Shown here: one piece after another, positions 1 to 64,000 of the stretch | Numbering within the stretch: position 1 is the stretch's first letter | Layout of the letters: every line of letters starts with the position of its first letter | Sequence record: OR836606.1 | Length of the DNA stretch: 64,000 nucleotides | Strand: one strand, 5' to 3' | Notes under the pieces: model-generated | The model's input: the letters and a program-made list of their open reading frames with translations, nothing else | Database searches by the model: none | Told to the model about the DNA's origin: nothing | Translations under genes and position numbers: made by a program

Positions 1-951
1 GATATAAGAGTTTGATGTTAGATTAGATCTAAACGGATTAAACCCTTTAACCTTACTGTCGTCAACTAAAGAAGTCACTTCTTCTAATTTAGTGTTTTTA
101 CCATCTTTAAAAACTAAACTTTTAATAACATTTCCACCTAAGTTATTTGTATTGAAATTATAATAAGAATAATAATTATAGAATTTATAGTCAGATTTTT
201 GACTATAGTTATAAGTAGTACTATTATATTTTTCTTTAATAAAGAGATAAGCTTTTTCTTTGCGACTCTTTGTATTATTATTGTATTCTAAAAGTAAATC
301 GACATCATGAATTTCATTTATCATAGTATTGATTTCTAAAATATATTCAATTAAATCTTCGTCATCTTGTTCTAAGAAAACCTTGAAACTTGGTTTATTT
401 ATATTAGTTTCAACTTTAATAATTTCTTTTACATCCTTAATATCGTCTATTTTATTTTCTACAATTACATCTAATACATTACGACCAATTTTATCAGATA
501 ACGTTAATCCTTTATGATAATTATAGTTTTCATTTTCATAGAATCTAAATATATTATAATTATCTACAATACTAGATTTAATGAAATGTAGTAAAGCTAT
601 AGTTTCTTTTCCCACGACTTTAGTTTCATCTAAAGAACTTAAATTGAAATTTCTAGAAGATACTTGTGTCATAAAAGGATAATTTCCTATTTCATATATT
701 ACATAAATAGTGTTATTATAAGAATTATCTCCATTATTATATGATACAAATCTAAAATCTTCTCCAATAAATACTGTATCTTTAATTATTTTTATGATTT
801 CTTCAAAAAGATACTTAACATTGTATTTAAACAATTTGCTTTCTCTAATTGACTTTTTGTAATTAAGACCCATTTCTTTCTCAAACCATAATAATTCACT
901 TTCTAATAATACCCTTTCCGTTCTACTTGAGTTTAAAATTTGTTTACTCAT
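1..951 (-). CDS. Hypothetical protein, 3' end beyond the left window edge
   Basis: Manual translation gives an open frame from ATG 951 (GGAG RBS upstream) to position 1: MSKQILNSSRTERVLLESELLWFEKEMG... It is absent from the ORF track because no stop lies in the window. Confidence 0.8.
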   Translation of the reverse strand, partial: MSKQILNSSRTERVLLESELLWFEKEMGLNYKKSIRESKLFKYNVKYLFEEIIKIIKDTVFIGEDFRFVSYNNGDNSYNNTIYVIYEIGNYPFMTQVSSRNFNLSSLDETKVVGKETIALLHFIKSSIVDNYNIFRFYENENYNYHKGLTLSDKIGRNVLDVIVENKIDDIKDVKEIIKVETNINKPSFKVFLEQDDEDLIEYILEINTMINEIHDVDLLLEYNNNTKSRKEKAYLFIKEKYNSTTYNYSQKSDYKFYNYYSYYNFNTNNLGGNVIKSLVFKDGKNTKLEEVTSLVDDSKVKGFNPFRSNLTSNSYI

Positions 952-1126
952 ATCCAATTCACTCTCCATTTAAAATATTTTTTGAAATACTATTAGCTAA
1001 TTAGTACTTCACTTTTATAATATATATTTAAAAATTTACATGAAACGTATAAAGACTAAGAAATATTCATAACATTTATTTATATTAATACAAATAAAAG
1101 AAAATTAGAAAGAAGGTATTAAATCT

Positions 1127-1810
1127 ATGCAAATGCCAAAAGTAGATAAAAAAGACCTTCCAAAATTAATCGAGACAATAGAGTTAAATGTAGATGAAAC
1201 AAAGAAATTTGAAATGTATAATAATGAAGATGATATAAAGTCTGAAGAGACATTTAATAAATATATTGAGAAAATTATTAGAAGTTCATATGAATATAAA
1301 TCATTTATTAAAGCTTTGAAAACAGAAATGGACCTCACTAAATGTAAATTTATTCCAGAAGTTGATATAAATGATGATAAGAGATTGACTATTGAGATGC
1401 ACCACTATCCATTGTCTTTATACGATATAGTATCTAGCTACAGAGAGAAGTTAAAAACTAACTATGAGTATAAAAAATCATATGAAAGTTTTAAAATAGC
1501 TGAAGATGTTATTAAGATGCATTTCGAAGGTAATGTAGGAATCGTACCTTTGTCTTATACTGCTCATGAATTAGCTCATAATGGAGATCTATTTATACCA
1601 TTAAATGAAGAGTTTGTTTTCGGTAATTTTGAAGGTTTATTTAATCAAGTGGAATTAGAAGCACCACTGGAAAATAAATTAGAAGCAGTTAAAAAAATGA
1701 CTAAAAAATATGAAGAAGATCCTTCTTTATATGAATCAGAAGTTCTTGACAAAGTTAAAACTGAAATCAAAATGAAAAATGAAGTTAAGCCAAATAAAAT
1801 AATTCAATAA
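1127..1810 (+). CDS. Hypothetical protein, possible HNH-like fold
   Basis: 227 aa. KCKF...IEMHHYP...PLSYTAHELAHNG resembles a degenerate HNH motif. AACA-N6-TA late-type motif at 1071-1082. Confidence 0.6.
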   Translation: MQMPKVDKKDLPKLIETIELNVDETKKFEMYNNEDDIKSEETFNKYIEKIIRSSYEYKSFIKALKTEMDLTKCKFIPEVDINDDKRLTIEMHHYPLSLYDIVSSYREKLKTNYEYKKSYESFKIAEDVIKMHFEGNVGIVPLSYTAHELAHNGDLFIPLNEEFVFGNFEGLFNQVELEAPLENKLEAVKKMTKKYEEDPSLYESEVLDKVKTEIKMKNEVKPNKIIQ

Positions 1811-1829
1811 AAAAAAAAATAATAAAAAC

Positions 1830-1859
1830 GCCCTAACCTTAAATTAATAAGGTTAGGGC
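1830..1859. terminator. Hairpin between convergent genes
   Basis: GCCCTAACCTT / AAGGTTAGGGC perfect stem. Confidence 0.8.
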
Positions 1860-1865
1860 TATTAT

Positions 1866-3815
1866 TTAAAATACAAAAATTATATTTCCACAGTCATAAA
1901 TTTTGTTTTTATCATTTTCATCCTTTCTTTTTTGTCTTATATAGTTATTCTTTCGATTCCCGTTATTCTTTGAAAAGTTACAGAAATCAGGTTCTGTTTC
2001 CGCTATTGGCAGCATATCATAGCTTTTCATTTTATATGCTACATACGAATCTCTTTTAACTATAAATTTTAAATTTTTGTATTTTCTATTAATTAATTCT
2101 AAATCAAATTTATTATTTGTCATGGTATGATAATTATGACATTTTCTTGTTTCCTTATTATAAGAGAATACTGAAATTAATCTATTCTTATAAATTACTC
2201 CTTTATATTCTGTGTCTCCTGTAACAAATTCTTGTCTAGAATTTTCAAAAAATTCTCTAAATTTATAATAACTAATTGTATCTATTTTTATTGAATTAGT
2301 GTCTATGTCTTCAATATCAAATCTTTTATCAAACATCATTAATTCAGATAAAAATCTACCAAATTTATCCCAGCCAATTCCTTTACTCTTATTAGGAATT
2401 TCATCATCATATATATTCAGTAAATGATAACCTTTATTTTCTAGCATTTTTAATTTTCTTAATTGATGGTATTTATTTGAAGCCTCTGATCTTGTTTCAG
2501 ATGAATGGTATTTGATACCTTGAACTTCAATAGCTAATTTTAAATTTTCTATAACTATATCAATGCCATAAGGTTTGATTAAATCTTCTATTTCATAATT
2601 ATTAACTTCAAAATCTAAACTTTGAATATACTCCCTTACAAAAGTTTCTGTTATCGAGGTACTAGTAGAAGAACATTTAGGACATTGTCTACCTTTAATT
2701 AATAAATCTTCAGCTGTTACTTTAAAAGGTCCATGCTTAAGACAAATTACTTCTTGTTTTTCTTTGATAGTCTTAGGTCTGAATTTATCAATTTTATATT
2801 TATTTTTACCATGTTTACGATCAGTTAATTTTTTATAAAAGTCCTGTCTTTCATTTTCTGTATAGATATTTTTATTTATATATTTAATCTTTCTACTTAA
2901 ATTAGTATTATTATCTTCTATTATTTGATCAACGGTCTTTTTATTTAATTTAGGTTTAATAATTTCCTTTGGTTTTTCAGCTTCTTTATTTTCTTCAATT
3001 TTACCTTTATCCAGTGATTTAATATTCTTTAAGAATTTCTTATTTTCTTTTTCAGAATTAGGTATCTTATCTGGTTCTATATAATACTTTAATTTAGGGG
3101 GATTTAAAACTTCATCTAAAAGTCTTTTATTTTCTTCATTTACGTCTACTTTTTCTTTAGTTTTTTTATTTTCTTTTTCCTTCTCTTCTTTTAATTCTTG
3201 ATATATTTTTTCATTTTTATTTTCTATGAATTTATCTTTCCAACTAGTGTCTTTCTTTTCTTCTTCTGTTTCTTTTTCGCATACAGGGCAACCTTTTTTC
3301 TTTATAAAGAAATCTATTGGAGTAGTAAAGAATGGACCATGCTTTCTACATATAACTTTTTGGTTGGATCTAATTGTTGATGGTTTAAAATGACTCATAT
3401 CATATATTATACTATTATAAGTAAAATTAGCAAAATTTTTGTAAAAGAATTCAATATTTTCTTTACTTTCTTTTTTGCATTCTCTAACTTTTACTTTTAA
3501 TTTGGTAGTACTATCTATATACTTATAGATATTTCTAAGATCTTCATCTAAACCTAACTCATCTAAATTAAAAATTTTAGATTTTTTAATATTTAATTCT
3601 TCTTCCTCTTTCTTAAAGTCTTTATCTAATTTTTTAATGTCTTTAGTGTATTTTAATGTCTTTATTTTATATTCTTTTGTAATATCACTAGCATCTTTAG
3701 TTACCATAATTGTATCCTTATTTAAATCATAATCTTTCTTAAAGTCTTCTAATAAAAATATATAATTATAGCCAAACTTTTCATTTAATGATTTCCTAAT
3801 TTTTGAACCTAACAT
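1866..3815 (-). CDS. Free-standing Hef-like homing endonuclease (CxKHGxF..CPxC Zn-finger repeats plus C-terminal PD-(D/E)XK/Vsr-like domain)
   Basis: Two C(R/L)KHGPF...CPxC repeats; GIDIVIENLKLAIEVQGIKYHS nuclease motif; C-terminal IYDCG motif shared with 4599-6782. Confidence 0.7.
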   Translation of the reverse strand: MLGSKIRKSLNEKFGYNYIFLLEDFKKDYDLNKDTIMVTKDASDITKEYKIKTLKYTKDIKKLDKDFKKEEEELNIKKSKIFNLDELGLDEDLRNIYKYIDSTTKLKVKVRECKKESKENIEFFYKNFANFTYNSIIYDMSHFKPSTIRSNQKVICRKHGPFFTTPIDFFIKKKGCPVCEKETEEEKKDTSWKDKFIENKNEKIYQELKEEKEKENKKTKEKVDVNEENKRLLDEVLNPPKLKYYIEPDKIPNSEKENKKFLKNIKSLDKGKIEENKEAEKPKEIIKPKLNKKTVDQIIEDNNTNLSRKIKYINKNIYTENERQDFYKKLTDRKHGKNKYKIDKFRPKTIKEKQEVICLKHGPFKVTAEDLLIKGRQCPKCSSTSTSITETFVREYIQSLDFEVNNYEIEDLIKPYGIDIVIENLKLAIEVQGIKYHSSETRSEASNKYHQLRKLKMLENKGYHLLNIYDDEIPNKSKGIGWDKFGRFLSELMMFDKRFDIEDIDTNSIKIDTISYYKFREFFENSRQEFVTGDTEYKGVIYKNRLISVFSYNKETRKCHNYHTMTNNKFDLELINRKYKNLKFIVKRDSYVAYKMKSYDMLPIAETEPDFCNFSKNNGNRKNNYIRQKRKDENDKNKIYDCGNIIFVF

Positions 3816-3901
3816 ATCTTTTTCAACTCCATATTATAAAAGTATTTGAGATAAATTATATCTCATTTTTATAATATATATTTAAATCTATGTATAAAAT
3901 A

Positions 3902-3932
3902 ACCCTAACCTTCAATTTAATGAGGTTAGGGT
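3902..3932. terminator. Hairpin of the CCCTAACC family
   Basis: ACCCTAACCT / AGGTTAGGGT stem. Confidence 0.75.
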
Positions 3933-3959
3933 AAAAGTGCTTTATTAGTTTTTAGCCGA

Positions 3960-4400
3960 TCAAAAAAGCATAAAATGATCCACCTAGTTTTTCTTTTAAG
4001 TTGTGAATTAAAAGAAATAAAATATTTAATAGTCTAGTTTTTTAATATTAGGGTCAAAACTAGAAAACAAATTAAGTTAAAGTTAGTCAATTATTAAAAG
4101 ACCTCTTTAACAAAAATAAAATCTAATAACTAAACGTAAATTAGATATAAGCTTTAATTTTACAACTGACGATATGCCTTAACGACAGTTGAATCTAACA
4201 GCATAAGTATGGCATATGACTCATACTGTGTTTCATTTACACTAAGTCTGCAGCCTTAGTGTGAGGATGATTAATCCTATCAGTTTGTTCTTGGTGAGAG
4301 TTGAACTCACAAAATATCGATTTGTTCGATATGCTTTAACCAGTAGCAACAAGAACATAATAAATAAAGTGGATCATTTTTCTATGATCCACTTAAATAA
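3960..4400 (+). ncRNA. Candidate large structured non-coding RNA, family unknown
   Basis: ORF-free, with many adjacent stems, a 12-bp long-range pairing (3973-3984 with 4369-4380) and a possible kissing loop. Strand inferred only from G-U pairs. Confidence 0.5.
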
Positions 4401-4563
4401 AGCGCAACATTATACGGGTCGGAGGCTCATGTAAATCACTTGACGTAGAGCAAATTACATGATTGAATGAGAAAAAGAATTTACGAATATAGTAAATAGA
4501 AATATATCTATTACTATATTAAAATAGTTATTTATAAATCCTAAATAAAAAAAAAAAATAATT

Positions 4564-4597
4564 ATAATACAGTGACAAATTAATGTCACTGTATTAT
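4564..4597 (-). terminator. Intrinsic terminator after 4599-6782
   Basis: 14-bp stem ATAATACAGTGACA / TGTCACTGTATTAT followed by a long U-tract on the minus strand. Confidence 0.8.
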
Positions 4598-4598
4598 A

Positions 4599-6782
4599 TT
4601 AATAAATCATAATAGTTCTACCGCAATCATAAATTCTATTAGGATTATTAGGATCTTTCTTTTCAAGTCTTTTGCTTCGATATTTAACTTTTCCTTTAGT
4701 TCGGAAATTTCTATAATCTGGCGATTCTTCTTCAATACTAACGAATCCATATTCTTTAAATTTATATTTGTTATAAGAATCAGATCTTAAATTAAAAATA
4801 ATATTTGGATATTGATTTAAAATTAAATCAATATCTGCATTGGTCCTATAATTAGTGCAATAATTATTAGATATACCTTTATTATTATAAGAAAATACAG
4901 ATATTAAAGTGTTTTTATAAAAAATTCCTTTATAAAATTTATCTTCTTTATTAAAGAAATCTAAAGAGTGATTTTTATAAAATTCTTTTATTTGTGTATA
5001 ACTTATTTTTCTTATTTCTAAATTATTTTCTATTTCTTTATCAATATTAAGATTTTTATCACCAAACAATAGAATTTCTTTTAAGATTTTACTATATTGA
5101 TTTTTTATATGCTCATACTTGTTAAAGAATTGATCTTCATATAGATTTATTAATTTATAACCTTTATTTTCCATTATATCCATTTTTTCTTTTTGATGCG
5201 TTTTTGCGTAATGTTCATCTTTAATCATATTTGAATGCCATCTTAATCCATTTACTTCAATACCCAAACCAATATCTTCTATAAAAATATCTATTTCTTT
5301 TCTATTACCTAGTATTAATCTATTAGAAATTTTAATATTTTGATACAGAGTATATTTTTTGATAATATTAAATAGAGTATCTTCTAAACTTGAAGGACCC
5401 GCAAATTTACATTTAGGACAACCTCCTCCTTTTATAATATTCTCTACTCTAGATTCAAAATAACCATGTTTTTTACATCCAAATATTGATACAGCTTTAT
5501 CATAATCATATTGAAAATTGAATTTATCTAAAATTAGTTGATCTTTTCTTTTATAACGTATCTTATATTTATAAAATTCATTTTTCTGTTTTTGATTGAA
5601 TTGTATTTTTGCTATCATTCCTTTTTCTCTATTATTTAAGTTCTTATCTTTAAATAACTCAAAAGGTGTATACTTTTTAAAATTGGTTTTAATGCTTATT
5701 AAAGGAATGTCTTTTTTATTTAGAGGTTTTCCTGTAAAATTTCCTGCTTTTTCTCTTTTAATAGCCGCAGTTTTTTCTAAAGCACATTTTCTACAACCAT
5801 AACCATTTGAATGAGATCTTAAAGATGTTCGAACTCTACCATGTTTTTTACATTTTATAATTACATGATCTTTATTAAAATTATTAAATCTTAATTCACT
5901 ATAATCATATTTATTGTTATGGATATAACTTAATTTCATTTTCATAAATTCATTTTTTTCATCAATATTAAATTTTATATAATTCTTACGAAAATCTTTA
6001 TCGCCTTTTTTCCATTTTTTAAACAAAGATTCTGGAGTTTCTTTTTTACTAATAGATGCATTTCTTTTTATTTTTTCTTTAACACAATCAGGACAGCTTT
6101 CATTATTTCTTTTAGAATAGTGGTTTACTGCTATTATTTCAAATTTTCTGTTGTGTTTTTTACATCTTAATTTTAACCTACAATGCCTTCCTGTATATAC
6201 TGCTTCAGAATAATCATATTTCTTTTCATATTCTGGGTGTCTTTTAAAAACATTTTTTAAAAATTGTTCTTTCGTTAAAATTTTATTTTTACTATCTCTT
6301 TCTTTTTGACATTTAGGACAATCTACAAATCTTAATAAATGATTACTTATACTTCTTTTGAAGGTGCCATGTTTTTCACATTTTATTTCTATATAGGTCG
6401 ATTTATTATAACGTTTATCTAAGTCTAAATTAGGATAAGTAAATTTATCACCATATATCTCTTTAAATTTAGATAAAAATTCTCTTCCAGTTAGATAATG
6501 TTTTTCTTCATAACATTTAACACATCTTTTAGCACATTTAGCATTGCCCCATAAATCAAAATATTTCTCATGTCCTTTTTCACATGTATATTTTATTCTT
6601 AAATCTTTTTTCTTCATCCCTTTACTATAATTCAATATCTCTATACTACCACCATAAGCATTAAGTAATTTACTCATACTTTTTTCTATATCTTTTTTAG
6701 TAAATGTAACCATTATCCTTTTCATCTCCGTTAAATTTATTTTTATAATTATGAATGTATATTTTAAATTAATACATAACAA
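4599..6782 (-). CDS. Free-standing Hef-like homing endonuclease with about six Zn-finger repeats (true start probably 6713 or 6725)
   Basis: Repeated CxKHG.F...GCPxC units; KEIDIFIEDIGLGIEVNGLRWHS nuclease motif; terminal RIYDCG. Confidence 0.7.
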   Translation of the reverse strand: MLCINLKYTFIIIKINLTEMKRIMVTFTKKDIEKSMSKLLNAYGGSIEILNYSKGMKKKDLRIKYTCEKGHEKYFDLWGNAKCAKRCVKCYEEKHYLTGREFLSKFKEIYGDKFTYPNLDLDKRYNKSTYIEIKCEKHGTFKRSISNHLLRFVDCPKCQKERDSKNKILTKEQFLKNVFKRHPEYEKKYDYSEAVYTGRHCRLKLRCKKHNRKFEIIAVNHYSKRNNESCPDCVKEKIKRNASISKKETPESLFKKWKKGDKDFRKNYIKFNIDEKNEFMKMKLSYIHNNKYDYSELRFNNFNKDHVIIKCKKHGRVRTSLRSHSNGYGCRKCALEKTAAIKREKAGNFTGKPLNKKDIPLISIKTNFKKYTPFELFKDKNLNNREKGMIAKIQFNQKQKNEFYKYKIRYKRKDQLILDKFNFQYDYDKAVSIFGCKKHGYFESRVENIIKGGGCPKCKFAGPSSLEDTLFNIIKKYTLYQNIKISNRLILGNRKEIDIFIEDIGLGIEVNGLRWHSNMIKDEHYAKTHQKEKMDIMENKGYKLINLYEDQFFNKYEHIKNQYSKILKEILLFGDKNLNIDKEIENNLEIRKISYTQIKEFYKNHSLDFFNKEDKFYKGIFYKNTLISVFSYNNKGISNNYCTNYRTNADIDLILNQYPNIIFNLRSDSYNKYKFKEYGFVSIEEESPDYRNFRTKGKVKYRSKRLEKKDPNNPNRIYDCGRTIMIY

Positions 6783-6873
6783 TCACCTCATAATTATAAT
6801 ATAAATTTGAAGAATGATTTAATACAATAAAATTGGGATAATAATCATTAATTAGATTATTATCCCTTTTATA

Positions 6874-8431
6874 TTATTCTATATAACTTTCTATATCTAC
6901 TTCATTTTGTTTAATTGTCATGTCATGGAAAGATTTCATTGAGCTTGTTACAATAGCTTGAGCCACTTGGTTGACCAGTAGACCAATATTCTCAATTCCT
7001 AATTTATAAGGTAATTCTCCCGCACATTTACTACAAATATCTTCATTAGCACAATACATAGGACTTCTAAACTCTAATACTTTACCCATATAATCATCAA
7101 CATTTTCAGGAGTTAACAAAATTAATTGACCCGATCTCGCATTGTTATCTTTGAAATATCTATACATCATTAATGATGCGTTTGACTTGTCTAATGTCAA
7201 TTTAAGAAAATGATTCGTTCTACAATCCGAACCTTTTTTATCTAAAACTGTTGTTTGAAAGGCTGACATCAATTGCTTGGCTTGATCTAATTTAATTTTT
7301 CTGTATTAGTACAATACAGATAAGACTATATCTTCTAATGTAATATATTTAGTCGTTGAACAACTTGTATTAAGTTGATGCTGATTAATCTAATAAGATA
7401 CTTCCAGCAATTAATATTATTTAATGTGAGCATCAAGTTTACCCACCTTCTTGAGTCATTTATGTTAACTATATTAAAATAATACAGATCAGACTATATC
7501 AAAAACTCTATATGAGCTTAATTATATTTAGTCGTTGAACACTATTTTTAGTGATGCTGATTAACTTAATAAAGGATCTCAGCAATTAATAATTTTTCGT
7601 ATATTATATTACTATAATAAAGGGCATTCATATACCTAGTGCACGTCCAGCTGAACCAGCAGTCATGACATCTCCAAACATATAAAGTTCATTAGGATCA
7701 ATTCCTTCAGCTAGTGAGCTTTTAGCAATTCTAATTTTACTTGGATCAGCAAAGTTTTTATTGGCTCCACGAATCAATGCAGTTAATTTATAGTTATTAC
7801 CGAATGAACCACGTGAACCACTATCATAAATATCTAAATCGGCTAAACCTTTTAATTCTTCTTTACTTAATTTAATTAATTCTTTTTCAATAGCAGATAT
7901 TGCGTTTAATTCTTCTCCAGAAGTATTCAACTCTTTTTCATATTTAACTAATAATTCTTCTTTCTTTTGTTTAACCTTATCAGTAGCAGTCATCATTGTA
8001 GTAGTTAAACTAGAATTAATAAAACTAGCTATAGAGAATCCTAACCATTGTAATTTATCAATGTAATCTGACATTTCTTGTGTAGTAATAATATCATTGA
8101 GTAATAAGTTTGATAAATCAGATTGAAGCTTACCAATTCCAGAACCACCCATATCGTGATTCATATATCCTATAATTGGCCCAATTTTATTATCTAAAAT
8201 AAATTTATTAAATATATATCTACCTACAGTAGTCTTTTCATCTTTTTTATTATAAACTAAATCTTTTTTTAATGTAAATTTATCTGATGGATTATACATT
8301 GGTTCTGTATTCTGTCTAAAGGCAAATAATTCTTTTAACTTGTCTAATGTAATATCATCTTTACCAACACTTAATAATGTAGATACTTCTTTTTCGTTAA
8401 GTGTTTTATTCTCATAATTCATATTAGCCAA
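6874..8431 (-). CDS. rpoC: RNA polymerase beta-prime C-terminal subunit (probably virion RNAP), spliced, 408 aa
   Basis: Exons 8431-7634, 7456-7441 and 7286-6874 total 1227 nt and are in frame. Junctions read AGRALG|TQEGGY|QAKQLMSAFQ (bridge-helix-like region). FRSPMYC...ICSKC Zn motif. Confidence 0.9.
7287..7440 (-). ncRNA. In1: mini group I intron, 154 nt
   Basis: P1 GUGGGU/GCUCAC with U-G at the 5' splice site; core AAUUGCUG..AAUCAGC..UUCAACGACUA..AAGAUAUAGUC; terminal G. Confidence 0.9.
7457..7633 (-). ncRNA. In2: mini group I intron, 177 nt
   Basis: Junction GGT|ACTCAAG; P1 GGU/GCC; P2 with GUAA tetraloop; same core motifs; ends AAAUG. Confidence 0.9.
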
Positions 8432-8970
8432 TTTATTTTCACTTCTTTCATTATTTTATTCATATTTAGATGTTATTGAGCATTTTATAATTTTTATATA
8501 ATTAAACAATGTATATGAAGTTAATAGTTATTTTTATATTAAATATTTAATTGTATTAATTTAATAAAGATAATATAAATAGTCAATGATTTATATTAAA
8601 TTAATATAAATTACAGAAATAAATTATGTAAAAACTATAAATTTTTATAATTATGTGATAAAAAATTTGAAAATGCCCGGAATATTATAATTATATTATA
8701 ATAAAATTATAATAATAAATATATTATTCTTATAATATATTTATATAAATTAAAATATTATGAGGGGATAGTACACATTTTTATTTCATAAAAATGTATT
8801 AAGAAAATAACGAACGAAGTGAGTTATTTTATTTATATAAATCCAATTAAAATACATAACAATAATAATCAAAACTATTGTATATAGGAAATTTATTGAA
8901 TAATATTATAAAATAAAAATAATATAAATATATTAATCAATAAAATTAAATACGGAAAGGAATGGCATAA

Positions 8971-11900
8971 TTGAAATATCTTAATAGATTAAAAAATCTT
9001 AAATTCTATTCAATATCTGGATATAAAATTAAAGCTATTGATGAAGAAATCGAAGATAAGAAAAAAGATCAGTTAGTTATTTATAAAGGTTTTAAAGAAA
9101 ATTCATTTACTGATTTTTTAAATAGTGGATTATTATATCATCAGAATTTTAAGAATATCTATATTCCGAGATTGTATAGAACTAGAAATAGAAGAACTAG
9201 ATTATTAACAAATATAACAGATTATCAAAAAGAGATTAAATCTAAATCTTACAAACAGTATAGAGTTGAAAGAAATGAGAAATTATTTAAAGGTAGAAAC
9301 TATATTGTTGATTCAACTAAATTTATTGATTTAGAAGATAAATCATTAATAACTAGAAATTTTAATACAGTATTGGATTCAATTAAATCAACTTTTAATT
9401 CTTTAAATAATGCAGAAGATTACAATAATTTATTATATGTAATTAATGTTGATGGGTATAATAAGTCTTCTCAAGAAGCAATTAGACCTAATACAAAAGA
9501 TTTCATGTCAAGCTTATTCATGATGATTAAGAATCAAGAGGAATTACCTCATGGTGAAAATCAAAATATTAATTTATTATTTGTCTCATTAGATAATGGA
9601 ATAATGTTTAAATTTGATTATAAAGATTATAATAAACTTAATATGAGACTTAGACAAAGATTAAGAAGAATCATTGATACTAATACACAAGCATTAGATA
9701 CTGATGAAATTAGTAAAGTTGAAGATGATGACAATACTGAAGCTGTAGATGGAGTAATTAAAAAGAAAGCATTTGATAATGTAGGAACAATTGATCCTAT
9801 CGAAGCTCAGAACGATGAAGCTGAATATGAAAATGATGAACAGTTAGAAAAAATATCTAATAAAATAGATTCTACAATAAGTTATATTAGATCATTAGAC
9901 AATACTGAAATGGATGTTGATGATGAATATAATATAGCTATGATAATTGAAAAAGAATTAAATAATAATAAAGATTTAATTGATATTGATACTGAAACAT
10001 TATATTCGGATGTATTGGATAAAAATGATTCATTTAAATCAATTAAGAGAAATATTAAAAATAAATCTAGTATTGGCGATGAAGCACTTAAAAATACTAA
10101 AAAGATATTAGCTTTATCCAAGAAACAAGATGAATACCTTAATGATTTAGAGGATTTTAGCTTTTCTGAAGATAAATTAATCGATAGAGAAATTAATGAA
10201 AATATTAATAATATTAATGAAGAGACTATTAATAATATTGCTTCTAATGATTTTGATGTTTCTTATATGCAAAAAACATTTAATAAAGACTTTATTGATA
10301 TAATGAAAAGCTTTAATGACAATGAAGATATTCCGGTATTTATTAATAAAATGAATATTGAAGATAATTCAGATAGTCAATCATTAAAAAATACAGTTAA
10401 AGTTCAATTTAGAAGTCCAGACGGTTTAACTCATAATGTTAAATTTGATGTTCCTAAAGTTATTGACGGTAAGTACATGAAGCTTAACGGTGGGAAAAAG
10501 ATATTAACTAAACAGTTAATGATGTGGCCAATCGTTAAATATAAACCGGATTGTTCATAACAGTCCACTTTTATAGCAATATGAAAGTAAAAAGAATATT
10601 AATTGCTGAAACGGTTTTATTAAATTAATCAGCATCAATTATTATTAATTGTTCAACGACTAAATATATTCACTCTTATTGAGAGTATGATATAGTCTGT
10701 GCTCTAAATTGATAATTTAGAGATTGTATAAAATACAGATAAAAAATTCATATCAGAATTTCTCTTAACATATTTTTATAATATGATTAGGAGGTGAAAT
10801 TAAATGATAAACAAAAACGGAAAATTAGTTAAATCTTTCAAAACTAGAATATACCCAAATCAAGATCAAATAAATTATTTCAATAAATGTTTTGGTGTAA
10901 GAAGAAAAATATGGAATATGGCTTTAGAAGACTATCAAAATAAAGATGATGACGCTCAATTTAGCGGATTTGATTATCAGAAAAAATTAAATAATGAAAT
11001 TTATGAATCTGGTAAATATCCCTATCTTTATGAAGTTAATAGCATGGTTAGACAAGAAGCTTTAAAAGACTTAGATGAATCTTTTAAAATATATAGAAAT
11101 GAACAAAAGAAAGCTAGAAAGTCTAAAGATGCAATTGACACTGAAAAATTTAAACCCAAGTTTAAAAAGAAAAAACATTCTAATGAGTCATTTAGATTTA
11201 TGGTTAAAGATAAGAAATATTTACCTATTAGATTTTTATCTAAGAAATGGATAAAAATTTCCGTAATGAAAGGAATTAAACCTTTTATAATCAAATCTAA
11301 AGAATCAATGAAGTTTATTAATTCTAATAACCATAGATTTCTCACTTACACTATAAGCAGAAAGAATGAAAAATATTATATTTCTGTAACTTATGAGATA
11401 AACAATTATAAGAAACAGAGATTGAATAATGATTCAATTGGTATTGATATGGGTATGAAAACACCATTAGTATGTGTAGATTCAAATGGTCAAACATTTG
11501 AATTTAAAATCCCACATAACTTATGGAAACAAGAAAGAAAAACTGAGAAATTGCAAGCAAAACTATCAAGTAAGAAATATTATTCAAAATCATATTACAA
11601 AACTTTAAAACAATTAAGAAAATCTTATAATAGAGAGTGTAATATATTAGAAGATTATAGAGATAAAATCACTAATTGGTTAGTTAAAAACTATAAAGTG
11701 ATTAATATTGAACCATATAGTCATAAAGCTTCTAATAATTTAAGAAATGCTCGTAGATCTAATAGAAGATTTGGCAAATATGATTTCCTAGAAAAATTAA
11801 AGTATAAGATTTTACAATATGATAATGAATTGAATATAATTACTAAAAAGAAAACTACACAAACATGCTCATCATGCGGTTATGTAAGAACTAACGATGA

Positions 11901-14900
11901 GAAACTTGTCATTGGCGATGATATTCATGATTGTCCTAAATGTAATGTAGTTCTTGATAGAGATTTAAATGCGGCTAAAAATATTCTAGATTTAAAATAT
12001 GTTTAATTAATTTCACAAAATAAAAGATATGAGAGTCGCCTGCGGTCAGCGGGAGACGATAAACGGGTGATAAGCTAATGTCTGATTAGCTTTACAAGGA
12101 GTACAGAGGTACCTCTATACGTTAGTCACTGAGCCAAGTGTATTTTATACAAGATCTTGCCTTTAGATTTAATTATTTAAAATCAAGATTTAACAAGACA
12201 GACAGTATGGATTACAACTAACTATAATAAATTCATTATAGAAAAATTTGGTTATAAAGAAAATGCTGAAACTGAATGGATCAAGAAAGTTATTGAAGAT
12301 GACCAAGTTATAGATTATATTGAAAATAAATCTAACTTATCTGTTAAAAAAGGTAATGCTTCTTTAATCAATAATAAATATGTAACTTCAGTTATTTATA
12401 ATAGCTTATCTAGAAATATATTAAATTTCCAAGATGACACTAATGTACTTGAATTTAATCAAAGAAGTTTATTAGCGATGATTTCTGATAGTGCTAGTTT
12501 ATCTAAAATTGATTATGATCAAGATAAATATTTCCCTATTGGTTATAATATTAATAAATCTAAATTAATATTAGCAGATAAGACAGAATCTGTTATGTAT
12601 GAATGTAGTAAGACTAATATTAAGTCAATGGAAATGAATATATTTGATTACCTTATTGATAAATTAGACAATGAAGTTGACTTTGGTGTTATTGATAAGA
12701 AATTCAGTAAGAATATTCAGGCTAATAAGACTATGGCATTTTCACGTGTTAAAATTACTAATAAATTAGTACCTACAATTTTATTATTAGGTTTCTATAA
12801 AGGTTTAACTAGTATTCTTGATCTTTATGAAGTTGATTATAAATTTACTACTGAGAATGAAAGAATTAGTATTCATGATAAAAAGAATAAAATTAAATTC
12901 CAAGATGGTTATTTAATATACTCTACTGATAAATTAAGATATGATTTATTAATGTCTGGATTAACTGTATTGCCTACATCACAATACAATTTCAGTGATT
13001 TTGAAACTGAAACACCTTACTTAGAATATTTCAATGATAAATTCTACAGTCGTAATGTTGGTAAAGGTATCAAAAATACTATGGATTTAGCAATGGATCC
13101 TATTACTAAAGAAGTATTAAGGGATTTAAAACTTCCTGATAATATGGTTGAATTATTACTATTAGCTAATACGATGTTAGAAGATGTATCAGCTAGAGAT
13201 CATAATGATATGGGAATTTATCGTGTACGTGGCCCAGAACAAATTAATGCATTATTATATAAAATGATGGCAAATGCTTATAAAGAATATTCAGATTCTT
13301 ATAATAATAAAAATCCTAAGAATATTTCAGTTAAACAAGATCAATTAATTAAAACTATTATGGAACAACCTACAGTGGATGAAGTATCTGATTTAAACCC
13401 TAACTTAGAAATAGATAAGATGACTTCTGTTACATTTAAAGGACCTGCTGGACGTAACTCTGAACAATCATATGAACCTGATATTCGTTCTTACGATGAA
13501 AGTATGCAAGGTATATTAGGAATAAGTACACCTGACAGTAATAAGGTAAATTACTTGCCCTTAATTACAGTAATGTAATTCAATGAAAATTTATTAATTG
13601 CTAAAAATCTTTATTAAGATGATCAGCATCACTAAAAATAGTGTTCAACGACTAAATATAAATTCACTTATTATAAGTGTAAGATATAGTCTAATCTGTA
13701 TTAGATTATTATAGAATAATACAAATGAGGTATTGTCAGACAACTTTCATATGATACACAAATTAAATCTACTCGTGGTTATACTGATGGTAGTAAAAAA
13801 GATGTAAGTGATACAGCTTTATACACACCATTAGAATTATTAAATCCATATACTAGTAGACATGCGGATATACGAAATGAGGTAAGTTCGCAATAAAATT
13901 ATTTAATTGCTGGAAAGCTTTATTAAGTTAATCAGCATCAGTTAAAGACTGTTCAACGACTAAATAATAATTACCATTTATATGGTGAAGATATAGTCTA
14001 ATCTATATTAATTTAATATAGAATAATAAAAATGTCACCTCGTATAGGAATGACTGGTATTAAAATGAATGCCCTTTATTATAGTAATATAATATACGAA
14101 AAATATTTAATTGCTAAGAATCTTTAATTAAAGAAATTAGCATCAAATTAATACAATTTGTTCAACGACTAAATAATATTATACTTATTTAAGTATTTGA
14201 TATAGTCTGATCTGTATTAAATTAATACAGTTAACATAAATGACTCAAGCTAAGCATTTAATTGCTACTAAAACAAATGACCGTCCATTAGTTGGTTCCG
14301 GTGTAGATAAATCTTTAGCCTACCAAATTTCAGACACATTTGCTTTTAAAGCTAAAGAAGATGGAAAAGTAACTTCTATTAATGAGAAAACAGGATTAAT
14401 GATTGTTGAATATATTAATGGAGATAAAGATGTAATTGATATATCTGAAAAACTTGCTAAAAACTCTAATGGCGGATTTTATCAAAATAATAAACTTACA
14501 CCGCAATTTGAAGTAGGTAAGAAATTTAATAAAGGACAAATATTAGCTAAAAATGATAATTACTTTGCAGGTTCTGGTAGTAATAATGATATTCAATTCA
14601 CTGCTGGTAAATTATCTAAAGTTGCAGTAGCTAGCTCATATGGTATTATAAATGCCTTTCATTATAGTAATATAATGTATAAAAAATATTTAATTGCTGG
14701 AAAGTCTTTATTAAGACAATCAGCATCATTAATTTATAATGTTCAACGACTAAATAATATTATACTTAATTAATATGTATTTGATATAGTCTAATCTGTA
14801 TTGATTAACTCTTAATGCAGTTAATATAAATGACTTATGAGGACAGTTCTATTATTTCTAATAGTATGTCTGAAGCTATGTCAACTAAAGTTACTATGAA

Positions 14901-15591
14901 GAAAACAGTAAATTTAGCTTCCAATACGAATATTCAATATATTGTAAAAGAAGGTCAAAATGTACGTACAGGAGACCCATTAATGATATTTGAGAATTCA
15001 TTTGATGATGAAGGTATCGGTTCTTTATTAGATAAAATTGGATCTGAATTTGAACAAGAAATCCAAGATATTTCTAATAGAGCTGTTAGATCTAAATATA
15101 CAGGCGTAATTAAGAAAGTAAATATCTATTATAATGATGATATTGAAAATATGTCTCCTACATTAGCTAAATTGGTTAATAGTTATATTAATAAATCTAA
15201 GAATAAATATAAAGAATATAAAAATGCAGTTAAAGGTAACAAATCTACATTACCTGGATTAGATGTAGATATTCCTGCAGTTGAAAAAATCAATAATGAA
15301 AAAATTAAAGGTGAAAAAGTTGATGGTGTTCTTATTGAAATCTTTACAGAATATGAAGATGATATGAGTATCGGTGATAAGATTAGTTTCTATGGGGCGT
15401 GTAAAACGGTCATTGCTGACGTTACTCCACCTGACGAATCCCCTTATGCAGAATATAGACCTGATGAAGAAATTGAAGCTATATTCTCTCCATTAAGTAT
15501 CGTGTCTCGTATGACTACAGATATATATCTCATGTTGTTTACCAATAAAGCACTCATAGAGCTTAAGAGAAAAGTTAAAGATATGCTTTAA
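8971..15591 (+). CDS. rpoB: RNA polymerase beta subunit (probably virion RNAP), spliced from 6 exons, 1417 aa
   Basis: Exons 8971-10551, 12202-13547, 13728-13869, 14035-14058, 14243-14644 and 14833-15591 total 4254 nt and are in frame. Junctions: KYKPD|TVWITT, NKV|GIVRQLS, RHAD|SPRIGMTG|TQAKH, SSYG|TYEDS. Also GDKIS and SPLSIVSRM motifs. Confidence 0.9.
10767..10796 (+). promoter_or_regulatory. Late-type promoter motif and RBS inside In3, upstream of tnpB
   Basis: AACA-TATTTT-TA (10767-10778) matches the AR9 late consensus AACA-N6-TA; AGGAGGTG at 10789-10796. Confidence 0.55.
10804..12006 (+). CDS. tnpB: TnpB RNA-guided endonuclease (intron-encoded)
   Basis: N-terminal HTH (KTRIYPNQDQ); RuvC D/E/D in IGIDMG, INIEP and DRDLNAA; Zn finger CSSC..CPKC. 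Confidence 0.93.
   Translation: MINKNGKLVKSFKTRIYPNQDQINYFNKCFGVRRKIWNMALEDYQNKDDDAQFSGFDYQKKLNNEIYESGKYPYLYEVNSMVRQEALKDLDESFKIYRNEQKKARKSKDAIDTEKFKPKFKKKKHSNESFRFMVKDKKYLPIRFLSKKWIKISVMKGIKPFIIKSKESMKFINSNNHRFLTYTISRKNEKYYISVTYEINNYKKQRLNNDSIGIDMGMKTPLVCVDSNGQTFEFKIPHNLWKQERKTEKLQAKLSSKKYYSKSYYKTLKQLRKSYNRECNILEDYRDKITNWLVKNYKVINIEPYSHKASNNLRNARRSNRRFGKYDFLEKLKYKILQYDNELNIITKKKTTQTCSSCGYVRTNDEKLVIGDDIHDCPKCNVVLDRDLNAAKNILDLKYV
12007..12201 (+). ncRNA. Putative omegaRNA scaffold of In3 TnpB
   Basis: GC-richer stems directly after tnpB (GTCGCCTGC/GCGGGAGAC, AAGCTAAT/ATTAGCTT, AGAGG/CCTCT), ending at the intron 3' splice site. Confidence 0.6.
13548..13727 (+). ncRNA. In4: mini group I intron, 180 nt
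   Basis: Junction AAG GT|A GGT; IGS GCC; core motifs; ends AAAUG. Confidence 0.88.
13870..14034 (+). ncRNA. In5: mini group I intron, 165 nt
   Basis: P1 UGCGGAU/GUUCGCA; P10-like GAGGU pairing with 3' exon ACCUC; core motifs. Confidence 0.9.
14059..14242 (+). ncRNA. In6: mini group I intron, 184 nt
   Basis: Junction GGT|ACTCAAG; P4 GCUA/UAGC; sister of In2. Confidence 0.9.
14645..14832 (+). ncRNA. In7: mini group I intron, 188 nt
   Basis: Junction GGT|ACTTATG; IGS AUGCC; core motifs. Confidence 0.9.
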
Positions 15592-15599
15592 TATTATAT

Positions 15600-15628
15600 A
15601 CCCTAACCATTTATACTTTGGTTAGGGT
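15600..15628 (+). terminator. Terminator after rpoB
   Basis: ACCCTAACCA / TGGTTAGGGT stem followed by a T-rich tail. Confidence 0.75.
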
Positions 15629-15695
15629 TATTTTTAATAAATCATTATTTTAACACATTAATATTAATAAAATAAATAGAAATGAGGAAAATATA

Positions 15696-16724
15696 ATGGA
15701 TTTGAAATCTTTAGAAGAATCTCTAGACAAAGAATTTAATTTAGTTAATGAAGATCCAGAACAAGATTTTTTTAAAAGCATGATAGGGGTTATCATAAAT
15801 CAATATCAAAAAGGGATAGATGGTTTAACAAAACAAGGATATGCTAACTTCCAACCTAGTAAATTTGTTTATGCAGGAACTAATATAAACTTAGAAGTAA
15901 AATGTAAAAACCTAGTTAGTGGAGAAAATACAGAAAGAGATTTTGCTGTAGTTAGAATTAATAGAACTATTGCTTCAGGAGGACAGTATGAAAGCTTAAT
16001 GAATAGAAATAAATCATCTGTATTCCCTGAACTTAAAAAGATGAAACCTTCAGATGAAGCTAAAAAAGCTGCTGAAAGTAGAATTAAGAAGGATAAAATA
16101 AAATTAGAACTTTAAAAAGATATCGAGGATATTAGAAATACTAAAGATAAACAAGAGAAAAAAAGAAAGATTAAAGAATATAAAGAAAAATTGAAAAATA
16201 GTAAGAAAAAATTAAATGAAGAATTAAAAAGAGATATTGACACTGATAAAGAAGAACCTATTTGTGAAGAATGTGGATCTAAAATGTCTCCAAATGAATC
16301 AGGTCAATTAGTATGTGAAGAATGTGGTAACACTTCTGATGTTGCAGTTCAAGAAGGAGTTGTTGAACCTGATAATCTTGAAGCAGATTTTGCTAAAGCT
16401 TGTATGAATTTTAAAATAAAAGCTAAAAGTAATGGCATTAGAATTGATTCAGGTAATGCTGTAGTTGTAGCCAAACGTACTGGTGGTAAAAATGCTGCTT
16501 TGGAGGTACCTATTAAATATAAAGGTAAAGATAAAATTAGAAGAATACCGATTGGTATAGTTGCAGATCGTTTCAAAGAAGCACAAAAATGGGTTCAAAG
16601 TAATGGTAATAAATTTGTATCCATCTTTAAGAAAGCTCCTGATAAGAAACCTGAAATTGATGAAGATGATAAAGTTATTGAGAACTTAGAAAAAATATTA
16701 GATGAAGAATTTAATTTAAACTAA
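15696..16724 (+). CDS. Probable virion head protein interrupted by one in-frame TAA (track ORFs 15696-16115 and 16191-16724)
   Basis: Both ORFs share a frame, and the 25 codons between TAA 16113-16115 and 16191 are open. CxxC Zn ribbons; LExxLDxEFNL motif at both ends. Confidence 0.65.
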
Positions 16725-16767
16725 ACTATATAGAAAAAAATAAATTAAGAAAGTAGGAATTATAATT

Positions 16768-17277
16768 ATGGAAGATTTTTTACAAGAAACACTATTAAAT
16801 GAAGGTAAAGTAAGAGACACTGCTAGAAAAATGTTAAACCCTTCCGATAAAGATACTGAAGAAAGATTCGTAGCACGTGCTACTAAAAAGAAAGCTAAAA
16901 TTATCGCCAAAGGTAAAAAGTTTGATGAAAATGAATTTAGTTTAGACGCAGAAAAAGATGGAACAGTTAACTTTATTTTTAGATTAGTTGACAAATCAGG
17001 GTCTTCTTCTGTATTACAACGTTTTATTCAGGTATGCAAATTTTCAGATCCTGAGAAAGCTAAGAAATGGGCTCAAGCTAATGAAAAGAAATATATTGCA
17101 TTATTCAAAAAATTACCTACTAAATTAAATGAAGCTATGGAAAATAAAATTGATTCAGTTGTAAGTCCTGTTGAAGAAGCTTTATTTAGTTTATTTGAAG
17201 CTATTAAAGAAGAAGAACAAACTAATGAAGAAATCAATTCTTTAGAAGAAGCTTTAGATAGAGAATTCGGTCTTTAA
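16768..17277 (+). CDS. Probable virion head protein
   Basis: 169 aa; C-terminal SLEEALDREFGL; a region (KKAQKW-like) similar to the C-terminus of the upstream gene. Confidence 0.7.
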   Translation: MEDFLQETLLNEGKVRDTARKMLNPSDKDTEERFVARATKKKAKIIAKGKKFDENEFSLDAEKDGTVNFIFRLVDKSGSSSVLQRFIQVCKFSDPEKAKKWAQANEKKYIALFKKLPTKLNEAMENKIDSVVSPVEEALFSLFEAIKEEEQTNEEINSLEEALDREFGL

Positions 17278-17283
17278 TTTTTT

Positions 17284-17316
17284 ATCCCAATACCTTATAT
17301 TAATAGGTATTGGGAT
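17284..17316 (+). terminator. Hairpin of the CCCAATAC family
   Basis: ATCCCAATACCT / AGGTATTGGGAT. Confidence 0.75.
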
Positions 17317-17394
17317 TATTATATTAAAACAAAATTCAAAGATAACAATACCATATACGAAAATTAATAAAGAAAGTGAGGATAATGAGAATAT

Positions 17395-18663
17395 ATGGGT
17401 ACATTTATATCAAATGATGAATTACAACCAAAAGATATTGTAAATAGTTACGTATCCTCATATTTATCCGGTACAGAAAAATATAGTAAGTTTCAAGCAG
17501 GAGCTCCTAGTTTTGTTACATACTATAGTAAAGATCATGAGAAATCTACTTCTGATCGTTCACTAGATAATGTTGAAGAAATTATTGGAGATAATTCTCC
17601 ACTGAAATATAACAAATTAAAAGATTTTCCCTTATATAATGTAGCTGAAATGAATCCTACAATTGAATGGGACGAAGAATGGGGAACTGATAAAGACCTA
17701 GAATCTGAAGCGGTTATATTACCAGGTACTATTGAACCTTTACCAGATGATTTTATTGTATTTCAGTATCAATCTAAAGAAAATGCAACTAGTAGAATAT
17801 ATCGTGTAACTAACGTAGAAATGAGTTCACTAGAGAATTCAGCTTACTATAAAATACAATATCAGAATTTTAATGTTAATACAGAAGATATTGAAAATCA
17901 AGTATCAAACGTGTATAGAACAGTATTTTCCAATATTGGAACAGATAATAAATCGCTGATATTAGAAGAAGATTTCTATCAAGTTAATCACAGTATTAAA
18001 TATGCTGATGAATTTTCACAAATATTTATTGATCATTTCTATAATTCTTCATTAAATACTTTTATTTACTATGAAGATGAGTTCAGTGCAGTTGCATCAA
18101 CTAAATATATTGATTTGAATTTATCTAGATTTATTTATGATAATAATCTATTAGTAAAATCTAACACCTATCTTTCTAATATATTACCTTATAAAGATAA
18201 AAATCCTAAGAATGAAAGAATAAATCAAAAGAATTATAAATTCTCTCTATATGAAAAATTAAAGGATAAAAAGACTTTACCTAATGTTATTACTCTTAAT
18301 GACACTAAGGATAATTTCTTAAAAATGTTTAGAGAGAAGTATAAAGAAATAAGCTTCGTTCATAAAAGTATAGAAGACACTGAAGTATTAGATGGATTAA
18401 ACGATTTTATAGAATTGAGTAATTTAACTAAGATTAATGAAGTTAATGAAGATTATCAAGGCACTAAAAGTTTAACTTACTTTGACGATAGATATAAATT
18501 AATCTCAATGTATATGAATGATGAAAAGGTAGAAGAAAAAATATTAAGTAAAGTGTTTAATTACTATGATGATAAATATGATATGAATATGGAAGATTAT
18601 GTATTACTTCCGTGTATATTATTTATTATTAAAGATAGTATTGAAGGAACTTTTAGAAAATAA
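17395..18663 (+). CDS. Putative virion structural protein
   Basis: 422 aa in a late-gene cluster, behind an AACA-N6-TA motif (17344-17355). Confidence 0.6.
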   Translation: MGTFISNDELQPKDIVNSYVSSYLSGTEKYSKFQAGAPSFVTYYSKDHEKSTSDRSLDNVEEIIGDNSPLKYNKLKDFPLYNVAEMNPTIEWDEEWGTDKDLESEAVILPGTIEPLPDDFIVFQYQSKENATSRIYRVTNVEMSSLENSAYYKIQYQNFNVNTEDIENQVSNVYRTVFSNIGTDNKSLILEEDFYQVNHSIKYADEFSQIFIDHFYNSSLNTFIYYEDEFSAVASTKYIDLNLSRFIYDNNLLVKSNTYLSNILPYKDKNPKNERINQKNYKFSLYEKLKDKKTLPNVITLNDTKDNFLKMFREKYKEISFVHKSIEDTEVLDGLNDFIELSNLTKINEVNEDYQGTKSLTYFDDRYKLISMYMNDEKVEEKILSKVFNYYDDKYDMNMEDYVLLPCILFIIKDSIEGTFRK

Positions 18664-18683
18664 TTTAAGGAGGATATTTAAAA

Positions 18684-20606
18684 ATGTCTGAAGAAAATAA
18701 AAATGATATGTTGTTATTTGAAGATGATTTAAATGATGATGAAAATGAAGAATTAAAACGTGACATTCCTGAAGATGATGAGGAATTAGAAGAAATGTTT
18801 AATGGATTAATTAATGAAGAAGAAATTGATGATGAAGAATCTGATGATCTTGATGAAATTGAAGATGCTGAAGAAGAAGATGGTGTCGAGATAATTGATT
18901 CTGATCATCCTGACTATGATCAACCAATCATATTAGATAAAGATGAAACTATTACTACAGATGTAGCTAATTCAGATAATGAAATTGAAGAAGATTACTT
19001 ATTCGAAGATGAAAAAGAAGATGAAGATAAGAAACAACCAGGATATTCTGAATTGAGAGCTAAATTCTTAGATTCTCAAATGATAGTTCCTACTACTTTT
19101 GGTCCACATAACTCAGTTTCTGTAAATACTTCTAATTCAGGTGTGAGCGCATCTTCTGTTAGTGATGGTGGAATGTCAGCAGCTAACGGTTCAGCTACAG
19201 TATCTGGTGCTGTAACTGAGAGTGTTAGAGGTGGCGCTTATTTATATGAAAAAGATCTACCTCCAGAATACACTTATGTAGATTTAAGAAATGGAATTCT
19301 AGCTACTGACGCTAAAGTTGGTTACACTATCGGCACACCGGAAGTGGATGACGTTAATAAAGATGGTAAAATTGATATTATTGCTAATGAAAATTATGTA
19401 GATGATAAAAATAAAGCATTTCCATTCATTGCCATTGGAGAAGATTCTGATTTTGCTGTAGTCAAATCATTTAAAAACCATGCAGAGAAAATTCATGAAA
19501 CTCTATTAAACACATTTAAATTAGAGAATGAAAATAAAAAACAAATTTTTGTTACTAATGAATCAATTGAAAATGTTAGACGTATTTTAAGTGAAACTGG
19601 TAAAATTGAAAATGGAAAGGCTATTTGTGAAAATTGTGGAAGCAATTTAACAATGAATGAATCAAATGAATTAGTATGTGAAAATTGTAATGAAGAAATT
19701 GAAGAATCTTTAAAAAATTCTAAAGAAGTTGGAGAAGTAATTTGTAATGAATGTGGTGTTCAAGAAACAGTCGACCCTAACGTCAATGAAGATGAGTTAG
19801 TATGTGAAAATTGTGGTTCTACTGATGTTGAATTTAAAACTAAAGTTATTAATGAAGATGAAGTTAATGAATCTTATACAATTAAAGATTTGATTAGATA
19901 TACAAATGCTTTATCTGAATCTTTAGGTAAACGTGTTGATATTGTCATTAGTAAAGAATCTTATATGGAAGAAGTTCCTAAAGTTTATAATCCTTCTTCA
20001 TTATTAGTTAATAAAGTGGATTTTGGTGAAGGATTTAAAAAAGTAATTGTAGTTGAACCTAAAGTGAACAATATACTTAAAGAATTCTATACGGATAATG
20101 AAATAACTTTAGAAAATTTAGAAAAAGAATTTAATATGAATGCAATTCAACGTGTTAATAATGAATCTCAATCAGGTCTTTTAGAAAATTATCTTAATCC
20201 TTTAGATGAGGTCAATGAAGATGTTAAAGAAAAATTATCTAAGGAAATTAATTTAGAATTACTAGAAGAAAATATTAATTTCCAATTAAAAAATAAAGAT
20301 GATTCACTTTATGAAGGAATTGAGGAATCATTAGAAGAATACTATGAAGATATAGTGTTTGAAGCTTATGAAAATGTACCTAATGAAGATGAAACTCGTC
20401 TTAAAAAATTCTTAGAAGAAAATATTAATGATCTTAATGTAAGCAAAGTAATTCAAGTTAATGAATCTTCTATTTCTATTAATGGACATGATTCCGTATC
20501 TTTTGATGAATATACAGAAAAAGAATTAATGGAAAAACTTTCTGAAGAAAGTAGATTAGAAAGAGATTTATTAAATGAAAATATTTTTAAAATTATTAAT
20601 ATTTAA
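18684..20606 (+). CDS. Very acidic protein with CxxC Zn ribbons, probable internal head protein
   Basis: D/E-rich; four CE(N/E)C-type motifs; many (L/I/V)NE sites. Confidence 0.6.
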   Translation: MSEENKNDMLLFEDDLNDDENEELKRDIPEDDEELEEMFNGLINEEEIDDEESDDLDEIEDAEEEDGVEIIDSDHPDYDQPIILDKDETITTDVANSDNEIEEDYLFEDEKEDEDKKQPGYSELRAKFLDSQMIVPTTFGPHNSVSVNTSNSGVSASSVSDGGMSAANGSATVSGAVTESVRGGAYLYEKDLPPEYTYVDLRNGILATDAKVGYTIGTPEVDDVNKDGKIDIIANENYVDDKNKAFPFIAIGEDSDFAVVKSFKNHAEKIHETLLNTFKLENENKKQIFVTNESIENVRRILSETGKIENGKAICENCGSNLTMNESNELVCENCNEEIEESLKNSKEVGEVICNECGVQETVDPNVNEDELVCENCGSTDVEFKTKVINEDEVNESYTIKDLIRYTNALSESLGKRVDIVISKESYMEEVPKVYNPSSLLVNKVDFGEGFKKVIVVEPKVNNILKEFYTDNEITLENLEKEFNMNAIQRVNNESQSGLLENYLNPLDEVNEDVKEKLSKEINLELLEENINFQLKNKDDSLYEGIEESLEEYYEDIVFEAYENVPNEDETRLKKFLEENINDLNVSKVIQVNESSISINGHDSVSFDEYTEKELMEKLSEESRLERDLLNENIFKIINI

Positions 20607-20776
20607 AATTTATAACATTATTATATAATAATTATTTTTGCTATTAAATAAATTCCCTAATACATTACTAAACGATGAGCCAATTAAAAAAATAAGAGAC
20701 TGTCATCGATTTACAAGTGTATTAGGGGAATTTTATCGCATTTATTTTAACATCAAATAGAAAGTAGGAGAAAATC

Positions 20777-21862
20777 ATGGCAGAAAACAATGAAATTTTA
20801 ATAACTGTTCCTCATAAAACATATATACCTAATAAAGGAATGGGACCAATAAATAAACCTTTTTATGTTGACAAAGATATTTTAAAATTATATGACTTAA
20901 TGAATATACAATATAAGAGAATAACCGATTATGATTATACAGATATAAATGAAGATGGAAAATATGAAGTTAAAGAAATCAAATCAGTGGAAGATTATAT
21001 TGAACAGAAGTATTTACAAGTTAATGAAATATTTAAACAAATAAAAATTATGTCTAATGATAGTGAAAATATTAATAGAGAAATAGAAGATAAATTTGAA
21101 AAAGTTAAAAAGAACTTAATTAACGCTGACAGTCTTGATGCATATTTGAGCGATCTTGATAAATTTAAATATGATATAGAAGATAAAAAACTAGATCTCC
21201 AAACTGAAAAAGAAAATGTAATTTCAACAATAGAAGATATGAATAATAAATTGGATAGTGTGAAAGAAACTTTATCTGATTTTGAAAATGTAAGAGAACA
21301 ATTCAATAGTAATTATAACAACACAATGAGTCTTAATGATGAAATGCAGAACTTAAGTGAAACTGCAAACTATATTAAGAGCATGGTAAATGATGTAGCT
21401 AATGTAGAAAAAAAATTAAATCTTATAAAAGATAAAACTGCAGAATTAGAATTATCACAGGAATCATTTAACAATAGTATAAGTGATTTTGAAAATAAAT
21501 TATTAGATTATAAAGAGAATCTTAAAAATTATATGATAGAAAATGCTGAAATGTATAAAGGTGAACCAGGCAAACAAGGACCAAAAGGAGAACCTTTCAA
21601 ATATTCTGATTTCACTCCAGAACAATTAAAGGAATTAAAAGGAGAACCTTTCAAATATTCTGATTTCACATCAGAACAATTAGAAGAATTAAAAGGAGAA
21701 TCTTTTGAATATTCTGATTTTACTCAAGATCAATTAGAGCTATTAAAAGGTGAAAAAGGTGATAAAGGAGATTCAGTTCCTCCTAAAGTATTTACCAAAG
21801 AAGAATATGAAAATTTACCAAATAAAGATCCAAATACTCTATACTTTATAAGTGAGGGATAA
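20777..21862 (+). CDS. Fibre/decoration-like protein: coiled coil plus collagen-like repeats
   Basis: GEPGKQGPKGEPFKYSDFTPEQL repeats; central coiled coil. Confidence 0.65.
   Translation: MAENNEILITVPHKTYIPNKGMGPINKPFYVDKDILKLYDLMNIQYKRITDYDYTDINEDGKYEVKEIKSVEDYIEQKYLQVNEIFKQIKIMSNDSENINREIEDKFEKVKKNLINADSLDAYLSDLDKFKYDIEDKKLDLQTEKENVISTIEDMNNKLDSVKETLSDFENVREQFNSNYNNTMSLNDEMQNLSETANYIKSMVNDVANVEKKLNLIKDKTAELELSQESFNNSISDFENKLLDYKENLKNYMIENAEMYKGEPGKQGPKGEPFKYSDFTPEQLKELKGEPFKYSDFTSEQLEELKGESFEYSDFTQDQLELLKGEKGDKGDSVPPKVFTKEEYENLPNKDPNTLYFISEG
21584..21755 (+). repeat. 54-bp tandem repeat, about 3 copies (KGEPFKYSDFTPEQLKEL)
   Basis: Directly visible in the DNA and the protein. Confidence 0.9.
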
Positions 21863-21867
21863 TTAAT

Positions 21868-22578
21868 ATGATTAATATAGGAAAACAAACAATCCCTTTT
21901 TTGTATAAAGGAAATAATCTTTTATACCCAAGTATAACAAAAGAAAATTTAGTATTGTATTTGGATTTTAAACAATTAACCGGTAAAAGAATTAATAATC
22001 GTCAAATGAAAGATTTGACTTTAAATAATAATATAACATTCAATAATTTCCCAATTTATCCAAATAATTTAATAATGGATTCTATCAAGCTTGACGGAAT
22101 TGATGATTATATCCTTAGTGATGCTAAAGTTGGCGGAAAATCTTTCACCTTACTTCAAAGTCTAGAGATTGTTAGTGATAAAGAACAACAGTTTTTCCAC
22201 TGTTTTAACAATCCTTCTTTTTATATGAGAAAATATCGAAATTTATTACAGTGCTCAGTTAATTATGGGACGCAGACATTAATAACTGCAAATGATATTT
22301 TTCTAGAATTTCCTAAAAAAATTTTTATAGGTTACTCATTCGATTATGAAAAGAAAGAAATAAAACTAATAATTAATGGAAATATTGTTGATAGTAGAAT
22401 TATCACTATCACGTCAAATGTTGATTTAACATTAACTAACATAGGACAGTATTACACTCCTAGTAAAACATATAATTTTGATGGTAATCTTTGTTCTATT
22501 TCATTGTATGATAGAGCTTTAACTAATGAAGAAATAATGAAAAATTATTTAGTGGATAAAGAAAGATGGGGTGTTTAA
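21868..22578 (+). CDS. LamG/ConA-like tail-associated protein
   Basis: LVLYLDF..IKLDGIDDYI..FDGNLCSISLYDRALTNEEI. Confidence 0.7.
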   Translation: MINIGKQTIPFLYKGNNLLYPSITKENLVLYLDFKQLTGKRINNRQMKDLTLNNNITFNNFPIYPNNLIMDSIKLDGIDDYILSDAKVGGKSFTLLQSLEIVSDKEQQFFHCFNNPSFYMRKYRNLLQCSVNYGTQTLITANDIFLEFPKKIFIGYSFDYEKKEIKLIINGNIVDSRIITITSNVDLTLTNIGQYYTPSKTYNFDGNLCSISLYDRALTNEEIMKNYLVDKERWGV

Positions 22579-23406
22579 GTGAGTATAATAAGAATGGGTG
22601 ACAAATCTATTGCCTTTGTATATAAAGGTAATGATTTAATTTATCCAAATCCTATTGAAGATGGTTTAATATTATGGTATGATTTTGCGGGAATGAAAAA
22701 TGATAGTGTTAATAAAAATATTACAAAAGATTTAACTAAAAACACAAATGAAAGTGCTAAACACTTTAATTTTTTATACAATTCTCAAAGCGGTTATAAT
22801 AAGGGAATAAAGTTTGATGGCATTGATGATGAAATTATTCCAATGATAAAATATAAAGACGATATAACACGACAGCTAGATATGAAAAAAATAAATAATG
22901 GTCAAATCTTTTCAATTGAAATGACATTAAAAATGTCAGATAAGATTATAGACAAAGGATCAGAAATATTTATGACTGACAAAACATATGGTAGGTTCTG
23001 GTTACAATTTTTGAAAGATAATAACTATACAGAGACTGATGAGTTTGTTATATCTGCTTCAACATATTATGGAAATGAGGGTGGAAGAAATACTTCTGCC
23101 TTTAGCATAAAAGAATCATATAAATACGGAGATGAATTTCATTTAATTACTACATTAGATAAAAATGATAAAATCGTATTATATGTAAATGGAATAAAAA
23201 AAGATGAAAAAACTTTAGGTGACATTGCAATTACGACACCTCAGGAGGAAGAACTTTTAGTTTATATAGGTCAAGGAGATTCAAGTACGTATTATCGTAG
23301 ATTTGATCATGAAATATACTCAATGAAAATATATGACAAGGTTCTTACTGAAGAAGAAGTTAAACATAATTATGAATTGGAAAAAGTAAGATGGGAGTTA
23401 GAATAA
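22579..23406 (+). CDS. LamG/ConA-like tail-associated protein, paralog of the upstream gene
   Basis: LILWYDF..IKFDGIDDEI..IYSMKIYDKVLTEEEV. Confidence 0.7.
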   Translation: MSIIRMGDKSIAFVYKGNDLIYPNPIEDGLILWYDFAGMKNDSVNKNITKDLTKNTNESAKHFNFLYNSQSGYNKGIKFDGIDDEIIPMIKYKDDITRQLDMKKINNGQIFSIEMTLKMSDKIIDKGSEIFMTDKTYGRFWLQFLKDNNYTETDEFVISASTYYGNEGGRNTSAFSIKESYKYGDEFHLITTLDKNDKIVLYVNGIKKDEKTLGDIAITTPQEEELLVYIGQGDSSTYYRRFDHEIYSMKIYDKVLTEEEVKHNYELEKVRWELE

Positions 23407-23520
23407 TAATCTAAATAATGAACTATCTTTTTTGATTATTATGACTTACTCAAGAAAAATAGATATATGATAGATTGTTGCTATTAAATATTATAGATTA
23501 GAAAAAGAAAGAAGTGATAT

Positions 23521-23745
23521 TTGATGAAATTTGTTATTGCAAATATAGAATTATTTGAGAGAATGGGATACAATACTAAATATTGGAGAAAATCAATAGA
23601 TGGTAATAAAACTATTTGTCATTTAGAATATGCTGAGATTTTAGATAACGGAATTCAAGAAGAACCAGATACTTTAGTTGTTGATGCAGCTGAAGCTCAA
23701 GATATTATGAATTCTGAAGAATGGACTAGTAAAGAAGAAGAATAA
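23521..23745 (+). CDS. Small hypothetical protein
   Basis: 74 aa with an upstream RBS-like sequence. Confidence 0.6.
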   Translation: MMKFVIANIELFERMGYNTKYWRKSIDGNKTICHLEYAEILDNGIQEEPDTLVVDAAEAQDIMNSEEWTSKEEE

Positions 23746-23787
23746 AAACAAGTAAATATAATAAAAATAATTGGAGGAATTTTAATA

Positions 23788-24738
23788 ATGGCTAAAAAAT
23801 ATATCGGTACATGGAATGGTGTTCCAGTATATACTGATTTTTTACCTATTGGTACACGTAGAACTGGAGACAAAATCAACAGCCCTAAATTTATTGTTGC
23901 TCATGACACAGGAAATCCTAACTCTACAGCTCAAAATAATGTCGATTACTATCGTAATTCATACAATATTAATTGGAATTATACGGCTTCAGCACATATT
24001 TTTGTTGATGATAAGGAATGTATTATCTGTGTTCCTTTAGATGAAAAAGCATGGCACGTTATGTATAATACGCCAACTGATAATATTTGGTATGGAGTAG
24101 ATGCAAACGATGCAGCTATCGGTGTAGAAGGTTGTTATTTCTCTAATAGAAACCGTTCATTAAAATCATTTGATAATTATTGTCGTATTCTTGCTTTCTT
24201 ATGTAAAGAATATAAAATTAATGCTAGTACTAATATGCCAGGACATCAAAATATTCAAGCTGATAAACAAGATCCAGGCAATTTGTTAGCTGCTTGCGGC
24301 ATGTCTCGTAATATTTCTAACGTAGATAAAAAAGTTCTAGCTTATATGAAATCTGGAGTAACTTCTACTGCTAAAAAAGAAACTGCTACAAAAGCACCCG
24401 TAAAAGAAAAAGCACCTGCAAAACCTAAGAAAACTAGTACAGTAACTTCTAAAACATGGAAACGTAATTCTGACGGTATTTTATGGAAAACTGAAAGAGC
24501 TATTTTTAAATGTGGTGTCTCAGTAGGAATTGTCACTCGTAAAAATGGTCCATGGACTGGATGGCCGCAAGGTCCTCTTATGAGTAAAGGAGATACTATT
24601 AAATATGATGAAATCCAAGATTTTAATGGTTATATTTGGGTCTCAGGTAAATTTAAAGGTCAATATGTATATGTACCAGTAGGTAAATCAAATGGTAACG
24701 GTAAACGTATTGGACCAGCATGGGGAACATTTAGCTAA
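23788..24738 (+). CDS. Endolysin: N-acetylmuramoyl-L-alanine amidase (Amidase_2) plus SH3b
   Basis: IVAHDTGN, SAHIFVDD, WHV, GHQ..KQDPG; C-terminal staphylococcal SH3b (GPWTGW..YDEIQ..GYIWV..AWGTFS). Confidence 0.9.
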   Translation: MAKKYIGTWNGVPVYTDFLPIGTRRTGDKINSPKFIVAHDTGNPNSTAQNNVDYYRNSYNINWNYTASAHIFVDDKECIICVPLDEKAWHVMYNTPTDNIWYGVDANDAAIGVEGCYFSNRNRSLKSFDNYCRILAFLCKEYKINASTNMPGHQNIQADKQDPGNLLAACGMSRNISNVDKKVLAYMKSGVTSTAKKETATKAPVKEKAPAKPKKTSTVTSKTWKRNSDGILWKTERAIFKCGVSVGIVTRKNGPWTGWPQGPLMSKGDTIKYDEIQDFNGYIWVSGKFKGQYVYVPVGKSNGNGKRIGPAWGTFS

Positions 24739-24773
24739 TAAATGATTCTATAATGTAAATTACAATTTAATAT

Positions 24774-24808
24774 TACCCTAACGATCATATTAAAGATTCG
24801 TTAGGGTA
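24774..24808 (+). terminator. Hairpin of the CCCTAAC family
   Basis: TACCCTAACGA / TCGTTAGGGTA plus T-rich tail. Confidence 0.75.
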
Positions 24809-24906
24809 TTTTATTTTTATATTATTGTGAAACATATTATTTTTATAAAAGAACAACTAAATATAAAGGAATAAAGAAAAATTTATCGAAAGGGTTTGAA
24901 TAAAAT

Positions 24907-25689
24907 ATGAAAACTAAAGCTCAAGCTTTAAATTGGGTTAATGATCGTATTGGTCGTAGACTTGACATGGATGGAGCTTATGGAGCTCAATGTATGGATT
25001 TGACTATTGGTTATTGTAATTATTTAACTGATGGAAAATTCTGGCCATGGGGTAATGCTAAAGATCTTAAAAATAATACACTACCCGAAGGATGGAAACT
25101 TATTAAAAATACTCCATCGTTCTTGCCTCAACCAGGGGATATCGCTATTTGGGCTTATTCTCCATACGATGTTTATGGACATACAGGTATTATTACTTCA
25201 GCTAACTTAAATAATTTCTATTCAGTTGACCAGAACTGGTTTAACGCAGGTAGCAATGGTTCACCTGCAGCTAAAGTATTCCATGATTATACAGGATTTT
25301 GGGGAGTAATTCGTCCAGCTTACGGTATTGATACTAACAAGAAAGCGACACATAAGAAAAAAGCAGTTAAGAAAGTAGCTCCTAAGAAAGCAGTTACATC
25401 TAATAAATGGAGACGTAATTCTGCAGGCATTCTATGGAAAACTGAAAGAGCTACTTTTAAATGTAATGTTTCTTCAGGAATTATTACTCGTAAGAATGGT
25501 CCATGGACTGGATGGTCTACAGGTCCATTCATGAAAAAAGGAGATTCTATTGAATACGAAGAAATCCAAGATTTTGATGGTCTTATCTGGGTTTCAGGTG
25601 AATTTAAAGGACAATACGTTTATATTCCAATTGGTAACTCAAATGGTAAAGGACAACGTATTGGTAAAGCATGGGGAACATTTAGCTAA
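24907..25689 (+). CDS. Endolysin: CHAP plus SH3b
   Basis: DMDGAYGAQCMDL (catalytic Cys), YGHTG (His), DQNW; SH3b C-terminus. Confidence 0.92.
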   Translation: MKTKAQALNWVNDRIGRRLDMDGAYGAQCMDLTIGYCNYLTDGKFWPWGNAKDLKNNTLPEGWKLIKNTPSFLPQPGDIAIWAYSPYDVYGHTGIITSANLNNFYSVDQNWFNAGSNGSPAAKVFHDYTGFWGVIRPAYGIDTNKKATHKKKAVKKVAPKKAVTSNKWRRNSAGILWKTERATFKCNVSSGIITRKNGPWTGWSTGPFMKKGDSIEYEEIQDFDGLIWVSGEFKGQYVYIPIGNSNGKGQRIGKAWGTFS

Positions 25690-25762
25690 AGAAGGATTTT
25701 TATAAGATCCTTCTTTAACTTTTATTTATAAAATAAAATATGATAAAGGAGATCACGTATTT

Positions 25763-26314
25763 ATGTTAAATTTCAACGAAGATAATAATTTCATTATTAT
25801 TAATGAAAAAGCATTTGTGCCTGGTAAAGGTAAAGGTCCTTTTGTTAAACCTTTCCGAGCTTCAGGTTCACAAATCCGTTTATTTAAACGTTTAGGTTTA
25901 CAAGTAACAATTGTCGATGAAGACTATGTATACCCAAGCGATAAATCAGATAAAAAAGAAGATAAAAATGAAACTGTTTCCGAATCAAGTGACACACAAC
26001 CTCAAGAAGAAAGCAACAATGAAGAGAAGAAATTGGATGAAGAAACAGAAAGTAAAGAAACAGAAAGTAAAGAAACAGAAAGTAAAGAAACGGAAAGTAA
26101 AGAAACGGAAAGTAAAGAACCAGAAAGTAAAGAAACGGAAGAATTAAAAGAAGAAGACAAAGAAGCAAAAGTTTATGGAGAAATCAAAGTTACAGAAGAA
26201 GAACTAAATGAATTCACTGTAGCTGAACTTAAAGAAGAATTAGATTCTAAAGGAATCGATTATGTTAAAAATGCTCGCAAACAAGATTTAATTAACTTAT
26301 TATTAAAAAAATAA
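25763..26314 (+). CDS. Protein with KETES repeats and a C-terminal HeH/Rho-N-like helical domain
   Basis: TVAELKEELDSKGI..ARKQDLINLL. Confidence 0.65.
   Translation: MLNFNEDNNFIIINEKAFVPGKGKGPFVKPFRASGSQIRLFKRLGLQVTIVDEDYVYPSDKSDKKEDKNETVSESSDTQPQEESNNEEKKLDEETESKETESKETESKETESKETESKEPESKETEELKEEDKEAKVYGEIKVTEEELNEFTVAELKEELDSKGIDYVKNARKQDLINLLLKK
26042..26140 (+). repeat. 15-bp tandem repeat (GAAACAGAAAGTAAA), about 6.5 copies
   Basis: Directly visible. Confidence 0.95.
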
Positions 26315-26337
26315 AGAAAGGAAAGTGAATTCTAAAA

Positions 26338-28266
26338 ATGGCCACTACTAACTACTTTAAAGTAAAATTATTAGATGAAAAATTAATTCCATTTTTAGGA
26401 TTAGGTGAACGTGGACCTCGTGAAAACGTTATTCTTTCTAGTAATGATTTAGCTAGCTTAAAACAAGCTGGCTGGACTGTTACTGATATTCAACCTCTTC
26501 CTGAAACTGGTAAAATTAAATATGATAGAAGAACAGTTTATTTCAAATCTGAAGGAGAAAGTAATAAATTTATTAATGTGCCTTTCTATATTAATCCTGT
26601 AGACGCTCGTGACGTATTAGGTTTATTAAAATTTGATTTAATTAAACTTTCAGATAAATCTGTAGTTAATACTTATACTGCTAAAGATATTAAGTCTGAA
26701 GTTTTAAGTTTACCTACTTCTGATTTAGAAATTAATGAAGAATATGAACTTAAATTGTATTTCCCTAAAGATACTGCAGAAAAGTATGATATTGCTATTT
26801 CTGAAGGTCATGAAAATATTTTTGAACGTGTTAAAGATTCAATCTTTATTAAAGTTAAGGAATATGGCAAATTTACAGGACGTCTTGTTCAATTACAACA
26901 AGATATTAATGTTTTTAAAGAATCTGTTTTACCTTTAGATAAAATTTTAGGTTATAAAGACTTTGATTCTAAGGAAGTTACTCCTGTAGCTAAAGAAAAC
27001 TTATTACAATTATTGTCTGTAAATATTAGTGATGAAAGTTATGCTAAATATCAGTCAGATAAAAAACGCTTATTATTCTTTAGTAAAACTGGTGAAATCT
27101 TAGTTAAAGTACATGAAAGAAGCATTCAAGATAATATTGTTAATTTCAATATTCGTATTTTAAATGAAGAAACAGTACAAAACGAAATTGATAAAAAAAT
27201 TGATTATTCCATTTATAATCCTAAAAATGGAGAATTTGAAAGTATTAATCAAACTAAAAGTTTAACCGTTACTCCAGAAACAGTTAATATTGAAGCTGAA
27301 GAAACTCAGAAATTAGAAGTTACTACTGAACCTGAAGGAAGAAAAGTAAGCTTTGAATTAAAAGACGGTTCTGAATTTGCTTCATTAGATGATGAAGGAA
27401 ATATTACTGGTATCTCTGAAGGAACTGCAAATGTGACGGTTAAATCAGACAATATTTCTAAAAATGTGGAGGTTAATGTAAGCCGTTTAAAGACTAAGAG
27501 TCTAACTGTTAATCCAGAAGAAGTTAACATCGATGCAGAATCAACTCAACAGTTAGACGTTAAAATTCAACCATCCACAAACCCTGTAAGTTATTCCATT
27601 ACTGAAGGATCTGAATTTGCTTCAGTTAATGATAGCGGTCTTGTGACTGCACAAGCTGAAGGAACTGCTAAAGTCAAAGTAAGTTCTGACGATATTAGTA
27701 AGACAGTCATTGTTAATGTAACTAGAGTGAAGACTAAAAATCTAACTGTTACCCCAGAAGAAGTTAACATCGATGCAGAATCAACTCAACAGTTAAATGT
27801 AACTACAGATCCTGAAGGGAATCCTGTAAACTATTCTATCGTTGAAGGCTCTGAATATGCTTCCGTTAATAGTAATGGTCTTGTAACCGCTAAAGAAGTA
27901 GGAACTGCTAAAGTTAATGTAAGTTCTGATAGCGTAAATAAAGAGATTACTATTAATGTAACTAAAGTAGAGACTAAAAATCTAACTGTTACTCCTGATA
28001 GTATTGATATGAAAGATAATGAAACTCAACAATTAAATGTAACTACTGAACCTGAAGGAAATCCCGTAAGTTATTCTGTCACTGAAGGTTCTGAATATGC
28101 TTCCGTTAACGAAAGTGGTCTTGTAACTGCTAATGCGGTAGGAACTGCTAAAGTTAGAGTTACTTCTGATAGCGTAACTAAAGATATTAACGTTAATGTA
28201 ACTACATCACAAGTAGAAGAAACTCCATTAGAAGAAACTCCAGAAGAAGAAGAAGCTACAGAATAA
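26338..28266 (+). CDS. Virion protein with four tandem Ig-like (Big_2) domains
   Basis: Four roughly 80-aa repeats (TKxLTVTPE..QLNVTTEPEG..ASVNxSGLVTA..GTAKV). Confidence 0.85.
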   Translation: MATTNYFKVKLLDEKLIPFLGLGERGPRENVILSSNDLASLKQAGWTVTDIQPLPETGKIKYDRRTVYFKSEGESNKFINVPFYINPVDARDVLGLLKFDLIKLSDKSVVNTYTAKDIKSEVLSLPTSDLEINEEYELKLYFPKDTAEKYDIAISEGHENIFERVKDSIFIKVKEYGKFTGRLVQLQQDINVFKESVLPLDKILGYKDFDSKEVTPVAKENLLQLLSVNISDESYAKYQSDKKRLLFFSKTGEILVKVHERSIQDNIVNFNIRILNEETVQNEIDKKIDYSIYNPKNGEFESINQTKSLTVTPETVNIEAEETQKLEVTTEPEGRKVSFELKDGSEFASLDDEGNITGISEGTANVTVKSDNISKNVEVNVSRLKTKSLTVNPEEVNIDAESTQQLDVKIQPSTNPVSYSITEGSEFASVNDSGLVTAQAEGTAKVKVSSDDISKTVIVNVTRVKTKNLTVTPEEVNIDAESTQQLNVTTDPEGNPVNYSIVEGSEYASVNSNGLVTAKEVGTAKVNVSSDSVNKEITINVTKVETKNLTVTPDSIDMKDNETQQLNVTTEPEGNPVSYSVTEGSEYASVNESGLVTANAVGTAKVRVTSDSVTKDINVNVTTSQVEETPLEETPEEEEATE

Positions 28267-28281
28267 AAAAAAGATATAAAT

Positions 28282-28313
28282 TCCCCTAACCTTAAATTAA
28301 TAAGGTTAGGGGA
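28282..28313. terminator. Bidirectional hairpin between convergent genes
   Basis: TCCCCTAACCTTA / TAAGGTTAGGGGA; core identical to the hairpin at 1831-1858. Confidence 0.8.
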
Positions 28314-28319
28314 TATATT

Positions 28320-29156
28320 TTATTTTTTATGAATTATATTATCATCTTCTAGTCTTATTTGATTAGATACATCAATTTTATTGACTTCATCAGTATCTAT
28401 AACGTCCTTTATAAAATCGACTTTAATATTCATACCTAAAGAATTTGTTATAGTTTCCATAGTTTTCCATGTCAATTTTCCTTGTTTGATCATTTTATCC
28501 ATAGATGATTTAATTTTACTTATAGGATTTTTCTCATCAGAATTATTTTCAAGTTCTCCAAATAACATCTCAAAAGTATATCCTTCTTTTCCTAATTCTT
28601 CTAAAAACTCTACAAACTCTAATATAAAATCTTCATATATAACATCAGGCATTAAATCGAAATTTAATTTACCCATAAATCTAGAAGACTTAACTTTACG
28701 TTTAGGTTCATATAATTTTAATTCATTCATGCTTTTAAACTCTTCAGTTATTATATGAACTTTATAATCTATAGCTTCAGTAATAGTCATTAATGACTGT
28801 ATTGTAAAAACTTTACTACTTTTAAGTCTATAAATAGTGTTTTTAAAGGAATCAATTTCATCTTTACCATACGCTTTTGCATATCTTTCGAAATAAGATT
28901 CAAAATCTAGATTTTCTTTATCAGCTACAATATTTTCCATAAATTGAATAGCACGTTTACCTAAATATGGAAGACTTTCATATTCCTCCTTAGTTACTAA
29001 ACCTTTAATATCTCCTTTATATTTAGATGAATTTAGATCATCTTCTCCATTAATATTATCTGAACTCCTTACTTCTTTAAAAACTTCTCTAACATCAATA
29101 GTGTCCATACCGCTTATAATTCTTTCTAATTCACTTAAATCCTTTTTGTTCGCCAT
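28320..29156 (-). CDS. Hypothetical protein, possibly two Cro/C1-like HTH domains
   Basis: Two segments ending in FTIQSLMTITEAIDYKVHI and LTWKTMETITNSLGMNIKVDF. Confidence 0.4.
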   Translation of the reverse strand: MANKKDLSELERIISGMDTIDVREVFKEVRSSDNINGEDDLNSSKYKGDIKGLVTKEEYESLPYLGKRAIQFMENIVADKENLDFESYFERYAKAYGKDEIDSFKNTIYRLKSSKVFTIQSLMTITEAIDYKVHIITEEFKSMNELKLYEPKRKVKSSRFMGKLNFDLMPDVIYEDFILEFVEFLEELGKEGYTFEMLFGELENNSDEKNPISKIKSSMDKMIKQGKLTWKTMETITNSLGMNIKVDFIKDVIDTDEVNKIDVSNQIRLEDDNIIHKK

Positions 29157-29254
29157 ATAATATCACTCGCTTTATTTATTTTTTATAAAAAATAAAAGGT
29201 ATATATGATCTAATATAGACATTTATCTATATTAGATCATAAATTATTTGATTC

Positions 29255-30457
29255 TTAAATTCCTAAATCATCATCTTCTTGTTCTGATTCTTTACCCTTT
29301 TTAATAAAATCATCTAGTAAAGAACTAGCTTTACCTTCACTTTCACTGTTTACCTTATTTGATAAATCTTCTAAAGAACCTGATTCTTTGTTAACTTCAG
29401 CATCTTTAAACATGTTAGACTTATCAATTTGTCTATCATTTTGTTCTGGAGTCTCTTTACTTCCAAATGGTAAATCATCATCACTAATTTGATCCACTTG
29501 ACCAACATTAAATGGATTGTCATTTTTTTGTGTTTGTTGATTCTGTTGTTGCGGAGCTTGATTAAAATTTCCAAAAGGATTTCCTTGAGTTTGATTATTA
29601 GATTTTTGTTGGTTAAAGTTATTCTGTTGTTGCGGAGCTTGATTAAAATTTCCGTTATTGCTGCCAAAATTACCAAATTGATTATTGTTATTGAAACCTC
29701 CACCATTGTTATTATTAAAGTTATTATTACGTGGGGCATTACTTTGCGTTGATTTTTCATCCATATGATGATTACTCATATCCGTAGGTAAACCTTGAGC
29801 TCTTAATAGCCCTTTTAATAACTGATTATTTTCAATTTCTTTAGCTTGCATTTCTGCTTGTACACATTGATTTCTGAATGTTAGTGGATCATTAGTAATT
29901 CTAACTAATAAATTAATTAAACTGATAAATGTATTAGCAGATACAAAATCATATTTATTGGCATCATTTACCATAATATTAAATCCAATTTCAAAATTAT
30001 TAGTTCTATTATTTTGGATTACTGCAGGCGCAATAGCAATTTCTTTACCAGATACTAATTTTGGTGATTGCCAAATATGTTGTTGATAGTTTGGATTAAC
30101 TTGATTATTAGAGAAAATATTATTAAAATTCTCACTAATACTTTTATAAGTTGCTTTTAAGAAATTATTAAATTCTTGTAAATGTGGATAACTAATTAAT
30201 ACATCTTCACGAATAGGTGCTTGACCTTGTTGAAATTTGTTATAAGAAAAAGAAATATAATGATTACTATTATTTTCAATCTCACTTAAGAAAGGTACAT
30301 TGTTATATTGACTTGATTGATACGTATTAATATACTCGCTATGAATAGCACTACCAGTATTTTTATTTTTTCTAGTAAATAGTGTATAAATTGAAATTGA
30401 AAGGTTTCCGCCTCTGTGTAAATGATCTTTGAAATTTGTTAACATAATATCCAACAC
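29255..30457 (-). CDS. Possible ssDNA-binding protein with N/Q-rich disordered region
   Basis: N/Q/G/F-rich linker, SDDDLPF motif and acidic tail. Confidence 0.45.
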   Translation of the reverse strand: MLDIMLTNFKDHLHRGGNLSISIYTLFTRKNKNTGSAIHSEYINTYQSSQYNNVPFLSEIENNSNHYISFSYNKFQQGQAPIREDVLISYPHLQEFNNFLKATYKSISENFNNIFSNNQVNPNYQQHIWQSPKLVSGKEIAIAPAVIQNNRTNNFEIGFNIMVNDANKYDFVSANTFISLINLLVRITNDPLTFRNQCVQAEMQAKEIENNQLLKGLLRAQGLPTDMSNHHMDEKSTQSNAPRNNNFNNNNGGGFNNNNQFGNFGSNNGNFNQAPQQQNNFNQQKSNNQTQGNPFGNFNQAPQQQNQQTQKNDNPFNVGQVDQISDDDLPFGSKETPEQNDRQIDKSNMFKDAEVNKESGSLEDLSNKVNSESEGKASSLLDDFIKKGKESEQEDDDLGI

Positions 30458-30527
30458 TCTCCATTTAAATTATTTGTATAATAAATATTTCATTATTAAT
30501 ACATCGTTATAATATATATTTAAAAAT

Positions 30528-31127
30528 TTATTTTAATATTCCAGCATTTTTAATAAATGTTAATAGGAATGATGAAATTGATAAAGATGAATCCGTTAGT
30601 GATTCACTTGTCCCCATTAATTCTTCTGCATAAGAATAATCATCATCTCTTATAGCTGACATCCTAACTACTGACTTAATATCAATAGGCTGGAAGTCAA
30701 TGTATGAAGGTAATTCATACGTGTTATCTGATGAGCCTCCATAAACCAATTCTATCAACTGAGACCATAAAGTAATTTCATCAATCCAAAATACTAATTT
30801 ATCAGCATATTCAGATAATTCTTCAAAGTAATCTCTAATACGTTGTATTTGGATAACTGTATCATCTTTAATCATTCTAATATTATAATTATCTAAAGTC
30901 TGATCAATTTTAGTATACTCTGACAATTGACCATTTTCATAAGCTTCTTTAAGTATTTCATTTTTAAATACTTCTGATAAATCGATATCAGAAAATTCTA
31001 AATACATATCTTTAAATTTAGGATTATCTACCATAAATGTCATATTAATAAATTCTGTATTGGTCTTAGGCGTAGTAGTCACTGCAGAAACAATAATATT
31101 TAATGCAGGCAATTTTTCTTCAGACAT
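30528..31127 (-). CDS. Degenerate DEDD-type exonuclease-fold protein
   Basis: Spacing resembles small 3'-5' exoribonucleases (FWID..LWSQLIEL..LPSYI..PIDIKS), but the ExoI DxE is replaced by SAV. Confidence 0.35.
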   Translation of the reverse strand: MSEEKLPALNIIVSAVTTTPKTNTEFINMTFMVDNPKFKDMYLEFSDIDLSEVFKNEILKEAYENGQLSEYTKIDQTLDNYNIRMIKDDTVIQIQRIRDYFEELSEYADKLVFWIDEITLWSQLIELVYGGSSDNTYELPSYIDFQPIDIKSVVRMSAIRDDDYSYAEELMGTSESLTDSSLSISSFLLTFIKNAGILK

Positions 31128-31156
31128 TTAAAATTCACCCTTTCATAATTTTTATT

Positions 31157-31867
31157 TTATATGATCTCATTTTTAATGTAGAACTCAAAACCATATTCGT
31201 TTTTAAAGTACTGTGCAAATTCATTAATCTTATTGAATAAATATTTATCATTAGTGAATCTAAAATCATATTTATTAATATCTTTCTTATTTTCTTCTAA
31301 TAATTTTATATCACTATCATTATTCTCTATAATTAAATTATTCTTTTCAATACTTTTATTAAGTTCATCTATTTCTTCTTTTAATTTAAATGAATTAGGC
31401 ATTTTTAGCATATTTAGTAAGGCATTGGTAAAAATACCTAATTTAATTCTTTCATTAAGCTCATCATTTTTTTCAGCTATTTCATTATTAAATTTTTTAT
31501 TCTTATTTCTAAGTCTATTATTGACTTTATATTTAGTATCTAGTTTATTTTCTATCATGGATTTTTGAATGTCTATTTTTTCTTTCATTAAACTAATATT
31601 TTCTTTAAAGTTATGAAGAATGATAAATCCTTCATAAAGATCGAATTCAATAAATTTATCATCTAATAATAAATATATCCTATCTTTTTCATTTTTAACT
31701 TTAAATTCTGAATTAACACTGTTCATAATAGAATTTTTAAAATCAGTATGATTAATTTTAAATATCTCACTAGATAAAAATTCATTAATTTCTTTTCTAA
31801 AACTTATAAATAATTCATTGAGGTATTGATAATTATCAATAGCCTCTCCACGAGATATAATAGACAC
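31157..31867 (-). CDS. Hypothetical coiled-coil protein
   Basis: 236-aa ORF in an operon-like arrangement. Confidence 0.7.
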   Translation of the reverse strand: MSIISRGEAIDNYQYLNELFISFRKEINEFLSSEIFKINHTDFKNSIMNSVNSEFKVKNEKDRIYLLLDDKFIEFDLYEGFIILHNFKENISLMKEKIDIQKSMIENKLDTKYKVNNRLRNKNKKFNNEIAEKNDELNERIKLGIFTNALLNMLKMPNSFKLKEEIDELNKSIEKNNLIIENNDSDIKLLEENKKDINKYDFRFTNDKYLFNKINEFAQYFKNEYGFEFYIKNEII

Positions 31868-31888
31868 AATACCTCAACAACCCTTCTA

Positions 31889-33436
31889 TTACTTAATTTT
31901 AAAATCAGTTATATTTAAAGCTTTTTTCTTATATACATTTCTCAATCTATTACTTCCTTGAGAAACTAATTTCTTAAAACCATGGTCAATTAAATCAAAG
32001 AACATTAATTTTTCATTTTCAATATATCTCAGTCTACCCATAATTTGAGTTACTTTGCTTTCACTTGATAAAGGTACTGTATTAATTACTGCTTTTAAAT
32101 CAGGTATATCTATTCCAGTACCTAAAGATAAATCAGTAGTGATAATTAAATTAGATTCCAATACTTTATCTTTTTCTTCCTTATCAATACCGTCATAATA
32201 TCTAATACAGTTTAAGAATTCTAATCCTTCAGGTCCAAGTTTATCTTCTAAATATGAGTAAAAATCATCTATCATATTCTTCAATTTAAACATAACCACA
32301 GTCTTTTTAACTTCTTCTTTCATAATGACATTATTAATAATATTAAATACAATATCAAAATATTCTTTCCTTCTTCTATCTTCTTCAATTAAGTATTTAC
32401 TATAATGATTTACATTAAGGCCATTACGTTTAGAAGCTTTCATGAAATCAGCTAATTCAACTTCTTTAGGATTACTATTCCATCTGATAATAAATACATC
32501 ATGGTATTTAGATGGTATTTTTCTATTATTAGCTATTTGCCTATCATAATTATTAGAACTAAATATAGGTGTTTTTAAGAATATATTACTAAATACTATA
32601 TTTTCTGATTTATCAGATCTTCTAGGTGTAGCTGATAAGTATATTGATGGCAAATCTGTTTGTATATCAATATTGGTTAAACTGCGAAAATCCAAATGTG
32701 CTTCATCAAATATTTTAATACCTACTTTAGTTTTTAATAATAATTCTTGCAACCTTTCTTCGTCTTCTTGAATAAAAGAATTTAATGTTTTATACATTAC
32801 TATATAGAAATCTATTTTATTTCTTTCTTTAGATTTCATTTTAAATAACTTATTGATACTTGATCTCCCTTGAATCACATATATTTTTTCATCATCGATA
32901 TTAGTATATTCTTTTATTTTTTCTTCCCATTGCTCTTTAAGTTTATTATTATTAACGAAAATCATAGGCACTAATTCTCTATCAATGACTGATTTTAAAG
33001 CACAGAAAGTTTTACCTTCACCAGTTTGTAATGAAAGAAATTTTTGAGTTGATGGATCATATATACTAAATGAATTTAAAAATTCTATAGCTTTTCTTTG
33101 TAGAAGATCTCTAGGTTTAAAATTCATTTCAACATCATAATTTGGTTTAGGCTTAAAGAATAAATTTTCAACTGCTCTGAAATCTTGATAGTCAATTTCT
33201 CCATGATTTTTTAATGACTGTAATAATAATTTAGTATTAATGCCTGCTGGAAAAGATATAGTTTTATTTTCTTCATCATATTTGAAAGCTTTATAAGTAT
33301 GTTTATGATATATTTTATCCCATACTGATAAATAACTTTCTATTGCAGAACAAAATCCTAACTCGTAATTTTCAACTAATATACGAGTAGGATATACAGA
33401 TACTTTTATTTTTCTTGTTTCATTTAATACTACCAT
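31889..33436 (-). CDS. uvsW: SF2 DNA helicase, UvsW-like
   Basis: LQTGEGKT, FDEAH, SATP, QIMGRLR motifs. Confidence 0.85.
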   Translation of the reverse strand: MVVLNETRKIKVSVYPTRILVENYELGFCSAIESYLSVWDKIYHKHTYKAFKYDEENKTISFPAGINTKLLLQSLKNHGEIDYQDFRAVENLFFKPKPNYDVEMNFKPRDLLQRKAIEFLNSFSIYDPSTQKFLSLQTGEGKTFCALKSVIDRELVPMIFVNNNKLKEQWEEKIKEYTNIDDEKIYVIQGRSSINKLFKMKSKERNKIDFYIVMYKTLNSFIQEDEERLQELLLKTKVGIKIFDEAHLDFRSLTNIDIQTDLPSIYLSATPRRSDKSENIVFSNIFLKTPIFSSNNYDRQIANNRKIPSKYHDVFIIRWNSNPKEVELADFMKASKRNGLNVNHYSKYLIEEDRRRKEYFDIVFNIINNVIMKEEVKKTVVMFKLKNMIDDFYSYLEDKLGPEGLEFLNCIRYYDGIDKEEKDKVLESNLIITTDLSLGTGIDIPDLKAVINTVPLSSESKVTQIMGRLRYIENEKLMFFDLIDHGFKKLVSQGSNRLRNVYKKKALNITDFKIK

Positions 33437-33453
33437 AGTATCAGCTTCTTTCT

Positions 33454-33900
33454 TTATTGTTTAAGCTCAATAGTGGTAGGAAATACTTCTGCAATAGTTT
33501 TAAAGAAATCTAAACCGTCTTTTTTAAACATGCCGGATAAATCAAATGTAGCTTCAGGATTTTCTAAATCAGTGTATACGGGCACAGAACCCATTAAATC
33601 AAATACCATATAGAAACAACCTTTTTTAAATTGATCATCTTTTTCAGCTTTAATCAAAGTAATTTGCTTATCATCTTCAACAATCACGTTAAGCTTATAA
33701 ACATCATCTACAGTTACTCCATCTTTAGCATGTTTGAAAAATTCTTCAATATTATCATTAATAGTTTTATTTACCATATAAGTACCTGACTGATTATTAA
33801 AAAATGCGTCTCTAATTTCTTTAAGGTTTTTATCATTGCCGGTTAATTCAATTGTTTGTTCTTTATTACCTTCTAATTCTTTTAATTTAAAAATTTCCAT
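33454..33900 (-). CDS. Hypothetical protein
   Basis: 148-aa ORF with RBS. Confidence 0.7.
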   Translation of the reverse strand: MEIFKLKELEGNKEQTIELTGNDKNLKEIRDAFFNNQSGTYMVNKTINDNIEEFFKHAKDGVTVDDVYKLNVIVEDDKQITLIKAEKDDQFKKGCFYMVFDLMGSVPVYTDLENPEATFDLSGMFKKDGLDFFKTIAEVFPTTIELKQ

Positions 33901-33968
33901 ATTAAATTAAATTCTCCTTTTTTATTTTAAAAATTTATATCTAAGAGTTATTATAAAAAATTAATTTT

Positions 33969-34286
33969 TTAAGAATTGATACTTTCTACTATAATTTTAT
34001 TAAGTTCTTCAAATTCATAAATGTTTTCAATTGAAAAACTATGACTTGAAACAGGCATATTATCTTTAACTAATAAGAAAGAAAATACATATTTATTATC
34101 AATTTCTAAATCAGATAATCTATAAATGTCTCTCTCACCATTTTCGTTTATATTGTCAAATACGGTATAACAACTCTTTAATATAGCCTCTATCAATTTA
34201 TTATCTTTGTTAAACATATATTTCTCCAATAAACTTTCATTTAAAATATTATCTATTTCCATATTAAATCCTCCTAGAGTTATCAT
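33969..34286 (-). CDS. Hypothetical protein
   Basis: ORF with RBS GGAGG (start probably at MEIDN). Confidence 0.65.
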   Translation of the reverse strand: MITLGGFNMEIDNILNESLLEKYMFNKDNKLIEAILKSCYTVFDNINENGERDIYRLSDLEIDNKYVFSFLLVKDNMPVSSHSFSIENIYEFEELNKIIVESINS

Positions 34287-34335
34287 ATATAACCAAACTC
34301 CTAAATTAATAGAAGTTTGGTTGAATTATGTTGTT

Positions 34336-36249
34336 TTAAATATCAAAATCAAATAACGGATCAAACATTGAATCTCCATCTTTACTGAAGAAGTTATTAG
34401 TTTCATCAGTACTTAATTGAGCTTTAATCTTTTCAAATATTAATGATTGTACTGGTGAAGGTGAACTTAAAATAGCACTACCTACATTTTTTAATTCAAT
34501 ATTAGGTTCAAAGTTAGGGTCTTTATAATTGATTCTTTCTTCATAACCTCCATTTAAGAATACCATATTTCTAATAATAGTTTCTAAATGAACACTCATA
34601 ACATTTGTACCTGATTTAAGTAATAAATCTGTTACATCATTGAACATTGCCTGATAGTTTTTTTCTTCATAGTCATTTCTAATGTATTTAGTACTTTCTA
34701 ATATAGATCGTATTTTAAGAAGTGGGTCAGCGACACCTTCATTTTTAATTTTAATATTAAATAAGAAATTTTCTTTTAAGTCTTTCATACTGAATATGAA
34801 TGCATTTTCGTCTTCATCGTAAAAATTATCTATAGTTTCAATATTTTGGTCTGGTATTTTAAGAGTTACAGGAGATTTAACAGTATGAGTTTTATTACCT
34901 ACTTTAAATTTAAAGCTTTTAGCTTTATATCTTCCATATTCATAATCTTCATTAATAATCATTTCATCAATAATGACTTTAGTCTTTTCATTACGAGGAA
35001 CAATATTGTCTCCAGAAAATTCAAAATGTTCTTTAAAGATATCAGGCCAAGAGAAACCAGATAATTGTACTGCTTGCAAGTGTTTTGTTGAAAGTAATTT
35101 TTGAGTCATAGGCTCTGTTAATCTTAAAGTAGCCAAAATGCCTACAGATAAGTTTCTATTAATATCGTATAAACGTTTGCCGTAACAAGTTTGACATATT
35201 TTTCCTTCAGATTCGGCACATGTAATAGGGGAACGTAATGGAACAATTTGTCCTATTAAATGAGTGTCTTCTTTAGAATTAATTAATTTTAATTCTTGAT
35301 CCTTATCATCATAATAGAATCTATCATTAAATCTATCTAATTTATCTTGACTGTCCATATTAACATAAACAAAATGTTTACTTCCGCAATCTTCATTTTC
35401 TGATAATTTTAAATCTGATGTTAATAAAGTAATTTTACGGTTTAAGTAGCCTGATTCACGTACTTTATTCTTAGAGTTCATTAATGCGTTTAATGAAGAT
35501 TCTGCATCAATAGCAAATTGTGTTGTATCTTTTAAACCACGCATGAATGAGGTATCAATAATATCAGTTACAACATCGCCACGAATATCTGGTTTATATC
35601 CCACGAAACTTAAAACTTCATTTAATTGTATCTTATTAATACCTGTTCCTGAATGTAAGAAAGTTTTATAATCATTTTCTTTATCAGATTTAATACGTTC
35701 AATTAATTTATGCATATTAGGTTTTTGAACTTCATTAATAATTTGTTGATAGTTTAAGCTAGGATCAATGTCTTCTTTATTAAAGTTAATTAATTTTTCT
35801 ACTTCTTTATCTTCATTAGCTAATCTCATAATATCATATAATGAAATAGAAGGACCGTCTAGAGGTAAAATATATTCATTTGAAAATATAGTTAATTCAT
35901 CAATAATAAATGCAATAGATTGACTAACTTTTATTGGGTCATGTCCTTCATGAATAAAATTGACAACAACTTTGTCAAAATAATCATAATAATCATCAAT
36001 AACAGTTGGATTAACTAGGTATTCTTCTGTAAACTCTTTATTCATATCTCTAAAAGGTTTACCTAATACTAATAGAGTGAAATAATTACTTTTAGAAATA
36101 TTGTCTTCAAAATAGTCTTGCATTCTTCCTTGAGGATTACCAATAATATCTTTCTTTAAATCTTCTAAGATATTAAAGTAATTATCTGAATGTAAATAAT
36201 CATTGTACTTACCTAATTTTAAGTCTAAAACAATTTCTTCATTTGTCAT
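34336..36249 (-). CDS. rpoC: RNA polymerase beta-prime C-terminal subunit of the second (probably non-virion) RNAP; intron-free
   Basis: SFMRGL, KVRESGYLNRKI, DCGSKH, LRSPITC..ICQTCYG, TEPMTQKLLSTKH. Confidence 0.88.
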   Translation of the reverse strand: MTNEEIVLDLKLGKYNDYLHSDNYFNILEDLKKDIIGNPQGRMQDYFEDNISKSNYFTLLVLGKPFRDMNKEFTEEYLVNPTVIDDYYDYFDKVVVNFIHEGHDPIKVSQSIAFIIDELTIFSNEYILPLDGPSISLYDIMRLANEDKEVEKLINFNKEDIDPSLNYQQIINEVQKPNMHKLIERIKSDKENDYKTFLHSGTGINKIQLNEVLSFVGYKPDIRGDVVTDIIDTSFMRGLKDTTQFAIDAESSLNALMNSKNKVRESGYLNRKITLLTSDLKLSENEDCGSKHFVYVNMDSQDKLDRFNDRFYYDDKDQELKLINSKEDTHLIGQIVPLRSPITCAESEGKICQTCYGKRLYDINRNLSVGILATLRLTEPMTQKLLSTKHLQAVQLSGFSWPDIFKEHFEFSGDNIVPRNEKTKVIIDEMIINEDYEYGRYKAKSFKFKVGNKTHTVKSPVTLKIPDQNIETIDNFYDEDENAFIFSMKDLKENFLFNIKIKNEGVADPLLKIRSILESTKYIRNDYEEKNYQAMFNDVTDLLLKSGTNVMSVHLETIIRNMVFLNGGYEERINYKDPNFEPNIELKNVGSAILSSPSPVQSLIFEKIKAQLSTDETNNFFSKDGDSMFDPLFDFDI

Positions 36250-36349
36250 ACCTAATTCATTCTCCTTGTAAATAAATATTTTATACTACATTTATATAAT
36301 ATAAATTTGAATAACGAATTGTATTTAATCCGTTATTCAAATGTCAATA

Positions 36350-38800
36350 TTAGAAATCGTCCTCAAGATTATCTTCAGAATTGTCTGAAGAAGATAAATT
36401 ATCTTCATCGCTATTGCTATTTACCATTTCATTTCTTTTTTTATCTTTATTTATTTCATCTTTAATGTTATTAATAATATTTTCGTATCTATCATAATCT
36501 AAATTAGACATGAATTCTTGTTGAACTAATTCTTTACGAAATAGACGTTTTAGTTTTTCGTTATCATCTTCTTCTTCATCACCGGAAGCTTCTGAAGTAT
36601 ATAAAGGAACTAAAAAGTCTACCATTTGTGTAACAGCTCCAACTTCTTCATTAAGATTTCCTAAATTTAAGAATACTGGTGCTGGGAAGTATGCTTCAAT
36701 TTCTTGTAGTTTATTATTTAATTCCTCATTATATTTTTTATCTTTACTATTTACATTTTCTAAATAATAAAGCTTTCTTAGTACATCAGTATAGAATTTA
36801 CCAAAAGATTTTTGATAATTAACTACACGTCTGACAAAGTTATTATTTTGCATTGATAATGAGCGAGCATAATCAGTTTCATTTTCAGCATCAATATAGT
36901 TTAAAGGAACTCCTGTACCTGATATAACTGATTTTTTAAGCCATTCTAAAAATTCATCATTAATATCAACTTGAATACCAGAAATTGTATCTATTTCTAA
37001 AGGAGAAGTTCCTTCTTTATTTTGAGGGATGTACATATTCTCTAAGTTACCTACTTGATTAAATAATGTTTGAACTGAAGTTCCATCACCAAATAATCCT
37101 GTAGACATTTCGTTCTGTCTCACATTACGGATTATTTCTTCTACAGTTCCTTCATAATCATCATCTAAACCTGCATTAACTCTAAATACACGTCTATCTC
37201 TTGATTGATTTAATTTAACCATCATTGTAGTTATTAAAGTACTTAAATATAATTTAGCAAAGAATAATGATTTACTAAGTTTAGAGACTCCATAAGTTTT
37301 TTGACTATCTAATTTATGATGAAATACTTCATCCGCTTCTAAGAAAGTCATTTTAATACCATTTTCAATAATATAATTCTTACGGATTAATCTATATATA
37401 ATATCTTTAAATGAATCATTTTTATTAATAAAATCCATATTGATTTTTTGAGAAATACCTTTAACTATAACATCAACTAATCCTTGATATGCCATAACAG
37501 TGTTTCCATTTTCATAATATGAACCAGAGGTAGCATTCATTCCTGAATTAGGATTTTTAGAATTGCTAGACATGTTATTTCCTGCAACACCGCCAGTAAC
37601 AGGATCCAGATTAGTAATTCCCATGCCTCCTGAAAAAGATCCTGTTTGACCTTGTTTCTGATATCCGTCTCCCATTAAATTATTCATAGCGGACAATAAA
37701 GGATTACTACCTCCTCTTAAATCAGTTCCAGAATCAGGTTCAATATAAATATATCCAATGCACATACCATCAATTTCTAATTTAATCATATCTTCAGGTT
37801 CCACAGCTCTAAAATATATTGAGCCAGACTTTAATTTATTAGATTTATTTTTATTATTTGCTTTATTTAGAAATGTTTGTAAGTCATTAGATCCTTTGTA
37901 TTTACCTATATCCGAAAGTAATTCAGAAGAATTTTCAAAAAATATTACATTTTCATTAATGCTCTTTAATATTTCATTTTTAAAATTAGCTCTTTGTTCA
38001 TTTAATTGCTCTTCATCTTTAATGGGTTTCTCAAATTGATTATTAAATTCATTAATTATAATATCTAAATCAGATTCTTTAAGATTCTGATCGATAAATG
38101 ATTCATTAATTACTTTTTGATTCTCTTGTGTTTCTCTTCCTAATACATCATCATTTTCATTAAGAATTTCTTCAAAATCAGATTTAGTATCTTTAATAAT
38201 ATAGAATACGTCACCTAATAATAAACCTTCACGAATAGAAGTATAAGTTAAATCATCCAAATTATATTTCTTTACAATCCTATCTAATTCATTTAAAACT
38301 TCTTTATTTTCTGATTCATTTTTATTATTTGTGTCTCCATAACGATACATCAATGATAATTTAGAAGTATCGTCAGGTGCAATAATAGAAGTAGCGAATA
38401 CATCAATACTTGTTGATATTTCAGGTATAAATTTATCTATAATTCTGTAGTCATCATATCTAGAAACTCTAGCAATTTCAGATGAAAAGTCTTGATTTTC
38501 AATATTATTTTCTATGAAATCTTTAATGAAATCTTTTTTATCGTCACCCGTATTAGATTTTCTAAAATTTCTATTCTTACCGTTCACTTTAGATGCTAAA
38601 GATAAGATATCTCCATTACTATTACCATGATTACTTTTACGTCTTATCTTTTTTAATCTATCATCAAAATCAGGTATATTATCAGATAAATTCTTAGGAT
38701 TTTCTTCATCTCCTAATCCTCTGACCATATCCTTATTGATATTATTTATATTTCTCTGAGTTTTATTCTCATCAGCCAAATTTAAAACACTCCTTTTCAA
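36350..38800 (-). CDS. Portal protein (T4 gp20-like)
   Basis: YRIIDKFIPEISTSIDVFATSII, RDRRVFRVNAG, YIPQ, GTGVPLNYI. Confidence 0.75.
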   Translation of the reverse strand: MKRSVLNLADENKTQRNINNINKDMVRGLGDEENPKNLSDNIPDFDDRLKKIRRKSNHGNSNGDILSLASKVNGKNRNFRKSNTGDDKKDFIKDFIENNIENQDFSSEIARVSRYDDYRIIDKFIPEISTSIDVFATSIIAPDDTSKLSLMYRYGDTNNKNESENKEVLNELDRIVKKYNLDDLTYTSIREGLLLGDVFYIIKDTKSDFEEILNENDDVLGRETQENQKVINESFIDQNLKESDLDIIINEFNNQFEKPIKDEEQLNEQRANFKNEILKSINENVIFFENSSELLSDIGKYKGSNDLQTFLNKANNKNKSNKLKSGSIYFRAVEPEDMIKLEIDGMCIGYIYIEPDSGTDLRGGSNPLLSAMNNLMGDGYQKQGQTGSFSGGMGITNLDPVTGGVAGNNMSSNSKNPNSGMNATSGSYYENGNTVMAYQGLVDVIVKGISQKINMDFINKNDSFKDIIYRLIRKNYIIENGIKMTFLEADEVFHHKLDSQKTYGVSKLSKSLFFAKLYLSTLITTMMVKLNQSRDRRVFRVNAGLDDDYEGTVEEIIRNVRQNEMSTGLFGDGTSVQTLFNQVGNLENMYIPQNKEGTSPLEIDTISGIQVDINDEFLEWLKKSVISGTGVPLNYIDAENETDYARSLSMQNNNFVRRVVNYQKSFGKFYTDVLRKLYYLENVNSKDKKYNEELNNKLQEIEAYFPAPVFLNLGNLNEEVGAVTQMVDFLVPLYTSEASGDEEEDDNEKLKRLFRKELVQQEFMSNLDYDRYENIINNIKDEINKDKKRNEMVNSNSDEDNLSSSDNSEDNLEDDF

Positions 38801-38843
38801 TAAATTTTAGAATTTTCTCTTAATTTATAAGTATTTTTTCACA

Positions 38844-39626
38844 TTATATATTATAAATTAAAGTCTTCAGTTTTGCAACAAATTTATCCTGATAAATTGA
38901 AAATTTTAACATAATCAATTCACTATATACATCTGTTTCTGGGGCATAGATATCTATTTTAACTAAAGGACAAATTATTTTATCTTTAGACTTTTTATAT
39001 TTTAACCCTAATAAATACTTTTTAGAAGTTCTAAAATCAATAAGGTAGTCTTTTTCATTATAAATATAATAAGGGTCCTTAACAATAACTTTGTCTTTGG
39101 TAAATATAAATTTAAAGAACTCGGAAGGTTTCCTTTCTTTAATATCTAATAAACTATCATTATCTAATTTAAAATTTAGACTTGGTTTAAAAGAACTAAA
39201 ATAATTAATAGCTTCTAATGAATAATTTAATTCTTCATCTAATCTATCTTCATCAAATTCATCATTATTAATAATAGTTTCTAAATCAGATTCTCTAGTT
39301 ATTTTAATACCACTATTATCAATTTCATTAAAAAATTCAACTTTAATAATTTTATCCCCTTTATTCTTTCTTACTTCAATAAAATCTTCTACATTAAAAA
39401 TGCAATTTTCAACAGGTAAAAGATAATCATAAATTGGATTATCTTCTATAATTTCTACTTCGACTGCATTGGGATTGTCATCTGATTTAGAATAATTTTT
39501 TATAATGTTTTTATTTAAACTAATATACTTACTTCCATCAACAATATTATTGAATAACTTAGATATCTCTTCAAAAGTCATTACTAATTTATTTACTATT
39601 TTTGATTCTTCAATAATAATGGACAT
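38844..39626 (-). CDS. Hypothetical protein
   Basis: 260-aa ORF overlapping the stop of the polymerase N-part gene. Confidence 0.7.
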   Translation of the reverse strand: MSIIIEESKIVNKLVMTFEEISKLFNNIVDGSKYISLNKNIIKNYSKSDDNPNAVEVEIIEDNPIYDYLLPVENCIFNVEDFIEVRKNKGDKIIKVEFFNEIDNSGIKITRESDLETIINNDEFDEDRLDEELNYSLEAINYFSSFKPSLNFKLDNDSLLDIKERKPSEFFKFIFTKDKVIVKDPYYIYNEKDYLIDFRTSKKYLLGLKYKKSKDKIICPLVKIDIYAPETDVYSELIMLKFSIYQDKFVAKLKTLIYNI

Positions 39627-41642
39627 TAACCAATTTCCCCCTCTAATTCTTTAATGATATCATCAGAAGCTTCAATAAGAGAAGGTAAACCATGAAACTC
39701 TTGAGCAAAAGCAACACTGTCTTGACTATTAAATTTACTTACGAATTCAGTATTAAAATCATAATTATCTTTATCTTGCTCATATTTAGGTACCGTTATT
39801 CTATCTTTATCAAGAATATTCATCTTACCTACATGTCCTTCAGGTGTTATATTAAATGCTCTAATAATAGATGGATATAGAGAACTTAAGTCAAAGTCAC
39901 AAACATTACTAAATAATCTATTAGATCTAATATCTTTACCTTTAACCAATACGTCTCCATTACGTTCGATTAACATCATATCAGCTACAAATCCGCCACG
40001 AATTTTATCAGCATTAGGATCCGATAATAATTTTGAATGATTATTGCTTAATACATATCCTTGATTTTCAAAGAATACTGAACTACGATTTCTTAAACAA
40101 ATAGTTTTCTTAAGTGCTTTACTAGGTCTTGTTCTAGTCATGTCTACAATAGAGAATAATAGATCAAACATATTAGTGTTATGTTCAATCAATGCAGCTA
40201 ATACAGTATCCTTAATATTATAAAGAATAAATGTATAGTAATCTCTAAAATGTAAATCAGAGATAGAACCTTCATATACATCTTTAGTAACTCCTGCTTC
40301 TTTTTCTCCAATATCATTTAACTTAACTGATTCCAAAGCACCATTGGGCTTATTAATATTTGCATATAACGCTAATTGGTCAATCCAATTAGTATAAGAA
40401 TTAGTCTCAAATGTAGAAGATCTATTAGCCATATCAGTAGCATTTTTATCTAATTTATAATATGCTTTTTTATCTTCAAATTCTTTAGAACAGAAATAAT
40501 CTGCAGGATTTTCTCCATTAGCTCTAATACGTTCAAATATTGCAGGAAAGTCATAATCTAGCTTTTATATTTATTAAATATAAAATAGACTATATCATAC
40601 TCATTAATATGAGTGAATATATTTAGTCGTTGAACAACTCTTATTAAGTTGATGCTGATCATTCTAAAAAGAACGTTCCAGCAATTAATATTCTTTTAAT
40701 GGAACCTATTATCAATTCCATGCAGTACATATGTCAGGCTTACTAATTTCATTAATATAATATAAGAAAGATTTAATTACTTGCATTTCTGTATCTAATT
40801 CATATATCTCAAATTCTAAACCTAAATTTTTACCAATTTCACTATTTTCATTATTATAAATTTCATTTAAGTTTTTAATTAATTTATCTTGATCTTCCAT
40901 AGTTTCTTTATAAGTGTCAGTGTCATATTTAAGAGCAAATGTTAATACTTTTTTCTTACTCCAATCCACTACAGTTATAATATTTATCTCTGCCTCAGCT
41001 TTAAGCGGGTCCGGGACAATTTGTATTAAAAGTAATACAAATTAGACTATATCTTCTTAGTAATATATTTAGTCGTTGAACATTAAATTTTTAATGATGC
41101 TGATTATCTTAATAAAGAATTTCCAGCAATTAATATTATTTTATCTGAGCTACCTTTAACCCAGTTACTTGAGATCCATCAACCTCAATATCGAATAGAC
41201 ATATATCTATACCAACTTTACTGTCTAAATTCTTTTTAATATACTCATTGATATTATAATCTTCTATATTTATATCAGAACCATGAGCATTATTTAATAA
41301 ATGGAAATCTTTTAGTTTTCTATATTCTTGCCAATTACCTGACTTCATAATTCTATCGTATTCTGCTTTATCTTGAGAATTACCAGCTTCTTTAACTACT
41401 GATTTGATAATATCTTTATGCTTACAAATAACAGTTCTTACTTTATCTTTTTCAATAGAACCTACAATTTTATTAGGAGGTAACCAATGTTCATCTTTAG
41501 TTACATAATAATGCATCATAGGATCTGTTATTTCCATATGTTTTTTAGTACCATCCTCTTCTTTAACTACCATTACTACTTTTTCTTTACCAGAAGCAGT
41601 TTCTTTTTTATTTAAATATGTTGATTTAATGAATCTTCCCAT
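39626..41642 (-). CDS. Split family-B DNA polymerase, N-part (exonuclease plus motif A), spliced, 573 aa
   Basis: Exons 41642-41159, 41016-40715 and 40561-39626 are in frame. Junctions DIEVDGSQVTG-F|PDP and TAWN|LDYDFP; motif A DFDLSSLYPSII. Confidence 0.9.
40562..40714 (-). ncRNA. In8: mini group I intron, 153 nt
   Basis: P1 AUGGAAU/GUUCCAU; core motifs; terminal G. Confidence 0.92.
41017..41158 (-). ncRNA. In9: mini group I intron, 142 nt
   Basis: P1 CUGGGU/GCUCAG; no P2; core motifs; terminal G. Confidence 0.92.
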
Positions 41643-41725
41643 TTATCAATTCCACTCCTTAATTCAAATGTTACTTTGATAATTTAAACGTTATCTAGAA
41701 TTTGTAAAAAATTAAAATATAAATT

Positions 41726-41755
41726 GCCAAACATTCTAATTTAAGAATGTTTGGC
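41726..41755 (-). terminator. Hairpin terminator
   Basis: GCCAAACATTCT / AGAATGTTTGGC. Confidence 0.7.
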
Positions 41756-41763
41756 TTATTAAA

Positions 41764-41919
41764 TTAAATAAACAATGGTTCTTCCATAAAAGAATCCTCA
41801 GCAGTATCAACTTCATCTTGTTTATAAATTGTCTTATTTAAAAATAATTTAGTGGCTATTGTTGAAGATATAAATAATATAATTGATATAAAAATGATTA
41901 ATAATTTCTTTTTATTCAT
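41764..41919 (-). CDS. Small single-pass membrane protein, 51 aa (not in the ORF track)
   Basis: MNKKKLLIIFISIILFISSTIATKLFL...; GAGGAG RBS. Confidence 0.65.
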   Translation of the reverse strand: MNKKKLLIIFISIILFISSTIATKLFLNKTIYKQDEVDTAEDSFMEEPLFI

Positions 41920-41958
41920 AGAATTTCATCTCTCCTCTAGATATAAAATAAAGTCTTT

Positions 41959-42156
41959 TTAGAAAAATGTATTTTTAACATTTAGCATTTCAATTCGTTT
42001 ATTAACGATATTAATATCCTTTTGAATTTCTTCTAATTTATCTTTATCAGGGCCATTAGTATGATGTGCTCCATTATTTAATATAATTTGGTAGTGTAAT
42101 TTATTAAATCTTTGAACTAATTTCATTTCATCTAATTTGTTTGTTTTATTTAACAT
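41959..42156 (-). CDS. Small hypothetical protein
   Basis: 65-aa ORF with RBS. Confidence 0.6.
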   Translation of the reverse strand: MLNKTNKLDEMKLVQRFNKLHYQIILNNGAHHTNGPDKDKLEEIQKDINIVNKRIEMLNVKNTFF

Positions 42157-42171
42157 ATTATCATCTTATCC

Positions 42172-44907
42172 TTAATTTACTTTAAATAATACATTTTTGC
42201 CTTGCATCATTTCTTTATCATTAATGTCAATTTTACTTTCATAACCTTTAAGTAAAATTAAATCAATATCAGCGCTATAGAATTCATCGTTATGACTAAT
42301 TAAAAATACCTGTTCAAGACCCATTAACTCAATTTGCCTGTCTATCACATCAACAAATCTTCTTCGGTTATGAGAATCTAATGTACTATCCATTTCATCT
42401 AAGTAAAGAATATTATAATCTTGAGAAACTTTATTTAATAATGATAATGATAAGCTAATATTAGTTAAAGCTGTTTCTCCTTGGGAAGCTTCTTTAATAT
42501 CTTTAAGCTCAGTTCCATTACCTTTATATACATTGATAAAGAAATCTTTATCTGTCAAATCAAAATCAATTTTAAATGAATTATTATAAGCTACTGAAAG
42601 TAATTCATTAGTACTTACTGCAATATCTTTAAGATAGTTAGTAATGAATATTAATGGTATAGAGTCTTTCTTAGGATTTAATGAATCTACCACCATATTA
42701 TATTTCCATAATACTGATTCAATTTCATCAATCTTAGTAATAATAGAATTAACTGCAAAATATTTTTCTTTAGTGGATTCTAAATCATTTTTCTTCATAG
42801 TTAAATTATCTTTAATAGATTGAATCTTATTATCTGCTTTCTGATTAAGTTCATACAAATTGCTTAGTTTTGAAAGATCTTTATCAATATCATTAACTAT
42901 ATCATTTTTATCTTTAATTTTTGATTTAATTTCTTCAGATTTCTCTGTTAAATTAATAAATTCATTAATAATATTTAAGTTAGTGATTGCTTTTTCTTTA
43001 CGACCATTAAGGTAATTAAGATTCTCAGAAATTTCATTATTTTTATTTTTAATTTCTTCAATTTGTTTAATTAAATCTTCTTTATCTTCTTTATATTGAT
43101 CTAATATTTTCTTATTAGAATAATCTTCTTTAAGAGCATTTTCTTTTCTTTCTAATTCAATAGTCAATTTATCTCTATTAGTTTCATTAGTACGAATTTC
43201 ATTTGTCTTTTCAATTAATGAATTAAGACTATTTAGTTCACTAGAGAATGTATTGCCATTAGTAAATATTTCTTCAATACTATCAATATTAATTATTTCA
43301 AACCCAATATATTTAATTAAACTATTTCTACTAGTAAGTATATCATTGAATTTACGTGATAAGTCAATATGATTAGATAATAGTTTATTATCTTTTTCTA
43401 ATTCTTGATTATTTTTATAAAGTTGATTACCTTTATTTTCTAATTCAGAAATTGAATCAAATTCATTATCTTTAAAATCAGCTACTAAAGGAACAAATAC
43501 ACATTCATTATAGTGTTCATGATCTTTTTGTTCCAATATTTTTAATAAGTCTGATTTACCTTTAATTTGATTAAGCTTAGTATTAATTTCATTAAATTCA
43601 TTCTGGTTCATAGAAATTTTTTCATTATTACCTTTAATTTCTCTTTCAAAATCTCCATGAATAGAATTATATTTGAATTCATTATCATTAATGAATTCTT
43701 TAAAGTTATTTATTTTAGAAATTAAATCATTTACATATAATCTTAATGAATCTTCTTTAATATTATCTTTAATCTGTAATCCGAATTCACTTACAAAAGA
43801 CCCTCTAGAAATATCTACATCCTCTTTAATACCTTCTAAATCTTCTTTATACCCTTCAAGAATTGAATCAATTTCATCAGAAGCATCATAATCTTCATTA
43901 AACTTAATAGCATTCATACGAGATTCTATTTTAGATTTTCTACTAATTAAATCATCTAATTTATCTTGATTATTTTCTTTATCTTTTTCAACAGAAGTTA
44001 ACTCGTTATTAGTGTTATTTAATATAGTATCTATTTTATCTTTTTTATCATTAGCAGATTCAATAGTATATTTATTTAAATTCTCATTATCTTCTTTTAA
44101 TTTTCTTTCTTTTTCTAATTTTTGATTAAGTTCATTAATTTCATTAATTAATTGATTTTTATATTCAGTTGGATGAATCTCTTTGTATTTATCTTCCATA
44201 ATAGAGTTCATCTTAGTTTCATGAGTTGTTTTATCTTTATTAGCTTCATCAAGTTCATCCTGTAATTGATCAATTAAAGTTTCTAAATTCTCTTTTTCTT
44301 TTTTAATTTCATCAAATTCTTTATATTTATCTAAATCAAATCTAAGTGATTTTAAATCTTTAGTAATAACTCTTAATTTCTCATTAGCTACTTTATAAGC
44401 TTCTAAGTATCTATCAATGTTAGGTACAAATTTATTAATATATGATTTACGATCACCTGTAGTATAATCGATAAAGTTTGATACATTATCGCCTAAACGT
44501 CCTACAGTAAAGTATTCTTTAGATACACCTAATTCTTTATCTACTATTTCATTAAATAATTTAATGCCACCATTTTCATTGAGTTCTTCACCATTCTTCT
44601 TAATGAATGATTTATTTTGAGAACTATTTTTTCCATAGTGATGTTTAATTTCATAAAGATCATTATCTTTAATATAATCAATTTCTTTTAATCCTTTTTC
44701 ATTTTCTATGATAATATCTCTTCTTTGGTCATTAGATTCTCTATAAGGACTTAATTGAGAGAGTATGACAGTTTTTGAGCTTCCATTATCTCCAAGAAGC
44801 ATTATCATATTATTTTTACTTTTACTAAAATCAATTTCAACTTCTTTTAATCCCATACCAGCATAAATGCCGATAAAATTCTTTAACTTTAATCTTTTAA
44901 TCTTCAT
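42172..44907 (-). CDS. sbcC: SbcC/Rad50-like SMC ATPase (T4 gp46-like)
   Basis: GDNGSSKT Walker A, long coiled coil, SQGE signature, YLDEMDSTLD, ISH. Confidence 0.9.
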   Translation of the reverse strand: MKIKRLKLKNFIGIYAGMGLKEVEIDFSKSKNNMIMLLGDNGSSKTVILSQLSPYRESNDQRRDIIIENEKGLKEIDYIKDNDLYEIKHHYGKNSSQNKSFIKKNGEELNENGGIKLFNEIVDKELGVSKEYFTVGRLGDNVSNFIDYTTGDRKSYINKFVPNIDRYLEAYKVANEKLRVITKDLKSLRFDLDKYKEFDEIKKEKENLETLIDQLQDELDEANKDKTTHETKMNSIMEDKYKEIHPTEYKNQLINEINELNQKLEKERKLKEDNENLNKYTIESANDKKDKIDTILNNTNNELTSVEKDKENNQDKLDDLISRKSKIESRMNAIKFNEDYDASDEIDSILEGYKEDLEGIKEDVDISRGSFVSEFGLQIKDNIKEDSLRLYVNDLISKINNFKEFINDNEFKYNSIHGDFEREIKGNNEKISMNQNEFNEINTKLNQIKGKSDLLKILEQKDHEHYNECVFVPLVADFKDNEFDSISELENKGNQLYKNNQELEKDNKLLSNHIDLSRKFNDILTSRNSLIKYIGFEIINIDSIEEIFTNGNTFSSELNSLNSLIEKTNEIRTNETNRDKLTIELERKENALKEDYSNKKILDQYKEDKEDLIKQIEEIKNKNNEISENLNYLNGRKEKAITNLNIINEFINLTEKSEEIKSKIKDKNDIVNDIDKDLSKLSNLYELNQKADNKIQSIKDNLTMKKNDLESTKEKYFAVNSIITKIDEIESVLWKYNMVVDSLNPKKDSIPLIFITNYLKDIAVSTNELLSVAYNNSFKIDFDLTDKDFFINVYKGNGTELKDIKEASQGETALTNISLSLSLLNKVSQDYNILYLDEMDSTLDSHNRRRFVDVIDRQIELMGLEQVFLISHNDEFYSADIDLILLKGYESKIDINDKEMMQGKNVLFKVN

Positions 44908-44963
44908 TATCCAGTTTCAACTCCTATTGATAAATATATTTCCGTTATTATAAATTTTTAATT

Positions 44964-45764
44964 TTATTTAAAATTATTTTTCACTAAATATTCTCTAACA
45001 AATTTTTCATCGGTAATTTCTTCAAATATATCATCTAAATCATCTTCAAAAATATTTATTTTATAACTATGATGATTATTATTAATAACATCATAATCAT
45101 AAACATTTAGCATATCTAAAAAAGAGGCTTTAGAAAAGAAAAATTCAATATTAAAATGATGTCTTAATGATTTTAATAAAATAAGATAATTATTAAAGAT
45201 ATCTTTAATTAAATTCTTAAAATCATCATGGTGCTTTATATTTTGATCTTGAATTTCATTTAATAATTTTTCAAGATTGTCAACTAATATCATTCGTTTT
45301 ATTTCTATTTCATCTTCTTCGTTTAAAATATCTTTTATAATACTATTAAATAAAATTTTATCAATTTTATTTTTTATAGGTTTGATTGTAAATAGTATTT
45401 TATCATTAACACTATTTTTATCTATACTAAAAATAGATTTAGTAGAATCTCTTTTAAATTTAAAATCTGCAATAGTTATAAGTGTTTCAAATGAATTTTT
45501 ATTATTAACATTGTAAAGAACAGGAGGTAGACATCTTGGTAAAAATTTTAAATTGCCTTTAATTGCATTATCTTCTTTTTTATAATGAACATCTATTGCA
45601 AGAGTTTCATATGAATCTTCTTCAGTCTGATTAATTATTTTTTCAGCTATTATTAAAGGTAAATAGTCATATAAAAATGAACCTCTATTATTCTTATCAA
45701 CTTCAAATAATTCATCATTTATTTTACATAAGAAATATTTTTTATCACTTTTCATTGCACCCAT
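44964..45764 (-). CDS. Paralog family member (C-terminal FEEITDEK..YLVKNNFK)
   Basis: Terminal motifs shared with seven other ORFs. Confidence 0.8.
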   Translation of the reverse strand: MGAMKSDKKYFLCKINDELFEVDKNNRGSFLYDYLPLIIAEKIINQTEEDSYETLAIDVHYKKEDNAIKGNLKFLPRCLPPVLYNVNNKNSFETLITIADFKFKRDSTKSIFSIDKNSVNDKILFTIKPIKNKIDKILFNSIIKDILNEEDEIEIKRMILVDNLEKLLNEIQDQNIKHHDDFKNLIKDIFNNYLILLKSLRHHFNIEFFFSKASFLDMLNVYDYDVINNNHHSYKINIFEDDLDDIFEEITDEKFVREYLVKNNFK

Positions 45765-45778
45765 TATATTGATCTCCT

Positions 45779-46558
45779 TTATTTAAAATTATTTTTCACT
45801 AAATATTCTTTAATAACTTTCTCATCTGTAATTTCTTCAAATACTCCAGATATTTTATATTCATCAAACAAATTATAATATTCATCATCTATATCATCAT
45901 TATTTCTTTTATCATTCTCTGGTATGTGCGAGAAACAACTATCTGATACAAAGAATTCTATATCAAAATGTGATCGGATTTGTGATAAAATTTCTAATAT
46001 ATAACTATTTACTTCGGTTAATATTTGGTATAAATCTTTATTATTTTTAAAATTAGTTTCTTTACTATTATTATAATCTGATATTAGATTTTCAGGACTT
46101 TCTATAGGTAAATTAAAAGGTATTTTTAAGATATTATCATTATCTAATATATTACCAATGACATTATTGAAAAATATTGAAGTTACATCTGGATTATATA
46201 TGGGTTCAATTCTAATTTTCAAACAATTTTTATTTTCTATTTTTTCATTGAATATAATATCAAAATCAATATTAAGTATATTTATTCCTTCTTTATTACC
46301 AACCTTATATTCTAAAAATGGAAAAATATTGCCAACTGATATAATTCCTGACCATAAATTATTTCCATTACTATCTTCACCCACAATCTCTTCAGAAAAT
46401 ATATCTATTTCTTCACTTTTTATTTGTAAATTAGGAAGTAAATAAGGTAGATATAAATGATCTTCATTTATACCATATCTAGATAAGTTATTAACTATAA
46501 ATAACTCATCTGTCATTTTACTTAAAAAATATGTTTTATCACTTTTATTTATACTCAT
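45779..46558 (-). CDS. Paralog family member
   Basis: N-terminal YFLSKMTDELFIV; C-terminal FEEITDEKVIKEYLVKNNFK. Confidence 0.8.
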   Translation of the reverse strand: MSINKSDKTYFLSKMTDELFIVNNLSRYGINEDHLYLPYLLPNLQIKSEEIDIFSEEIVGEDSNGNNLWSGIISVGNIFPFLEYKVGNKEGINILNIDFDIIFNEKIENKNCLKIRIEPIYNPDVTSIFFNNVIGNILDNDNILKIPFNLPIESPENLISDYNNSKETNFKNNKDLYQILTEVNSYILEILSQIRSHFDIEFFVSDSCFSHIPENDKRNNDDIDDEYYNLFDEYKISGVFEEITDEKVIKEYLVKNNFK

Positions 46559-46574
46559 TAAATTGATCCCTCTT

Positions 46575-47279
46575 TTATTTAAAATTATTTTTCACTAAGT
46601 ATTTTTTAATAACTTTTTCATCTTTAATTTCTTCAAATAATCCAGATTCATTAAGTAAAAATTTATAATCAAATATAGAAAATGATGTGTCTTCGTGTTT
46701 TTCCATTTTTGTATATATTCCTGTCATAAAATATGCTAACTCTGATTTCCTAACATTTAATTTTAAATTTCCATAACTCATTAAATCCATAATATAATTT
46801 AAAAGAGTTTTATTAAATTCTTTGACTAGTAATTCTAATCCTTCAAAATTTTCAATAGTGTGCCTTATAGTATCACTTAAGATTAAGTATTTTCCATCTT
46901 CTCTATTTTCTATTTCGTAAATAAAAGATTCTTCTGGAAAATCTTTTTTAAATATTCCTCCATCTAGAATAGAATTAAATTCTAAATTAAAATCTGTTTT
47001 GCAAATTTTTAAATTTCTTACATAATCATTACTTATTATATTAGAATTTTGTTTGATTTTAACTACTTTATCATTAAAAAGAGAATAGGTTAAAGAAAGT
47101 TCAGATCGGTAATTAAGATATCCAGGGTCTTTATTCAAATTCTCATTTTTATTAATATATTTCATACACATTTTAGTAAATATTTCAGTCAATTTATCTA
47201 TACGAAAGTCAGTTCTATCTATATCGAAGTGAAGTATTTCTCCATCTAATTTATATCTATAGTAATTATTATATTCCAT
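46575..47279 (-). CDS. Paralog family member
   Basis: C-terminal FEEIKDEKVIKKYLVKNNFK. Confidence 0.8.
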   Translation of the reverse strand: MEYNNYYRYKLDGEILHFDIDRTDFRIDKLTEIFTKMCMKYINKNENLNKDPGYLNYRSELSLTYSLFNDKVVKIKQNSNIISNDYVRNLKICKTDFNLEFNSILDGGIFKKDFPEESFIYEIENREDGKYLILSDTIRHTIENFEGLELLVKEFNKTLLNYIMDLMSYGNLKLNVRKSELAYFMTGIYTKMEKHEDTSFSIFDYKFLLNESGLFEEIKDEKVIKKYLVKNNFK

Positions 47280-47300
47280 TATGAAAATCCTTTCTTTATA

Positions 47301-48110
47301 TTATTTAAATCCTTTTCTAACTTTAAACGCTTTCATTTCTTTTTCTGTTTTAATTTCTTTAAATAAATTATTTTCATCACTTTCTATTAAATCTAATATA
47401 TTAACTAAACCATAATTTTCATTATAAAAATCAATATAAAATTCTATATCATCTTTATACATATATTTAATTTCATAAAGAGACATTAATATACTAAGAT
47501 TATTCTGGTATAATATGATAAAGAATAAATCCTTAAAATCTTCTATAAATTTAATAATAGGATTTTTATCAAATGCTGATATTGGAAAACTTAAATCCAT
47601 AAATGGTTCATTGCCATATTTGATCTCATATAAATTCTTTTCAAACAATTCAATATTATTTACAAGAGCTCTCATTTTTTCATTTATTCCTTCATTAACC
47701 AAATTATTTTCATTTACTAAATCATTAGTAATTACATTGAAATATTCTTTATATAATGAATTATCAAAATGAAAATCTAATTTAAATTCTCCACTTTCAA
47801 TAGTTTCAATTTTATTCATTCTAGCAATATTAAAATTAATATGAAAATTAGTATTAAATTTTTTAAGAGTATCATTTTTATTATGTGTATTTCTAAAATA
47901 AATATCGCTATCAATTTCTTTATAATGAAAAATCATATAATCTTCTTCTTTAGAAATATTATCTATGAAAGATTTAGCATATCCTTTGCTACTTAAAAGA
48001 TTATTAATATCCATAGTAGTTAATACGTATGCAATATATTCATATCGGTTAAGATAATTTCTATCAATTTCAATTAATTCATCTCTCTCTTTATCTATAA
48101 AATATTTCAT
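47301..48110 (-). CDS. Paralog family member (start revised to ATG 48110)
   Basis: MKYFIDKERDELIEI...FKEIKTEKEMKAFKVRKGFK; AAAGGA RBS. Confidence 0.75.
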   Translation of the reverse strand: MKYFIDKERDELIEIDRNYLNRYEYIAYVLTTMDINNLLSSKGYAKSFIDNISKEEDYMIFHYKEIDSDIYFRNTHNKNDTLKKFNTNFHINFNIARMNKIETIESGEFKLDFHFDNSLYKEYFNVITNDLVNENNLVNEGINEKMRALVNNIELFEKNLYEIKYGNEPFMDLSFPISAFDKNPIIKFIEDFKDLFFIILYQNNLSILMSLYEIKYMYKDDIEFYIDFYNENYGLVNILDLIESDENNLFKEIKTEKEMKAFKVRKGFK

Positions 48111-48111
48111 A

Positions 48112-48888
48112 TTAGGAAAATCCTTTCTTAACTTTAAATTTTTTAATTTCTTTCTCATCAGTTATTTCTCTAAAATATGCATCAACATCAAAATCATTTA
48201 AACTAATATACTTATCATATTCTTTTTCAAAACTAAAATCTTTTTCTTTTTCCCTTTCTTTACCACTAAAATTCCAATCTGTTGCAATAAGAAATTCAAT
48301 ATCTGAATGATCTTGTATCTGATCTAGCAATTCAAAAATTAATTTATTTGTAGTAGTAAACATCTTGTGTAAATCTTCCTTGAGTTCTAAAGGTCTTTTT
48401 CCCTTTTGTATATGACTTTTAAAATATTTTAAAAAGCGAATCATAACTTCTTCATTAAAGTCATGCGGTAAATCTAGTTCACCATTATCATCAAATATAC
48501 CAGATCTTTTACTAAATAATCTCTTCCCTATTTCACTATTATTATATAAAGGAATAGCTTTAAACTTAATATAATTATCGTCTTCTTCATTTAGACTAAA
48601 GCGTATTATAGCGTATATAAGAAGTTCCATTTTATTTTTCTTACCTTTATATTTGTATTTAACTTTGGGGAAAGCATTAAAATTTATTCTAAGACCAACT
48701 AAACCATTGTCATCATGTTCTTCATGAGATATAAGAAAACTCTCATTATAATTTATTTGCATTGTAGTGAATAGCTCACTTAAAACTTTCCACTTAAAGT
48801 CAAAATAGAGTGTTTCATTTTCATTGAAAGTTAATTCTATAAATTCATCTTTCGATTTACTAATGTAGTATTTGTTAATTTTCTCCAT
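48112..48888 (-). CDS. Paralog family member
   Basis: YYISKSKDEFIEL...FREITDEKEIKKFKVKKGFS. Confidence 0.8.
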   Translation of the reverse strand: MEKINKYYISKSKDEFIELTFNENETLYFDFKWKVLSELFTTMQINYNESFLISHEEHDDNGLVGLRINFNAFPKVKYKYKGKKNKMELLIYAIIRFSLNEEDDNYIKFKAIPLYNNSEIGKRLFSKRSGIFDDNGELDLPHDFNEEVMIRFLKYFKSHIQKGKRPLELKEDLHKMFTTTNKLIFELLDQIQDHSDIEFLIATDWNFSGKEREKEKDFSFEKEYDKYISLNDFDVDAYFREITDEKEIKKFKVKKGFS

Positions 48889-48992
48889 TTACTTAACTCC
48901 TTTTATTATAATAATCCCAATACTAATTTAATAGTATTGGGATAACATTTTTATAATATATATTTATTCTAATTTTCAGAATTAGGCGATAC

Positions 48993-49370
48993 TTAACTAT
49001 TTTCCATTTCTTCACGTTGTCTTTTTAATCTATCAAGAACTTCTTTTTCTTCTACATTTTGATTTAATTCTGGTTCAATTAATAATTCTTTTTCTTTCAT
49101 ATCTTCTAATATATTTAATCCTTTTCCAAACTCTGGAGATTCATTAGGAGGATTAAATCTATTGTGTTTATTATCATAGAAATTTAATTTAACTAGATCT
49201 GAATTAGGTTCAATAACTACCTCAGCTTCTATGAATAAAATATCATAAGGGTCAGTGACACGTTTTCTATATAGCAAAGCTTTAGTATAAGAATCTTTTT
49301 TAAATCCATAATCTCTTAATTCTTGTTTAATATTTTCTTTACTTAAGTTTAATTTGTATTCTGATAACAT
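48993..49370 (-). CDS. Hypothetical protein
   Basis: 125-aa ORF with GGAG RBS. Confidence 0.7.
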   Translation of the reverse strand: MLSEYKLNLSKENIKQELRDYGFKKDSYTKALLYRKRVTDPYDILFIEAEVVIEPNSDLVKLNFYDNKHNRFNPPNESPEFGKGLNILEDMKEKELLIEPELNQNVEEKEVLDRLKRQREEMENS

Positions 49371-49504
49371 TACTTATTGCACTCCTTTTCATTGTATTCA
49401 TGAACTTCATTAAGATGTCTATGGTCATGATAAATAAACATGCAATCTTCTAATTTAGGTTCATATCTCTTTTTAGTTAATAATTCATATAATCTTTTTA
49501 ACAT
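49370..49504 (-). CDS. Small hypothetical protein, 44 aa (not in the ORF track)
   Basis: MLKRLYELLTKKRYEPKLEDC...; GGAGG RBS; fills the gap in the operon. Confidence 0.55.
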   Translation of the reverse strand: MLKRLYELLTKKRYEPKLEDCMFIYHDHRHLNEVHEYNEKECNK

Positions 49505-49519
49505 GATAAACCTCCTTCC

Positions 49520-49861
49520 TTAAAATGATACGTGTAGAAATATATAAAAATCATTCTTAACTCTATCAATTTTATATATTTCTGACATAAGAGCATGATA
49601 ATAAGATAAATCATAATAAAAGTTATCTTCTTTTAAGTCATCAATCATTAGATCTCTTAAAGTTTCATTATCTATAACAATAATATCATCATGCGGAACT
49701 TTTGATTTAAACTTTAATGTTTTATAAAGTTCTTTAGGTGTATTAAAATATAATTCAAATAAATGGTTATCTTCTTTTTTATATCGTTCTTGATCAAGAT
49801 ACCATTGTAAATCTCTTTGTTTACTTTTATTAATTCCGTATATACTTAAACTAAATTCCAT
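49520..49861 (-). CDS. Hypothetical protein
   Basis: 113-aa ORF with RBS. Confidence 0.7.
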   Translation of the reverse strand: MEFSLSIYGINKSKQRDLQWYLDQERYKKEDNHLFELYFNTPKELYKTLKFKSKVPHDDIIVIDNETLRDLMIDDLKEDNFYYDLSYYHALMSEIYKIDRVKNDFYIFLHVSF

Positions 49862-49915
49862 ATTCTCTCCTCCGATATAATATAGCTCCGTAATACATTA
49901 TAGAGATAAAATTAA

Positions 49916-50695
49916 TTAAAATTCAGCTTTTTGATATAAGTTTCCGAATTCATCTTTAACTATATCATCTCTGCCCTCAACTTCTTCAAATACTAAATCT
50001 CTGGTCATGGTAAATAATTCTGGGTATTCTTCTTGAAGTTCATCTTCTTCAATAATATTCATATCCATATCAGCAACTACTAATTCATATTCTTCAGGAG
50101 AATCCCCTAAAACAAAGAATTGTAGTGAACCTTTATAGACTTTTAATATAGAAGATAAATCTTGTTGATCTAATTCATTAATTTCTTGACTCAATTCTTC
50201 TTTTCGATCCAATTCTTTATTAATAGATTTTTCTTCTTCATCCAATTGTAATAATTTTGCGTCTAATTCTTCTCTAAAATCATTGTCTTCATCATTTACT
50301 TCTTCAGGTTCCATCATACTGTCTAGAATGTCTTTATTAGACATTGTATTAAGTTGATTAAGTACATTCTTAGCAAGCTCTTTATAATTATCTTCTGATT
50401 CATCATCAATAGACATTTTCTGAGCTTTCATAGTTAAGTCTATAATATCTTTCTTAACATTTTTCATTTGCATAATAGTATCTTTAATTTCTTTCTCTAC
50501 ACTAATAATGTTAGCTTCCATATTAGATACAAATGTATGTTTAGGATATTTCAGATTCTTAGTTAGATCCATTATACGATGTTCTAATTGAACTTCTTTC
50601 TTTTCCATTTTATCCTTAAATTTTACTAGCATTTTATATTCTTCCATCATATCATTAATTTGTGATATCAAATCAATTTCAACATTATCGGACAT
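49916..50695 (-). CDS. Acidic coiled-coil hypothetical protein
   Basis: 259-aa ORF. Confidence 0.7.
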   Translation of the reverse strand: MSDNVEIDLISQINDMMEEYKMLVKFKDKMEKKEVQLEHRIMDLTKNLKYPKHTFVSNMEANIISVEKEIKDTIMQMKNVKKDIIDLTMKAQKMSIDDESEDNYKELAKNVLNQLNTMSNKDILDSMMEPEEVNDEDNDFREELDAKLLQLDEEEKSINKELDRKEELSQEINELDQQDLSSILKVYKGSLQFFVLGDSPEEYELVVADMDMNIIEEDELQEEYPELFTMTRDLVFEEVEGRDDIVKDEFGNLYQKAEF

Positions 50696-50751
50696 TTATT
50701 TTTTCAACTCACTTCCATCATATTAATTAATATAAAAGAAAGTTAATTAAA

Positions 50752-51390
50752 TTATTTAAAATTTTCTTTAACCGCTAACTTTTTTATTTCTTTTTCATCT
50801 TCTACCTTTTCTAAAATCTCATAAAGTTCATTAAAAGTATATTCATTTAAAATTAAATCTTTTCTAAATTCTTGACTGGTTATGAAATCGACATTATCTT
50901 TTTTTGAATTAACTGTGTATACTAATAAACTTATATCTTTTTCGTTATTAAAAAGATTAACTATATTTGAAATTAATTCGTATTCTATATTATTTATATT
51001 TTCAATTTGAATATAAGTTACATATGAAAATACATTACCGCTAATTAAAGTTTTAAAAGGTCCTATATTTTTACATTCTTTATCAATATTACGTAATAAT
51101 GAAAATACAAAATATAATTCAAAACAACCATTACCTTTATCAGTTATATCTATATAAAAACCTCTAGTTCTATAATAGGTATTTTTGTCCTTTATCAAAA
51201 TACCATCATTTCTTAACGAAAATGAGCCATTTTCATCTATCTTATTTTTAATATTGTTAGAATTAAATAACTCTTTAAATAATTCAATATTTAATTCTTC
51301 TTTACTAGTATCTTTTTTAACGGAAACTATGTCACCTCTATCATCAATCTTATAAAAATCATGATTTTTGATATATTGATTTATACTCAT
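50752..51390 (-). CDS. Paralog family member
   Basis: C-terminal LEKVEDEKEIKKLAVKENFK. Confidence 0.8.
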   Translation of the reverse strand: MSINQYIKNHDFYKIDDRGDIVSVKKDTSKEELNIELFKELFNSNNIKNKIDENGSFSLRNDGILIKDKNTYYRTRGFYIDITDKGNGCFELYFVFSLLRNIDKECKNIGPFKTLISGNVFSYVTYIQIENINNIEYELISNIVNLFNNEKDISLLVYTVNSKKDNVDFITSQEFRKDLILNEYTFNELYEILEKVEDEKEIKKLAVKENFK

Positions 51391-51406
51391 TAAGTTATTC
51401 TCCTTT

Positions 51407-52015
51407 TTATTTAAAGTTTTCTTTAGTTAGATATTTTTTAATTTCTTTTTCGTCTTCTAACTCTCTAAAATATGCATGAGGTTCAAATATATCAATACCA
51501 TTTATAAAGATTTTAATATTTCCATTATTTTCTTCTTTAAGCATTTCATCTAGCAAATTAGATAATTTATCTAAATCATTTTCATGTTCATCATAACCTA
51601 TAATATTTTCTTTATGAAAATTTTTCATCATGATTATACTGACACCGAGTGAATTCTTATCAACTTCTAAAAGTTCTTTATCCGCATGTCTACTAATAAA
51701 AGCCCTTAATTGCAAAGTTACTTTATTATCTTTAATTTTTGCATATGAGAATTCTAAGAATTCTACTGGAAGATTCTTTCTAACTTCATTATACATATTG
51801 CTGAAATATATATTTTCACTATCAATTAATTCAAAGAGTAAACTTAGATTATAATAAAGGTCATCATTTAAACTATAGTAATCTAAATTTCTTTCTATTA
51901 ATTTTTTATAATAGAGTTTATTTATCTTATCTTTAATATCACTTTCATCTTTACTAATTATAAAAAGCTCATTAATATCTTTATTATAATAGAATTTATT
52001 TTCTTTTAAAATCAT
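51407..52015 (-). CDS. Paralog family member
   Basis: FYYNKDINELFII...FRELEDEKEIKKYLTKENFK. Confidence 0.8.
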   Translation of the reverse strand: MILKENKFYYNKDINELFIISKDESDIKDKINKLYYKKLIERNLDYYSLNDDLYYNLSLLFELIDSENIYFSNMYNEVRKNLPVEFLEFSYAKIKDNKVTLQLRAFISRHADKELLEVDKNSLGVSIIMMKNFHKENIIGYDEHENDLDKLSNLLDEMLKEENNGNIKIFINGIDIFEPHAYFRELEDEKEIKKYLTKENFK

Positions 52016-52122
52016 ATCTTTTCCACTCCCTTAATTAGATTAATATAGAGATAATGAATTAATATAATTCATTATCTCATTTTTATAATATATATTTACA
52101 TACATTTTTCATCTAAATAAAA

Positions 52123-52153
52123 GAGATAACGGACAATTATAGTCCGTTATCTC
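52123..52153 (-). terminator. Terminator after the rpoC N-part gene
   Basis: GAGATAACGGAC / GTCCGTTATCTC. Confidence 0.75.
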
Positions 52154-52165
52154 ATCTTTTTAAAT

Positions 52166-54712
52166 TTATTCTTTAGTTAAAGAGTATAAAGCTTGTACCA
52201 TATTATTTATGATAATTAGACTATATCTTCTTAGTAATATATTTAGTCGTTGAACAACTTATATTAAGTTGATGCTGATTAATCTAATAAGATACTTCCA
52301 GCAATTAATATTATTTATTGAGAGCATACAAGCATGTTACTCTCATTACCCAAATTACGTACTGAATTACCAGTGTAGTTTAGGTAGTTAGTTTTCTTAT
52401 TAAGAAGTTTATTAGCTTCTTTATTAGCCTCTACAGTCCAGAGAGATCTGATAGAAATCATATCCATTTACGTTATCTATATTAAGATAATATAGATCAG
52501 ACTATATCTTTACTTTAATAAGCATATTATATTTAGTCGTTGAACACTATTTGTAGTGATGCTGATTAAGATAATAATCTTTCCCAGCAATTAATAATAT
52601 TTAAATACGGCAATATAAATTACCGTCAAACGTTTATGTTATCTATAATAAATGATATCATAGACCAGACTATATCATCATCTCAATTGAGATATATTAT
52701 ATTTAGTCGTTGAACAACTTATATGAAGCTGATGCTGATTGCTCTAATAAGAGTTTTCAGCAATTAATAATATTTTCATTCTTAAATCACTTTAAGAAGC
52801 GACTTTTTCAAATCGGCACCTAACGCTATTTAATTTATAATTAAATTTGGACTATATCATAAACCTAAATATTAGGTTCCCTCACACTTCGGGAATTCAT
52901 TTCCCTACTCTACTCACTTCGTTATAGTATTTCAACTATACTTATTCTCTATATAAGAGTTACATTTATTGTTTTCGATAGTCTCTGAACGTTTATCCAT
53001 CATGTGGATACTTCGCTGCTAGACTTTCCCATTATTAAATACCCTTAGCATTTTCAGCATAGGTCATCAAAGAGATTTTTTCTGTCTTTCGACTGCATGT
53101 CACGCTATCCATTACTGGCATACGTTGTAGCTCTCTAAGCATTAGGGTTTACAAGCAATTCATAAGGTATTTTTTATCCTATATTACTATAAGACTGGAG
53201 CGTAAGTTACTCCGGCATAACTGTTGTGTATAATAGCGGTATCTATAAATACATCTTCATCAACAGGATATTCATGAACAACTTTAGGATAATCTTTAAG
53301 TACAATATCGTCTAAAGTAATTTCAGGAATTGTATCAACTGTAGTCAATATTTTAATTTTGGCAGGTGCAACATTCAAGAAATTTTCGCAAACTATATTA
53401 AATTAATACAGATCAGACTATATCATTACCTACTTTTAGGTATATTATATTTAGTCGTTGAACAAGTTTAATTGACTTGATGCTAATTAACCTATTAAAG
53501 TCTTTTAGCAATTAATAATATTTTCATTCTTAAATCACTTTAAGAAGCGACCAGTGTATTAATCGGATATCTTGAATAAACCACATGCTTATCTTCACAT
53601 ATTTCTGTAGCAGCTATATAAAGTAAATCAATTACAGTAAAAGTTCTACCTAAAGTATTTTCAAATAATTTAACTTTATGACGTTTACCTTGTCTATCAT
53701 TTACATATATAGGACTAAATCTTTCATTAGGATCCTTAATAAAGAATTCTAACATATTCTTAATAGCTTTATCATCAAACTGTTCATATACTTCTTCTAA
53801 TGATAATTCATTTTCATCAGTTCCAGTAGCGGTTTGGAAGGCATCTTTGTGGATTTCAATAAAATCGATAATGTATTTGCTAAAGAAAGGTAAGAATAAA
53901 GTAACTAATTGAGTTAATGGTACCCCTAACTGACCAAATTCAATTTGCATTTCATCCCATTTATTTGAATTAATCTTAGGTGAAGAAATAACTGAGCGAG
54001 TACTGTTATCTACCGTCTTACCTAAAATATTTCTTTGCATCATACCAGTTTTACCTGATAGTTCTCCTGAAGTTAATTTAACGTATATTTCAAATAATTT
54101 ATTTTGAATATTATATTTAGTCGTATTAGCTACAAAGTCAAATGAATTAAAACTAATTGAATCTACAGATCTTAAGATGCTTGCATACATATCATTTATT
54201 TCTTCAGTATCTTGAATTTCCCCTGAAGTTTCATTAGGATTAAAGTCACGATAGAAAGCAGGTATTACGAGCCATTTATCTGTGAATATTCTATCTTTAG
54301 GAGTATTTTTAAGCATATCAATTTTTTCATTTCGGATACGAGAATCATTTTTTCTAAATTTAAGATTTTCATAATTATCGTATAAGAAATTTAATCCAGT
54401 TTCACCATTTTCATCTGGAACTAATTGTCCTTTCTCAATTTTAAAGTAATCAGAACCTTGAATACATAGATCTATATTCTTATCTAATTCTCTCATAGCT
54501 TTATAAGCTACAGGATTCAAGTATTTGCCACCTAAATTAATCCAACCTATATTATTCTTTCTTTCATCAGTACCTATTAAACCAAATATTTCATATGAAA
54601 ATAAACCATCTTCTTTAGGTAAAGTTCCTGAATCAAAGAAAATAGGATTAGTAACTTCTTTAGCTCCATAAGCTGTAATAACTTGATCAACATTAACCAT
54701 ATCTATTTTCAT
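52166..54712 (-). CDS. rpoC: RNA polymerase beta-prime N-terminal (catalytic) subunit, probably virion RNAP, spliced from 6 exons, 503 aa
   Basis: Exons 54712-53562, 53388-53210, 52825-52812, 52630-52622, 52464-52339 and 52198-52166 total 1512 nt and are in frame. They yield RYPI|ENFLN, HNSYAG|ALGAD|FDG|DMISIR and NLGNES|VQALYSLTKE. GKTVDNSTRSVIS motif. Confidence 0.88.
52199..52338 (-). ncRNA. In10: mini group I intron, 140 nt (shortest in the window)
   Basis: P1 GAGAGU/GCUCUC; P10 CUUGUAU with 3' exon GUACAAG; core motifs. Confidence 0.92.
52465..52621 (-). ncRNA. In11: mini group I intron, 157 nt
   Basis: P1 ACGGU/GCCGU; junction GGT|GAT. Confidence 0.92.
52631..52811 (-). ncRNA. In12: mini group I intron, 181 nt
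   Basis: P1 CGAU/GUCG with GAAA loop; junction GAT|TTT. Confidence 0.9.
52826..53209 (-). ncRNA. In13: full-size ORF-less group I (IA-type) intron, 384 nt; 5' site probably after GGAG
   Basis: GAAUUGCUUG..UAGCAGC..UUCAGAGACUA..UGAUAUAGUCC with P7 extensions; IGS CUUACG-CUCC; 5' boundary uncertain by 1 nt. Confidence 0.8.
53389..53561 (-). ncRNA. In14: mini group I intron, 173 nt
   Basis: P1 CGAU/GUCG; junction CCG AT|C GAA; P4 GCUA/UAGC; sister of In12. Confidence 0.9.
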
Positions 54713-54761
54713 TTAATACTTCACTTCCAATCTAATTTTATAAAAAAATAAATATATAAAA

Positions 54762-54790
54762 GCCATGTTAAGCTATAAACTTAACATGGC
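54762..54790 (-). terminator. Hairpin terminator
   Basis: GCCATGTTAAG / CTTAACATGGC. Confidence 0.7.
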
Positions 54791-54798
54791 AATAATTA

Positions 54799-55551
54799 TT
54801 AATTAACTAAGCTGTTACTCATATAACTAAAATAATTTAAATCTATTTCTTTTTCTTTAGCTTTCATAATAGTTGCTTCATCTAATTTTTGATTATATCC
54901 TAATGAAGGAATATCAATACCGGTCTGCATAACATTATCACAGTTCATTATAATATCTTTAATATTACTAACCTCGTCTTCATATATTCTAGTAACATAC
55001 CCTAATGTGTTAATTACATCTGATTTCTTTTCATCTGATTCAAGATAATAAATATCAACCTTTTCCATACTTCCCCTAAATAAAGTTTTTAAAAATCTTT
55101 CTTTAGATTTTAAGTTATTGTCAGAAGTCTTAGTTACAATTGACAATTTATTCATTAAAGGAGTATTAATTGTATATGACAAACTTTTAGCTAGATTTGT
55201 TGGCTGTAATGTATCGTATAAATCTTTTTTAAATACAATTTCTTCGTGAAGTTTATTTCTAGCTTCATTAACTTCATCTTCAGAAAATCTTTCATAAACA
55301 TCTTTTCTCACTAACCATTGGTCAATATAATATTCAGGACGATTGAGAACTGTATTGTAATGAGTGCTATAATTATAATCTGGAGATAGTCTGAAAAATT
55401 GATTGTAATAATCAAAATCTTCATGCATTAATTGAACAATTTTAGGTGAAATATTCACTAAAACTTCATCGCAATCAACAACTATATGACCTGTATTCAT
55501 TTCGTTCTCTTTATACATATAATTAAAATTCTCCTTTGTCATAATCTTCAA
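54799..55551 (-). CDS. HAD-superfamily phosphatase, 5'(3')-deoxyribonucleotidase-like
   Basis: Motif I IVVDCDEVL; later KSDVI..IYEDE motifs. Confidence 0.6.
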   Translation of the reverse strand: MKIMTKENFNYMYKENEMNTGHIVVDCDEVLVNISPKIVQLMHEDFDYYNQFFRLSPDYNYSTHYNTVLNRPEYYIDQWLVRKDVYERFSEDEVNEARNKLHEEIVFKKDLYDTLQPTNLAKSLSYTINTPLMNKLSIVTKTSDNNLKSKERFLKTLFRGSMEKVDIYYLESDEKKSDVINTLGYVTRIYEDEVSNIKDIIMNCDNVMQTGIDIPSLGYNQKLDEATIMKAKEKEIDLNYFSYMSNSLVN

Positions 55552-56863
55552 TGAATCTATTTTTTAATTCTTTTATTTTATCTTCATGAAATTTAGTTTG
55601 TCTAATTTTAAAAGGTTTAGTGCTGTCAAGAAAATCTGTTGAATGAATATTTTCTTCATCAACTAAAGTCATATATTTAGGATTAGTTGTATTTAGTGCA
55701 TCATATAAATCAAATTTATTCTTTTTCATAAGATTGTATTTATCTTGAGTCATTAAAACTGAATAATAAATATCCTTTAATTTAACTGATCTTCTGTAAT
55801 TAGAAGGATCTTGTAAACCAGGTGTTTCTTTAGTATTAGTTATAATTCCTTTACCATGATACTCCTTACCAATATAATAAACTAAATAAATGAACCCCAT
55901 ATTATCTTTAACGCTAAATAATCTATATCCATCTTTATTTTCATCAAATACCTCATAAATATTCCAATCATTAATTACTCTACGCTTAGCATAATAGGGT
56001 CTATTTTCTGGTTTTAAATGATATGGTTGTCCTCCAATACTAAGTCGTTTCTCATATTCTTCTTTTTCAAGTTGTTTAATATAAGTTTTACTAAATTTAT
56101 CCAAAACAATTGAATGTTCTTCATCAAAACTTTCATAATTATAATTAAAAGGTAATACAATCCTAAAAGTTTTACTTGTACATCTATATAAAACTTTACT
56201 TAGATTTTTTTCATTTAATTTAATTTGGATTTCATTAGTTTCTTCATTATAATTAATATCTTCATCATTTATAGAATATAGACTTTTAGTAATTACATTA
56301 AATGTAATTGGATTAACGTCTTCAATCATATTAATAATGATTAAATTTCTTTCATAATCTATATATGCTAACATGTTATACATATCTAAGTTAAGTGAAT
56401 CAGGGTCATACTTATCCTTTGTTTTATGAGGATCTCTAGCCCATACCTCTAATTCTCCCGCATTTTTAATTTTTAATTTAGAATTATCTTTTAATGTGAT
56501 ATCTTTAAGAAAATCTTTACCAATATGATTTCTACCAATCTCATTTAATAATATTGCTAGTTGATGTTCAAATAACTTAGGTATATCTTTCTCTAAAGTA
56601 AAGAAATAACAATCATTATTAAAATTATTTTTATTGCTTTTACGATATTCCTTTAATAAATCAACTAACTCTTTATCTTCATTAAATCGAATAATATTAT
56701 CAATAATAAATCTATTTTGATCAAATCTATAGAACCATGTCCCATTATCATCCATTTTTCTTAACTTAGCCGGTATTTTTCTACCATTTTTTCTGTATAA
56801 ATTCAAATTTTTACTAAATACATCTGACTGTTTTGCCATAGCATTAATACACTCCATTTTCAT
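55523..56863 (-). CDS. Hypothetical protein
   Basis: 446-aa ORF (start probably at MAKQ) behind an early-type motif at 56909-56924. Confidence 0.7.
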   Translation of the reverse strand: MKMECINAMAKQSDVFSKNLNLYRKNGRKIPAKLRKMDDNGTWFYRFDQNRFIIDNIIRFNEDKELVDLLKEYRKSNKNNFNNDCYFFTLEKDIPKLFEHQLAILLNEIGRNHIGKDFLKDITLKDNSKLKIKNAGELEVWARDPHKTKDKYDPDSLNLDMYNMLAYIDYERNLIIINMIEDVNPITFNVITKSLYSINDEDINYNEETNEIQIKLNEKNLSKVLYRCTSKTFRIVLPFNYNYESFDEEHSIVLDKFSKTYIKQLEKEEYEKRLSIGGQPYHLKPENRPYYAKRRVINDWNIYEVFDENKDGYRLFSVKDNMGFIYLVYYIGKEYHGKGIITNTKETPGLQDPSNYRRSVKLKDIYYSVLMTQDKYNLMKKNKFDLYDALNTTNPKYMTLVDEENIHSTDFLDSTKPFKIRQTKFHEDKIKELKNRFIEDYDKGEF

Positions 56864-57050
56864 TTATTTAAAAATGTATCTTAAAAAAGATACATTTCTA
56901 TTACAATTTTATAATATATATTTTAACATAAATTAAAAATTTATGCAAGAAATTTTATATGAAAGTTGATAAATTTTTCTAATTATATAAAATCAATTAT
57001 TTTATCTGAATACATACCAATATTTTCCAATATGTATCCAGATAAATTAT

Positions 57051-60000
57051 TTAGAATTTAATCATATTAGATACAAATGAACTATTTGAAGATTCCAATA
57101 CTCTAACACCAATAGATTCAATAATATCTTTACCTGGTTTAATATGATCTTCAATCATACTATCATAGTCAATAAAAGGTCTAAACTCTTCAGGAATTGT
57201 ATTACCTTCAACTGCAATTACATTTAAACCGTTTTTAACTAAACTTTCATTCTTAAATACTTCTCTAAATCTATCTAAAGTATCTTCATCAGTTATCTTA
57301 TTTTTAATATCTCCAAATGTACTAATATTCAATTTAACTGCTAATATCTTAGCAGGTAATGCTATTTCTTTTTCTGGGAACATTATATTCCATGCTAAAG
57401 CAGCTCTATATGCCATTTGAGAATAAGGGTCTTTATATACCTCAGCATTATTAGCTTTAAACGGTTTTAAGAATTCGATTTCTCCATTATCTAATGATTT
57501 CTTAATCATTTCTTCTATATCTTTAAATTTACGTATTATCTTAATACGATCTACACCGGTTTTATTTTCTAAAATATCTTTTTGTAATATTTCAGTAAAT
57601 AGTTCTCTAATACGTTTATTAGTATTAACTTTTCTAATAGCCATACCTTTAACATCTAAATCTGGAGGTTGAATTAAATTACCCTCTTGTTGAATTACTG
57701 ATGATGCATAAGTTTTCTTTTTATCAGTTGTTAATTGTTTATCAAGTAAAACATTTTTATTAGCTTTATTAAATTAATAAAGATTAGACTATATCTTATA
57801 CTTATATTAAGTACATTTATATTTAGTCGTTGAACTTAATTTCTTAAGCTGCTGATTTAATTAATGAACTATTCCAGCAATTAATAAATTTATCTTTCTG
57901 TATATCGCTATACAACGGAGCATTAACTTGATAATACTCATTTTTCATTGATATTAAACCTAAATGTTCTTCCTCTAATCCTACATCTTTACAGAATCTA
58001 TAGTAAGACAATTCTAATAATTTAGTTATTTGATAGTTAATAATAGATATATTACTTACACGTTGTTCTAATTTATCCTCTAAACCATTCTCTGCAATTG
58101 GAAAATCTTCAGGTTTTAAAGATTTAAATTTTTCGTATAACGGATCTAAGTGAACAAAGTTCATTTATGTTAGCTGTATCAAATATAATACAGATCAGAC
58201 TATATCTTCTTTAGAAATATATTTAGTCGTTGAACTTAATTTCTTAAGCTGCTGATTTGATTAATAAATCATTCCAGCAATTAATATTTTTTATTGACAG
58301 CAATTTTTTATCACAACTGTCAGTATCTATAGTTAATACGCTTCTACGTTTCTTGTAATTCATTCTATACATTCTATTATAATCTTGATAATTATATATA
58401 ACCCAATCTTTTAATATTTCAAATAATTCATCTAATAATGGAATCATATCTTCAGGAGGATCATTTGGATCTAAGAAATCTTCTCTGCCAGTCATTTTAC
58501 TAATTTTATTATCAAATATATCGGTATGATCAATTAACCCAAATAAATTATTTTTGAAATATACTTTATTTTTATCTTCTTGACTTAATTTACTAAATAC
58601 TTCTTCTAACTTAAGAAAATCTTCTTCACTATAATCTTCTTCAACATTAGAAACTAAACCTTCTAAAATTTCTTTATCAGTTGGAATTGATTTTATCTTA
58701 ATATCATGATCTTCATATTTTTCACTAATTATTCTTAATATATAATGATATATTTCATCAATCTTCATGAAAAAGATTTTACCGCCAATAAATCTTTCTA
58801 AAGCTATCGCTGAAGTAGTTACAATATCAACTGCTATATAAATTCGTGAATTTAATTTAATTAATTCGAATTTATTCGACTTCGTCATTACTTTTACTTA
58901 CTTTGCACTTTAAGTTTTTCGTTATAAACTACTTCAACATAAAGTGTCAACCAAAGCAGAGGTTAAAGCTCTTAAGTCATCACATTTGGACATTCAAGAG
59001 AATTTAAATCTAGTTAGCCTGCCCAACAAAACGCTTACCGTACATTTTGAGGTTGACAGCAGCGTTATAATCTCTATCCATTTTATTTCCACAATCACAC
59101 TTATACCATCTATCTGATAACTTCATCTTATTTTCTTTAGTTAAGACTTGACCACAATTAGAACATAATTGAGTTGATGGGAACCATCTATCTGCTACAA
59201 TAATAGTATTACCATTGCTTTCAGCTTTTTGTTTTAATAAAGTTCTGAATTGTCTCCAATTCATTGCAGAAATAGATTTAGACAAATTTCTATTTTTAAT
59301 CATATTTGAAACTTTAAGATCTTCAATTGTAATATACTGATAATTTTTAATTAAGTTAGTAGTTATTTTATGAAGATAATCTTTTTTAATGTTATTAATT
59401 CTCATCCATATTTTTTGTATTTTGGTTTTCAATACATTGTATTTGTTAGAACCATAAACTTTACGAGATAATCTTTTTTGATAGTACTTAATCTTATTGT
59501 ATAGTGGAATCAATTTATCATTTAATGAATGATATTTCTTAAATTTACCGAAATCATCATTAATGATAGCTAAATCTTTTACACCTAAATCAATACCAAC
59601 ATGGCTATTGTTATGAATTAAGCTCTTATTATTATCAACTTTCATTACTATTGAAGCGAAATATTTTCCAGCATATTTAGATATAGTAACTTCTTGAATG
59701 GAATTATAATTAAACGGGATAGATTCTTTCATTTTAATTAATGAATTAATTCCTTGAAGTTTTAATTTATTATTTTTATCGCCTTTAATTTGTAATGAAT
59801 AATTATTCTTCTTATAGAACCTTGTACTTAATTTAGAATGTTTTTTAGATTTAAATCTCGGATACTTACCGTAACCTTTCCACATCATATTAAAAGCTTT
59901 ACCTAAATCTTCAGTTGCTGTGTCCATAACTTGAGATATTTGATCTTTTTCCCAATCTTCTTTACATTTTTTAAGTTCATCACGAACTTTCCTATGTGTT

Positions 60001-61234
60001 GGTTTTGGAAGAGATGTATCAAGTTGATGAGCATTCCACATTTGTTTCCATTTATTAAGCCCTTTATTATAAATATATCTAGAATATCCAAATGCTTGAT
60101 TAAATACTTCTTTTTGTTCTTTATTTGGTTTCAATTCGATTTTAATAGATTTGTACATGTGATTTCACCTCCTTCAAATATATAATATATACTTAAAGTT
60201 AGTGATGAATTTTAATTAAATTAAACTCACGAATTCCTGATTTAGTGTTTCCACATCAGTTAAATAGCAAGACTATATCATATTCTATCAGAATGATAGA
60301 ACCCTCGCACTTCAGGAATATTATTTCCCTACTCTACTCACTTCACATAGTATTTCAACTATGCTTATTCAGGCGTTAATCCTGTGCTTTCGATAGTCGT
60401 TGAACGTTCATCCATCATGTGGATGCTTCGCTGCTAGATTTTCCATTAGTCCACCCTTAGCACTTAATTTACATTAAGCTTTTATTTCAGCCTAGGTAAT
60501 CTTAGAGTATTTTTTCTGATTTTCATCTGCTTTCACGCTATCCATTACTGGTATACGTTGTAGCTCTCTAAGCTTTAGGAGTTTACAAGCAATTCACGAG
60601 GTTTGCTCACTTCTTTCATGAATTAAACTAACTTTAATTCACTATGAAGTAAGGGAGTTTTGATTAACTATTTTAAAATAATTTAAGTGAGCAATTCGTG
60701 TTAAATCACTTAAATTATATTAAACTAAAATAGTTTCTTTTCTCCACTATAAGTAGTTGCTGGACCTGAATTAGCATCATAGAATGTACTATTTTTCTGT
60801 ATCATAGCACCGTAATAACTGTTAGCTAAGATCTTAATTGTTTTTTGTTCATTCATATATTTATCATGTAAAACATCATCTTTACCTTTATAAATAAACA
60901 TATTGTGCTTAGCTACTTTACGAGAATCTATAAAGTCTTTTAACATTTCCGCATTTAAATTTTTTCTTTGTGATTGAGGCTGATAAATAGAACCAGAACC
61001 AGTTACAATTAAATTATTATTAATAATTTGTCTTAAGGTTGTATCTACATTCATTTTTTGTCCTGATATTTCTATTAAAGCTGGATCTAAATGTTTTTTA
61101 ATATATTCTCTACAGGCATTAATTAGTTTCTCATCATCAATATCAGGTTTTCTTATTTTAATTAATTTAATTAAATTTTCTAAATAACCCGTTATAGCCC
61201 TTTTACGTTCATATTTATTATCTTGATTAGACAT
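57051..61234 (-). CDS. Split family-B DNA polymerase, C-part (motifs B and C), spliced from 4 exons, 644 aa
   Basis: Exons 61234-60742, 58830-58316, 58161-57936 and 57751-57051 total 1935 nt and are in frame. KILANSYYG, TYSG-V|DIVTT, IDTDS|NFVHL, MKNE-F|LLDK..KKTYA. Confidence 0.88.
57752..57935 (-). ncRNA. In15: mini group I intron, 184 nt
   Basis: P1 GAGU/GCUC; P2 UGUAUA-GCGA-UAUACA; core motifs. Confidence 0.9.
58162..58315 (-). ncRNA. In16: mini group I intron, 154 nt, directly after DTDS
   Basis: P1 UGACAGU/GCUGUCA; core motifs. Confidence 0.92.
58831..59050 (-). ncRNA. Putative omegaRNA scaffold of In17 TnpB
   Basis: Structured region overlapping the tnpB 3' end (CTCTT/AAGAG stem; AACTA pairing with TGAAG-TAGTT), continuing to the 3' splice site. 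Confidence 0.55.
59010..60158 (-). CDS. tnpB: TnpB RNA-guided endonuclease (intron-encoded)
   Basis: KIELKPNKEQ HTH; RuvC VGIDLG, ITIEDL, DRDYNAA; Zn finger CSNC..CDC; GGAGGTG RBS. Confidence 0.93.
   Translation of the reverse strand: MYKSIKIELKPNKEQKEVFNQAFGYSRYIYNKGLNKWKQMWNAHQLDTSLPKPTHRKVRDELKKCKEDWEKDQISQVMDTATEDLGKAFNMMWKGYGKYPRFKSKKHSKLSTRFYKKNNYSLQIKGDKNNKLKLQGINSLIKMKESIPFNYNSIQEVTISKYAGKYFASIVMKVDNNKSLIHNNSHVGIDLGVKDLAIINDDFGKFKKYHSLNDKLIPLYNKIKYYQKRLSRKVYGSNKYNVLKTKIQKIWMRINNIKKDYLHKITTNLIKNYQYITIEDLKVSNMIKNRNLSKSISAMNWRQFRTLLKQKAESNGNTIIVADRWFPSTQLCSNCGQVLTKENKMKLSDRWYKCDCGNKMDRDYNAAVNLKMYGKRFVGQAN
60182..60197 (-). promoter_or_regulatory. Early-type promoter-like motif inside In17, upstream of tnpB
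   Basis: Minus strand TAAGTATATATTATA versus the recurring TAAATATATATTATAA. Confidence 0.5.
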
Positions 61235-61361
61235 AAATACATTCTCATCTCCTTATAAAATCATACTTATATAAGATAAGTTACTATAGTTTAATAATTT
61301 TTTCATATTTCTTAAATAAAACATATTTCTTATAATCATTATAATGAATAATAAAAAATAA

Positions 61362-61664
61362 TTGAAAGGAAGATCTTCCGTTATGAAAAATAATATTACT
61401 CCACTAGAAGAGCAAATTATGCAAGCAACTGATGAAGCTCTTTTACGTGAACAAAATATCATGCGTTTAGATGAACGTACTAAACGTAAGCGTAGATTAA
61501 ATCAATTAGCCTTAGTTGCTGCTAAAGAAGCTCAAGATCCAATCTACTTTAAATATCAAAAAGCTGCTCGTGCTCGTAAAAAATGGCGTGATATAATTCG
61601 TCAAAAATATGCCACTAAAGCCAAATTAAAATTAGCAGAATTAGATAATGTGAATAAAAAATAA
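61362..61664 (+). CDS. Small basic protein, possibly virion-associated
   Basis: Acidic N-terminus followed by a K/R-rich helical region. Confidence 0.6.
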   Translation: MKGRSSVMKNNITPLEEQIMQATDEALLREQNIMRLDERTKRKRRLNQLALVAAKEAQDPIYFKYQKAARARKKWRDIIRQKYATKAKLKLAELDNVNKK

Positions 61665-61673
61665 TTAAAATTT

Positions 61674-61708
61674 ATCCCAATACCTATTAATGCAATAGGT
61701 ATTGGGAT
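61674..61708. terminator. Bidirectional hairpin of the CCCAATAC family
   Basis: ATCCCAATACCTATT / AATAGGTATTGGGAT between convergent genes. Confidence 0.8.
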
Positions 61709-61712
61709 TATA

Positions 61713-62372
61713 TTATTTAAAATTTTCATTTATTTTATATTTTTTAACTTCACTTTCAGAAAGTTCTTCAATTATACTATTCCTTCTGGTATTAAATACA
61801 ATTTCAATATCTTCTAAATAAAATATATTACTATCTTCTATCTTCCCATTTTTAAATAAAGATAGATTAAATGAATATATTTTCCATCCTAAAATAAATT
61901 TAATTTTGTTTAGAATAGAGCAAACTACATTTTCAAAATTATCTTTATCTGTATGGATTATAACATCGTTATCCGAATATTCTATATGAAATTCTTCATT
62001 TAAGTCTATTAAAGATATTTTAGTTGCATGTAAATCATAATATACACCTAAATCTAATTTCAATTCAATATCAGAACGATACTTAGTGAATAATATAGAA
62101 ATAAAATTATTATTATCAATATCACTTGAAAATACTAATGACACATCATTTTTATTTAAATTATTCGAAATAAAATCTTGGATTAAAATTTTAAAATATA
62201 AGAAAAAGCTGATTTTATCATTTAATTTAAACACATTATTTTTTCTTAAGTTTACATCTTTAGAAAAATTGAAGTTCAAATAATTAATTTTTAATCTATA
62301 ATAAAAAGAATCATCGTTGAATCTCAATAAATTTGTATAGTGATTTATTAATTCATCTCTAAATTTTTCCAT
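61713..62372 (-). CDS. Distant paralog family member
   Basis: C-terminal IEELSESEVKKYKINENFK. Confidence 0.7.
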   Translation of the reverse strand: MEKFRDELINHYTNLLRFNDDSFYYRLKINYLNFNFSKDVNLRKNNVFKLNDKISFFLYFKILIQDFISNNLNKNDVSLVFSSDIDNNNFISILFTKYRSDIELKLDLGVYYDLHATKISLIDLNEEFHIEYSDNDVIIHTDKDNFENVVCSILNKIKFILGWKIYSFNLSLFKNGKIEDSNIFYLEDIEIVFNTRRNSIIEELSESEVKKYKINENFK

Positions 62373-62394
62373 TCAAAATTTCCTTTCTCACTGT

Positions 62395-63108
62395 TTATTC
62401 TAATTCTAATCTTTCGTATCCTAAATAACCTTTAGCTTCTTGTATATTATTGTACTTATTAATTACATTAACTAAACTATGTCTTAATCTATGATAAATA
62501 GGTCCTTTAAGACCATCTATTTCATAATCAATGAACATGATCCATTTATTTAATAATTGATCATCAATTTCAATTATTAAATTACTATTCATCAAATATT
62601 CAAATAATGATGTTAAATGAGGATTAGACATTAAACCTTTTAATCTATCCAATGGAACATCTTCTCTAAAATTAGTATATAAAAAATAAGCTAAGTCTTT
62701 GCTATCAGTTTCTTTTATATTAGATTTAATATTTTTTAATCTAGTAATAAATAAATTTTCATTACTGATAGTTTTATCAATTGGATCAATCATTTTAAAT
62801 AATCTAGAGATAGAAGCTTTTCTTATTAAATTAGTTAGAAATTCATCTGGTTTTTTATTTATAAATAAACCATTTGATTCGAAATTATCTATAACAAAAT
62901 CTATAAATCTATTATATTTATCTAATTCTTTTTTAGTAAATAGAGTAGTATCTAAGTTGTTATTAATATAACAACTTAAAATATTACTTTCTATTAATAA
63001 TTGAAATGAAACCATATTAAGCGCAGAAGGATCATCTAAATTAATACTCATGATATGGTCTATTCTAATATCATTTCTATTTTTTAATTTTTCTTCTTTA
63101 ACTAGCAT
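62395..63108 (-). CDS. Hypothetical protein
   Basis: 237-aa ORF with RBS. Confidence 0.7.
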   Translation of the reverse strand: MLVKEEKLKNRNDIRIDHIMSINLDDPSALNMVSFQLLIESNILSCYINNNLDTTLFTKKELDKYNRFIDFVIDNFESNGLFINKKPDEFLTNLIRKASISRLFKMIDPIDKTISNENLFITRLKNIKSNIKETDSKDLAYFLYTNFREDVPLDRLKGLMSNPHLTSLFEYLMNSNLIIEIDDQLLNKWIMFIDYEIDGLKGPIYHRLRHSLVNVINKYNNIQEAKGYLGYERLELE

Positions 63109-63122
63109 AAGCGGATTCTCCT

Positions 63123-64000
63123 TTAAATAAATGTCTTTTTAATTGTTTCATTCATAATTAATCTCTTTAATTTTCCTTTAGACATTTTAACAAGTGTAGA
63201 TGTTTTACTGTATTTCTCATTTGAAATATTAAATGTATTGTCTTTCATATTCATGTATTCTTTAACAAATTGTCTTTTCTGATTTTCCGTAAAATTATTT
63301 TCAATTAATTTTAATATCTCTTTAACTGCAATATCAGTATATTTATTAGCTGATTTAAAAGATAATAAGAATGATACCTCTTTATAAATATTATCTATTA
63401 ATGTAAAGAAACCAATTTTTGAAAAATATTTAACTTTATCTTCATTCTCAGCTTCCTGTATTTTATCGGTAAAATAATTATAATTTATTCCATTATTATA
63501 TCCTAAGAATTCATGTCCATATAAATTATCTATACCTAATACAAATCTTTCATATAAATAATATTTATTAAATTCATCATATTTAAGACTATTTATTTTA
63601 GACTCCATTAATAAATCTGCGTACTCTAGATCTTCTTTACTATTAATATGATTATTAAATAATTTATAAAAATTGTTTATAATTTTTAATTTAAGCACAT
63701 TATCTTTATGTGAAATATCCAAATCTATTAAACTAGATAATAGTTTCATAAATTTCTTTTTATCACCATTAAACGATAATTTAGTATCTAATAATTCTTT
63801 ATTTAAATTAAAAAATTTATTATTACTTATTTCATCCATATCATTAATGAATTCATCTATATATTCTTCTTTTAATAATCCAAATGAAAAATTTTCATAA
63901 GAAGATTTAAAACTATAAAGGAATTTAATGTTTTTAATATCATTATCTTTACAAAATTTATTTATATAAAATATTAAAGGTAATTGAGATATATTTAAAA
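63123..64000 (-). CDS. Hypothetical protein, 5' end beyond the right window edge
   Basis: The frame of track ORF 63123-63839 stays open to the window end (53 more codons). Confidence 0.7.
   Translation of the reverse strand, partial: LNISQLPLIFYINKFCKDNDIKNIKFLYSFKSSYENFSFGLLKEEYIDEFINDMDEISNNKFFNLNKELLDTKLSFNGDKKKFMKLLSSLIDLDISHKDNVLKLKIINNFYKLFNNHINSKEDLEYADLLMESKINSLKYDEFNKYYLYERFVLGIDNLYGHEFLGYNNGINYNYFTDKIQEAENEDKVKYFSKIGFFTLIDNIYKEVSFLLSFKSANKYTDIAVKEILKLIENNFTENQKRQFVKEYMNMKDNTFNISNEKYSKTSTLVKMSKGKLKRLIMNETIKKTFI

Follow-up and report, generated by a model that had tools for sequence, protein, structure and literature searches.

The question raised by this locus is what is encoded by 441 nt of DNA (positions 3960-4400) that are rich in potential hairpins and lie between two endonuclease-like genes. 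An initial annotation, made from the letters of the DNA, had read the region as a large structured RNA, either of the ROOL/GOLLD class or new, and had speculated that it could act in trans as a helper for minimal introns. The window, i.e., the whole stretch of 64,000 nt that was analyzed, comes from Staphylococcus phage LY01 (OR836606.1, 100% identity), an AR9/PBS1-like jumbo phage with a genome of 259 kb. As the overall best explanation, we propose that the minus strand carries a non-coding RNA unit that is the remnant of a phage tRNA operon and is still organized like one, and we assign a probability of about 0.6 to this reading. That a structured RNA gene is present on the minus strand we regard as highly probable.

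The gap between the genes spans 3816-4598 and is flanked by two minus-strand ORFs, at 1866-3815 (649 aa) and 4599-6782 (727 aa). Both are paralogues related to Hef-like homing endonucleases, so that describing them as flanking endonuclease genes was fair. The same intergenic region is found in nine further Staphylococcus jumbo phages, namely PALS_2, S6, MarsHill, Madawaska, UFV_DC4, SA1, AH12, Machias, and PB50. The upstream 727-aa ORF is present in LY01, PALS_2, and S6 and missing from MarsHill, Madawaska, SA1, and Machias, in which the gene for a virion RNA polymerase subunit adjoins the RNA locus upstream. Since the upstream neighbor differs among relatives, the RNA locus is not tied to the endonuclease genes. 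The neighboring 649-aa protein falls to 37-47% identity between clades. The region had been called free of ORFs, which is nearly correct: a mechanical 57-aa frame with a GTG start exists on the plus strand (4261-4434), but no frame is common to the relatives.

The 441-nt region folds better than shuffled sequences on either strand (z = -5.8 for the minus strand and -5.4 for the plus strand), and 0 of 100 shuffles reached an equal value. All six stem pairs listed in the initial annotation, and its two complementary 7-mers, were found in the sequence:

4163-4168 / 4186-4191: stem CAACTG/CAGTTG
4206-4211 / 4222-4227: stem AGTATG/CATACT
4239-4246 / 4255-4262: stem ACACTAAG/CTTAGTGT
around 4286-4357: stem TGTTCTTG/CAAGAACA, enclosing GTGAG/CTCAC and ATATCGA/TCGATAT
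4172-4178 / 4211-4217: complementary 7-mers ATATGCC/GGCATAT

The collection of homologues and the covariation analysis that had been recommended were run, and the fold proved to be kept in the relatives by compensating changes. Conservation extends to five of the six stems. The exception is AGTATG/CATACT, which is lost in PALS_2 (CACTCT), S6, UFV_DC4, and others; a 10-bp helix (4229-4220 / 4207-4198) is formed instead. The long-range contact that had been suggested between AAAATGATCCAC and 4369-4380 can form in LY01, with AAAATGATCCAC located at 3972-3983, one base off the 3973-3984 given before, but it is confined to the LY01 clade. We reject it as a closing helix because the partner is missing in SA1, AH12, Machias, and PB50 and because a competing pseudoknot stem, described below, covaries.

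What the initial annotation had missed is that the acceptor-like stem and the two hairpins enclosed by it form a tRNA-type cloverleaf, and that all of these elements are on the minus strand. In this fold, TGTTCTTG/CAAGAACA is the acceptor stem, GTGAG/CTCAC the T arm, and ATATCGA/TCGATAT the anticodon arm. The relevant features are:

4286..4356, minus strand: tRNA-like cloverleaf, 71 nt (MFE fold, covariation)
4279..4285, minus strand: spacer of 7 nt between the tRNA-like element and the module described below (6-7 nt in 10/10 phages)
3561-3633 (locus sequence L001, PALS_2), 1061-1133 (L004, S6), and 990-1062 (L006, Madawaska): complete tRNA-Asn(GTT) gene

The cloverleaf (4356-4286) appears in the minus-strand MFE fold and comprises an acceptor stem of 7 bp, a D stem of 3 bp, an anticodon stem of 7 bp with a 5-nt loop, and a T arm with the loop TTCAACT, and it has A as the discriminator. 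Across eight phages, 98.3% of the alignment cells are paired, compared with 31-44% in slid controls, and eight pairs have changed on both sides; this covariation keeps the acceptor, D, and T stems. An antisense-tRNA model of Rfam, Plastid-ycf2, matches the plus strand at 4285-4356 with 36 bits at a relaxed threshold. The reverse complement of its consensus takes a tRNA form, which we take to be plastid trnI-CAU, and the match therefore means that the minus strand is tRNA-shaped.

The orthologous elements of SA1, AH12, and Machias score 51, 60, and 55 bits, respectively, above the Rfam tRNA gathering cut-off of 29 bits. The LY01 element has the four arms of a tRNA, yet it is not called by ARAGORN, has no Rfam tRNA match at E <= 10, and holds no readable anticodon. 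With canonical tRNAs it shares the cloverleaf, a T loop of the UUCAA type, the discriminator base, and a position in a tRNA operon; it differs from them in the 7-bp anticodon stem with a 5-nt loop, which is typical of the LY01 clade, and in the lack of A14. When the anticodon arm is read as 5 bp with a 7-nt loop, position 33 is an A instead of U33. The loop has 8 nt in SA1, 16 nt in AH12, and 34 nt in Machias and PB50. As the anticodon arm is thus spoiled, and in a different way in each clade, the element is no decoding tRNA. Besides, no tRNA gene was found in the whole 259-kb genome of LY01, and without a functional tRNA in this phage the tRNA shape is not kept for decoding.

The surroundings of the element point to a tRNA operon. 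In PALS_2, S6, and Madawaska, the tRNA-Asn(GTT) gene lies directly 5' of the tRNA-like element on the same strand, and it is cleanly missing from LY01, MarsHill, and UFV_DC4, exactly at the 5' border of the element (4356/4357). The orthologue of the LY01 element in UFV_DC4 has been listed as a pseudo-tRNA (Leu) at 72,405-72,475 (PMC10638138).

Downstream of the cloverleaf, we identified a compact module of four hairpins:

4158..4278, minus strand: four-hairpin module, 121 nt (alignment, RNAalifold)
4278-4264, minus strand: H1, wholly invariant, holding the palindrome GAUUAAUC
4262-4239, minus strand: H2, 8 bp with the invariant loop GCUGCAGA, followed by an A-rich linker
4229-4198, minus strand: H3, 10 bp with a 12-nt loop, followed by the linker UUAGAU
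4191-4163, minus strand: H4, 9 bp with an 11-nt loop, followed by the tail UAAAA
4211..4217, minus strand: AUAUGCC of the H3 loop, complementary to the H4 loop (loop-loop pairing), invariant except for A to G in SA1
4172..4178, minus strand: GGCAUAU of the H4 loop, partner of the preceding 7-mer, invariant in 10/10 phages

The module measures 121 nt without any indel in nine phages and 122 nt in SA1 (alignment A2), and its identity between clades is 76-79%. RNAalifold and manual reading agree on the four helices. In the alignment, 97.7% of the cells are paired compared with 25-40% in slid controls, and 15 pairs have changed on both sides compared with 0-2 in these controls. Covariation backs three of the four hairpins, H1 being invariant. 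Variable columns make up 32 of the 64 stem columns versus 10 of the 44 unpaired ones. The strand is indicated by G-U pairs, which occur at five pairs of the module (columns 58-75 are G-U in six of nine sequences); on the plus strand they would be A-C mismatches, which argues for a minus-strand RNA.

The loops of H3 and H4 are complementary over 7 nt, for which our own arithmetic gives a chance expectation of about 0.002 between two loops of 11-12 nt. The A to G change of SA1 retains the pairing as G-U, and the flanking loop bases are variable. Palindromes are present in the invariant stretches (CUGCAG within the H2 loop GCUGCAGA and GAUUAAUC in H1), and a third one, CAUAUG, lies in the H3 loop of LY01. 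The 5' and 3' ends of the module do not pair with each other. A small conserved peptide was considered for a 6-codon frame in H3 (ATG CCA ... TAG) and rejected, since this frame follows the changes of the stem and lacks a ribosome-binding site; no longer reading frame in the region is common to the relatives.

Between the module and the end of the unit, segments have been gained and lost among the relatives, and three elements recur, i.e., hairpin H5, the pseudoknot stem, and the terminator:

4121..4146, minus strand: hairpin ATCTAAT/ATTAGAT, in some relatives only (LY01 clade except Madawaska, Machias, PB50; not AH12, SA1, Madawaska)
4033..4064, minus strand: hairpin H5 with the 9-bp stem TCTAGTTTT/AAAACTAGA, found in 10/10 phages, stem invariant, loop length variable
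3990..4017, minus strand: 10-bp hairpin TTTCTTTTAA/TTAAAAGAAA, in the LY01 clade and SA1, absent from the AH12 clade
3938..3980, minus strand: proposed 3' H-type pseudoknot (covariation of stem 1)
3893..3932, minus strand: intrinsic terminator with a 10-bp G+C-rich stem, an 11-nt loop, and a U tract (sequence; conserved in all relatives)

Despite its varying length, the loop of H5 contains a (C/U)CCU motif in all ten phages. Staphylococcal regulatory RNAs have C-rich seed loops, which this motif resembles. Stem 1 of the pseudoknot consists of 5 bp (3980-3976 / 3962-3958), four of which have changed on both sides (GATCA/TGATC, GACCA/TGGTC, ATCCT/AGGAT). Its conserved 13-nt loop can pair with a downstream invariant AAAGCA to give an H-type pseudoknot; this stem 2 (3970-3965 / 3943-3938) is invariant in all relatives, and the third loop is A-rich. 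As the stem of H5 is invariant too, covariation is uninformative for it, and for the same reason it cannot test H1, the kissing 7-mers, or pseudoknot stem 2.

The region had been described as bounded by terminators, and this agrees with the minus-strand sites at 4598-4563 and 4394-4367, both detected by the terminator scan, and at 3932-3893, which was recognized in the sequence, the scan having missed it because of its 11-nt loop. Together with the nearest promoter, the boundaries are:

4563..4598, minus strand: terminator of the upstream 727-aa ORF, boundary (terminator scan)
4357..4394, minus strand: leader hairpin GTGGATCAT/ATGATCCAC with a U tract, terminator-like (terminator scan), directly 5' of the tRNA-like element
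3870..3879, minus strand: AR9-type early promoter core ATATATTATA of the next gene, boundary of the unit (motif search)

Only the LY01 clade has this leader hairpin; its place is taken by another hairpin in the AH12 clade and by the terminator of the upstream gene in UFV_DC4. The core ATATATTATA is identical to annotated early promoters of AR9 and fits the early promoter consensus TATATTAT reported by Korn et al. Upstream of the unit, a motif search over all clades found neither an AR9-type early core TATATTAT nor a conserved late motif AACA(N6)TW. In UFV_DC4, the tRNA-like element begins 12 nt after the terminator of the upstream gene, a gap too short to hold a separate promoter. Since there is no AR9-type early promoter between the upstream terminator and the unit, the RNA is probably produced by read-through or from an unrecognized promoter.

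Contigs from two oligo-dT RNA-seq metatranscriptomes of one tick study, which give neither strand nor exact ends, are about 90% identical to the window and together cover 3927-4330 only, in pieces of 3927-4013 and 3984-4330 (or 3984-4280). Neither the flanking genes nor 3816-3926 are covered, although the latter stretch hardly varies among the relatives. As a uniform DNA contaminant would not stop at 3927, the contigs suggest a discrete and relatively abundant RNA with its 3' border at the minus-strand terminator, though these contigs of a single study are also compatible with a DNA source. They may derive from more than one transcript.

The Rfam search that had been recommended was run and returned no family match. 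At the gathering score, nothing was found in the window or in the whole LY01 genome, group I and group II intron models included, and at E <= 10 over 3700-4700 only the antisense-tRNA model and chance matches of the miRNA type appeared; the ROOL and GOLLD models had no match at this threshold over the same range. A search with a model of the module (R1) gave a single copy in each of the genomes of LY01, SA1, AH12, Machias, and Madawaska and none in the Bacillus phages BpSp and AR9 or the Listeria phage LPJP1, where the best E-values were 0.06-0.1. Exact-pattern scans of IMG/VR gave no match, a pattern scan of metagenomes yielded one true partial PALS_2-like contig (L030) and two chance matches, and a pattern scan of bacterial genomes yielded two chance matches only. 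The carriers are ten genomes, one metagenome contig, and the tick contigs, and they amount to about three clades with few independent changes. No description of this RNA was found in literature searches. Overall, it is a new RNA family with a narrow distribution and of a known kind, i.e., phage RNAs linked to tRNA genes. The initial reading as a large, structured, and new RNA is thus upheld by strong covariation, by the lack of an Rfam match, and by the extent of the unit, whose conserved modules reach from 4356 to the terminator ending at 3893 and whose RNA-library contigs cover 3927-4330; its assignment to the ROOL/GOLLD class is not upheld.

The comparison with known systems makes this clearer. 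ROOL and GOLLD are RNAs of phages that are encoded close to tRNA islands and assemble via kissing loops (PMC12286853). The LY01 RNA resembles them in being encoded by a phage beside tRNA genes and in having multiple hairpins, pseudoknots, and conserved loop-loop contacts; ROOL and GOLLD have been described as lacking a known function (PMC12286853). On the other hand, there is no sequence or profile similarity, and the LY01 RNA is smaller, with a core of 121 nt and at most about 460 nt in total; it is joined directly to a tRNA-like element that has degenerated, and it is known from one clade of Staphylococcus jumbo phages only. Of the cages formed by ROOL and GOLLD, it exhibits the sequence-level prerequisites alone, namely complementary and palindromic invariant loops. 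The pRNA of phage phi29 has about 120 nt and two complementary hairpin loops, with a complementary stretch of 4 nt. The module shares this size and the two mutually complementary loops, but it has no profile match and no helix closing the 5' and 3' ends, its carrier is a jumbo myovirus and thus a phage of another type than phi29, and its complementarity extends over 7 nt. A divergent member of ROOL, GOLLD, or the pRNA could be suspected from the phage origin, the adjacent tRNA-type element, and the set of hairpins, pseudoknot-type contacts, and complementary loops, yet it is extremely unlikely considering that no Rfam model matches, that the LY01 RNA is of another size (about 390-460 nt) and architecture, and that a pRNA-like closing helix is missing. 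The bacterial Y RNA YrlA is a larger non-coding RNA with a tRNA-like domain that does not decode (PMC4201824), and in this respect the LY01 RNA is similar. It differs in that its cloverleaf is contiguous and located at the 5' end, and in having no Rfam match. The Y-RNA reading was ruled out by the missing Ro60 gene: no Ro60/TROVE gene was detected in LY01, SA1, or AH12, and the control genomes were positive.

The region could also be a decaying tRNA cluster without function, its hairpins being leftovers of dead tRNA genes. The tRNAs of these phages have been read as degenerating (Korn et al.), the orthologue in UFV_DC4 is listed as a pseudo-tRNA (PMC10638138), tRNA-Asn is present or absent depending on the relative, and the anticodon arms vary by clade. 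Such a decay would hardly preserve 23 pairs of the cloverleaf and the module by compensating changes, nor a module length fixed at 121 nt with nearly invariant loops beside a neighbor protein that drops to 37-47% identity; moreover, the module has neither a tRNA shape nor an Rfam tRNA score. We therefore consider this reading very improbable. We grade in the same way the idea that the element acts as DNA, whether as an origin, as a packaging site, or through palindromes bound by a protein, and the idea that the plus strand yields a product, e.g., from the 57-aa frame. The palindromes CTGCAG, GATTAATC, and CATATG in the module, the good folding of the plus strand, and an annotated 36-aa CDS of MarsHill at the region would fit these options, but the G-U pairs suit one strand only, covariation keeps the hairpins and not the flanks of the palindromes, the RNA-library contigs match the borders of the unit, and no plus-strand frame is conserved, the tRNA-Asn insertion even breaking it. 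The proposed trans-acting helper for small phage introns found no support. It draws on the fact that LY01 genes are split and yet no Rfam group I or II intron model reaches the gathering score, so that the introns must be unusual. Nevertheless, the RNA has no resemblance to an intron core, with nothing like that of group I, and its locus is in a tRNA operon and not near introns. In AR9, the introns and the mature mRNA sequences have been determined experimentally (Korn et al.); the introns of this phage lie in the same gene set and are reported to be spliced, yet R1 found no module in it, which makes a helper role scarcely credible.

A trans-acting regulator or decoy is a less remote possibility, although we still regard it as unlikely. 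Its loops would pair with mRNAs of the host or the phage, or the tRNA-like part together with the module would sequester a host protein, for which a tRNA-modifying or tRNA-processing enzyme, a tRNA-cleaving defense nuclease, a ribosomal protein, or an RNase are candidates. The loops are more conserved than the stems, the H5 loop with its (C/U)CCU is similar to the seed loops of staphylococcal small RNAs, and the tRNA shape has been kept without a usable anticodon in a phage without functional tRNA. Against this, no partner gene travels with the locus, and the flanking genes differ among relatives. We judge a regulatory or decoy role to be about as likely as self-association, the mode of action that we tentatively put forward by analogy.

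In the preferred reading, that of an RNA unit derived from a tRNA operon, transcription would enter from upstream and run through the tRNA-shaped element, 6-7 nt of spacer, the 121-nt module, further hairpins, and the 3' pseudoknot to the terminator. The tRNA-like element may serve as a processing handle for host RNase P and RNase Z, through which the RNA would be cut from a longer transcript and stabilized; we give this role an even chance. The released product would be a stable structured RNA of about 390-460 nt that might act through its invariant loops, i.e., GCUGCAGA with its CUGCAG, the palindromic GAUUAAUC in H1, and the AUAUGCC/GGCAUAU pair. Since ROOL and GOLLD, the closest RNAs by context, assemble via kissing loops, RNA-RNA contacts are favored here as well, and these could be formed within one molecule or between copies, as in ROOL and GOLLD. 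A more specific and rather doubtful version is a small natural self-assembling RNA, in which the H3 loop of one copy would pair head to tail with the H4 loop of another, CUGCAG and GAUUAAUC would add two-fold contacts, and the resulting rings or cages would display the tRNA-shaped handle. Two points count against the unit as a whole. It could consist of several small RNAs, because the segments between its modules are gained and lost among relatives. The covarying pseudoknot stem and the contig coverage of 3927-4330, on the other hand, favor one longer unit. Besides, a terminator-like hairpin lies directly 5' of the tRNA-like element, and no promoter was found upstream of it.

Structured RNAs of phages adjacent to tRNA genes are an open problem, and ROOL and GOLLD have recently been found to form cages made of RNA only. 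The LY01 locus adds a further example, unrelated to these two and much smaller, with a delimited 121-nt core that is backed by covariation. It also presents a tRNA-like element whose shape is retained even though decoding was lost in three different ways, which corrects the published reading of merely decaying pseudo-tRNAs in AR9-like Staphylococcus phages. The S. aureus host and the phages (PALS_2, S6, MarsHill, and others) are culturable. If self-assembly were true, phages of a clinically relevant host would carry a third solution, much smaller than ROOL and GOLLD and independent of them.

Some further observations were made around the locus. Several genes of LY01 are split, e.g., that of a virion RNA polymerase subunit (window positions 6874-7272 and 7628-8431). 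Downstream of the orthologous RNA polymerase gene, Listeria phage LPJP1 has a gap of 865 nt without genes (L021 5138-6002), in which neither a tRNA nor an R1 match was found. Some 350 nt upstream, a second gene with a tRNA shape is found in AH12, Machias, and PB50 (L008 2499-2570 in AH12; 2163-2234 in both L009 and L010), and its anticodon arm is shrunken to the stem ATGAT/ATCAT with a 4-nt loop. ARAGORN assigns a 2-base 'anticodon' to it, and its Rfam tRNA score is 45.8 bits in AH12 and Machias.

Finally, conservation within the LY01 clade is seen for a segment of about 150 nt on the minus strand (window positions 4400-4545), which UFV_DC4 and SA1 lack. It contains the motif GCCTCC-N5-6-CGTATAAT, which recurs in AH12, Machias, and PB50 and which reads on the plus strand as GGAGG, four bases, ATG, and TAA (start-stop). 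The 3' end of this segment is the terminator-like hairpin at 4367-4394 with its U tract, and the segment may represent a small RNA in its own right, in which CCUCC is exposed.

Follow-up and report, generated by a model that had tools for sequence, protein, structure and literature searches.

The window analysed here is the 64-kb stretch nt 124001-188000 of OR836606.1, the genome of Staphylococcus phage LY01, an AR9-like jumbo phage. Three virion RNA polymerase (vRNAP) subunit genes and two DNA polymerase subunit genes, whose exon fragments are annotated in the LY01 record as separate hypothetical proteins, are interrupted in this window by 14 ORF-less elements of 140-188 nt spread over positions 7287-58315, together with three larger introns. 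Intron boundaries were set by alignment with the genes of phage SA1, which lack introns; they reproduced exactly the number, size range and span of ORF-less elements proposed in a first-pass annotation. The elements are given below in window coordinates.

I7347, 7287-7440, minus strand, 154 nt: vRNAP β′ mid-domain gene; P1 GUGGGU/GCUCAC, P10 6 bp, no P2, no P8; R1 120.4 bits, RF00028 34.2 bits (E 4e-7)
I7526, 7457-7633, minus strand, 177 nt: vRNAP β′ mid-domain gene; P1 GGU/GCC, P2 loop GUAA, with P8; R1 130.9 bits, RF00028 24.3 bits
I13643, 13548-13727, plus strand, 180 nt: vRNAP β gene; P1 GGU/GCC, P2 GUAA, with P8; RF00028 37.3 bits; SA1 junction 26/30
I13951, 13870-14034, plus strand, 165 nt: vRNAP β gene; P1 GCGGAU/GUUCGC, no P2, with P8; RF00028 59.5 bits, above the gathering score; Madawaska ortholog 97% identical
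I14160, 14059-14242, plus strand, 184 nt: vRNAP β gene; P1 GGU/GCC, P2 GUAA, with P8; R1 124.6 bits, no RF00028 match at E<=0.01; SA1 junction 29/30
I14741, 14645-14832, plus strand, 188 nt: vRNAP β gene; P1 GGU/GCC, P2 GUAA, with P8, P9 extended; R1 109.6 bits, RF00028 match partial (25.1 bits)
I40621, 40562-40714, minus strand, 153 nt: DNA polymerase exonuclease-subunit gene, in the WN^LD motif; P1 7 bp, no P2, with P8; SA1 junction 27/30; Madawaska ortholog 97% identical
I41067, 41017-41158, minus strand, 142 nt, the second shortest: exonuclease-subunit gene, directly 3′ of the FDIE motif; P1 CUGGGU/GCUCAG, no P2, no P8; R1 103.4 bits, RF00028 30.3 bits (E 9e-6)
I52241, 52199-52338, minus strand, 140 nt, the shortest: vRNAP β′ N-terminal gene, near its 3′ end; P1 7 bp (UGAGAGU/GCUCUCA), contiguous P10 8 bp, no P2, no P8, P9 just 5 bp; R1 102.1 bits, RF00028 30.9 bits (E 1e-5)
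I52531, 52465-52621, minus strand, 157 nt: splits the β′ DFDG^D catalytic motif; P1 ACGGU/GCCGU, P10 7 bp, no P2, P8 short; RF00028 43.4 bits
I52701, 52631-52811, minus strand, 181 nt: splits β′ GAD^FDG; P1 CGAU/GUCG, P2 GUGA, with P8; R1 139.3 bits, RF00028 54.6 bits, above the gathering score
I53449, 53389-53561, minus strand, 173 nt: vRNAP β′ N-terminal gene; P1 CGAU/GUCG, P2 as in I52701, with P8; RF00028 39.9 bits
I57821, 57752-57935, minus strand, 184 nt: DNA polymerase catalytic-subunit gene; P1 GAGU/GCUC, P2 GCGA, with P8; RF00028 32.8 bits; Madawaska ortholog 94% identical
I58221, 58162-58315, minus strand, 154 nt: catalytic-subunit gene, directly 3′ of the DTDS codons (presumably family B polymerase motif C); P1 UGACAGU/GCUGUCA, no P2, no P8; RF00028 27.5 bits
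I10651, 10552-12201, plus strand, 1650 nt: larger intron; P1, P2 (GCAA loop) and P3-P9 at 10552-~10740; TnpB ORF 10804-12006; R1 116.6 bits
Intron b, 52826-53209, minus strand, 384 nt: ORF-less group I intron, not of the mini-intron family; R motif GTTCAGAGACTATCG; RF00028 27.2 bits
TnpB insertion, 58831-60741, minus strand, 1911 nt: DNA polymerase catalytic gene; TnpB ORF 59010-60158, variant R motif at 60391

Intron removal restores five collinear genes

Once the 14 introns and the three larger introns are removed, each of the five genes regains a single ORF: vRNAP β′ mid (408/408 aa), vRNAP β (1417 aa), vRNAP β′ N-terminal (503/503 aa), DNA polymerase exonuclease subunit (569 aa) and DNA polymerase catalytic subunit (632 aa). 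The rebuilt proteins share 86-97% identity with those of SA1; three genes align without gaps, vRNAP β with a single gap and the exonuclease subunit with two. This bears out the earlier proposal that the reading frames of five genes are restored. Comparison with intron-less orthologs likewise supports the exon joins, as the SA1 genes are collinear and the empty site in Madawaska is identical to the join of the 140-nt intron over 42/42 nt. At the I7347/I7526 double join the Madawaska empty site is identical at 35/39 nt, and the uninterrupted Madawaska gene is collinear across the I41067 join.

Some adjacent introns are separated by exons of 9, 14, 16 and 24 nt, in the GADFDGD catalytic motif and elsewhere; these exons include a 16-nt micro-exon between I7347 and I7526 (7441-7456), a 24-nt micro-exon upstream of I14160 (14035-14058) and the 9-nt micro-exon UUUGACGGU downstream of I52701 (52622-52630). 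The gene fragments contain neither start codons nor ribosome-binding sites. LY01, Madawaska, Machias and SA1 differ in which of the same sites are occupied, and mini-introns and ORF-containing introns alternate there.

The mini-introns share a compact group I core

The R motif GTTCAACGACTAAAT occurs exactly 15 times in the 64-kb window, 14 times inside the ORF-less elements and once inside the TnpB-bearing I10651; with up to 3 mismatches allowed, 18 occurrences are found against 3.1 expected, a number reached in 0/100 shuffles. In alignments, this motif and the strings AATTGCT(G/A), AAT(C/T)AGCA and GATATAGTCT, which correspond to the P/Q/R/S core elements, are (near-)invariant in 14/14 introns. 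The 5′ exon ends in every case with a U opposite a guide-sequence G, forming the U·G pair of a 3-7-bp P1 (an assignment corrected by hand for 4 of the 14), and the last intron base is always G. The shared core, the individual P1 with its U-G pair and the terminal G, all noted at first pass, thus hold throughout the set.

The RF00028 search suggested earlier matched 13/14 introns when Infernal was run on stretches of 0.5-1.6 kb (E 3e-14 to 6e-4), although just two exceeded the gathering score (50 bits), and it returned nothing from the whole 64-kb window, even at E<=10. In an alignment of 27 copies from three phages, which had been fitted to the model, 98.0% of cells were paired, compared with 77.8% after shuffling and 26-48% with slid partners, and 24/37 pairs carried changes on both sides. 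Covariation was strong in P3, P5, P6, P8 and P9, while P4 and P7, including the G-binding pair, were invariant, and P3-P9 follow the canonical order with the P3/P7 pseudoknot, backed by covariation. The G-binding site in P7, where A-[C bulge]-GACUA pairs with UAGUC-U, matches the Tetrahymena site. Given the RF00028 matches, the covarying helices, the U·G pair and the terminal G, the 14 elements are group I introns, as had been assigned.

The core is bare: beyond P1, P3-P7, a short P9 and tail, and the terminal G, there are just two optional helices, P2 (with a GNRA loop) and P8. P2 is absent in 7/14 introns, and in four of those seven (I7347, I41067, I52241 and I58221; 140-154 nt) P8 is also absent, 7-8 unpaired bases linking P3′ straight to J8/7. 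The smallest copies, of 140 and 142 nt, therefore do lack P2, as the first-pass annotation had stated, but not only P2: the P3-P9 series that it had ascribed to them is incomplete, the loss of P8 having been missed. P1 spans 3-4 bp in P2-bearing copies and 5-7 bp, with a longer P10, in P2-less copies; P10 reaches 5-8 bp in the P2-less I7347, I52531 and I52241 and is weaker or mismatched in P2-bearing copies. To our knowledge, every group I intron described so far has P8 as part of its conserved core, and for this reason the P8-less copies could be crippled and reliant on a helper.

The mini-intron core resembles phage subgroup IA2 introns, a likeness based on the similarity of the R/S strings. 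A second basis for it is that IStron introns are classed as IA2 (PMC4227781). The P7.1/P7.2 insertion of subgroup IA2 is absent, 0-24 nt with one hairpin or none lying between P3′ and J8/7.

Larger introns and IStron-like elements

I10651 is a sibling that shares the mini-intron ribozyme core, with its TnpB ORF (OrfB_IS605 1e-15, Cas12f1-like TNB 2e-16, HTH 2e-11) placed between that core and the 3′ splice site in an IStron-like layout. In intron b, the sole in-frame junction ending in G has G, not U, at position −1. An AG repeat leaves the boundaries of the 58831-60741 insertion ambiguous, and the reading GGAG^...GCAG^ restores S-G-V-D. IStrons combine a group I intron with an IS605/IS607 element carrying TnpB; published examples measure 482-2582 nt and lie in bacterial chromosomes, except two in Clostridium botulinum phages (PMC4227781, bioRxiv 2023.11.20.567912). 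Like them, I10651 has the ribozyme 5′ and TnpB 3′, both inside the intron, and intron b and the DNA polymerase TnpB element have G at −1, as described for group B IStrons. The fusion of ribozyme and IS is found only in I10651 and the 58831-60741 element; an IStron assignment was rejected for the 14 mini-introns, which have no ORF, no room for one and no IS part.

Predicted splicing and folding of the mini-introns

We are highly confident that the 14 elements are real group I introns of one family, spliced as parts of the mRNAs of five essential genes. We infer their splicing in vivo from the essential nature of the genes and from the micro-exons, which could not be translated otherwise. The introns would be transcribed within these mRNAs and then removed via the group I pathway, in which free guanosine would attack 3′ of the U in the P1 U·G pair, and the terminal G would subsequently dock into the P7 G-binding site for ligation of the exons aligned by P1/P10.

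That the elements instead stay in the RNA, the genes being expressed as fragments that assemble after translation, would accord with the splitting of RNAP subunits into several genes in AR9-like phages (Korn et al.) and with the separate hypothetical proteins of the LY01 record; we nevertheless give it almost no credence, since the exons of 9-24 nt, including those in the GADFDGD motif, the fragments devoid of starts and ribosome-binding sites, and the uninterrupted proteins of SA1 and Madawaska all speak against it. There is close to an even chance that the introns, or at least the P2/P8-less ones, are non-autonomous, having kept the catalytic core while needing a protein or RNA chaperone of the phage or host for folding. 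AU-rich mitochondrial group I introns need folding helpers, and the LY01 introns have a GC content of just 18-27%, a 6-bp P3 of almost all A-U pairs and no peripheral stabilising elements, in addition to the four losses of P8. Folding is predicted to be weak: for the 140- and 142-nt introns the minimum free energy amounts to −19 to −23 kcal/mol (z = −0.6 and −2.2), and a native-like set of nested helices is 7-20 kcal/mol less favourable than the minimum-energy structure, which makes unaided folding doubtful. Against helper dependence, no maturase-like ORF accompanies the introns, the lone candidate examined, an annotated LY01 'cold shock protein', is an SNase-like domain (Pfam), the long P1 and P10 of the smallest copies look like built-in compensation, and engineered miniribozymes derived from T4 sunY are reportedly active. 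It seems rather unlikely to us that the P2/P8-less copies of 140-154 nt are autonomous ribozymes in which P8 is dispensable, the smallest canonical natural ones, selected in at least two unrelated huge-phage lineages. Our guess is that copies with P2/P8 would splice on their own in vitro, and that those of 140-154 nt without P8 would depend on raised Mg2+, a low temperature, or the help of a protein or RNA chaperone.

Age and spread of the family

Genome-wide, LY01 holds 34 copies of the family at >=85 bits. Paralogs are 55-85% identical and orthologs 94-97% (96.4% for the MarsHill counterpart of I52241), so the copies are old residents and not a recent burst, kept functional through compensatory change. 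The mini-introns are the ORF-less form of a family that, at the same or other sites, carries nuclease genes; these encode TnpB in LY01, whereas Machias and Madawaska have HNH or other homing endonucleases.

The ORF-less copies may have spread via RNA, by reverse splicing of the excised intron into any transcript with a P1/P10 match, followed by reverse transcription and recombination, a route that we consider doubtful. It would fit the presence of same-guide copies at unrelated sites sharing just the short complementary exon string: GGU precedes four GCC-guide introns (I7526, I13643, I14160 and I14741), GGT^ACTCAAG is common to I7526 and I14160 in two different genes, and CGAU precedes two GUCG-guide introns with identical P1-P2 (I53449 and I52701); the phage also encodes a reverse transcriptase (also Korn et al.). 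However, survival requires a guide match, so selection alone yields the same pattern, the reverse transcriptase is also present in the intron-free SA1 and is part of a repeat-array system, the paralogs are old, and reverse-splicing mobility has never been directly demonstrated (PMC3984707). We regard as highly improbable a DNA-level origin of the mini-introns as PATE-like ORF-less IStron derivatives, moved by TnpA or retained by TnpB, in which the ribozyme just makes insertion harmless. TnpB in an IStron arrangement in I10651, the second TnpB element in the DNA polymerase gene and the existence of ORF-less IStrons (PMC4227781) are in keeping with such an origin, but TnpA was not seen, the 5′ flanks vary (GGT, GAT, AGT, AAT) with no single target motif like TTGAT, the mini-introns are too short for an ωRNA, and the same sites in relatives hold HNH or other homing endonucleases and not IS parts.

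Relation to known introns and implications

Jumbo phages rich in introns, including LY01's clade, are already on record, and other huge phages contain similar mini-introns. Korn et al. (bioRxiv 10.1101/2020.12.14.422802) described introns in MarsHill, Madawaska and Machias, of the same clade, from protein alignments only, in the same vRNAP and DNA polymerase genes and at partly shared sites, which substantiates the intron-like inserts in Machias-like phages mentioned at first pass; the present analysis supplies the ribozyme model, size class, family definition and copy census that their report does not contain. In phage DC4, Rfam finds no introns (PMC10638138) and our blastn search found no family copies; this absence may be genuine, though default Rfam filters miss the family on long input.

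The Jug gut jumbo phages (PMC12880540; bioRxiv 2025.08.10.669567), which differ from LY01 in host and phage clade, also carry a swarm of small introns fragmenting essential jumbo-phage genes, with 18.5 introns per genome and a mean of ~206 nt by CM hit, and splicing is confirmed by metatranscriptome reads for 37/76; that paper (PMC12880540) gives no secondary structures, exact boundaries or mention of P2/P8 loss. IMG/VR contigs of 200-400 kb, whose Jug membership is putative, contain the same Q/R/S strings and compact cores; 7/47 distinct compact cores in the IMG/VR huge-phage contigs are without P8, and some cores from these uncultivated phages equal or are smaller than the smallest of LY01. 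Degenerate group I introns of 56-81 nt occur in fungal SSU rDNA, and at least one of them is reported to splice in vitro via the group I pathway (PMC3160393). The suggestion that the LY01 introns include the smallest natural group I ribozyme is therefore unsafe. The fungal introns are, like those of LY01, natural and far below 200 nt, but little of the canonical core is left in them, whereas canonical P3-P7 and the G-binding site are retained in LY01.

Phage IA2 introns (T4 td/nrdB/sunY, Twort, SPO1/SP82) resemble those of LY01 in occupying catalytic-motif codons of essential DNA/RNA-metabolism genes, in the R/S-type strings GUUCAACGACUA... and GAUAUAGUCU, in the U·G 5′ splice site and terminal G, and in the coexistence of ORF-less and endonuclease-bearing forms. 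At ~250-1000 nt, they retain both P2 and P8 along with peripheral helices (such as P7.1/P7.2 and P9.1/P9.2), whereas such peripheral helices are absent in LY01, as is P8 in four copies. The Azoarcus pre-tRNA-Ile intron (~205 nt, IC3) and the man-made sunY miniribozymes are, like the LY01 introns, minimal catalysts of the group I type and poor in peripheral elements; the Azoarcus intron is GC-rich and thermostable, and keeps P2, P8 and tetraloop-receptor contacts.

If the P8-less 140-nt forms splice unaided, the minimal natural group I core would be redefined, and these forms would offer a very small scaffold for RNA circularisation/trans-splicing tools and folding studies; if a helper is needed, there would be a splicing cofactor of phage or host origin still to be found in a tractable system. 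Because standard annotation misses the family, a family-specific covariance model would repair gene models clade-wide. That the same sites hold mini, TnpB-bearing and HNH-bearing forms provides a good natural series for studying the gain and loss of nuclease genes in introns.

Borders of the elements and restoration of the host genes

By megablast, the window is 100% identical to nt 124001–188000 of Staphylococcus phage LY01 (OR836606.1). LY01 is a 259-kb phage of pig-farm origin in an AR9-like jumbo clade that also contains MarsHill, Madawaska, Machias, S6, PALS_2, DC4, SA1, PB50 and AH12, and the GC content of the window is 19–33%. The core string R, GTTCAACGACTAAAT, occurred there in 15 exact copies, each surrounded by the other three core strings that the first-pass annotation had described as shared; with up to three mismatches it gave 18 matches against 3.1 expected, a number reached in 0 of 100 shuffles. 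Borders were set by aligning the five host genes of the related phage SA1, all of them uninterrupted, to the window and abutting the exons as in SA1, which returned exactly the 14 ORF-less elements of 140–188 nt between 7287 and 58315 that had been proposed, the 15th core lying within a 1650-nt ORF-containing element. All 14 carried a U at position −1, a terminal G and a guide-sequence G paired with that U (four guides were assigned by hand), in agreement with the earlier description of an individual P1 helix with a U-G pair at each 5′ junction.

Excision of the introns yielded single ORFs collinear with SA1 in all five genes, bearing out the claim that frames and conserved motifs are regained, at 86–97% identity.

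Reconstructed proteins compared with SA1
vRNAP beta′ mid: 408/408 aa, 92% identity
vRNAP beta: 1417 aa, 91% identity
DNA polymerase exonuclease subunit: 569 aa, 86% identity
vRNAP beta′ N-terminal: 503/503 aa, 97% identity
DNA polymerase catalytic subunit: 632 aa, 87% identity, gapless

The first-pass annotation had named a mismatch between intron-less orthologs and the exon joins as the finding that would speak against it, and the two agreed: in ungapped comparison with SA1, 20–29 of the 30 nt around the join matched at most sites, the LY01 join at the 140-nt intron (I52241; 52199–52338, −) was identical to the empty site of Madawaska over 42/42 nt, and the uninterrupted Madawaska gene encoded the same residues across the join of the 142-nt intron (I41067; 41017–41158, −).

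The introns sit at codons of catalytic motifs: three fall inside 36 nt of coding sequence at beta′ GADFDGD, one comes right behind the codons for DTDS in the catalytic subunit of the polymerase, and the exonuclease subunit has two, at FDIE and WNLD. Neighbouring introns are spaced by micro-exons:

7441–7456: micro-exon of 16 nt
14035–14058: micro-exon of 24 nt
52622–52630: micro-exon of 9 nt, UUUGACGGU, encoding F-D-G
52812–52825: micro-exon of 14 nt

Expression of the gene pieces as separate polypeptides is excluded by these micro-exons. The 9-nt UUUGACGGU has to do double duty, pairing in P10 with the intron upstream of it and in P1 with the one downstream, and the sequence in which the two are spliced may therefore be of consequence. 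OR836606.1 lists the exon pieces of these five genes as unconnected hypothetical proteins and marks zero introns, and the gene models of both polymerases in the public record are therefore wrong. ARAGORN found no tRNA in the window; the tRNA-like stretch 4285–4356 (+) gave a weak, below-threshold Rfam match to the Plastid-ycf2 leader (36 bits), and relatives have a pseudo-tRNA-Asn or tRNA-Ser annotated in the counterpart intergenic region.

Assignment to group I

An Rfam scan of the whole window returned zero group I matches, at the gathering threshold and at E ≤ 10, which we regard as a filter artefact rather than counter-evidence, because the Rfam group I model RF00028 did match on stretches of 0.5–1.6 kb, where filters are laxer: 12 of the 14 aligned end to end and a 13th partially (E 3e-14 to 6e-4). 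Two scored above the gathering score (I13951, 59.5 bits; I52701, 54.6 bits), and the 140-nt and 142-nt copies reached 30.9 and 30.3 bits. A family covariance model built from the 15 window cores (R1) recovered the window copies at 102–139 bits and 12 more in Madawaska and Machias loci, and found zero copies in SA1 loci.

Across these 27 copies, 98.0% of cells in the P3–P9 structure were paired, compared with 77.8% in shuffles and 26–48% with slid partners, figures that are somewhat inflated by having been taken from an alignment made to fit the model. The slide controls were run on that same alignment. Changes on both sides were seen in 24 of the 37 pairs; P3, P5, P6, P8 and P9 covaried, while P4 and P7 were invariant, as expected of the catalytic centre. 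In P7, a G-C pair next to a bulged base forms the guanosine pocket. The 14 elements are group I introns: the first-pass assignment was upheld by the covariation and fits the RF00028 matches, which cover 13/14 copies with two above the gathering score.

Two architectures and the loss of P2 and P8

Seven copies have a P2 with a GNRA loop (GUAA, GUGA or GCGA) and a P1 of only 3–4 bp; the seven without P2 have a P1 of 5–7 bp. Reading the GNRA hairpin as P1 was dismissed because the SA1 junctions make it P2. In some P2-less copies P10 is long and adjoins P1, as in the 140-nt copy, the guide of which, GCUUGUAU-GCUCUCA, allows 8 bp in P10 and 7 bp in P1. P8 is kept in all seven P2-bearing copies, usually with a CU:AG step in its stem that is compatible with a putative L2–P8 tetraloop contact, and is absent from four P2-less copies (I7347, I41067, I52241 and I58221), where only 7–8 bases (CUAAGAA and similar) connect P3′ to J8/7. 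The two smallest copies thus lack P2, as first noted, and P8 as well.

The smallest copy spans ~115 nt from P3 to the terminal G. Fold energies of the two smallest were −19.3 and −22.8 kcal/mol (z = −0.6 and −2.2), and native-like nested helices lay 7–20 kcal/mol above the minimum-energy fold in all copies. Such weak predicted energies argue, if weakly, that unaided folding of the smallest forms may be doubtful. Thermolabile introns were considered as the reason why phages of the clade do not plaque at 37 °C, and dismissed, as DC4, with no detectable compact introns, is also grown at 30 °C. An annotated 'cold shock protein' (LY01 nt 59368–59739, −) was rejected as a candidate RNA chaperone, Pfam showing only an SNase-like domain (E 1e-8).

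TnpB-bearing siblings and unusual 5′ junctions

Three further insertions interrupt the polymerase genes:

10552–12201, +: I10651, 1650 nt, of the same family as the compact introns, with a TnpB ORF (10804–12006) between P9 and the 3′ splice site
52826–53209, −: intron b, 384 nt, ORF-less, group I of a different family, in the beta′ GALGADFDGD region
58831–60741, −: TnpB insertion of 1911 nt (ORF 59010–60158), interrupting the DNA polymerase catalytic gene

The TnpB of I10651 contains HTH_OrfB_IS605, OrfB_IS605 and Cas12f1-like TNB domains, and the element is an IStron-like intron in the phage RNA polymerase gene, possibly one with RNA-guided homing. The 1911-nt insertion has an R motif, GTTCAACGACTATCG, at 60391 and borders made ambiguous by an AG repeat; read as GGAG^...GCAG^, it restores S-G-V-D as in SA1 and would place G at −1. 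For intron b, a U at −1 with a terminal G breaks the frame, and G^U...AUAG^CG is the sole in-frame, G-terminal option. In both, frame and a G-terminal intron require the last exon base to be G rather than U, the same odd 5′ junction as in group B IStrons, where a U·G pair is followed by a loop (PMC4227781). Intron b had no homolog at the same site in relatives, its only distant match being in Listeria phage LPJP1.

Distribution and history within the clade

The whole LY01 genome holds 34 R1 copies, each at least 85 bits, including two runs of four family introns outside the window, ~740 nt each (LY01 nt 40375–41102, −, and 232875–233615, −), with no Pfam match in the surrounding genes. A blastn search of 50,697 phage records with the 140-nt intron gave matches in only six, all Staphylococcus jumbo phages, and zero matches in SA1, S6, PALS_2 and DC4; Rfam likewise gave no introns in the DC4 paper (PMC10638138).

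Places matched by the 140-nt intron (blastn)
LY01: 32
Machias: 29
AH12: 28
PB50: 21
Madawaska: 12
MarsHill: 9

Site occupancy varies among phages, and a site taken by a compact intron in one genome can be taken in another by an intron with an endonuclease gene. Paralogs share 55–85% identity and orthologs 94–97%, so each is an old copy maintained in its own right. Host sites of introns with the same guide have only the short complementary exon string in common, which is compatible with target choice at the RNA level and also with plain survival of compatible insertions. A phage reverse transcriptase as driver of the spread was rejected, since it also occurs in intron-free SA1 and is part of a repeat-array system. 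The final base of the SA1 empty sites is still T in most cases, so immune sites are not the reason that SA1 is intron-less.

Compact cores in other phages

Within the clade, introns of MarsHill, Madawaska and Machias had earlier been deduced from protein alignments, in vRNAP and DNA polymerase subunit genes and partly at the sites seen in LY01 (Korn et al., bioRxiv 10.1101/2020.12.14.422802). In Jug phages, 2513 group I introns with a mean of ~206 nt (18.5 per genome) have been reported, with metatranscriptome support for 37/76 (PMC12880540). Across 185,579 genomes of bacteria and archaea, the compound Q-R-S pattern had zero matches; the exact Q...R...S arrangement occurred in 89 IMG/VR stretches, on contigs mostly of 200–400 kb. 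On those contigs and the huge-phage loci R1 gave 193 matches, the best 150 of which represent 47 distinct sequences with cores of 115–182 nt, 7/47 without P8. With provisional borders, one intron of locus L040 measures ~163 nt in total and one of locus L082 possibly ~136 nt. L040, a 378-kb uncultivated phage (IMG/VR contig 3300045988_180488), also has R1 matches of only 96–113 nt (11682–11777, 5040–5135 and 3580–3692), which keep P3, P7, P8 and P9 and seemingly miss the whole P4–P6 domain; degeneration of the copies, splitting of the introns or an artefact of the alignment might each account for them.

Literature searches returned no decisive figure for how small a group I intron can be, and the paper on the intron database states no minimum length; degenerate group I introns of only 56–81 nt have been described in fungi (PMC3160393). 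The superlative suggested for the 140-nt and 142-nt copies, that they are the smallest natural group I ribozymes, is not secured. The novelty lies in a minimal architecture made explicit, chiefly in a joint loss of P8 and P2 that is natural and recurrent, and further in the census of the family and its tie to TnpB-bearing siblings.

Follow-up and report, generated by a model that had tools for sequence, protein, structure and literature searches.

A discrete IStron without TnpA in the rpoB gene of Staphylococcus jumbo phage LY01 and its possible maintenance by RNA-guided homing

The virion RNA-polymerase beta gene rpoB of Staphylococcus jumbo phage LY01 is interrupted by a discrete, precisely delimited IStron without TnpA, and sequence comparison confirms its extent as positions 10552-12201 of the window, i.e. 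of the 64,000-nucleotide stretch of record OR836606.1 that was analysed. The element is probably a group-I-type self-splicing intron fused to an IS200/IS605 TnpB/omega-RNA cassette, lacking TnpA and using a homing-type mechanism of the kind proposed below. The gene and the element are arranged as follows:

8971-10551 (+): rpoB exon 1, colinear with the uninterrupted SA1 gene
10546-10551 (+): CCGGAT, the last six bases of exon 1; 5' strand of P1 and candidate TAM
10552-12201 (+): whole IStron, 1650 nt, comprising a group-I-type core, tnpB and an omega-RNA-like 3' region
12202-13547, 13728-13869, 14035-14058, 14243-14644 and 14833-15591 (+): rpoB exons 2-6
13548-13727, 13870-14034, 14059-14242 and 14645-14832 (+): four ORF-less rpoB mini-introns

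Alignment with the rpoB genes of Madawaska, MarsHill, SA1, Machias and AH12 shows that exactly these 1650 nt are missing from all five, and the LY01 flanks, once joined, match the intron-less alleles gap-free (...MMWPIVKYKPD/TVWITTNYNKF). The boundaries of the element coincide with the predicted splice sites, and its removal recovers the host reading frame. The spliced six-exon RpoB (1417 aa) and the uninterrupted SA1 protein share 91% identity in an alignment containing one gap column.

The 5' part of the element has the characteristics of a group I ribozyme of the self-splicing type, based on the following structural model:

10552-10738 (+): compact group-I-type ribozyme core of ~185 nt, from RNAalifold and covariation
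10563-10566 (+): internal guide sequence GTCC
10568-10589 (+): P2 hairpin with GNRA loop
10594-10599 / 10666-10671 (+): P3
10604-10609 / 10629-10634 (+): P4, with P5 between its strands
10636-10651 (+): P6
10658-10662 / 10693-10697 (+): P7
10672-10686 (+): P8
10702-10722 (+): P9
10725-10737 (+): P9.1

P4, P5, P7 and P8 were recovered by RNAalifold, P8 with compensatory changes, and covariation was found in P3, P4, P5, P6 and P8 among 30 LY01 copies of the core. The P3-P8 helices show group I topology, and the conserved boxes follow the P/Q/R/S order of the classical group I elements. The intron ends in a terminal G, and the U.G pair at its 5' splice site covaries with the exon. Since Rfam, including its group I model, gave no match to the core, the group I assignment rests on the structural analysis presented here. 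A resemblance to phage IA-type introns is seen in the R/S boxes and in the larger, homologous introns of L015 and L016; no covariance model matched the core. To our knowledge, all described IStrons contain introns of subclass IA2, and the peripheral domains defining this subclass are mostly missing from the core. About 185 nt can apparently hold a group I core that is missed by standard models. These 5' ~185 nt are common to the four ORF-less rpoB mini-introns and to ~28 ORF-less mini-introns genome-wide in LY01, the sites of which vary among relatives.

Downstream of the core, a coding part is followed by a structured 3' region and the predicted guide:

10739-10803 (+): conserved spacer with a Shine-Dalgarno sequence AGGAGG (10789-10794) before tnpB
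10804-12006 (+): tnpB, 400 aa, predicted IS200/IS605-type RNA-guided nuclease, from Pfam domains and structure matches
12007-12201 (+): omega-RNA-like scaffold, 195 nt, from consensus fold and z-score
12035-12057 (+): stem 1, GUCGCC..GGGAGAC, then GAUAAACG
about 12066-12096 (+): stem 2
12101-12120 (+): variable stem 3
12151-12191 (+): stem 4
ending at 12201 (+): tail AACAAGACAG, its last base being the 3'-terminal G
12202-12221 (+): start of exon 2 and predicted guide, ACAGTATGGATTACAACTAA, in line with unrelated 3' flanks in the five copies of the element

The 400-aa ORF contains the domains HTH_OrfB_IS605, OrfB_IS605 and Cas12f1-like_TNB, i.e. the full TnpB set, and aligns end-to-end to the ISDra2 TnpB structures 8bf8/8exa/8h1j (E 2e-19). 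The RuvC residues D215/E303/D387 and the zinc finger C355/C358/C377/C380 are invariant in all five copies, and the same three acidic residues and four cysteines are nearly invariant across 31 homologues. Among the five copies, the dN/dS of tnpB is 0.11-0.29 at a dS of 0.5-0.75, which indicates purifying selection on the intact TnpB. The spacer in front of it is 89-96% identical among copies, compared with only ~55-63% at tnpB synonymous sites.

The fold of the 3' RNA has a z-score of -2.4, compensatory changes occur at 20 of its 47 consensus pairs among seven homologues, and conservation among copies ends exactly at ...GACAG (12201). In seven unrelated GC-rich contigs, TnpB ORFs likewise carry the stem 1 motif at their 3' ends. 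These findings point to a structured omega-RNA-like 3' RNA whose end coincides with the right boundary, with a guide predicted from the flank; the guide role of 12202-12221 is inferred by analogy to the published IStron and IS605 architecture, and the IStron mechanism known from the literature also backs the roles given here to the TAM and the splice sites. An earlier sequence-only reading of this DNA had described an element starting at 10552 with these coordinates, the same compact core as in the ORF-less introns, an intact 400-aa TnpB with D-E-D residues and a structured 3' region ending at the splice site, and the present results agree with each of these components.

Four further copies were identified, one in LY01 and three in phage Machias, every one at a different site. 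The five host genes are rpoB, gyrB, a virion protein gene and two large hypothetical genes, and in essential host genes splicing is obligatory. The Machias gyrB copy is 85% identical, with the similarity starting and ending at bases matching 10552 and 12201. All five copies are inserted after NGAT, in phase 0 following an Asp codon, and the frames are open upon removal in every case. The 5' flanks are CCGGAT, GCGGAT, TCGGAT, CCGGAT and TTAGAT, i.e. CGGAT four times and TAGAT once, so that only NGAT is common to all five. The 3' flanks are unrelated and a target duplication is absent. The sequence-only reading had placed a TAM-like CCGGAT 5' of the element and a presumptive guide in the 3' flank, an anatomy that holds here; the 3' flank is unique to each copy.

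In the rpoB copy, the guide sequence GUCC pairs with GGAU at the end of the exon. The exon base at -4 is G at four sites, where the nearest empty alleles have T, C or A; at the gyrB site, for example, the Ser codon is TCG in the interrupted gene versus AGT in the empty allele. By chance, -4 would differ at every one of these four sites with a probability of about 2e-6. The fifth site retains the exon A at -4, and its guide sequence reads GUCU in place of GUCC. Exon position -4 thereby covaries with the intron guide sequence (P1). Since the G at -4 pairs with this sequence, P1 pairing accounts for it equally well as a TAM. Conceivably, new sites are reached at the RNA level: the excised intron would reverse-splice into transcripts at GGAU, be copied to DNA by a phage reverse transcriptase and then be recombined into the genome, so that TnpB would not be involved in mobility. 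Every site has GAU as its end, which complements the guide sequence, and LY01 encodes an RVT_1 reverse transcriptase, but we regard this route as very improbable. The nearest empty alleles mismatch the guide sequence at -4 at four of the five sites, so full P1 complementarity was apparently no requirement for entry, unless the donor alleles differed. It also leaves the selection on TnpB and the conserved 3' RNA unexplained and demands that a 1.65-kb reverse-spliced RNA be copied into DNA. Group I introns only rarely take such a route from reverse-spliced RNA back to DNA.

The empty, ancestral sites mostly have TGAT or CGAT and thus resemble the classical TTGAT. In a small sample of ten phage genomes, every insertion is private to a single genome, and occupancy of the same site in several related genomes, the hallmark of homing, was not seen at any of the five sites. 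The private insertions imply that the sites were colonised de novo, for which homing alone is insufficient. With a custom HMM, neither the window nor the remainder of the LY01 genome yielded a Y1 TnpA (best E 0.22; positive control 6.5e-32). TnpA is also absent from all five copies and from two relatives with 45% identity, and the searches nowhere found a TnpA-bearing member of this lineage. Among 115 phage records matching a TnpA query, Staphylococcus is missing from the ten most frequent organism names. The sequence-only reading had noted no transposase in the element or the window and had suggested looking for tnpA elsewhere in the genome; its observation stands and extends to all of LY01, while a second TnpB gene at 59010-60158 (-) has to be added to its account of the window. 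As LY01 has no TnpA, excision-repair 'retention' cannot account for the upkeep of TnpB.

The element could nevertheless be a non-autonomous conventional IStron that is mobile only with a Y1 TnpA supplied in trans, be it by the bacterial host, by a co-infecting phage or by an autonomous copy now extinct. TnpB would then have no more than the published 'restorative' role after excision and would cause no spread between phage genomes. Five private sites with a shared 5' NGAT and no target duplication are the signature of an IS200/IS605 TnpA (PMC4227781), the empty sites are near TTGAT, and TnpB is of the ISDra2 type. We consider this explanation unlikely, because besides the missing TnpA in LY01 and the absence of Staphylococcus from the top ten names of the TnpA records, purifying selection on TnpB across a dS of 0.5-0.75 is hard to explain if its sole role needs an absent TnpA. 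Furthermore, patches of foreign sequence at the junctions argue for recombinational acquisition and not for clean transposition.

At Machias site c, eight of the 16 differences from PB50 lie at +12 to +37, where they agree with the other clade (P ~1e-7), and five of eight differences at gyrB lie at -25 to +6 (P ~4e-5). At rpoB, three of 30 differences lie at -4 to +6 (P ~0.013), which is a weak clustering. Foreign-sequence patches beside at least two insertions thus fit acquisition by recombination. They have the form of co-conversion of flanking exon sequence, for which we infer the direction and the nuclease involved. In addition, the guide of Machias site d has a 17-nt match in PB50 with an identical TAGAT, and the guide of the Machias gyrB copy has an 18-nt match in LY01 gyrB, so that cross-targets are predicted in both PB50 and LY01 gyrB. 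The five sequenced intron-less rpoB alleles contain no perfect target for the LY01 guide: all have T and not A at guide position 6, and the CGGAT motif differs in four. The earlier reading had proposed a target formed by TAM and guide joined in an intron-less rpoB allele; precise empty sites exist in five relatives. Homing is favoured by the foreign-sequence patches and by the purifying selection on TnpB in a genome that lacks TnpA, and RNA-guided homing by TnpB is plausible.

In another scenario, homing with co-conversion does take place, but the break comes from a free-standing homing endonuclease, and TnpB is retained for other tasks such as cutting of competitor phage or host DNA or modulation of splicing. 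These phages encode many free-standing homing endonucleases, a possible alternative source of breaks, and multiple homing endonucleases together with variable intron positions have been reported (Korn et al., bioRxiv 10.1101/2020.12.14.422802). Such 'collaborative homing' is presumably how ORF-less mini-introns move, of which ~28 with the same core occur at variable sites among relatives, and the intron endonuclease of jumbo phage PhiPA3 is reported to act in interference competition (PMC11620839). For the TnpB-bearing copies it is nonetheless improbable, since free-standing enzymes would have to recognise five unrelated sites, each by a specificity of its own. The NGAT flank is common to these copies, as is an omega-RNA abutting the exon, which would provide a guide from the flank at every site, and their RuvC triad is intact in five of five.

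For RNA-guided homing by TnpB, the following mechanism is proposed. The gene would be transcribed through the element, and the ribozyme would splice at 10551/12202, so that the polymerase subunit is still made. TnpB would be translated from its own ribosome-binding site, and unspliced transcripts would be the source of an omega RNA, with exon 2 contributing its final ~16-20 nt (ACAGTATGGATT...). The TnpB-omega RNA complex would then cut DNA where an NGAT-type motif abuts guide-matching sequence, a junction that would be present only in the intron-less allele of a co-infecting relative. Repair by recombination from the intron-bearing genome would copy in the element with a few flanking bases; alternatively, the competitor would merely be damaged. 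First arrival at new sites would need another route, most likely a past Y1 TnpA in trans. In its strongest form, this leads to the tentative proposal that a transposase-free IStron lineage in lytic, uracil-DNA jumbo phages persists purely as an RNA-guided homing intron, with TnpB cutting co-infecting intron-less alleles and thereby both copying the intron and handicapping competitors.

The anatomy corresponds to the published IStron architecture (PMC4227781; bioRxiv 10.1101/2023.11.20.567912) and is therefore not a new kind of system. What appears new relative to known IStrons is the minimal core, the lytic uracil-DNA phage, the location in essential genes and the lack of TnpA in the LY01 genome, although IStrons lacking ORF A are common among described copies (PMC4227781). 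Group A IStrons such as CdISt1 of Clostridioides difficile (Tourasse et al. 2014, PMC4227781) likewise combine a 5' group I intron with a downstream IS200/IS605 ORF B (TnpB), lie inside unrelated genes after a conserved pentanucleotide ending in GAT/TAT, pair the last exon base U with a guide-sequence G, and have a variable 3' flank, no target duplication and a 3' end ...CAG. However, their flank is T-rich (TTGAT/ATTAT/TTTAT) and not (C/T)(G/A)GAT, they end in TCAG and not in ACAG/CCAG, and their hosts are Firmicute or Fusobacterium chromosomes instead of a lytic jumbo phage. The ribozyme described here also differs in being an Rfam-silent minimal core of ~185 nt, ORF-less copies of which fill the genome.

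In CboIStron and other IS607-type group B IStrons (Zedaveinyte et al., bioRxiv 10.1101/2023.11.20.567912), the TAM also coincides with the 5' splice-site helix, and the omega RNA extends across the 3' splice site, which brings splicing into competition with guide formation. The CboIStron TnpB cuts the vacant site and promotes retention (bioRxiv 10.1101/2023.11.20.567912), and phage-borne examples are found in the C. botulinum phages c-st and D-1873. In contrast to the IS605/ISDra2-type TnpB without TnpA found here, this group relies on a serine recombinase as TnpA, its TAM is G-rich (TGGG), the last base of the 5' exon is G, and the IA2 intron is of full size. The ISDra2 TnpB-omega RNA complex (8exa, 8h1j) shares full-length alignment, RuvC D-E-D, zinc finger and a 3' guide RNA reaching to the right end, but it is partnered by a TnpA, uses TTGAT as its TAM and is not intron-borne, and the similarity is distant (E 2e-19). 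The phage introns with protein homing endonucleases, such as T4 td/I-TevI and the intron in the PhiPA3 RNA-polymerase gene (PMC11620839), combine a self-splicing intron in an essential phage gene with spread via cleavage of the intron-less allele in co-infection and co-conversion of flanking markers, as proposed here. A possible role as a weapon against related phages is a further parallel. The difference from both lies in the predicted targeting by a flanking-exon RNA guide and not by protein-DNA recognition.

The homing-like activity of known IStrons and TnpBs concerns bacterial chromosomes, where an empty site made by TnpA is re-filled by TnpB. Spread of a TnpA-less IStron by intron homing, with TnpB alone acting as a true intron homing endonuclease, is already a hypothesis in a 2026 review (PMC13565253), for which the LY01 system offers a direct natural test case: it has no TnpA, its TnpB and RNA are under long-term selection, and it shows co-conversion-like footprints. 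Frequent co-infection with close relatives holding natural empty sites provides a further test condition. If the proposal is correct, this would be the first natural RNA-programmed intron homing endonuclease, and the nuclease might be compact, tolerant of uracil DNA and dependent on a non-T-rich TAM of the NGAT type.

A second, unrelated IStron is located in the same window:

58832-60741, approximate ends (-): family 2 IStron, splitting the DNA polymerase catalytic subunit gene

This element consists of a larger group-I-like intron and the second TnpB gene mentioned above, which encodes 381 aa. It is inserted after GGAG and ends in GCAG, and its junction resembles that of the group B IStron CsISt1 (after AG, ending in CAG), so that it is nearer to group B than the rpoB IStron. 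In the annotations of these phages, the nuclease is called 'transposase' or 'hypothetical', and the essential genes rpoB, gyrB and DNA polymerase are annotated as fragments.

The segment at window positions 10552-12201 is almost certainly an IStron without TnpA. It lies in LY01, an AR9-like jumbo phage and pig-farm isolate on S. aureus, which was compared with nine public genomes of relatives (Madawaska, MarsHill, Machias, S6, PALS_2, UFV_DC4, SA1, PB50 and AH12). The window spans positions 124001-188000 of the 258,897-bp LY01 record OR836606.1. Annotations in Madawaska, Machias and SA1 identify the interrupted gene (8971-15591) as that of the virion RNA-polymerase beta subunit. The segment is exactly absent from five relatives: in Madawaska and SA1, the matches to LY01 8900-10550 and 12202-13548 abut directly, and the joined LY01 flanks are gapless against all five empty alleles, reading ...VKYKPD/TVWITTNYNKF (slashes mark the junction here and below). 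This exact absence and the in-frame rejoining confirm the placement in rpoB made by the earlier sequence-only reading. Removal of the element and four ORF-less mini-introns leaves six exons encoding a 1417-aa protein that shares 91% identity with its uninterrupted SA1 counterpart, the alignment having a single gap column. A split gene was ruled out, since this product runs colinear with a homologue that has no interruptions; together with the precise empty alleles, this makes the rpoB interruptions introns.

Element under study and ORF-less introns of rpoB
10552-12201 (+): element in rpoB, with core (10552-10738), spacer (10739-10803), tnpB (10804-12006) and 3' omega-RNA-like region (12007-12201)
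13548-13727, 13870-14034, 14059-14242, 14645-14832: ORF-less rpoB mini-introns; 26 further group-I-type cores at other places in LY01 (retrieved loci L177-L181 and elsewhere in the window)

Two of the mini-introns enclose a 24-nt rpoB exon (14035-14058, SPRIGMTG), which is unusually short for one with which both neighbouring group I introns must pair.

No group I family of Rfam matched the window or related loci at gathering or permissive thresholds (E <= 10), and the core structure was therefore derived by comparison. In P1, GGAU at the end of the exon is paired to GUCC (10563-10566), and a U.G pair occupies the splice site. It is followed by P2 (a GNRA-loop hairpin), P3, P4 (P and Q boxes), P5, P6, P7 (R and S boxes, GACUA/UAGUC), P8 and P9, and the last intron base is G. 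RNAalifold recovered P4, P5, P7 and P8 from nine copies, with compensatory changes in P8. A strict motif search of LY01 yielded 30 such group-I-type cores of 165-190 nt ending in ...AAATG, none of which is detected by Rfam. Paired changes occur across them in P3, P4, P5, P6 and P8, the last being missing from some, and only two hold an ORF, in both cases this TnpB. The proposal that the compact core is common to the ORF-less introns is borne out by these similar cores and their covarying helices. One mini-intron (13870-14034, flank 13862-13869) follows GCGGAT behind an Asp codon in phase 0, as the TnpB-bearing copies do; the cassette may have been lost from it or may never have been present. 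Duplex folding gave no interpretable evidence of an inverted repeat around the ORF or of a P10 pairing.

The 400-aa product of the ORF at 10804-12006 is a TnpB in which all three Pfam domains are present. Its alignment to the solved ISDra2 TnpB spans the full protein, and it retains D215, E303, D387 and four zinc-finger cysteines, in agreement with the intact D-E-D residues already read from the sequence. A Y1 TnpA profile built from 33 sequences, which detected a control fragment at 6.5e-32, found no TnpA when the entire LY01 genome was translated in six frames (best E 0.22). A TnpA elsewhere in the genome is thereby rejected, and the absence of tnpA first noted for the element and the window extends to the whole of LY01. 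Behind the LY01 annotations 'mobile element protein' and 'transposase' stand three additional TnpB genes, which belong to a second family; the window contains one of the three. In a TnpA tblastn search of all phage records, Staphylococcus was not among the ten most frequent organism names listed.

A protein search identified a second copy of the element in LY01 and three in Machias. All five tnpB genes are intact, with pairwise dS of 0.5-0.75 and dN/dS of 0.11-0.29, which suggests old copies whose nuclease has stayed functional in a genome lacking TnpA. No vacant donor site arises for re-filling unless the element is excised, and the published 'restorative' role would therefore be inapplicable unless TnpA comes from outside. 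Protein-based locus searches returned only distant relatives, with at most 32% identity in IMG/VR and 38% in bacterial genomes; no TnpB relative from Staphylococcus was among the results, and no bacterial source was found. Relatives with 45% identity lie on two phage-like metagenome contigs; in both cases a larger intron that shares the R/S core precedes the gene, and TnpA is absent.

The fold of the 195-nt 3' region is more stable than that of shuffled sequences (z-score -2.4). In the consensus fold of the five close and two distant copies, 20 of the 47 pairs are kept through changes on both sides, and one hairpin differs in sequence in four of the five close copies. Similarity among the five begins directly after the 5' flank and stops at ...AACAAGACAG (...AACAAACCAG in one copy). 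The compensated pairs and this stop at the element end support the structured region ending at the splice site that had been described. Rfam contained no omega-RNA family matching the window or related loci at gathering or permissive thresholds. Seven unrelated contigs have the first stem as well, again at the 3' ends of TnpB ORFs. The stem belongs with the nuclease and not with the intron.

First stem of the 3' region in other records
Loci L225, L226, L229, L239, L274, L279 and L292 (retrieved GC-rich metagenome contigs): stem GUCGCC..GGGAGAC, then GAUAAACG, overlapping or after the 3' ends of TnpB ORFs

The underlying 15-mer scan gave mostly chance matches, and these seven are real TnpB 3' ends. 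The stem may be a widely conserved omega-RNA module outside every Rfam family. Exact-pattern scans with the long omega-RNA motif gave no match in GTDB genomes, IMG/VR or JGI metagenomes. Noncoding parts are 89-96% identical among copies, compared to only about 55-63% at synonymous sites of tnpB. The spacer (10739-10803), also more conserved than tnpB, contains TTAACA followed by an AT-rich stretch; the hexamer recurs at 12190-12195, 12 nt before the right end, and could be a phage promoter or processing signal.

All five copies lie within open frames in phase 0, right behind an Asp GAT codon, and each site is uninterrupted in the other nine genomes. One Machias copy, annotated upstream of gyrB, in fact splits this gene at LEGLEAVRHRSD/MYVGAIDG.

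Machias gyrB copy
Record 227907-229552 (retrieved locus L003, 3994-5646): public annotation starts gyrB after the element and leaves the first exon region intergenic; the true start is L003 3923

The 5' flanks are CCGGAT, GCGGAT, TCGGAT, CCGGAT and TTAGAT, and the 3' flanks are unrelated. At position -4, four of the five occupied alleles have G, compared to T, C or A in the nearest empty alleles; in gyrB, Ser must be encoded by TCG in place of AGT to allow this G. The fifth site has retained A in the exon, and its intron guide is GUCU, not GUCC. These changes amount to P1 covariation, which argues that splicing is under selection. Because P1 covaries with the exon, the GGAT motif cannot simply be read as a TAM. 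All five sites share GAT alone, and P1 pairing and a TAM would both explain it. This qualifies the earlier reading of CCGGAT as the TAM. In published IStrons, the two coincide (bioRxiv 10.1101/2023.11.20.567912; PMC13565253). TGGAT, which again matches the intron guide sequence perfectly, occurs a few bases 3' of the junction in rpoB exon 2 (12208-12212, PD/TVWI) and at Machias site c (locus L013, +4-8 nt, PD/VWM); this recurrence may be chance or a hint at how new sites are chosen.

The sequences around the occupied sites carry patches of differences. At Machias site c, 8 of 16 differences from the clade-mate PB50 fall at +12 to +37 (P ~1e-7); these eight are all synonymous and of the LY01/S6/SA1 type, and AH12 sides with PB50. 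In gyrB, the stretch from -25 to +6 contains 5 of the 8 differences from S6 (P ~4e-5). In rpoB, the only positions within 130 nt that set LY01 apart from MarsHill and Madawaska are -4, +3 and +6 (P ~0.013). Arrival of the elements by homologous recombination from element-bearing donor phages, together with a few flanking bases, is the simplest interpretation; it would account for the G at -4 and the TCG codon as well, with no need for several point mutations. The patches support a homing-type acquisition and do not identify the nuclease. Same-site occupancy was not observed across the ten genomes, and the five distinct sites imply de novo insertion, which is beyond the reach of a flank-derived guide. 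Such insertion is most economically explained by a TnpA that acted in trans in the past, because the ancestral sites are mostly TGAT or CGAT, close to the classical TTGAT. Group A IStrons insert after TTGAT, ATTAT or TTTAT and end in TCAG; the IStrons in that survey are all IA2 introns, some without ORF A and some in C. botulinum phages (Tourasse et al., PMC4227781).

RNA-guided homing or competitor cleavage is the best-supported candidate function. In described IStrons, the TAM overlaps P1, the omega RNA spans the 3' splice site and the vacant site is cut by TnpB (Zedaveinyte et al., bioRxiv 10.1101/2023.11.20.567912), and a 2026 review states that intron homing could spread IStrons that lack TnpA, provided that their TnpB is active (PMC13565253). 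For TnpB with the 3' region, the predicted rpoB target would be ACAGTATGGATTACAACTAA preceded by N6. The empty rpoB alleles read CTGAT/ACTGTT, CTGAC/ACTGTT, CAGAC/ACAGTT, CGGAT/ACAGTT and CAGAT/ACAGTT, compared to CGGAT/ACAGTA in LY01, so that guide position 6 is mismatched in every known one. Better pairings are predicted for two Machias guides: that of site d agrees with PB50 over 17 nt, behind an identical TAGAT, and that of gyrB agrees with LY01 gyrB over 18 nt, although the motif there is GTGAT. The full mechanism is considered moderately probable. The element represents a known class, and its setting in LY01 makes the open intron-homing hypothesis testable.

The paper on MarsHill, Madawaska and Machias reports introns and does not mention TnpB or IStrons; it presumes uracil-substituted DNA in this phage group and describes many free-standing homing endonucleases (Korn et al., bioRxiv 10.1101/2020.12.14.422802). 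Two large ORFs near rpoB, at 1866-3815 (-) and 4599-6782 (-), have weak matches to MTES_1575, DUF559 and DUF723 (restriction-endonuclease-like) and may be such enzymes. Outside the window, LY01 record positions 73311-74813 (locus L178, 24311-25813, - strand) encode a 500-aa RVT_1 reverse transcriptase annotated as retron-type; such a gene is reported in relatives with no function assigned (bioRxiv 10.1101/2020.12.14.422802).

The window also contains an IStron of a different family, which splits the gene of the DNA polymerase catalytic subunit.

Second IStron
58832-60741 (-), approximate ends: group-I-like intron of about 480 nt, with TnpB at 59010-60158 (-)

Its 381-aa TnpB is 31% identical to the first, and two more LY01 copies of this family lie at record positions 62341-63483 and 230287-231435. 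The empty site AGTGGT/GTTGAT is found in MarsHill and other relatives. The element ends in ...TATAGCAG. G seems to be the last base of its 5' exon, a feature shared with group B IStrons, and the intron of the element resembles one in Listeria phage LPJP1.

Follow-up and report, generated by a model that had tools for sequence, protein, structure and literature searches.

Five predicted group I introns, three of them at the catalytic loop, divide a virion RNA polymerase gene of Staphylococcus phage LY01

In the Staphylococcus aureus phage Twort, the gene orf142 carries three group I introns, and introns 2 and 3 enclose a 23-nt exon that is either included in the message or skipped (PMC10136302); the same paper cites the 23S rRNA gene of Coxiella burnetii, in which a 34-nt exon lies between two group I introns. 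A shorter exon still is found in placozoan mitochondrial cox1, where a micro exon of a single nucleotide separates two group IB introns (PMC5436844). For phage micro-exons, a literature search returned nothing beyond Twort. RNA polymerase (RNAP) genes are also known as intron sites: in PhiPA3 a group I intron with a homing endonuclease lies in an RNAP subunit gene and interferes with PhiKZ, and a review covers both the targeting of active sites by introns and the part played in competition between phages by an endonuclease from an RNAP-gene intron (PMC12908238). The virion RNAP beta'-N gene of the Bacillus jumbo phage AR9 (YP_009283049) contains two annotated group I introns with homing endonuclease genes, and the catalytic motif itself is cut.

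In this study we analyse a 64,000-nt stretch of sequence record OR836606.1 (hereafter the window), whose source is Staphylococcus phage LY01, an AR9-like jumbo phage on which a literature search found no publication. The orthologue of the AR9 beta'-N gene, which encodes the N-terminal beta' piece of the virion RNAP, lies in the window as six exons separated by five elements that by sequence and conserved structure are group I introns lacking open reading frames (Table 1). Three of them, In13, In12 and In11, fall within 23 coding bases of the Mg-binding catalytic loop and would distribute the residues AG|ALGAD|FDG|D over four exons (bars mark junctions), an arrangement that the initial annotation had proposed with coordinates that proved exact. 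Because these three introns cut the loop, DFDGD is predicted to arise only after the 14- and 9-base exons have been spliced together. The claim of that annotation that all three splicing events are needed stands as far as removal is concerned, but the number of introns to be removed from the gene is five and not three.

Table 1. Predicted exons and introns of the LY01 virion RNAP beta'-N gene (positions in the window)
Feature	Position	Strand	Description
virion RNAP beta'-N gene	54712-52166	minus	five ORF-less group I introns, six exons
exon 1	53562..54712	-	1151 nt, ends ...TATCCGAT; junction CCGAT|T from comparison with S6, PB50/AH12
In14	53389..53561	-	173-nt group I mini-intron with P2; U at -1, terminal G
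exon 2	53210..53388	-	179 nt, ...IENFLNVAPAK...IIHNSYAG plus base 1 of Ala codon; protein as in S6
In13	52826..53209	-	384-nt group I intron of a different, larger type; 5' splice site after G
micro-exon 3	52812..52825	-	14 nt, CGTTAGGTGCCGAT; last two bases of Ala codon, then L G A D
In12	52631..52811	-	181-nt group I mini-intron with P2
micro-exon 4	52622..52630	-	9 nt, TTTGACGGT, encodes F D G
In11	52465..52621	-	157-nt group I mini-intron without P2, at FDG|D
exon 5	52339..52464	-	126 nt, DMISIRSLWTVEANKEA...GNES
In10	52199..52338	-	140-nt group I mini-intron without P2 and P8
exon 6	52166..52198	-	VQALYSLTKE plus stop; set by comparison with S6

Comparison with the described systems shows both what is shared and what is new in LY01. 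Like Twort orf142, the gene has several group I introns, similar ones flank a very short exon, and the fidelity of exon inclusion is at issue; unlike in Twort, the predicted short exons are 14 and 9 nt long, three introns crowd into 23 coding bases at an RNAP catalytic loop, and the introns are much smaller (157-181 nt, with the family reaching down to 140 nt). The Coxiella burnetii introns also lie side by side, but in an rRNA gene and around a longer exon. In placozoan cox1 a second group I intron beside an existing one made the micro-exon and an essential conserved residue was preserved, as here; that gene, however, is organellar and its micro-exon supported by RNA-seq, whereas the LY01 gene belongs to a phage and is predicted to have two successive micro-exons. 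PhiPA3 offers the likeness of a jumbo-phage RNAP gene serving as homing site, the intron-bearing allele being protected and the intron-less competitor cut, but the LY01 introns have no endonuclease and any such role would be one of passive immunity. Lastly, in the orthologous gene of AR9 the motif is interrupted by one large endonuclease intron without micro-exons, in contrast to the three ORF-less introns of LY01.

The assignment of the gene to the virion RNAP, already made in the initial annotation, is upheld by its orthology to AR9 YP_009283049, which is annotated as a virion RNAP subunit and to which the annotators of phage MarsHill aligned the gene. The orthologue in phage S6 matches Pfam PF00623 (RNA_pol_Rpb1_2) over residues 437-473 with 26.5 bits against a cutoff of 25.3, and also matches the AR9 nvRNAP beta' subunit (PDB 7S00/7S01) and bacterial beta' chains, while a Pfam search with the separate pieces of the LY01 gene gave no matches. 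When the alignment to related phage beta' subunits suggested at the outset was carried out, the six LY01 exons, joined at the predicted junctions, formed a CDS of 1512 nt, equal in length to the uninterrupted S6 gene, with which LY01 shares 94% nucleotide identity. The two proteins differ by 11 substitutions, each upstream of residue 377, and are identical over the C-terminal 127 residues, a region that covers all five junctions and so establishes them as far as the encoded protein is concerned. At the loop the S6 gene reads ...GCCGGAG CACTTGGTGCAGAT TTTGACGGT GATATG..., in which the nine bases of micro-exon 4 are contiguous with both flanks, in agreement with the earlier statement that this exon encodes F-D-G and nothing else; they are joined to both flanks in phage SA1 as well, and to the upstream exon only in MarsHill. 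Micro-exon 3 differs from S6 at four nucleotides, all synonymous in the predicted frame. The spliced peptide through the loop is predicted to read ...NSYAGALGADFDGDMISIR, a peptide covering the three junctions would be VVHEYPVDEDVFIDTAIIHNSYAGALGADFDGDMISIR, and the spliced product contains GADFDGD, the D-x-D-x-D metal-binding motif of the beta' double-psi beta-barrel. A separate gene with an intact DFDGD, which would make this locus dispensable, was not seen: the whole window, translated in six frames, contains no contiguous D[FY]DGD, [FY]DGD or AD[FY]DG, and the beta'-N region is present in a single copy in LY01.

In a local scan of 1.6 kb all five elements match the Rfam group I intron model RF00028: In12 with 54.6 bits (E 1e-12), In11 with 43.4 bits (E 2.5e-9), In14 with 39.9 bits (E 2.7e-8), In10 with 30.9 bits (E 1.3e-5) and In13 with 27.2 bits (E 1.7e-4), of which only In12 lies above the curated gathering score of 50 bits and the other four lie below it. 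Scans of the whole window, whether at the gathering score or at E<=0.01, returned no group I match, and since the local scan is positive it is the filters and not the sequences that are limiting. The introns carry P, Q, R and S elements (in In13, GTTCAGAGACTA as R and TGATATAGTCC as S). Structural conservation was assessed in an alignment (A1) of the 15 mini-introns of the window, which includes In14 and leaves out In13: 93.3% of cells are paired in P3/P4/P5/P6/P7/P9, a value reached by 0 of 500 shuffles and compared with 29-48% in slid controls. Changes on both sides occur in 14 of the 32 pairs, five of these in P3; covariation is seen in P3, P4, P5 and P9, and P7 and most of P4 are invariant. 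The P8 columns of A1 are empty for In10 and three other copies in the window, and their self-splicing without assistance is for that reason not assured. To our knowledge, introns of 140 nt without P2 or P8 may be smaller than any self-splicing group I intron so far characterised.

At the junctions derived from S6, a terminal G (omega G) is found in all five introns, and a U.G wobble lies at the 5' splice site of In14, In12, In11 and In10 but not of In13, a point to which we return below. None of the five contains an open reading frame of 50 aa or more that might encode a homing endonuclease, the largest being 35 aa in In13. A twintron was also considered and rejected: the introns stand side by side, parted by coding sequence that the conserved protein requires. 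Taken together, model matches, core elements, covariation among the mini-introns and the guides described below identify the five elements as group I introns, and we infer that they self-splice in the guanosine-dependent manner, in which each intron, once transcribed, would fold into a group I core and remove itself by two transesterifications, leaving an mRNA colinear with the S6 gene. Such introns are not confined to this gene: the window contains 17 intron cores, and LY01 has In11-like sequence at 34 places; in IMG/VR, seven viral contigs matched a pattern for the mini-intron core, and a search with the exon-1 protein found no further relatives.

Self-splicing of this kind would depend on a guide in the intron that forms P1 with the 4-7 bases closing the upstream exon and P10 with the 2-8 bases that open the downstream exon. 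The guide UGGUCG of In14 pairs with CGAU|CG, ACGCUCC of In13 is perfectly complementary to the ligated GGAG|CGU, AAAGUCG of In12 pairs with CGAU|UUU, and UUAUAUUGCCGU of In11 pairs with ACGGU|GAUAUGA. Contiguous guide helices over the ligated junctions measure 6, 7, 7, 12 and 15 bp in In14, In13, In12, In11 and In10 respectively. In a shuffle test the helix of In11 was reached by 13 of 5000 shuffles and that of In10 by none of 5000; the pairings of In12, In13 and In14 are individually not significant (9-30% of shuffles), and the arrangement of the locus taken whole is far beyond chance. Exon changes near the junctions relative to S6 are synonymous, and those examined strengthen the pairing, namely GCA>GCC in P1 of In12, CAC>CGU in P10 of In13 and TCG>AGT in P1 of In10.

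The 9-nt exon is of particular interest in this regard, having been proposed to supply In12 with its P10 partner and In11 with its P1 strand. As base complementarity this holds, with eight of the nine bases engaged by one guide or the other: the P10 partner UUU occupies nt 1-3 and the P1 strand ACGGU occupies nt 5-9, so that the exon would be barely long enough to act as 3' exon of In12 and as 5' exon of In11. Since the two segments do not overlap, neither order of splicing is blocked by base pairing, and from the predicted pairings either intermediate, with In11 or with In12 removed first, can proceed to the same product. The order of splicing could still influence fidelity, and skipping of the 9-nt exon would amount to an in-frame loss of FDG; loss of an exon in this way has been documented for the 23-nt exon of Twort and in engineered tandem introns (PMC10136302).

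The distribution of introns among related phages is variable. The mini-intron family to which In11 belongs has no copy in S6, PALS_2, DC4 or SA1, and the beta'-N genes of S6 and SA1 are uninterrupted at the loop; as the genes of these close relatives lack interruptions, the introns are dispensable for the polymerase. The MarsHill loop carries only a homologue of In11, at FDG|D and 96.8% identical (the MarsHill-type intron annotations being alignment-based), the identical FDG|D site in Madawaska is occupied by an intron with an endonuclease gene, and in PB50 and Machias another mini-intron is found there. In AH12 two introns surround a micro-exon of ~15 nt, and AR9 has an endonuclease-encoding intron at DYD|GD, one codon upstream of FDG|D. 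Introns with homing endonuclease genes at the same or a neighbouring site are found in Madawaska, where the intron ORF is gp114, in MarsHill, and in AR9, which has the endonuclease gp145. Among the relatives compared, In12 and In13 occupy their sites in LY01 only. In12 and In14 share an identical 45-nt 5' module (guide, P2 and P3) and both are preceded by CCGAU, and In12 probably originated when an In14-like intron moved to this second CCGAU site.

We consider that the cluster is best explained by selfish introns that repeatedly invaded a homing hot spot, a reading to which as a whole we assign a probability of about 0.8. Conserved catalytic sequences are favoured targets of such introns, and imprecise loss from them is lethal. 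The triple split of the loop is then an extreme instance of a known habit of mobile introns and not a demonstrated control device. As a driver of the spread of the mini-introns we also considered a retron-type reverse transcriptase, acting via reverse splicing; its gene is present in 10 of 10 S. aureus jumbo phages, and because these include intron-free phages it does not correlate with mini-intron proliferation.

Related to this reading, but going further, is the idea that the introns persist because the most conserved RNAP sequence, once split, is lost as a target of DNA nucleases, be these the homing endonucleases of competitors or CRISPR systems. An allele with an intron is generally immune to its cognate homing endonuclease, as the intron splits the recognition site. 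The endonuclease-encoding introns that Madawaska and AR9 carry at this site or next to it make this suggestion reasonable, but only as the splitting of a homing-endonuclease site, and an intron-encoded endonuclease directed against an RNAP gene does confer a competitive advantage in the PhiPA3/PhiKZ pair (PMC12908238). A single intron, however, is enough to break a site, the splitting of 23 bases gives negligible protection against CRISPR spacers that can target any sequence, and intron-less alleles are tolerated by the same phages; nothing in our data bears on the CRISPR part of the original suggestion. As the force that keeps the introns in place, target fragmentation is therefore possible but in our view doubtful. 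Under repeated invasion, by comparison, escape of the split sequence from the homing endonucleases of co-infecting relatives would be a likely side benefit, a plausible one to which the coincidence of sites points.

A second alternative concerns regulation. It is conceivable, though unlikely, that in this natural tandem of three ribozymes, which would have to splice accurately around the 14- and 9-nt exons with ultra-small introns and, in one case, a non-wobble G-C 5' splice site, the inclusion or in-frame skipping of the FDG exon is set by the co-transcriptional order of splicing or by a helper protein; if so, the phage or its competitors would gain a handle on virion RNAP activity.

The sites of In13 need separate consideration, as the reading frame and the homologues call for a junction after G53210, which is G-C paired, and the U.G wobble is made by the first base of the intron. 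In13 might instead use canonical sites (U at -1, terminal G) and so produce a shorter loop, joined either as NSY|LGAD with a 12-nt exon or as AGV|AD with a 7-nt exon. A canonical P1 helix is possible in two forms: AGUUAU/GUAACU would place the cut after TAT and GGAGU/GCUCC would place it after U53209, and both have in-frame 3' partners preceded by G. Against this, either junction removes 2-3 residues just before DFDGD from a segment that is invariant in length, being ungapped in homologues from five host genera (Staphylococcus, Bacillus, Listeria, Klebsiella and Yersinia) and having constant spacing upstream of DFDGD across six jumbo-phage homologues and the AR9 nvRNAP. Moreover, GCCGGAG in LY01 is the same as in S6, CG completes the Ala codon, and the guide of In13 matches the ligated GGAG|CGU perfectly, all of which makes a canonical In13 with a shortened loop quite improbable. 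The closest relative of In13, in an unannotated region of Listeria phage LPJP1 (70% identity over ~320 nt), shares no 5' end with it and so does not settle its splice site.

The stronger regulatory proposal of the initial annotation, in which the triple split is kept as a checkpoint and ordered splicing of In13, In12 and In11 gates the production of active virion RNAP, fares poorly. It is true that an intact catalytic loop needs every intron removed, that short exons flanked by similar group I introns in tandem can be skipped and that order matters in engineered pairs (PMC10136302). The identity of the P3, P4 and P7 strands among In11, In12 and In14 makes chimeric folding conceivable, and the frame would survive the skipping of the FDG exon. 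Yet the loop is uninterrupted in S6 and SA1, the intron family is missing from PALS_2 and DC4 as well, and MarsHill has only one of the three introns; In12 and In13, limited to LY01, are therefore evolutionarily recent, and the separate P10 and P1 segments of the 9-nt exon allow the same product by either order. Micro-exons of a similar kind are also present in other genes, and another RNAP beta' gene of the window shows the same arrangement, with a 16-nt micro-exon between two mini-introns. A checkpoint is on these grounds very improbable. Most improbable of all is that In13 is cleaved at the U.G pair, one base downstream of the junction that the frame needs, so that cutting after the wobble U (53209) yields a frameshifted mRNA, with either a defective locus or a one-base error in the deposited sequence, since LY01 was isolated and propagated, this essential gene region is in single copy and the remainder of the beta'-N gene is intact.

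The LY01 cassette illustrates how densely group I introns can fill an essential active site with the gene still viable, and it provides a natural system for studying minimal ribozyme size, exon context and the avoidance of exon skipping by tandem ribozymes. S. aureus jumbo phages differ in which introns occupy these few codons, and this likewise makes homing-endonuclease competition during co-infection tractable. For annotation there is a more immediate consequence, in that the catalytic subunit of the LY01 virion RNAP stays hidden unless introns are considered: standard annotation misses it because no fragment matches Pfam and whole-genome Rfam scans miss every intron. In GenBank the exon-1 open reading frame carries the label hypothetical protein, and the LY01 record lists the other pieces likewise.

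At 100% identity, the window belongs to Staphylococcus phage LY01 (OR836606.1, 258,897 bp), one of the AR9/PBS1-like S. aureus jumbo phages, a group that also includes S6, PALS_2, DC4, SA1, MarsHill, Madawaska, Machias, PB50 and AH12. The minus-strand gene at 54712-52166 is the orthologue of the MarsHill and Machias 'viral RNA polymerase beta-prime subunit, N-terminal' (beta'-N), a label made in those phages by alignment to AR9 YP_009283049, labelled a virion RNA polymerase (RNAP) subunit; in the LY01 record its pieces are entered as hypothetical proteins. The S6 orthologue is uninterrupted, with 503 codons including ...IIHNSYAGALGADFDGDMISIR..., and matches Pfam RNA_pol_Rpb1_2 at residues 437-473 as well as PDB beta' chains, AR9 nvRNAP (7S00/7S01) among them.

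Reading the minus strand in alignment with S6 DNA resolves the LY01 gene into six exons and five introns (see table). Joined, the exons amount to 1512 nt, the length of the S6 gene, at 94% identity; the two proteins differ at 11 positions, each upstream of residue 377, and the C-terminal 127 residues, which span the five junctions, show no differences. The 14-nt exon carries four base changes relative to S6, each synonymous in the frame of the initial annotation, and the 9-nt exon is identical. The coordinates and the junctions AG|ALGAD|FDG|DMIS proposed in that annotation are right, agreeing with the uninterrupted S6 copy in the comparison with related beta-prime genes that it had recommended. 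A second intact DFDGD, which it considered might make this locus dispensable, is not encoded within the window: a search of all frames found no contiguous D[FY]DGD, [FY]DGD or AD[FY]DG.

Exons and introns of the LY01 beta'-N gene
Feature	Coordinates	Strand	Length (nt)
Exon 1	54712-53562	-	1151
In14	53561-53389	-	173
Exon 2	53388-53210	-	179
In13	53209-52826	-	384
Exon 3	52825-52812	-	14
In12	52811-52631	-	181
Exon 4	52630-52622	-	9
In11	52621-52465	-	157
Exon 5	52464-52339	-	126
In10	52338-52199	-	140
Exon 6	52198-52166	-	33

All five introns match the group I model RF00028 in a local Rfam scan (54.6, 43.4, 39.9, 30.9 and 27.2 bits; E-values 1e-12 to 1.7e-4), with only In12 exceeding the gathering score. 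Full 64-kb scans, at the gathering score and at E<=0.01, reported no group I introns, despite 17 group I cores in the window, one above the gathering score locally; this is probably why the introns are unannotated, and standard annotation pipelines will overlook them. The classical R (GTTCAACGACTA) and S (GATATAGTC) elements occur 17 times in the window, 15 of these copies forming a mini-intron family to which In13 does not belong. A P3/P4/P5/P6/P7/P9 structure drawn by hand on the alignment of these 15 shows 93.3% pairing, with 14 pairs changed on both sides, five of them in the P3 pseudoknot helix; none of 500 shuffles equalled the observed pairing, and slid controls reached 29-48%. Each of the five beta'-N introns ends in G, and four are preceded by a U paired U.G with the guide, the intron 5' sequence that pairs with the upstream exon end (P1) and the downstream exon start (P10). 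Complementarity between guide and ligated junction extends over 6, 7, 7, 12 and 15 bp, the two longest helices being individually significant against shuffles and the three shorter ones not. None of the five contains an ORF of at least 50 aa. In10 and three other minus-strand introns, i7361 (~7290-7440), i41081 (~41000-41145) and i58235 (~58153-58296), lack both P2 and the P8 hairpin; In10 and i7361 have near-identical cores, with different P1 and P9. The mini-intron core pattern (P4...P4'...R element) has exact matches in seven uncultivated viral contigs from IMG/VR, so the family extends beyond S. aureus jumbo phages.

Ordinary group I splicing, five times over, would be the simplest account of the gene, each intron presumably directed by a separate guide: GUCG (In14, In12), CUCC (In13), GCCGU (In11) and GCUCUC (In10). 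The crowding at the catalytic loop would be expected of a homing hot spot; introns preferentially target conserved catalytic sequences, from which imprecise loss is lethal (PMC12908238). In12 and In14 share an identical 45-nt 5' module (guide, P2 and P3) and are each preceded by CCGAU, and the LY01 Ala codon GCC (GCA in S6) completes the CGAU target of In12, which suggests an origin of In12 from an In14-like intron that had moved to another site fitting its guide. A test across ten S. aureus jumbo phages found no link between the mini-introns and the phage reverse transcriptase; the retron-type enzyme (LY01 record 73314-74813, outside the window) is kept in all ten, whatever the intron load.

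Among relatives, S6 and SA1 have no catalytic-loop introns and MarsHill has only In11 there (96.8% identical to that of LY01). At the same FDG|D position Madawaska carries a large intron containing an endonuclease ORF, and PB50 and Machias a mini-intron different from In11; in AR9 an endonuclease-encoding intron lies one codon upstream, at DYD|GD. AH12 has two introns flanking a ~15-nt micro-exon (ALG|ADFDG|D), the additional junction at ALG|AD being ambiguous between ALGAD (C at -1) and ALGSD (U at -1), for a micro-exon of 14-15 nt. In12 and In13 are found only in LY01 among the phages compared. LY01 has 34 places with In11-like sequence, Machias 29, AH12 27, PB50 19, Madawaska 11 and MarsHill 9; S6, PALS_2, DC4 and SA1 have none. 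This uneven occupancy indicates that the introns are optional, variable and concentrated at the catalytic-loop site.

The assigned In13 junction, GGAG|CGU, is required by the reading frame, by identity to S6 and by the spacing before DFDGD, which does not vary across AR9 nvRNAP and the homologues of phages of Staphylococcus, Bacillus, Listeria, Klebsiella and Yersinia. The In13 guide ACGCUCC is its perfect complement, placing G at -1 in a G-C pair, while the first intron base makes the U.G wobble. Were cleavage to follow that U, the message would gain one base and soon meet a stop codon, and the canonical junctions NSY|LGAD or AGV|AD would remove two or three residues from a segment of invariant length; we therefore retain GGAG|CGU, with its anomalous splice-site chemistry. 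A non-U 5' splice site also occurs elsewhere in the clade: the FDG|D mini-intron of PB50, Machias and AH12 follows GGC, with C at -1 opposite a guide A, a possible C.A wobble replacing U.G. Hur and Waring (1995) reportedly described natural group I introns whose 5' splice site carries a C-G pair.

As base complementarity, the dual role proposed for the 9-nt exon (UUU-G-ACGGU) holds. The In12 guide AAAGUCG is complementary to CGAU|UUU and the In11 guide to ACGGU|GAUAUGA, so that In12 finds its P10 partner in bases 1-3 and In11 its P1 strand in bases 5-9, without overlap and with the exon nearly all engaged. The initial annotation took this as possibly constraining splicing order; either order would give the same product, so the pairings impose no obligatory one, although the order of splicing or folding during transcription could still affect fidelity. 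P3, P4 and P7 strands are identical among In11, In12 and In14, and skipping of the 9-nt exon would keep the frame and delete FDG. In Twort orf142 a 23-nt exon is skipped, and in engineered tandem introns a short exon is skipped or included according to intron similarity and order (PMC10136302). The suggested checkpoint function is unsupported, since intron-free relatives exist, and the suggested protection from nucleases or CRISPR is plausible solely in the form of homing-endonuclease immunity.

Jumbo-phage RNAP genes are already annotated with introns, one of them inside the AR9 catalytic motif, and these have been discussed. Group I introns separated by short exons have precedents in Twort (23 nt) and Coxiella (34 nt; PMC10136302) and, at 1 nt, in placozoan cox1 (PMC5436844), compared with 14 and 9 nt in LY01. 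New in LY01, where splicing of the five introns is predicted from sequence, are three introns packed into a 23-base coding stretch at an RNAP active site, two successive micro-exons in a phage, ORF-less introns of very small size (as short as 140 nt, P2 or P8 being absent from some) and, in In13, a splice site without wobble.

Micro-exons are not peculiar to DFDGD, occurring also elsewhere in the window. Another virion RNAP beta' gene has one of 16 nt (7456-7441, minus strand; ACTCAAGAAGGTGGGT, encoding T-Q-E-G-G plus one base) between mini group I introns at ~7457-7620 and ~7290-7440 on the same strand; the S6 homologue is uninterrupted (...GRALGTQEGGYQAKQL...). At 13580-14840 (+), four mini group I introns occupy ~1.2 kb of a gene that is RNAP beta-like by eye only (...GILGISTPDSNK...), with a putative 24-nt exon at 14035-14058. 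Several adjacent ORFs of 200-285 aa at 47301-52015 and 61713-62372 (-) share the C-terminal motif ...E/DEKEIKKF/Y/LxVK(K/E)(G/N)F(K/S) and look like a paralogous family. Two TnpB genes, at 10587-12006 (+) and 59010-60640 (-), with Pfam OrfB_IS605, Cas12f1-like TNB and HTH_OrfB_IS605 domains, lie directly 3' of group I intron cores, one in an RNAP beta-like and one in a DNA polymerase-like gene (both by eye), an IStron-like arrangement within phage genes.
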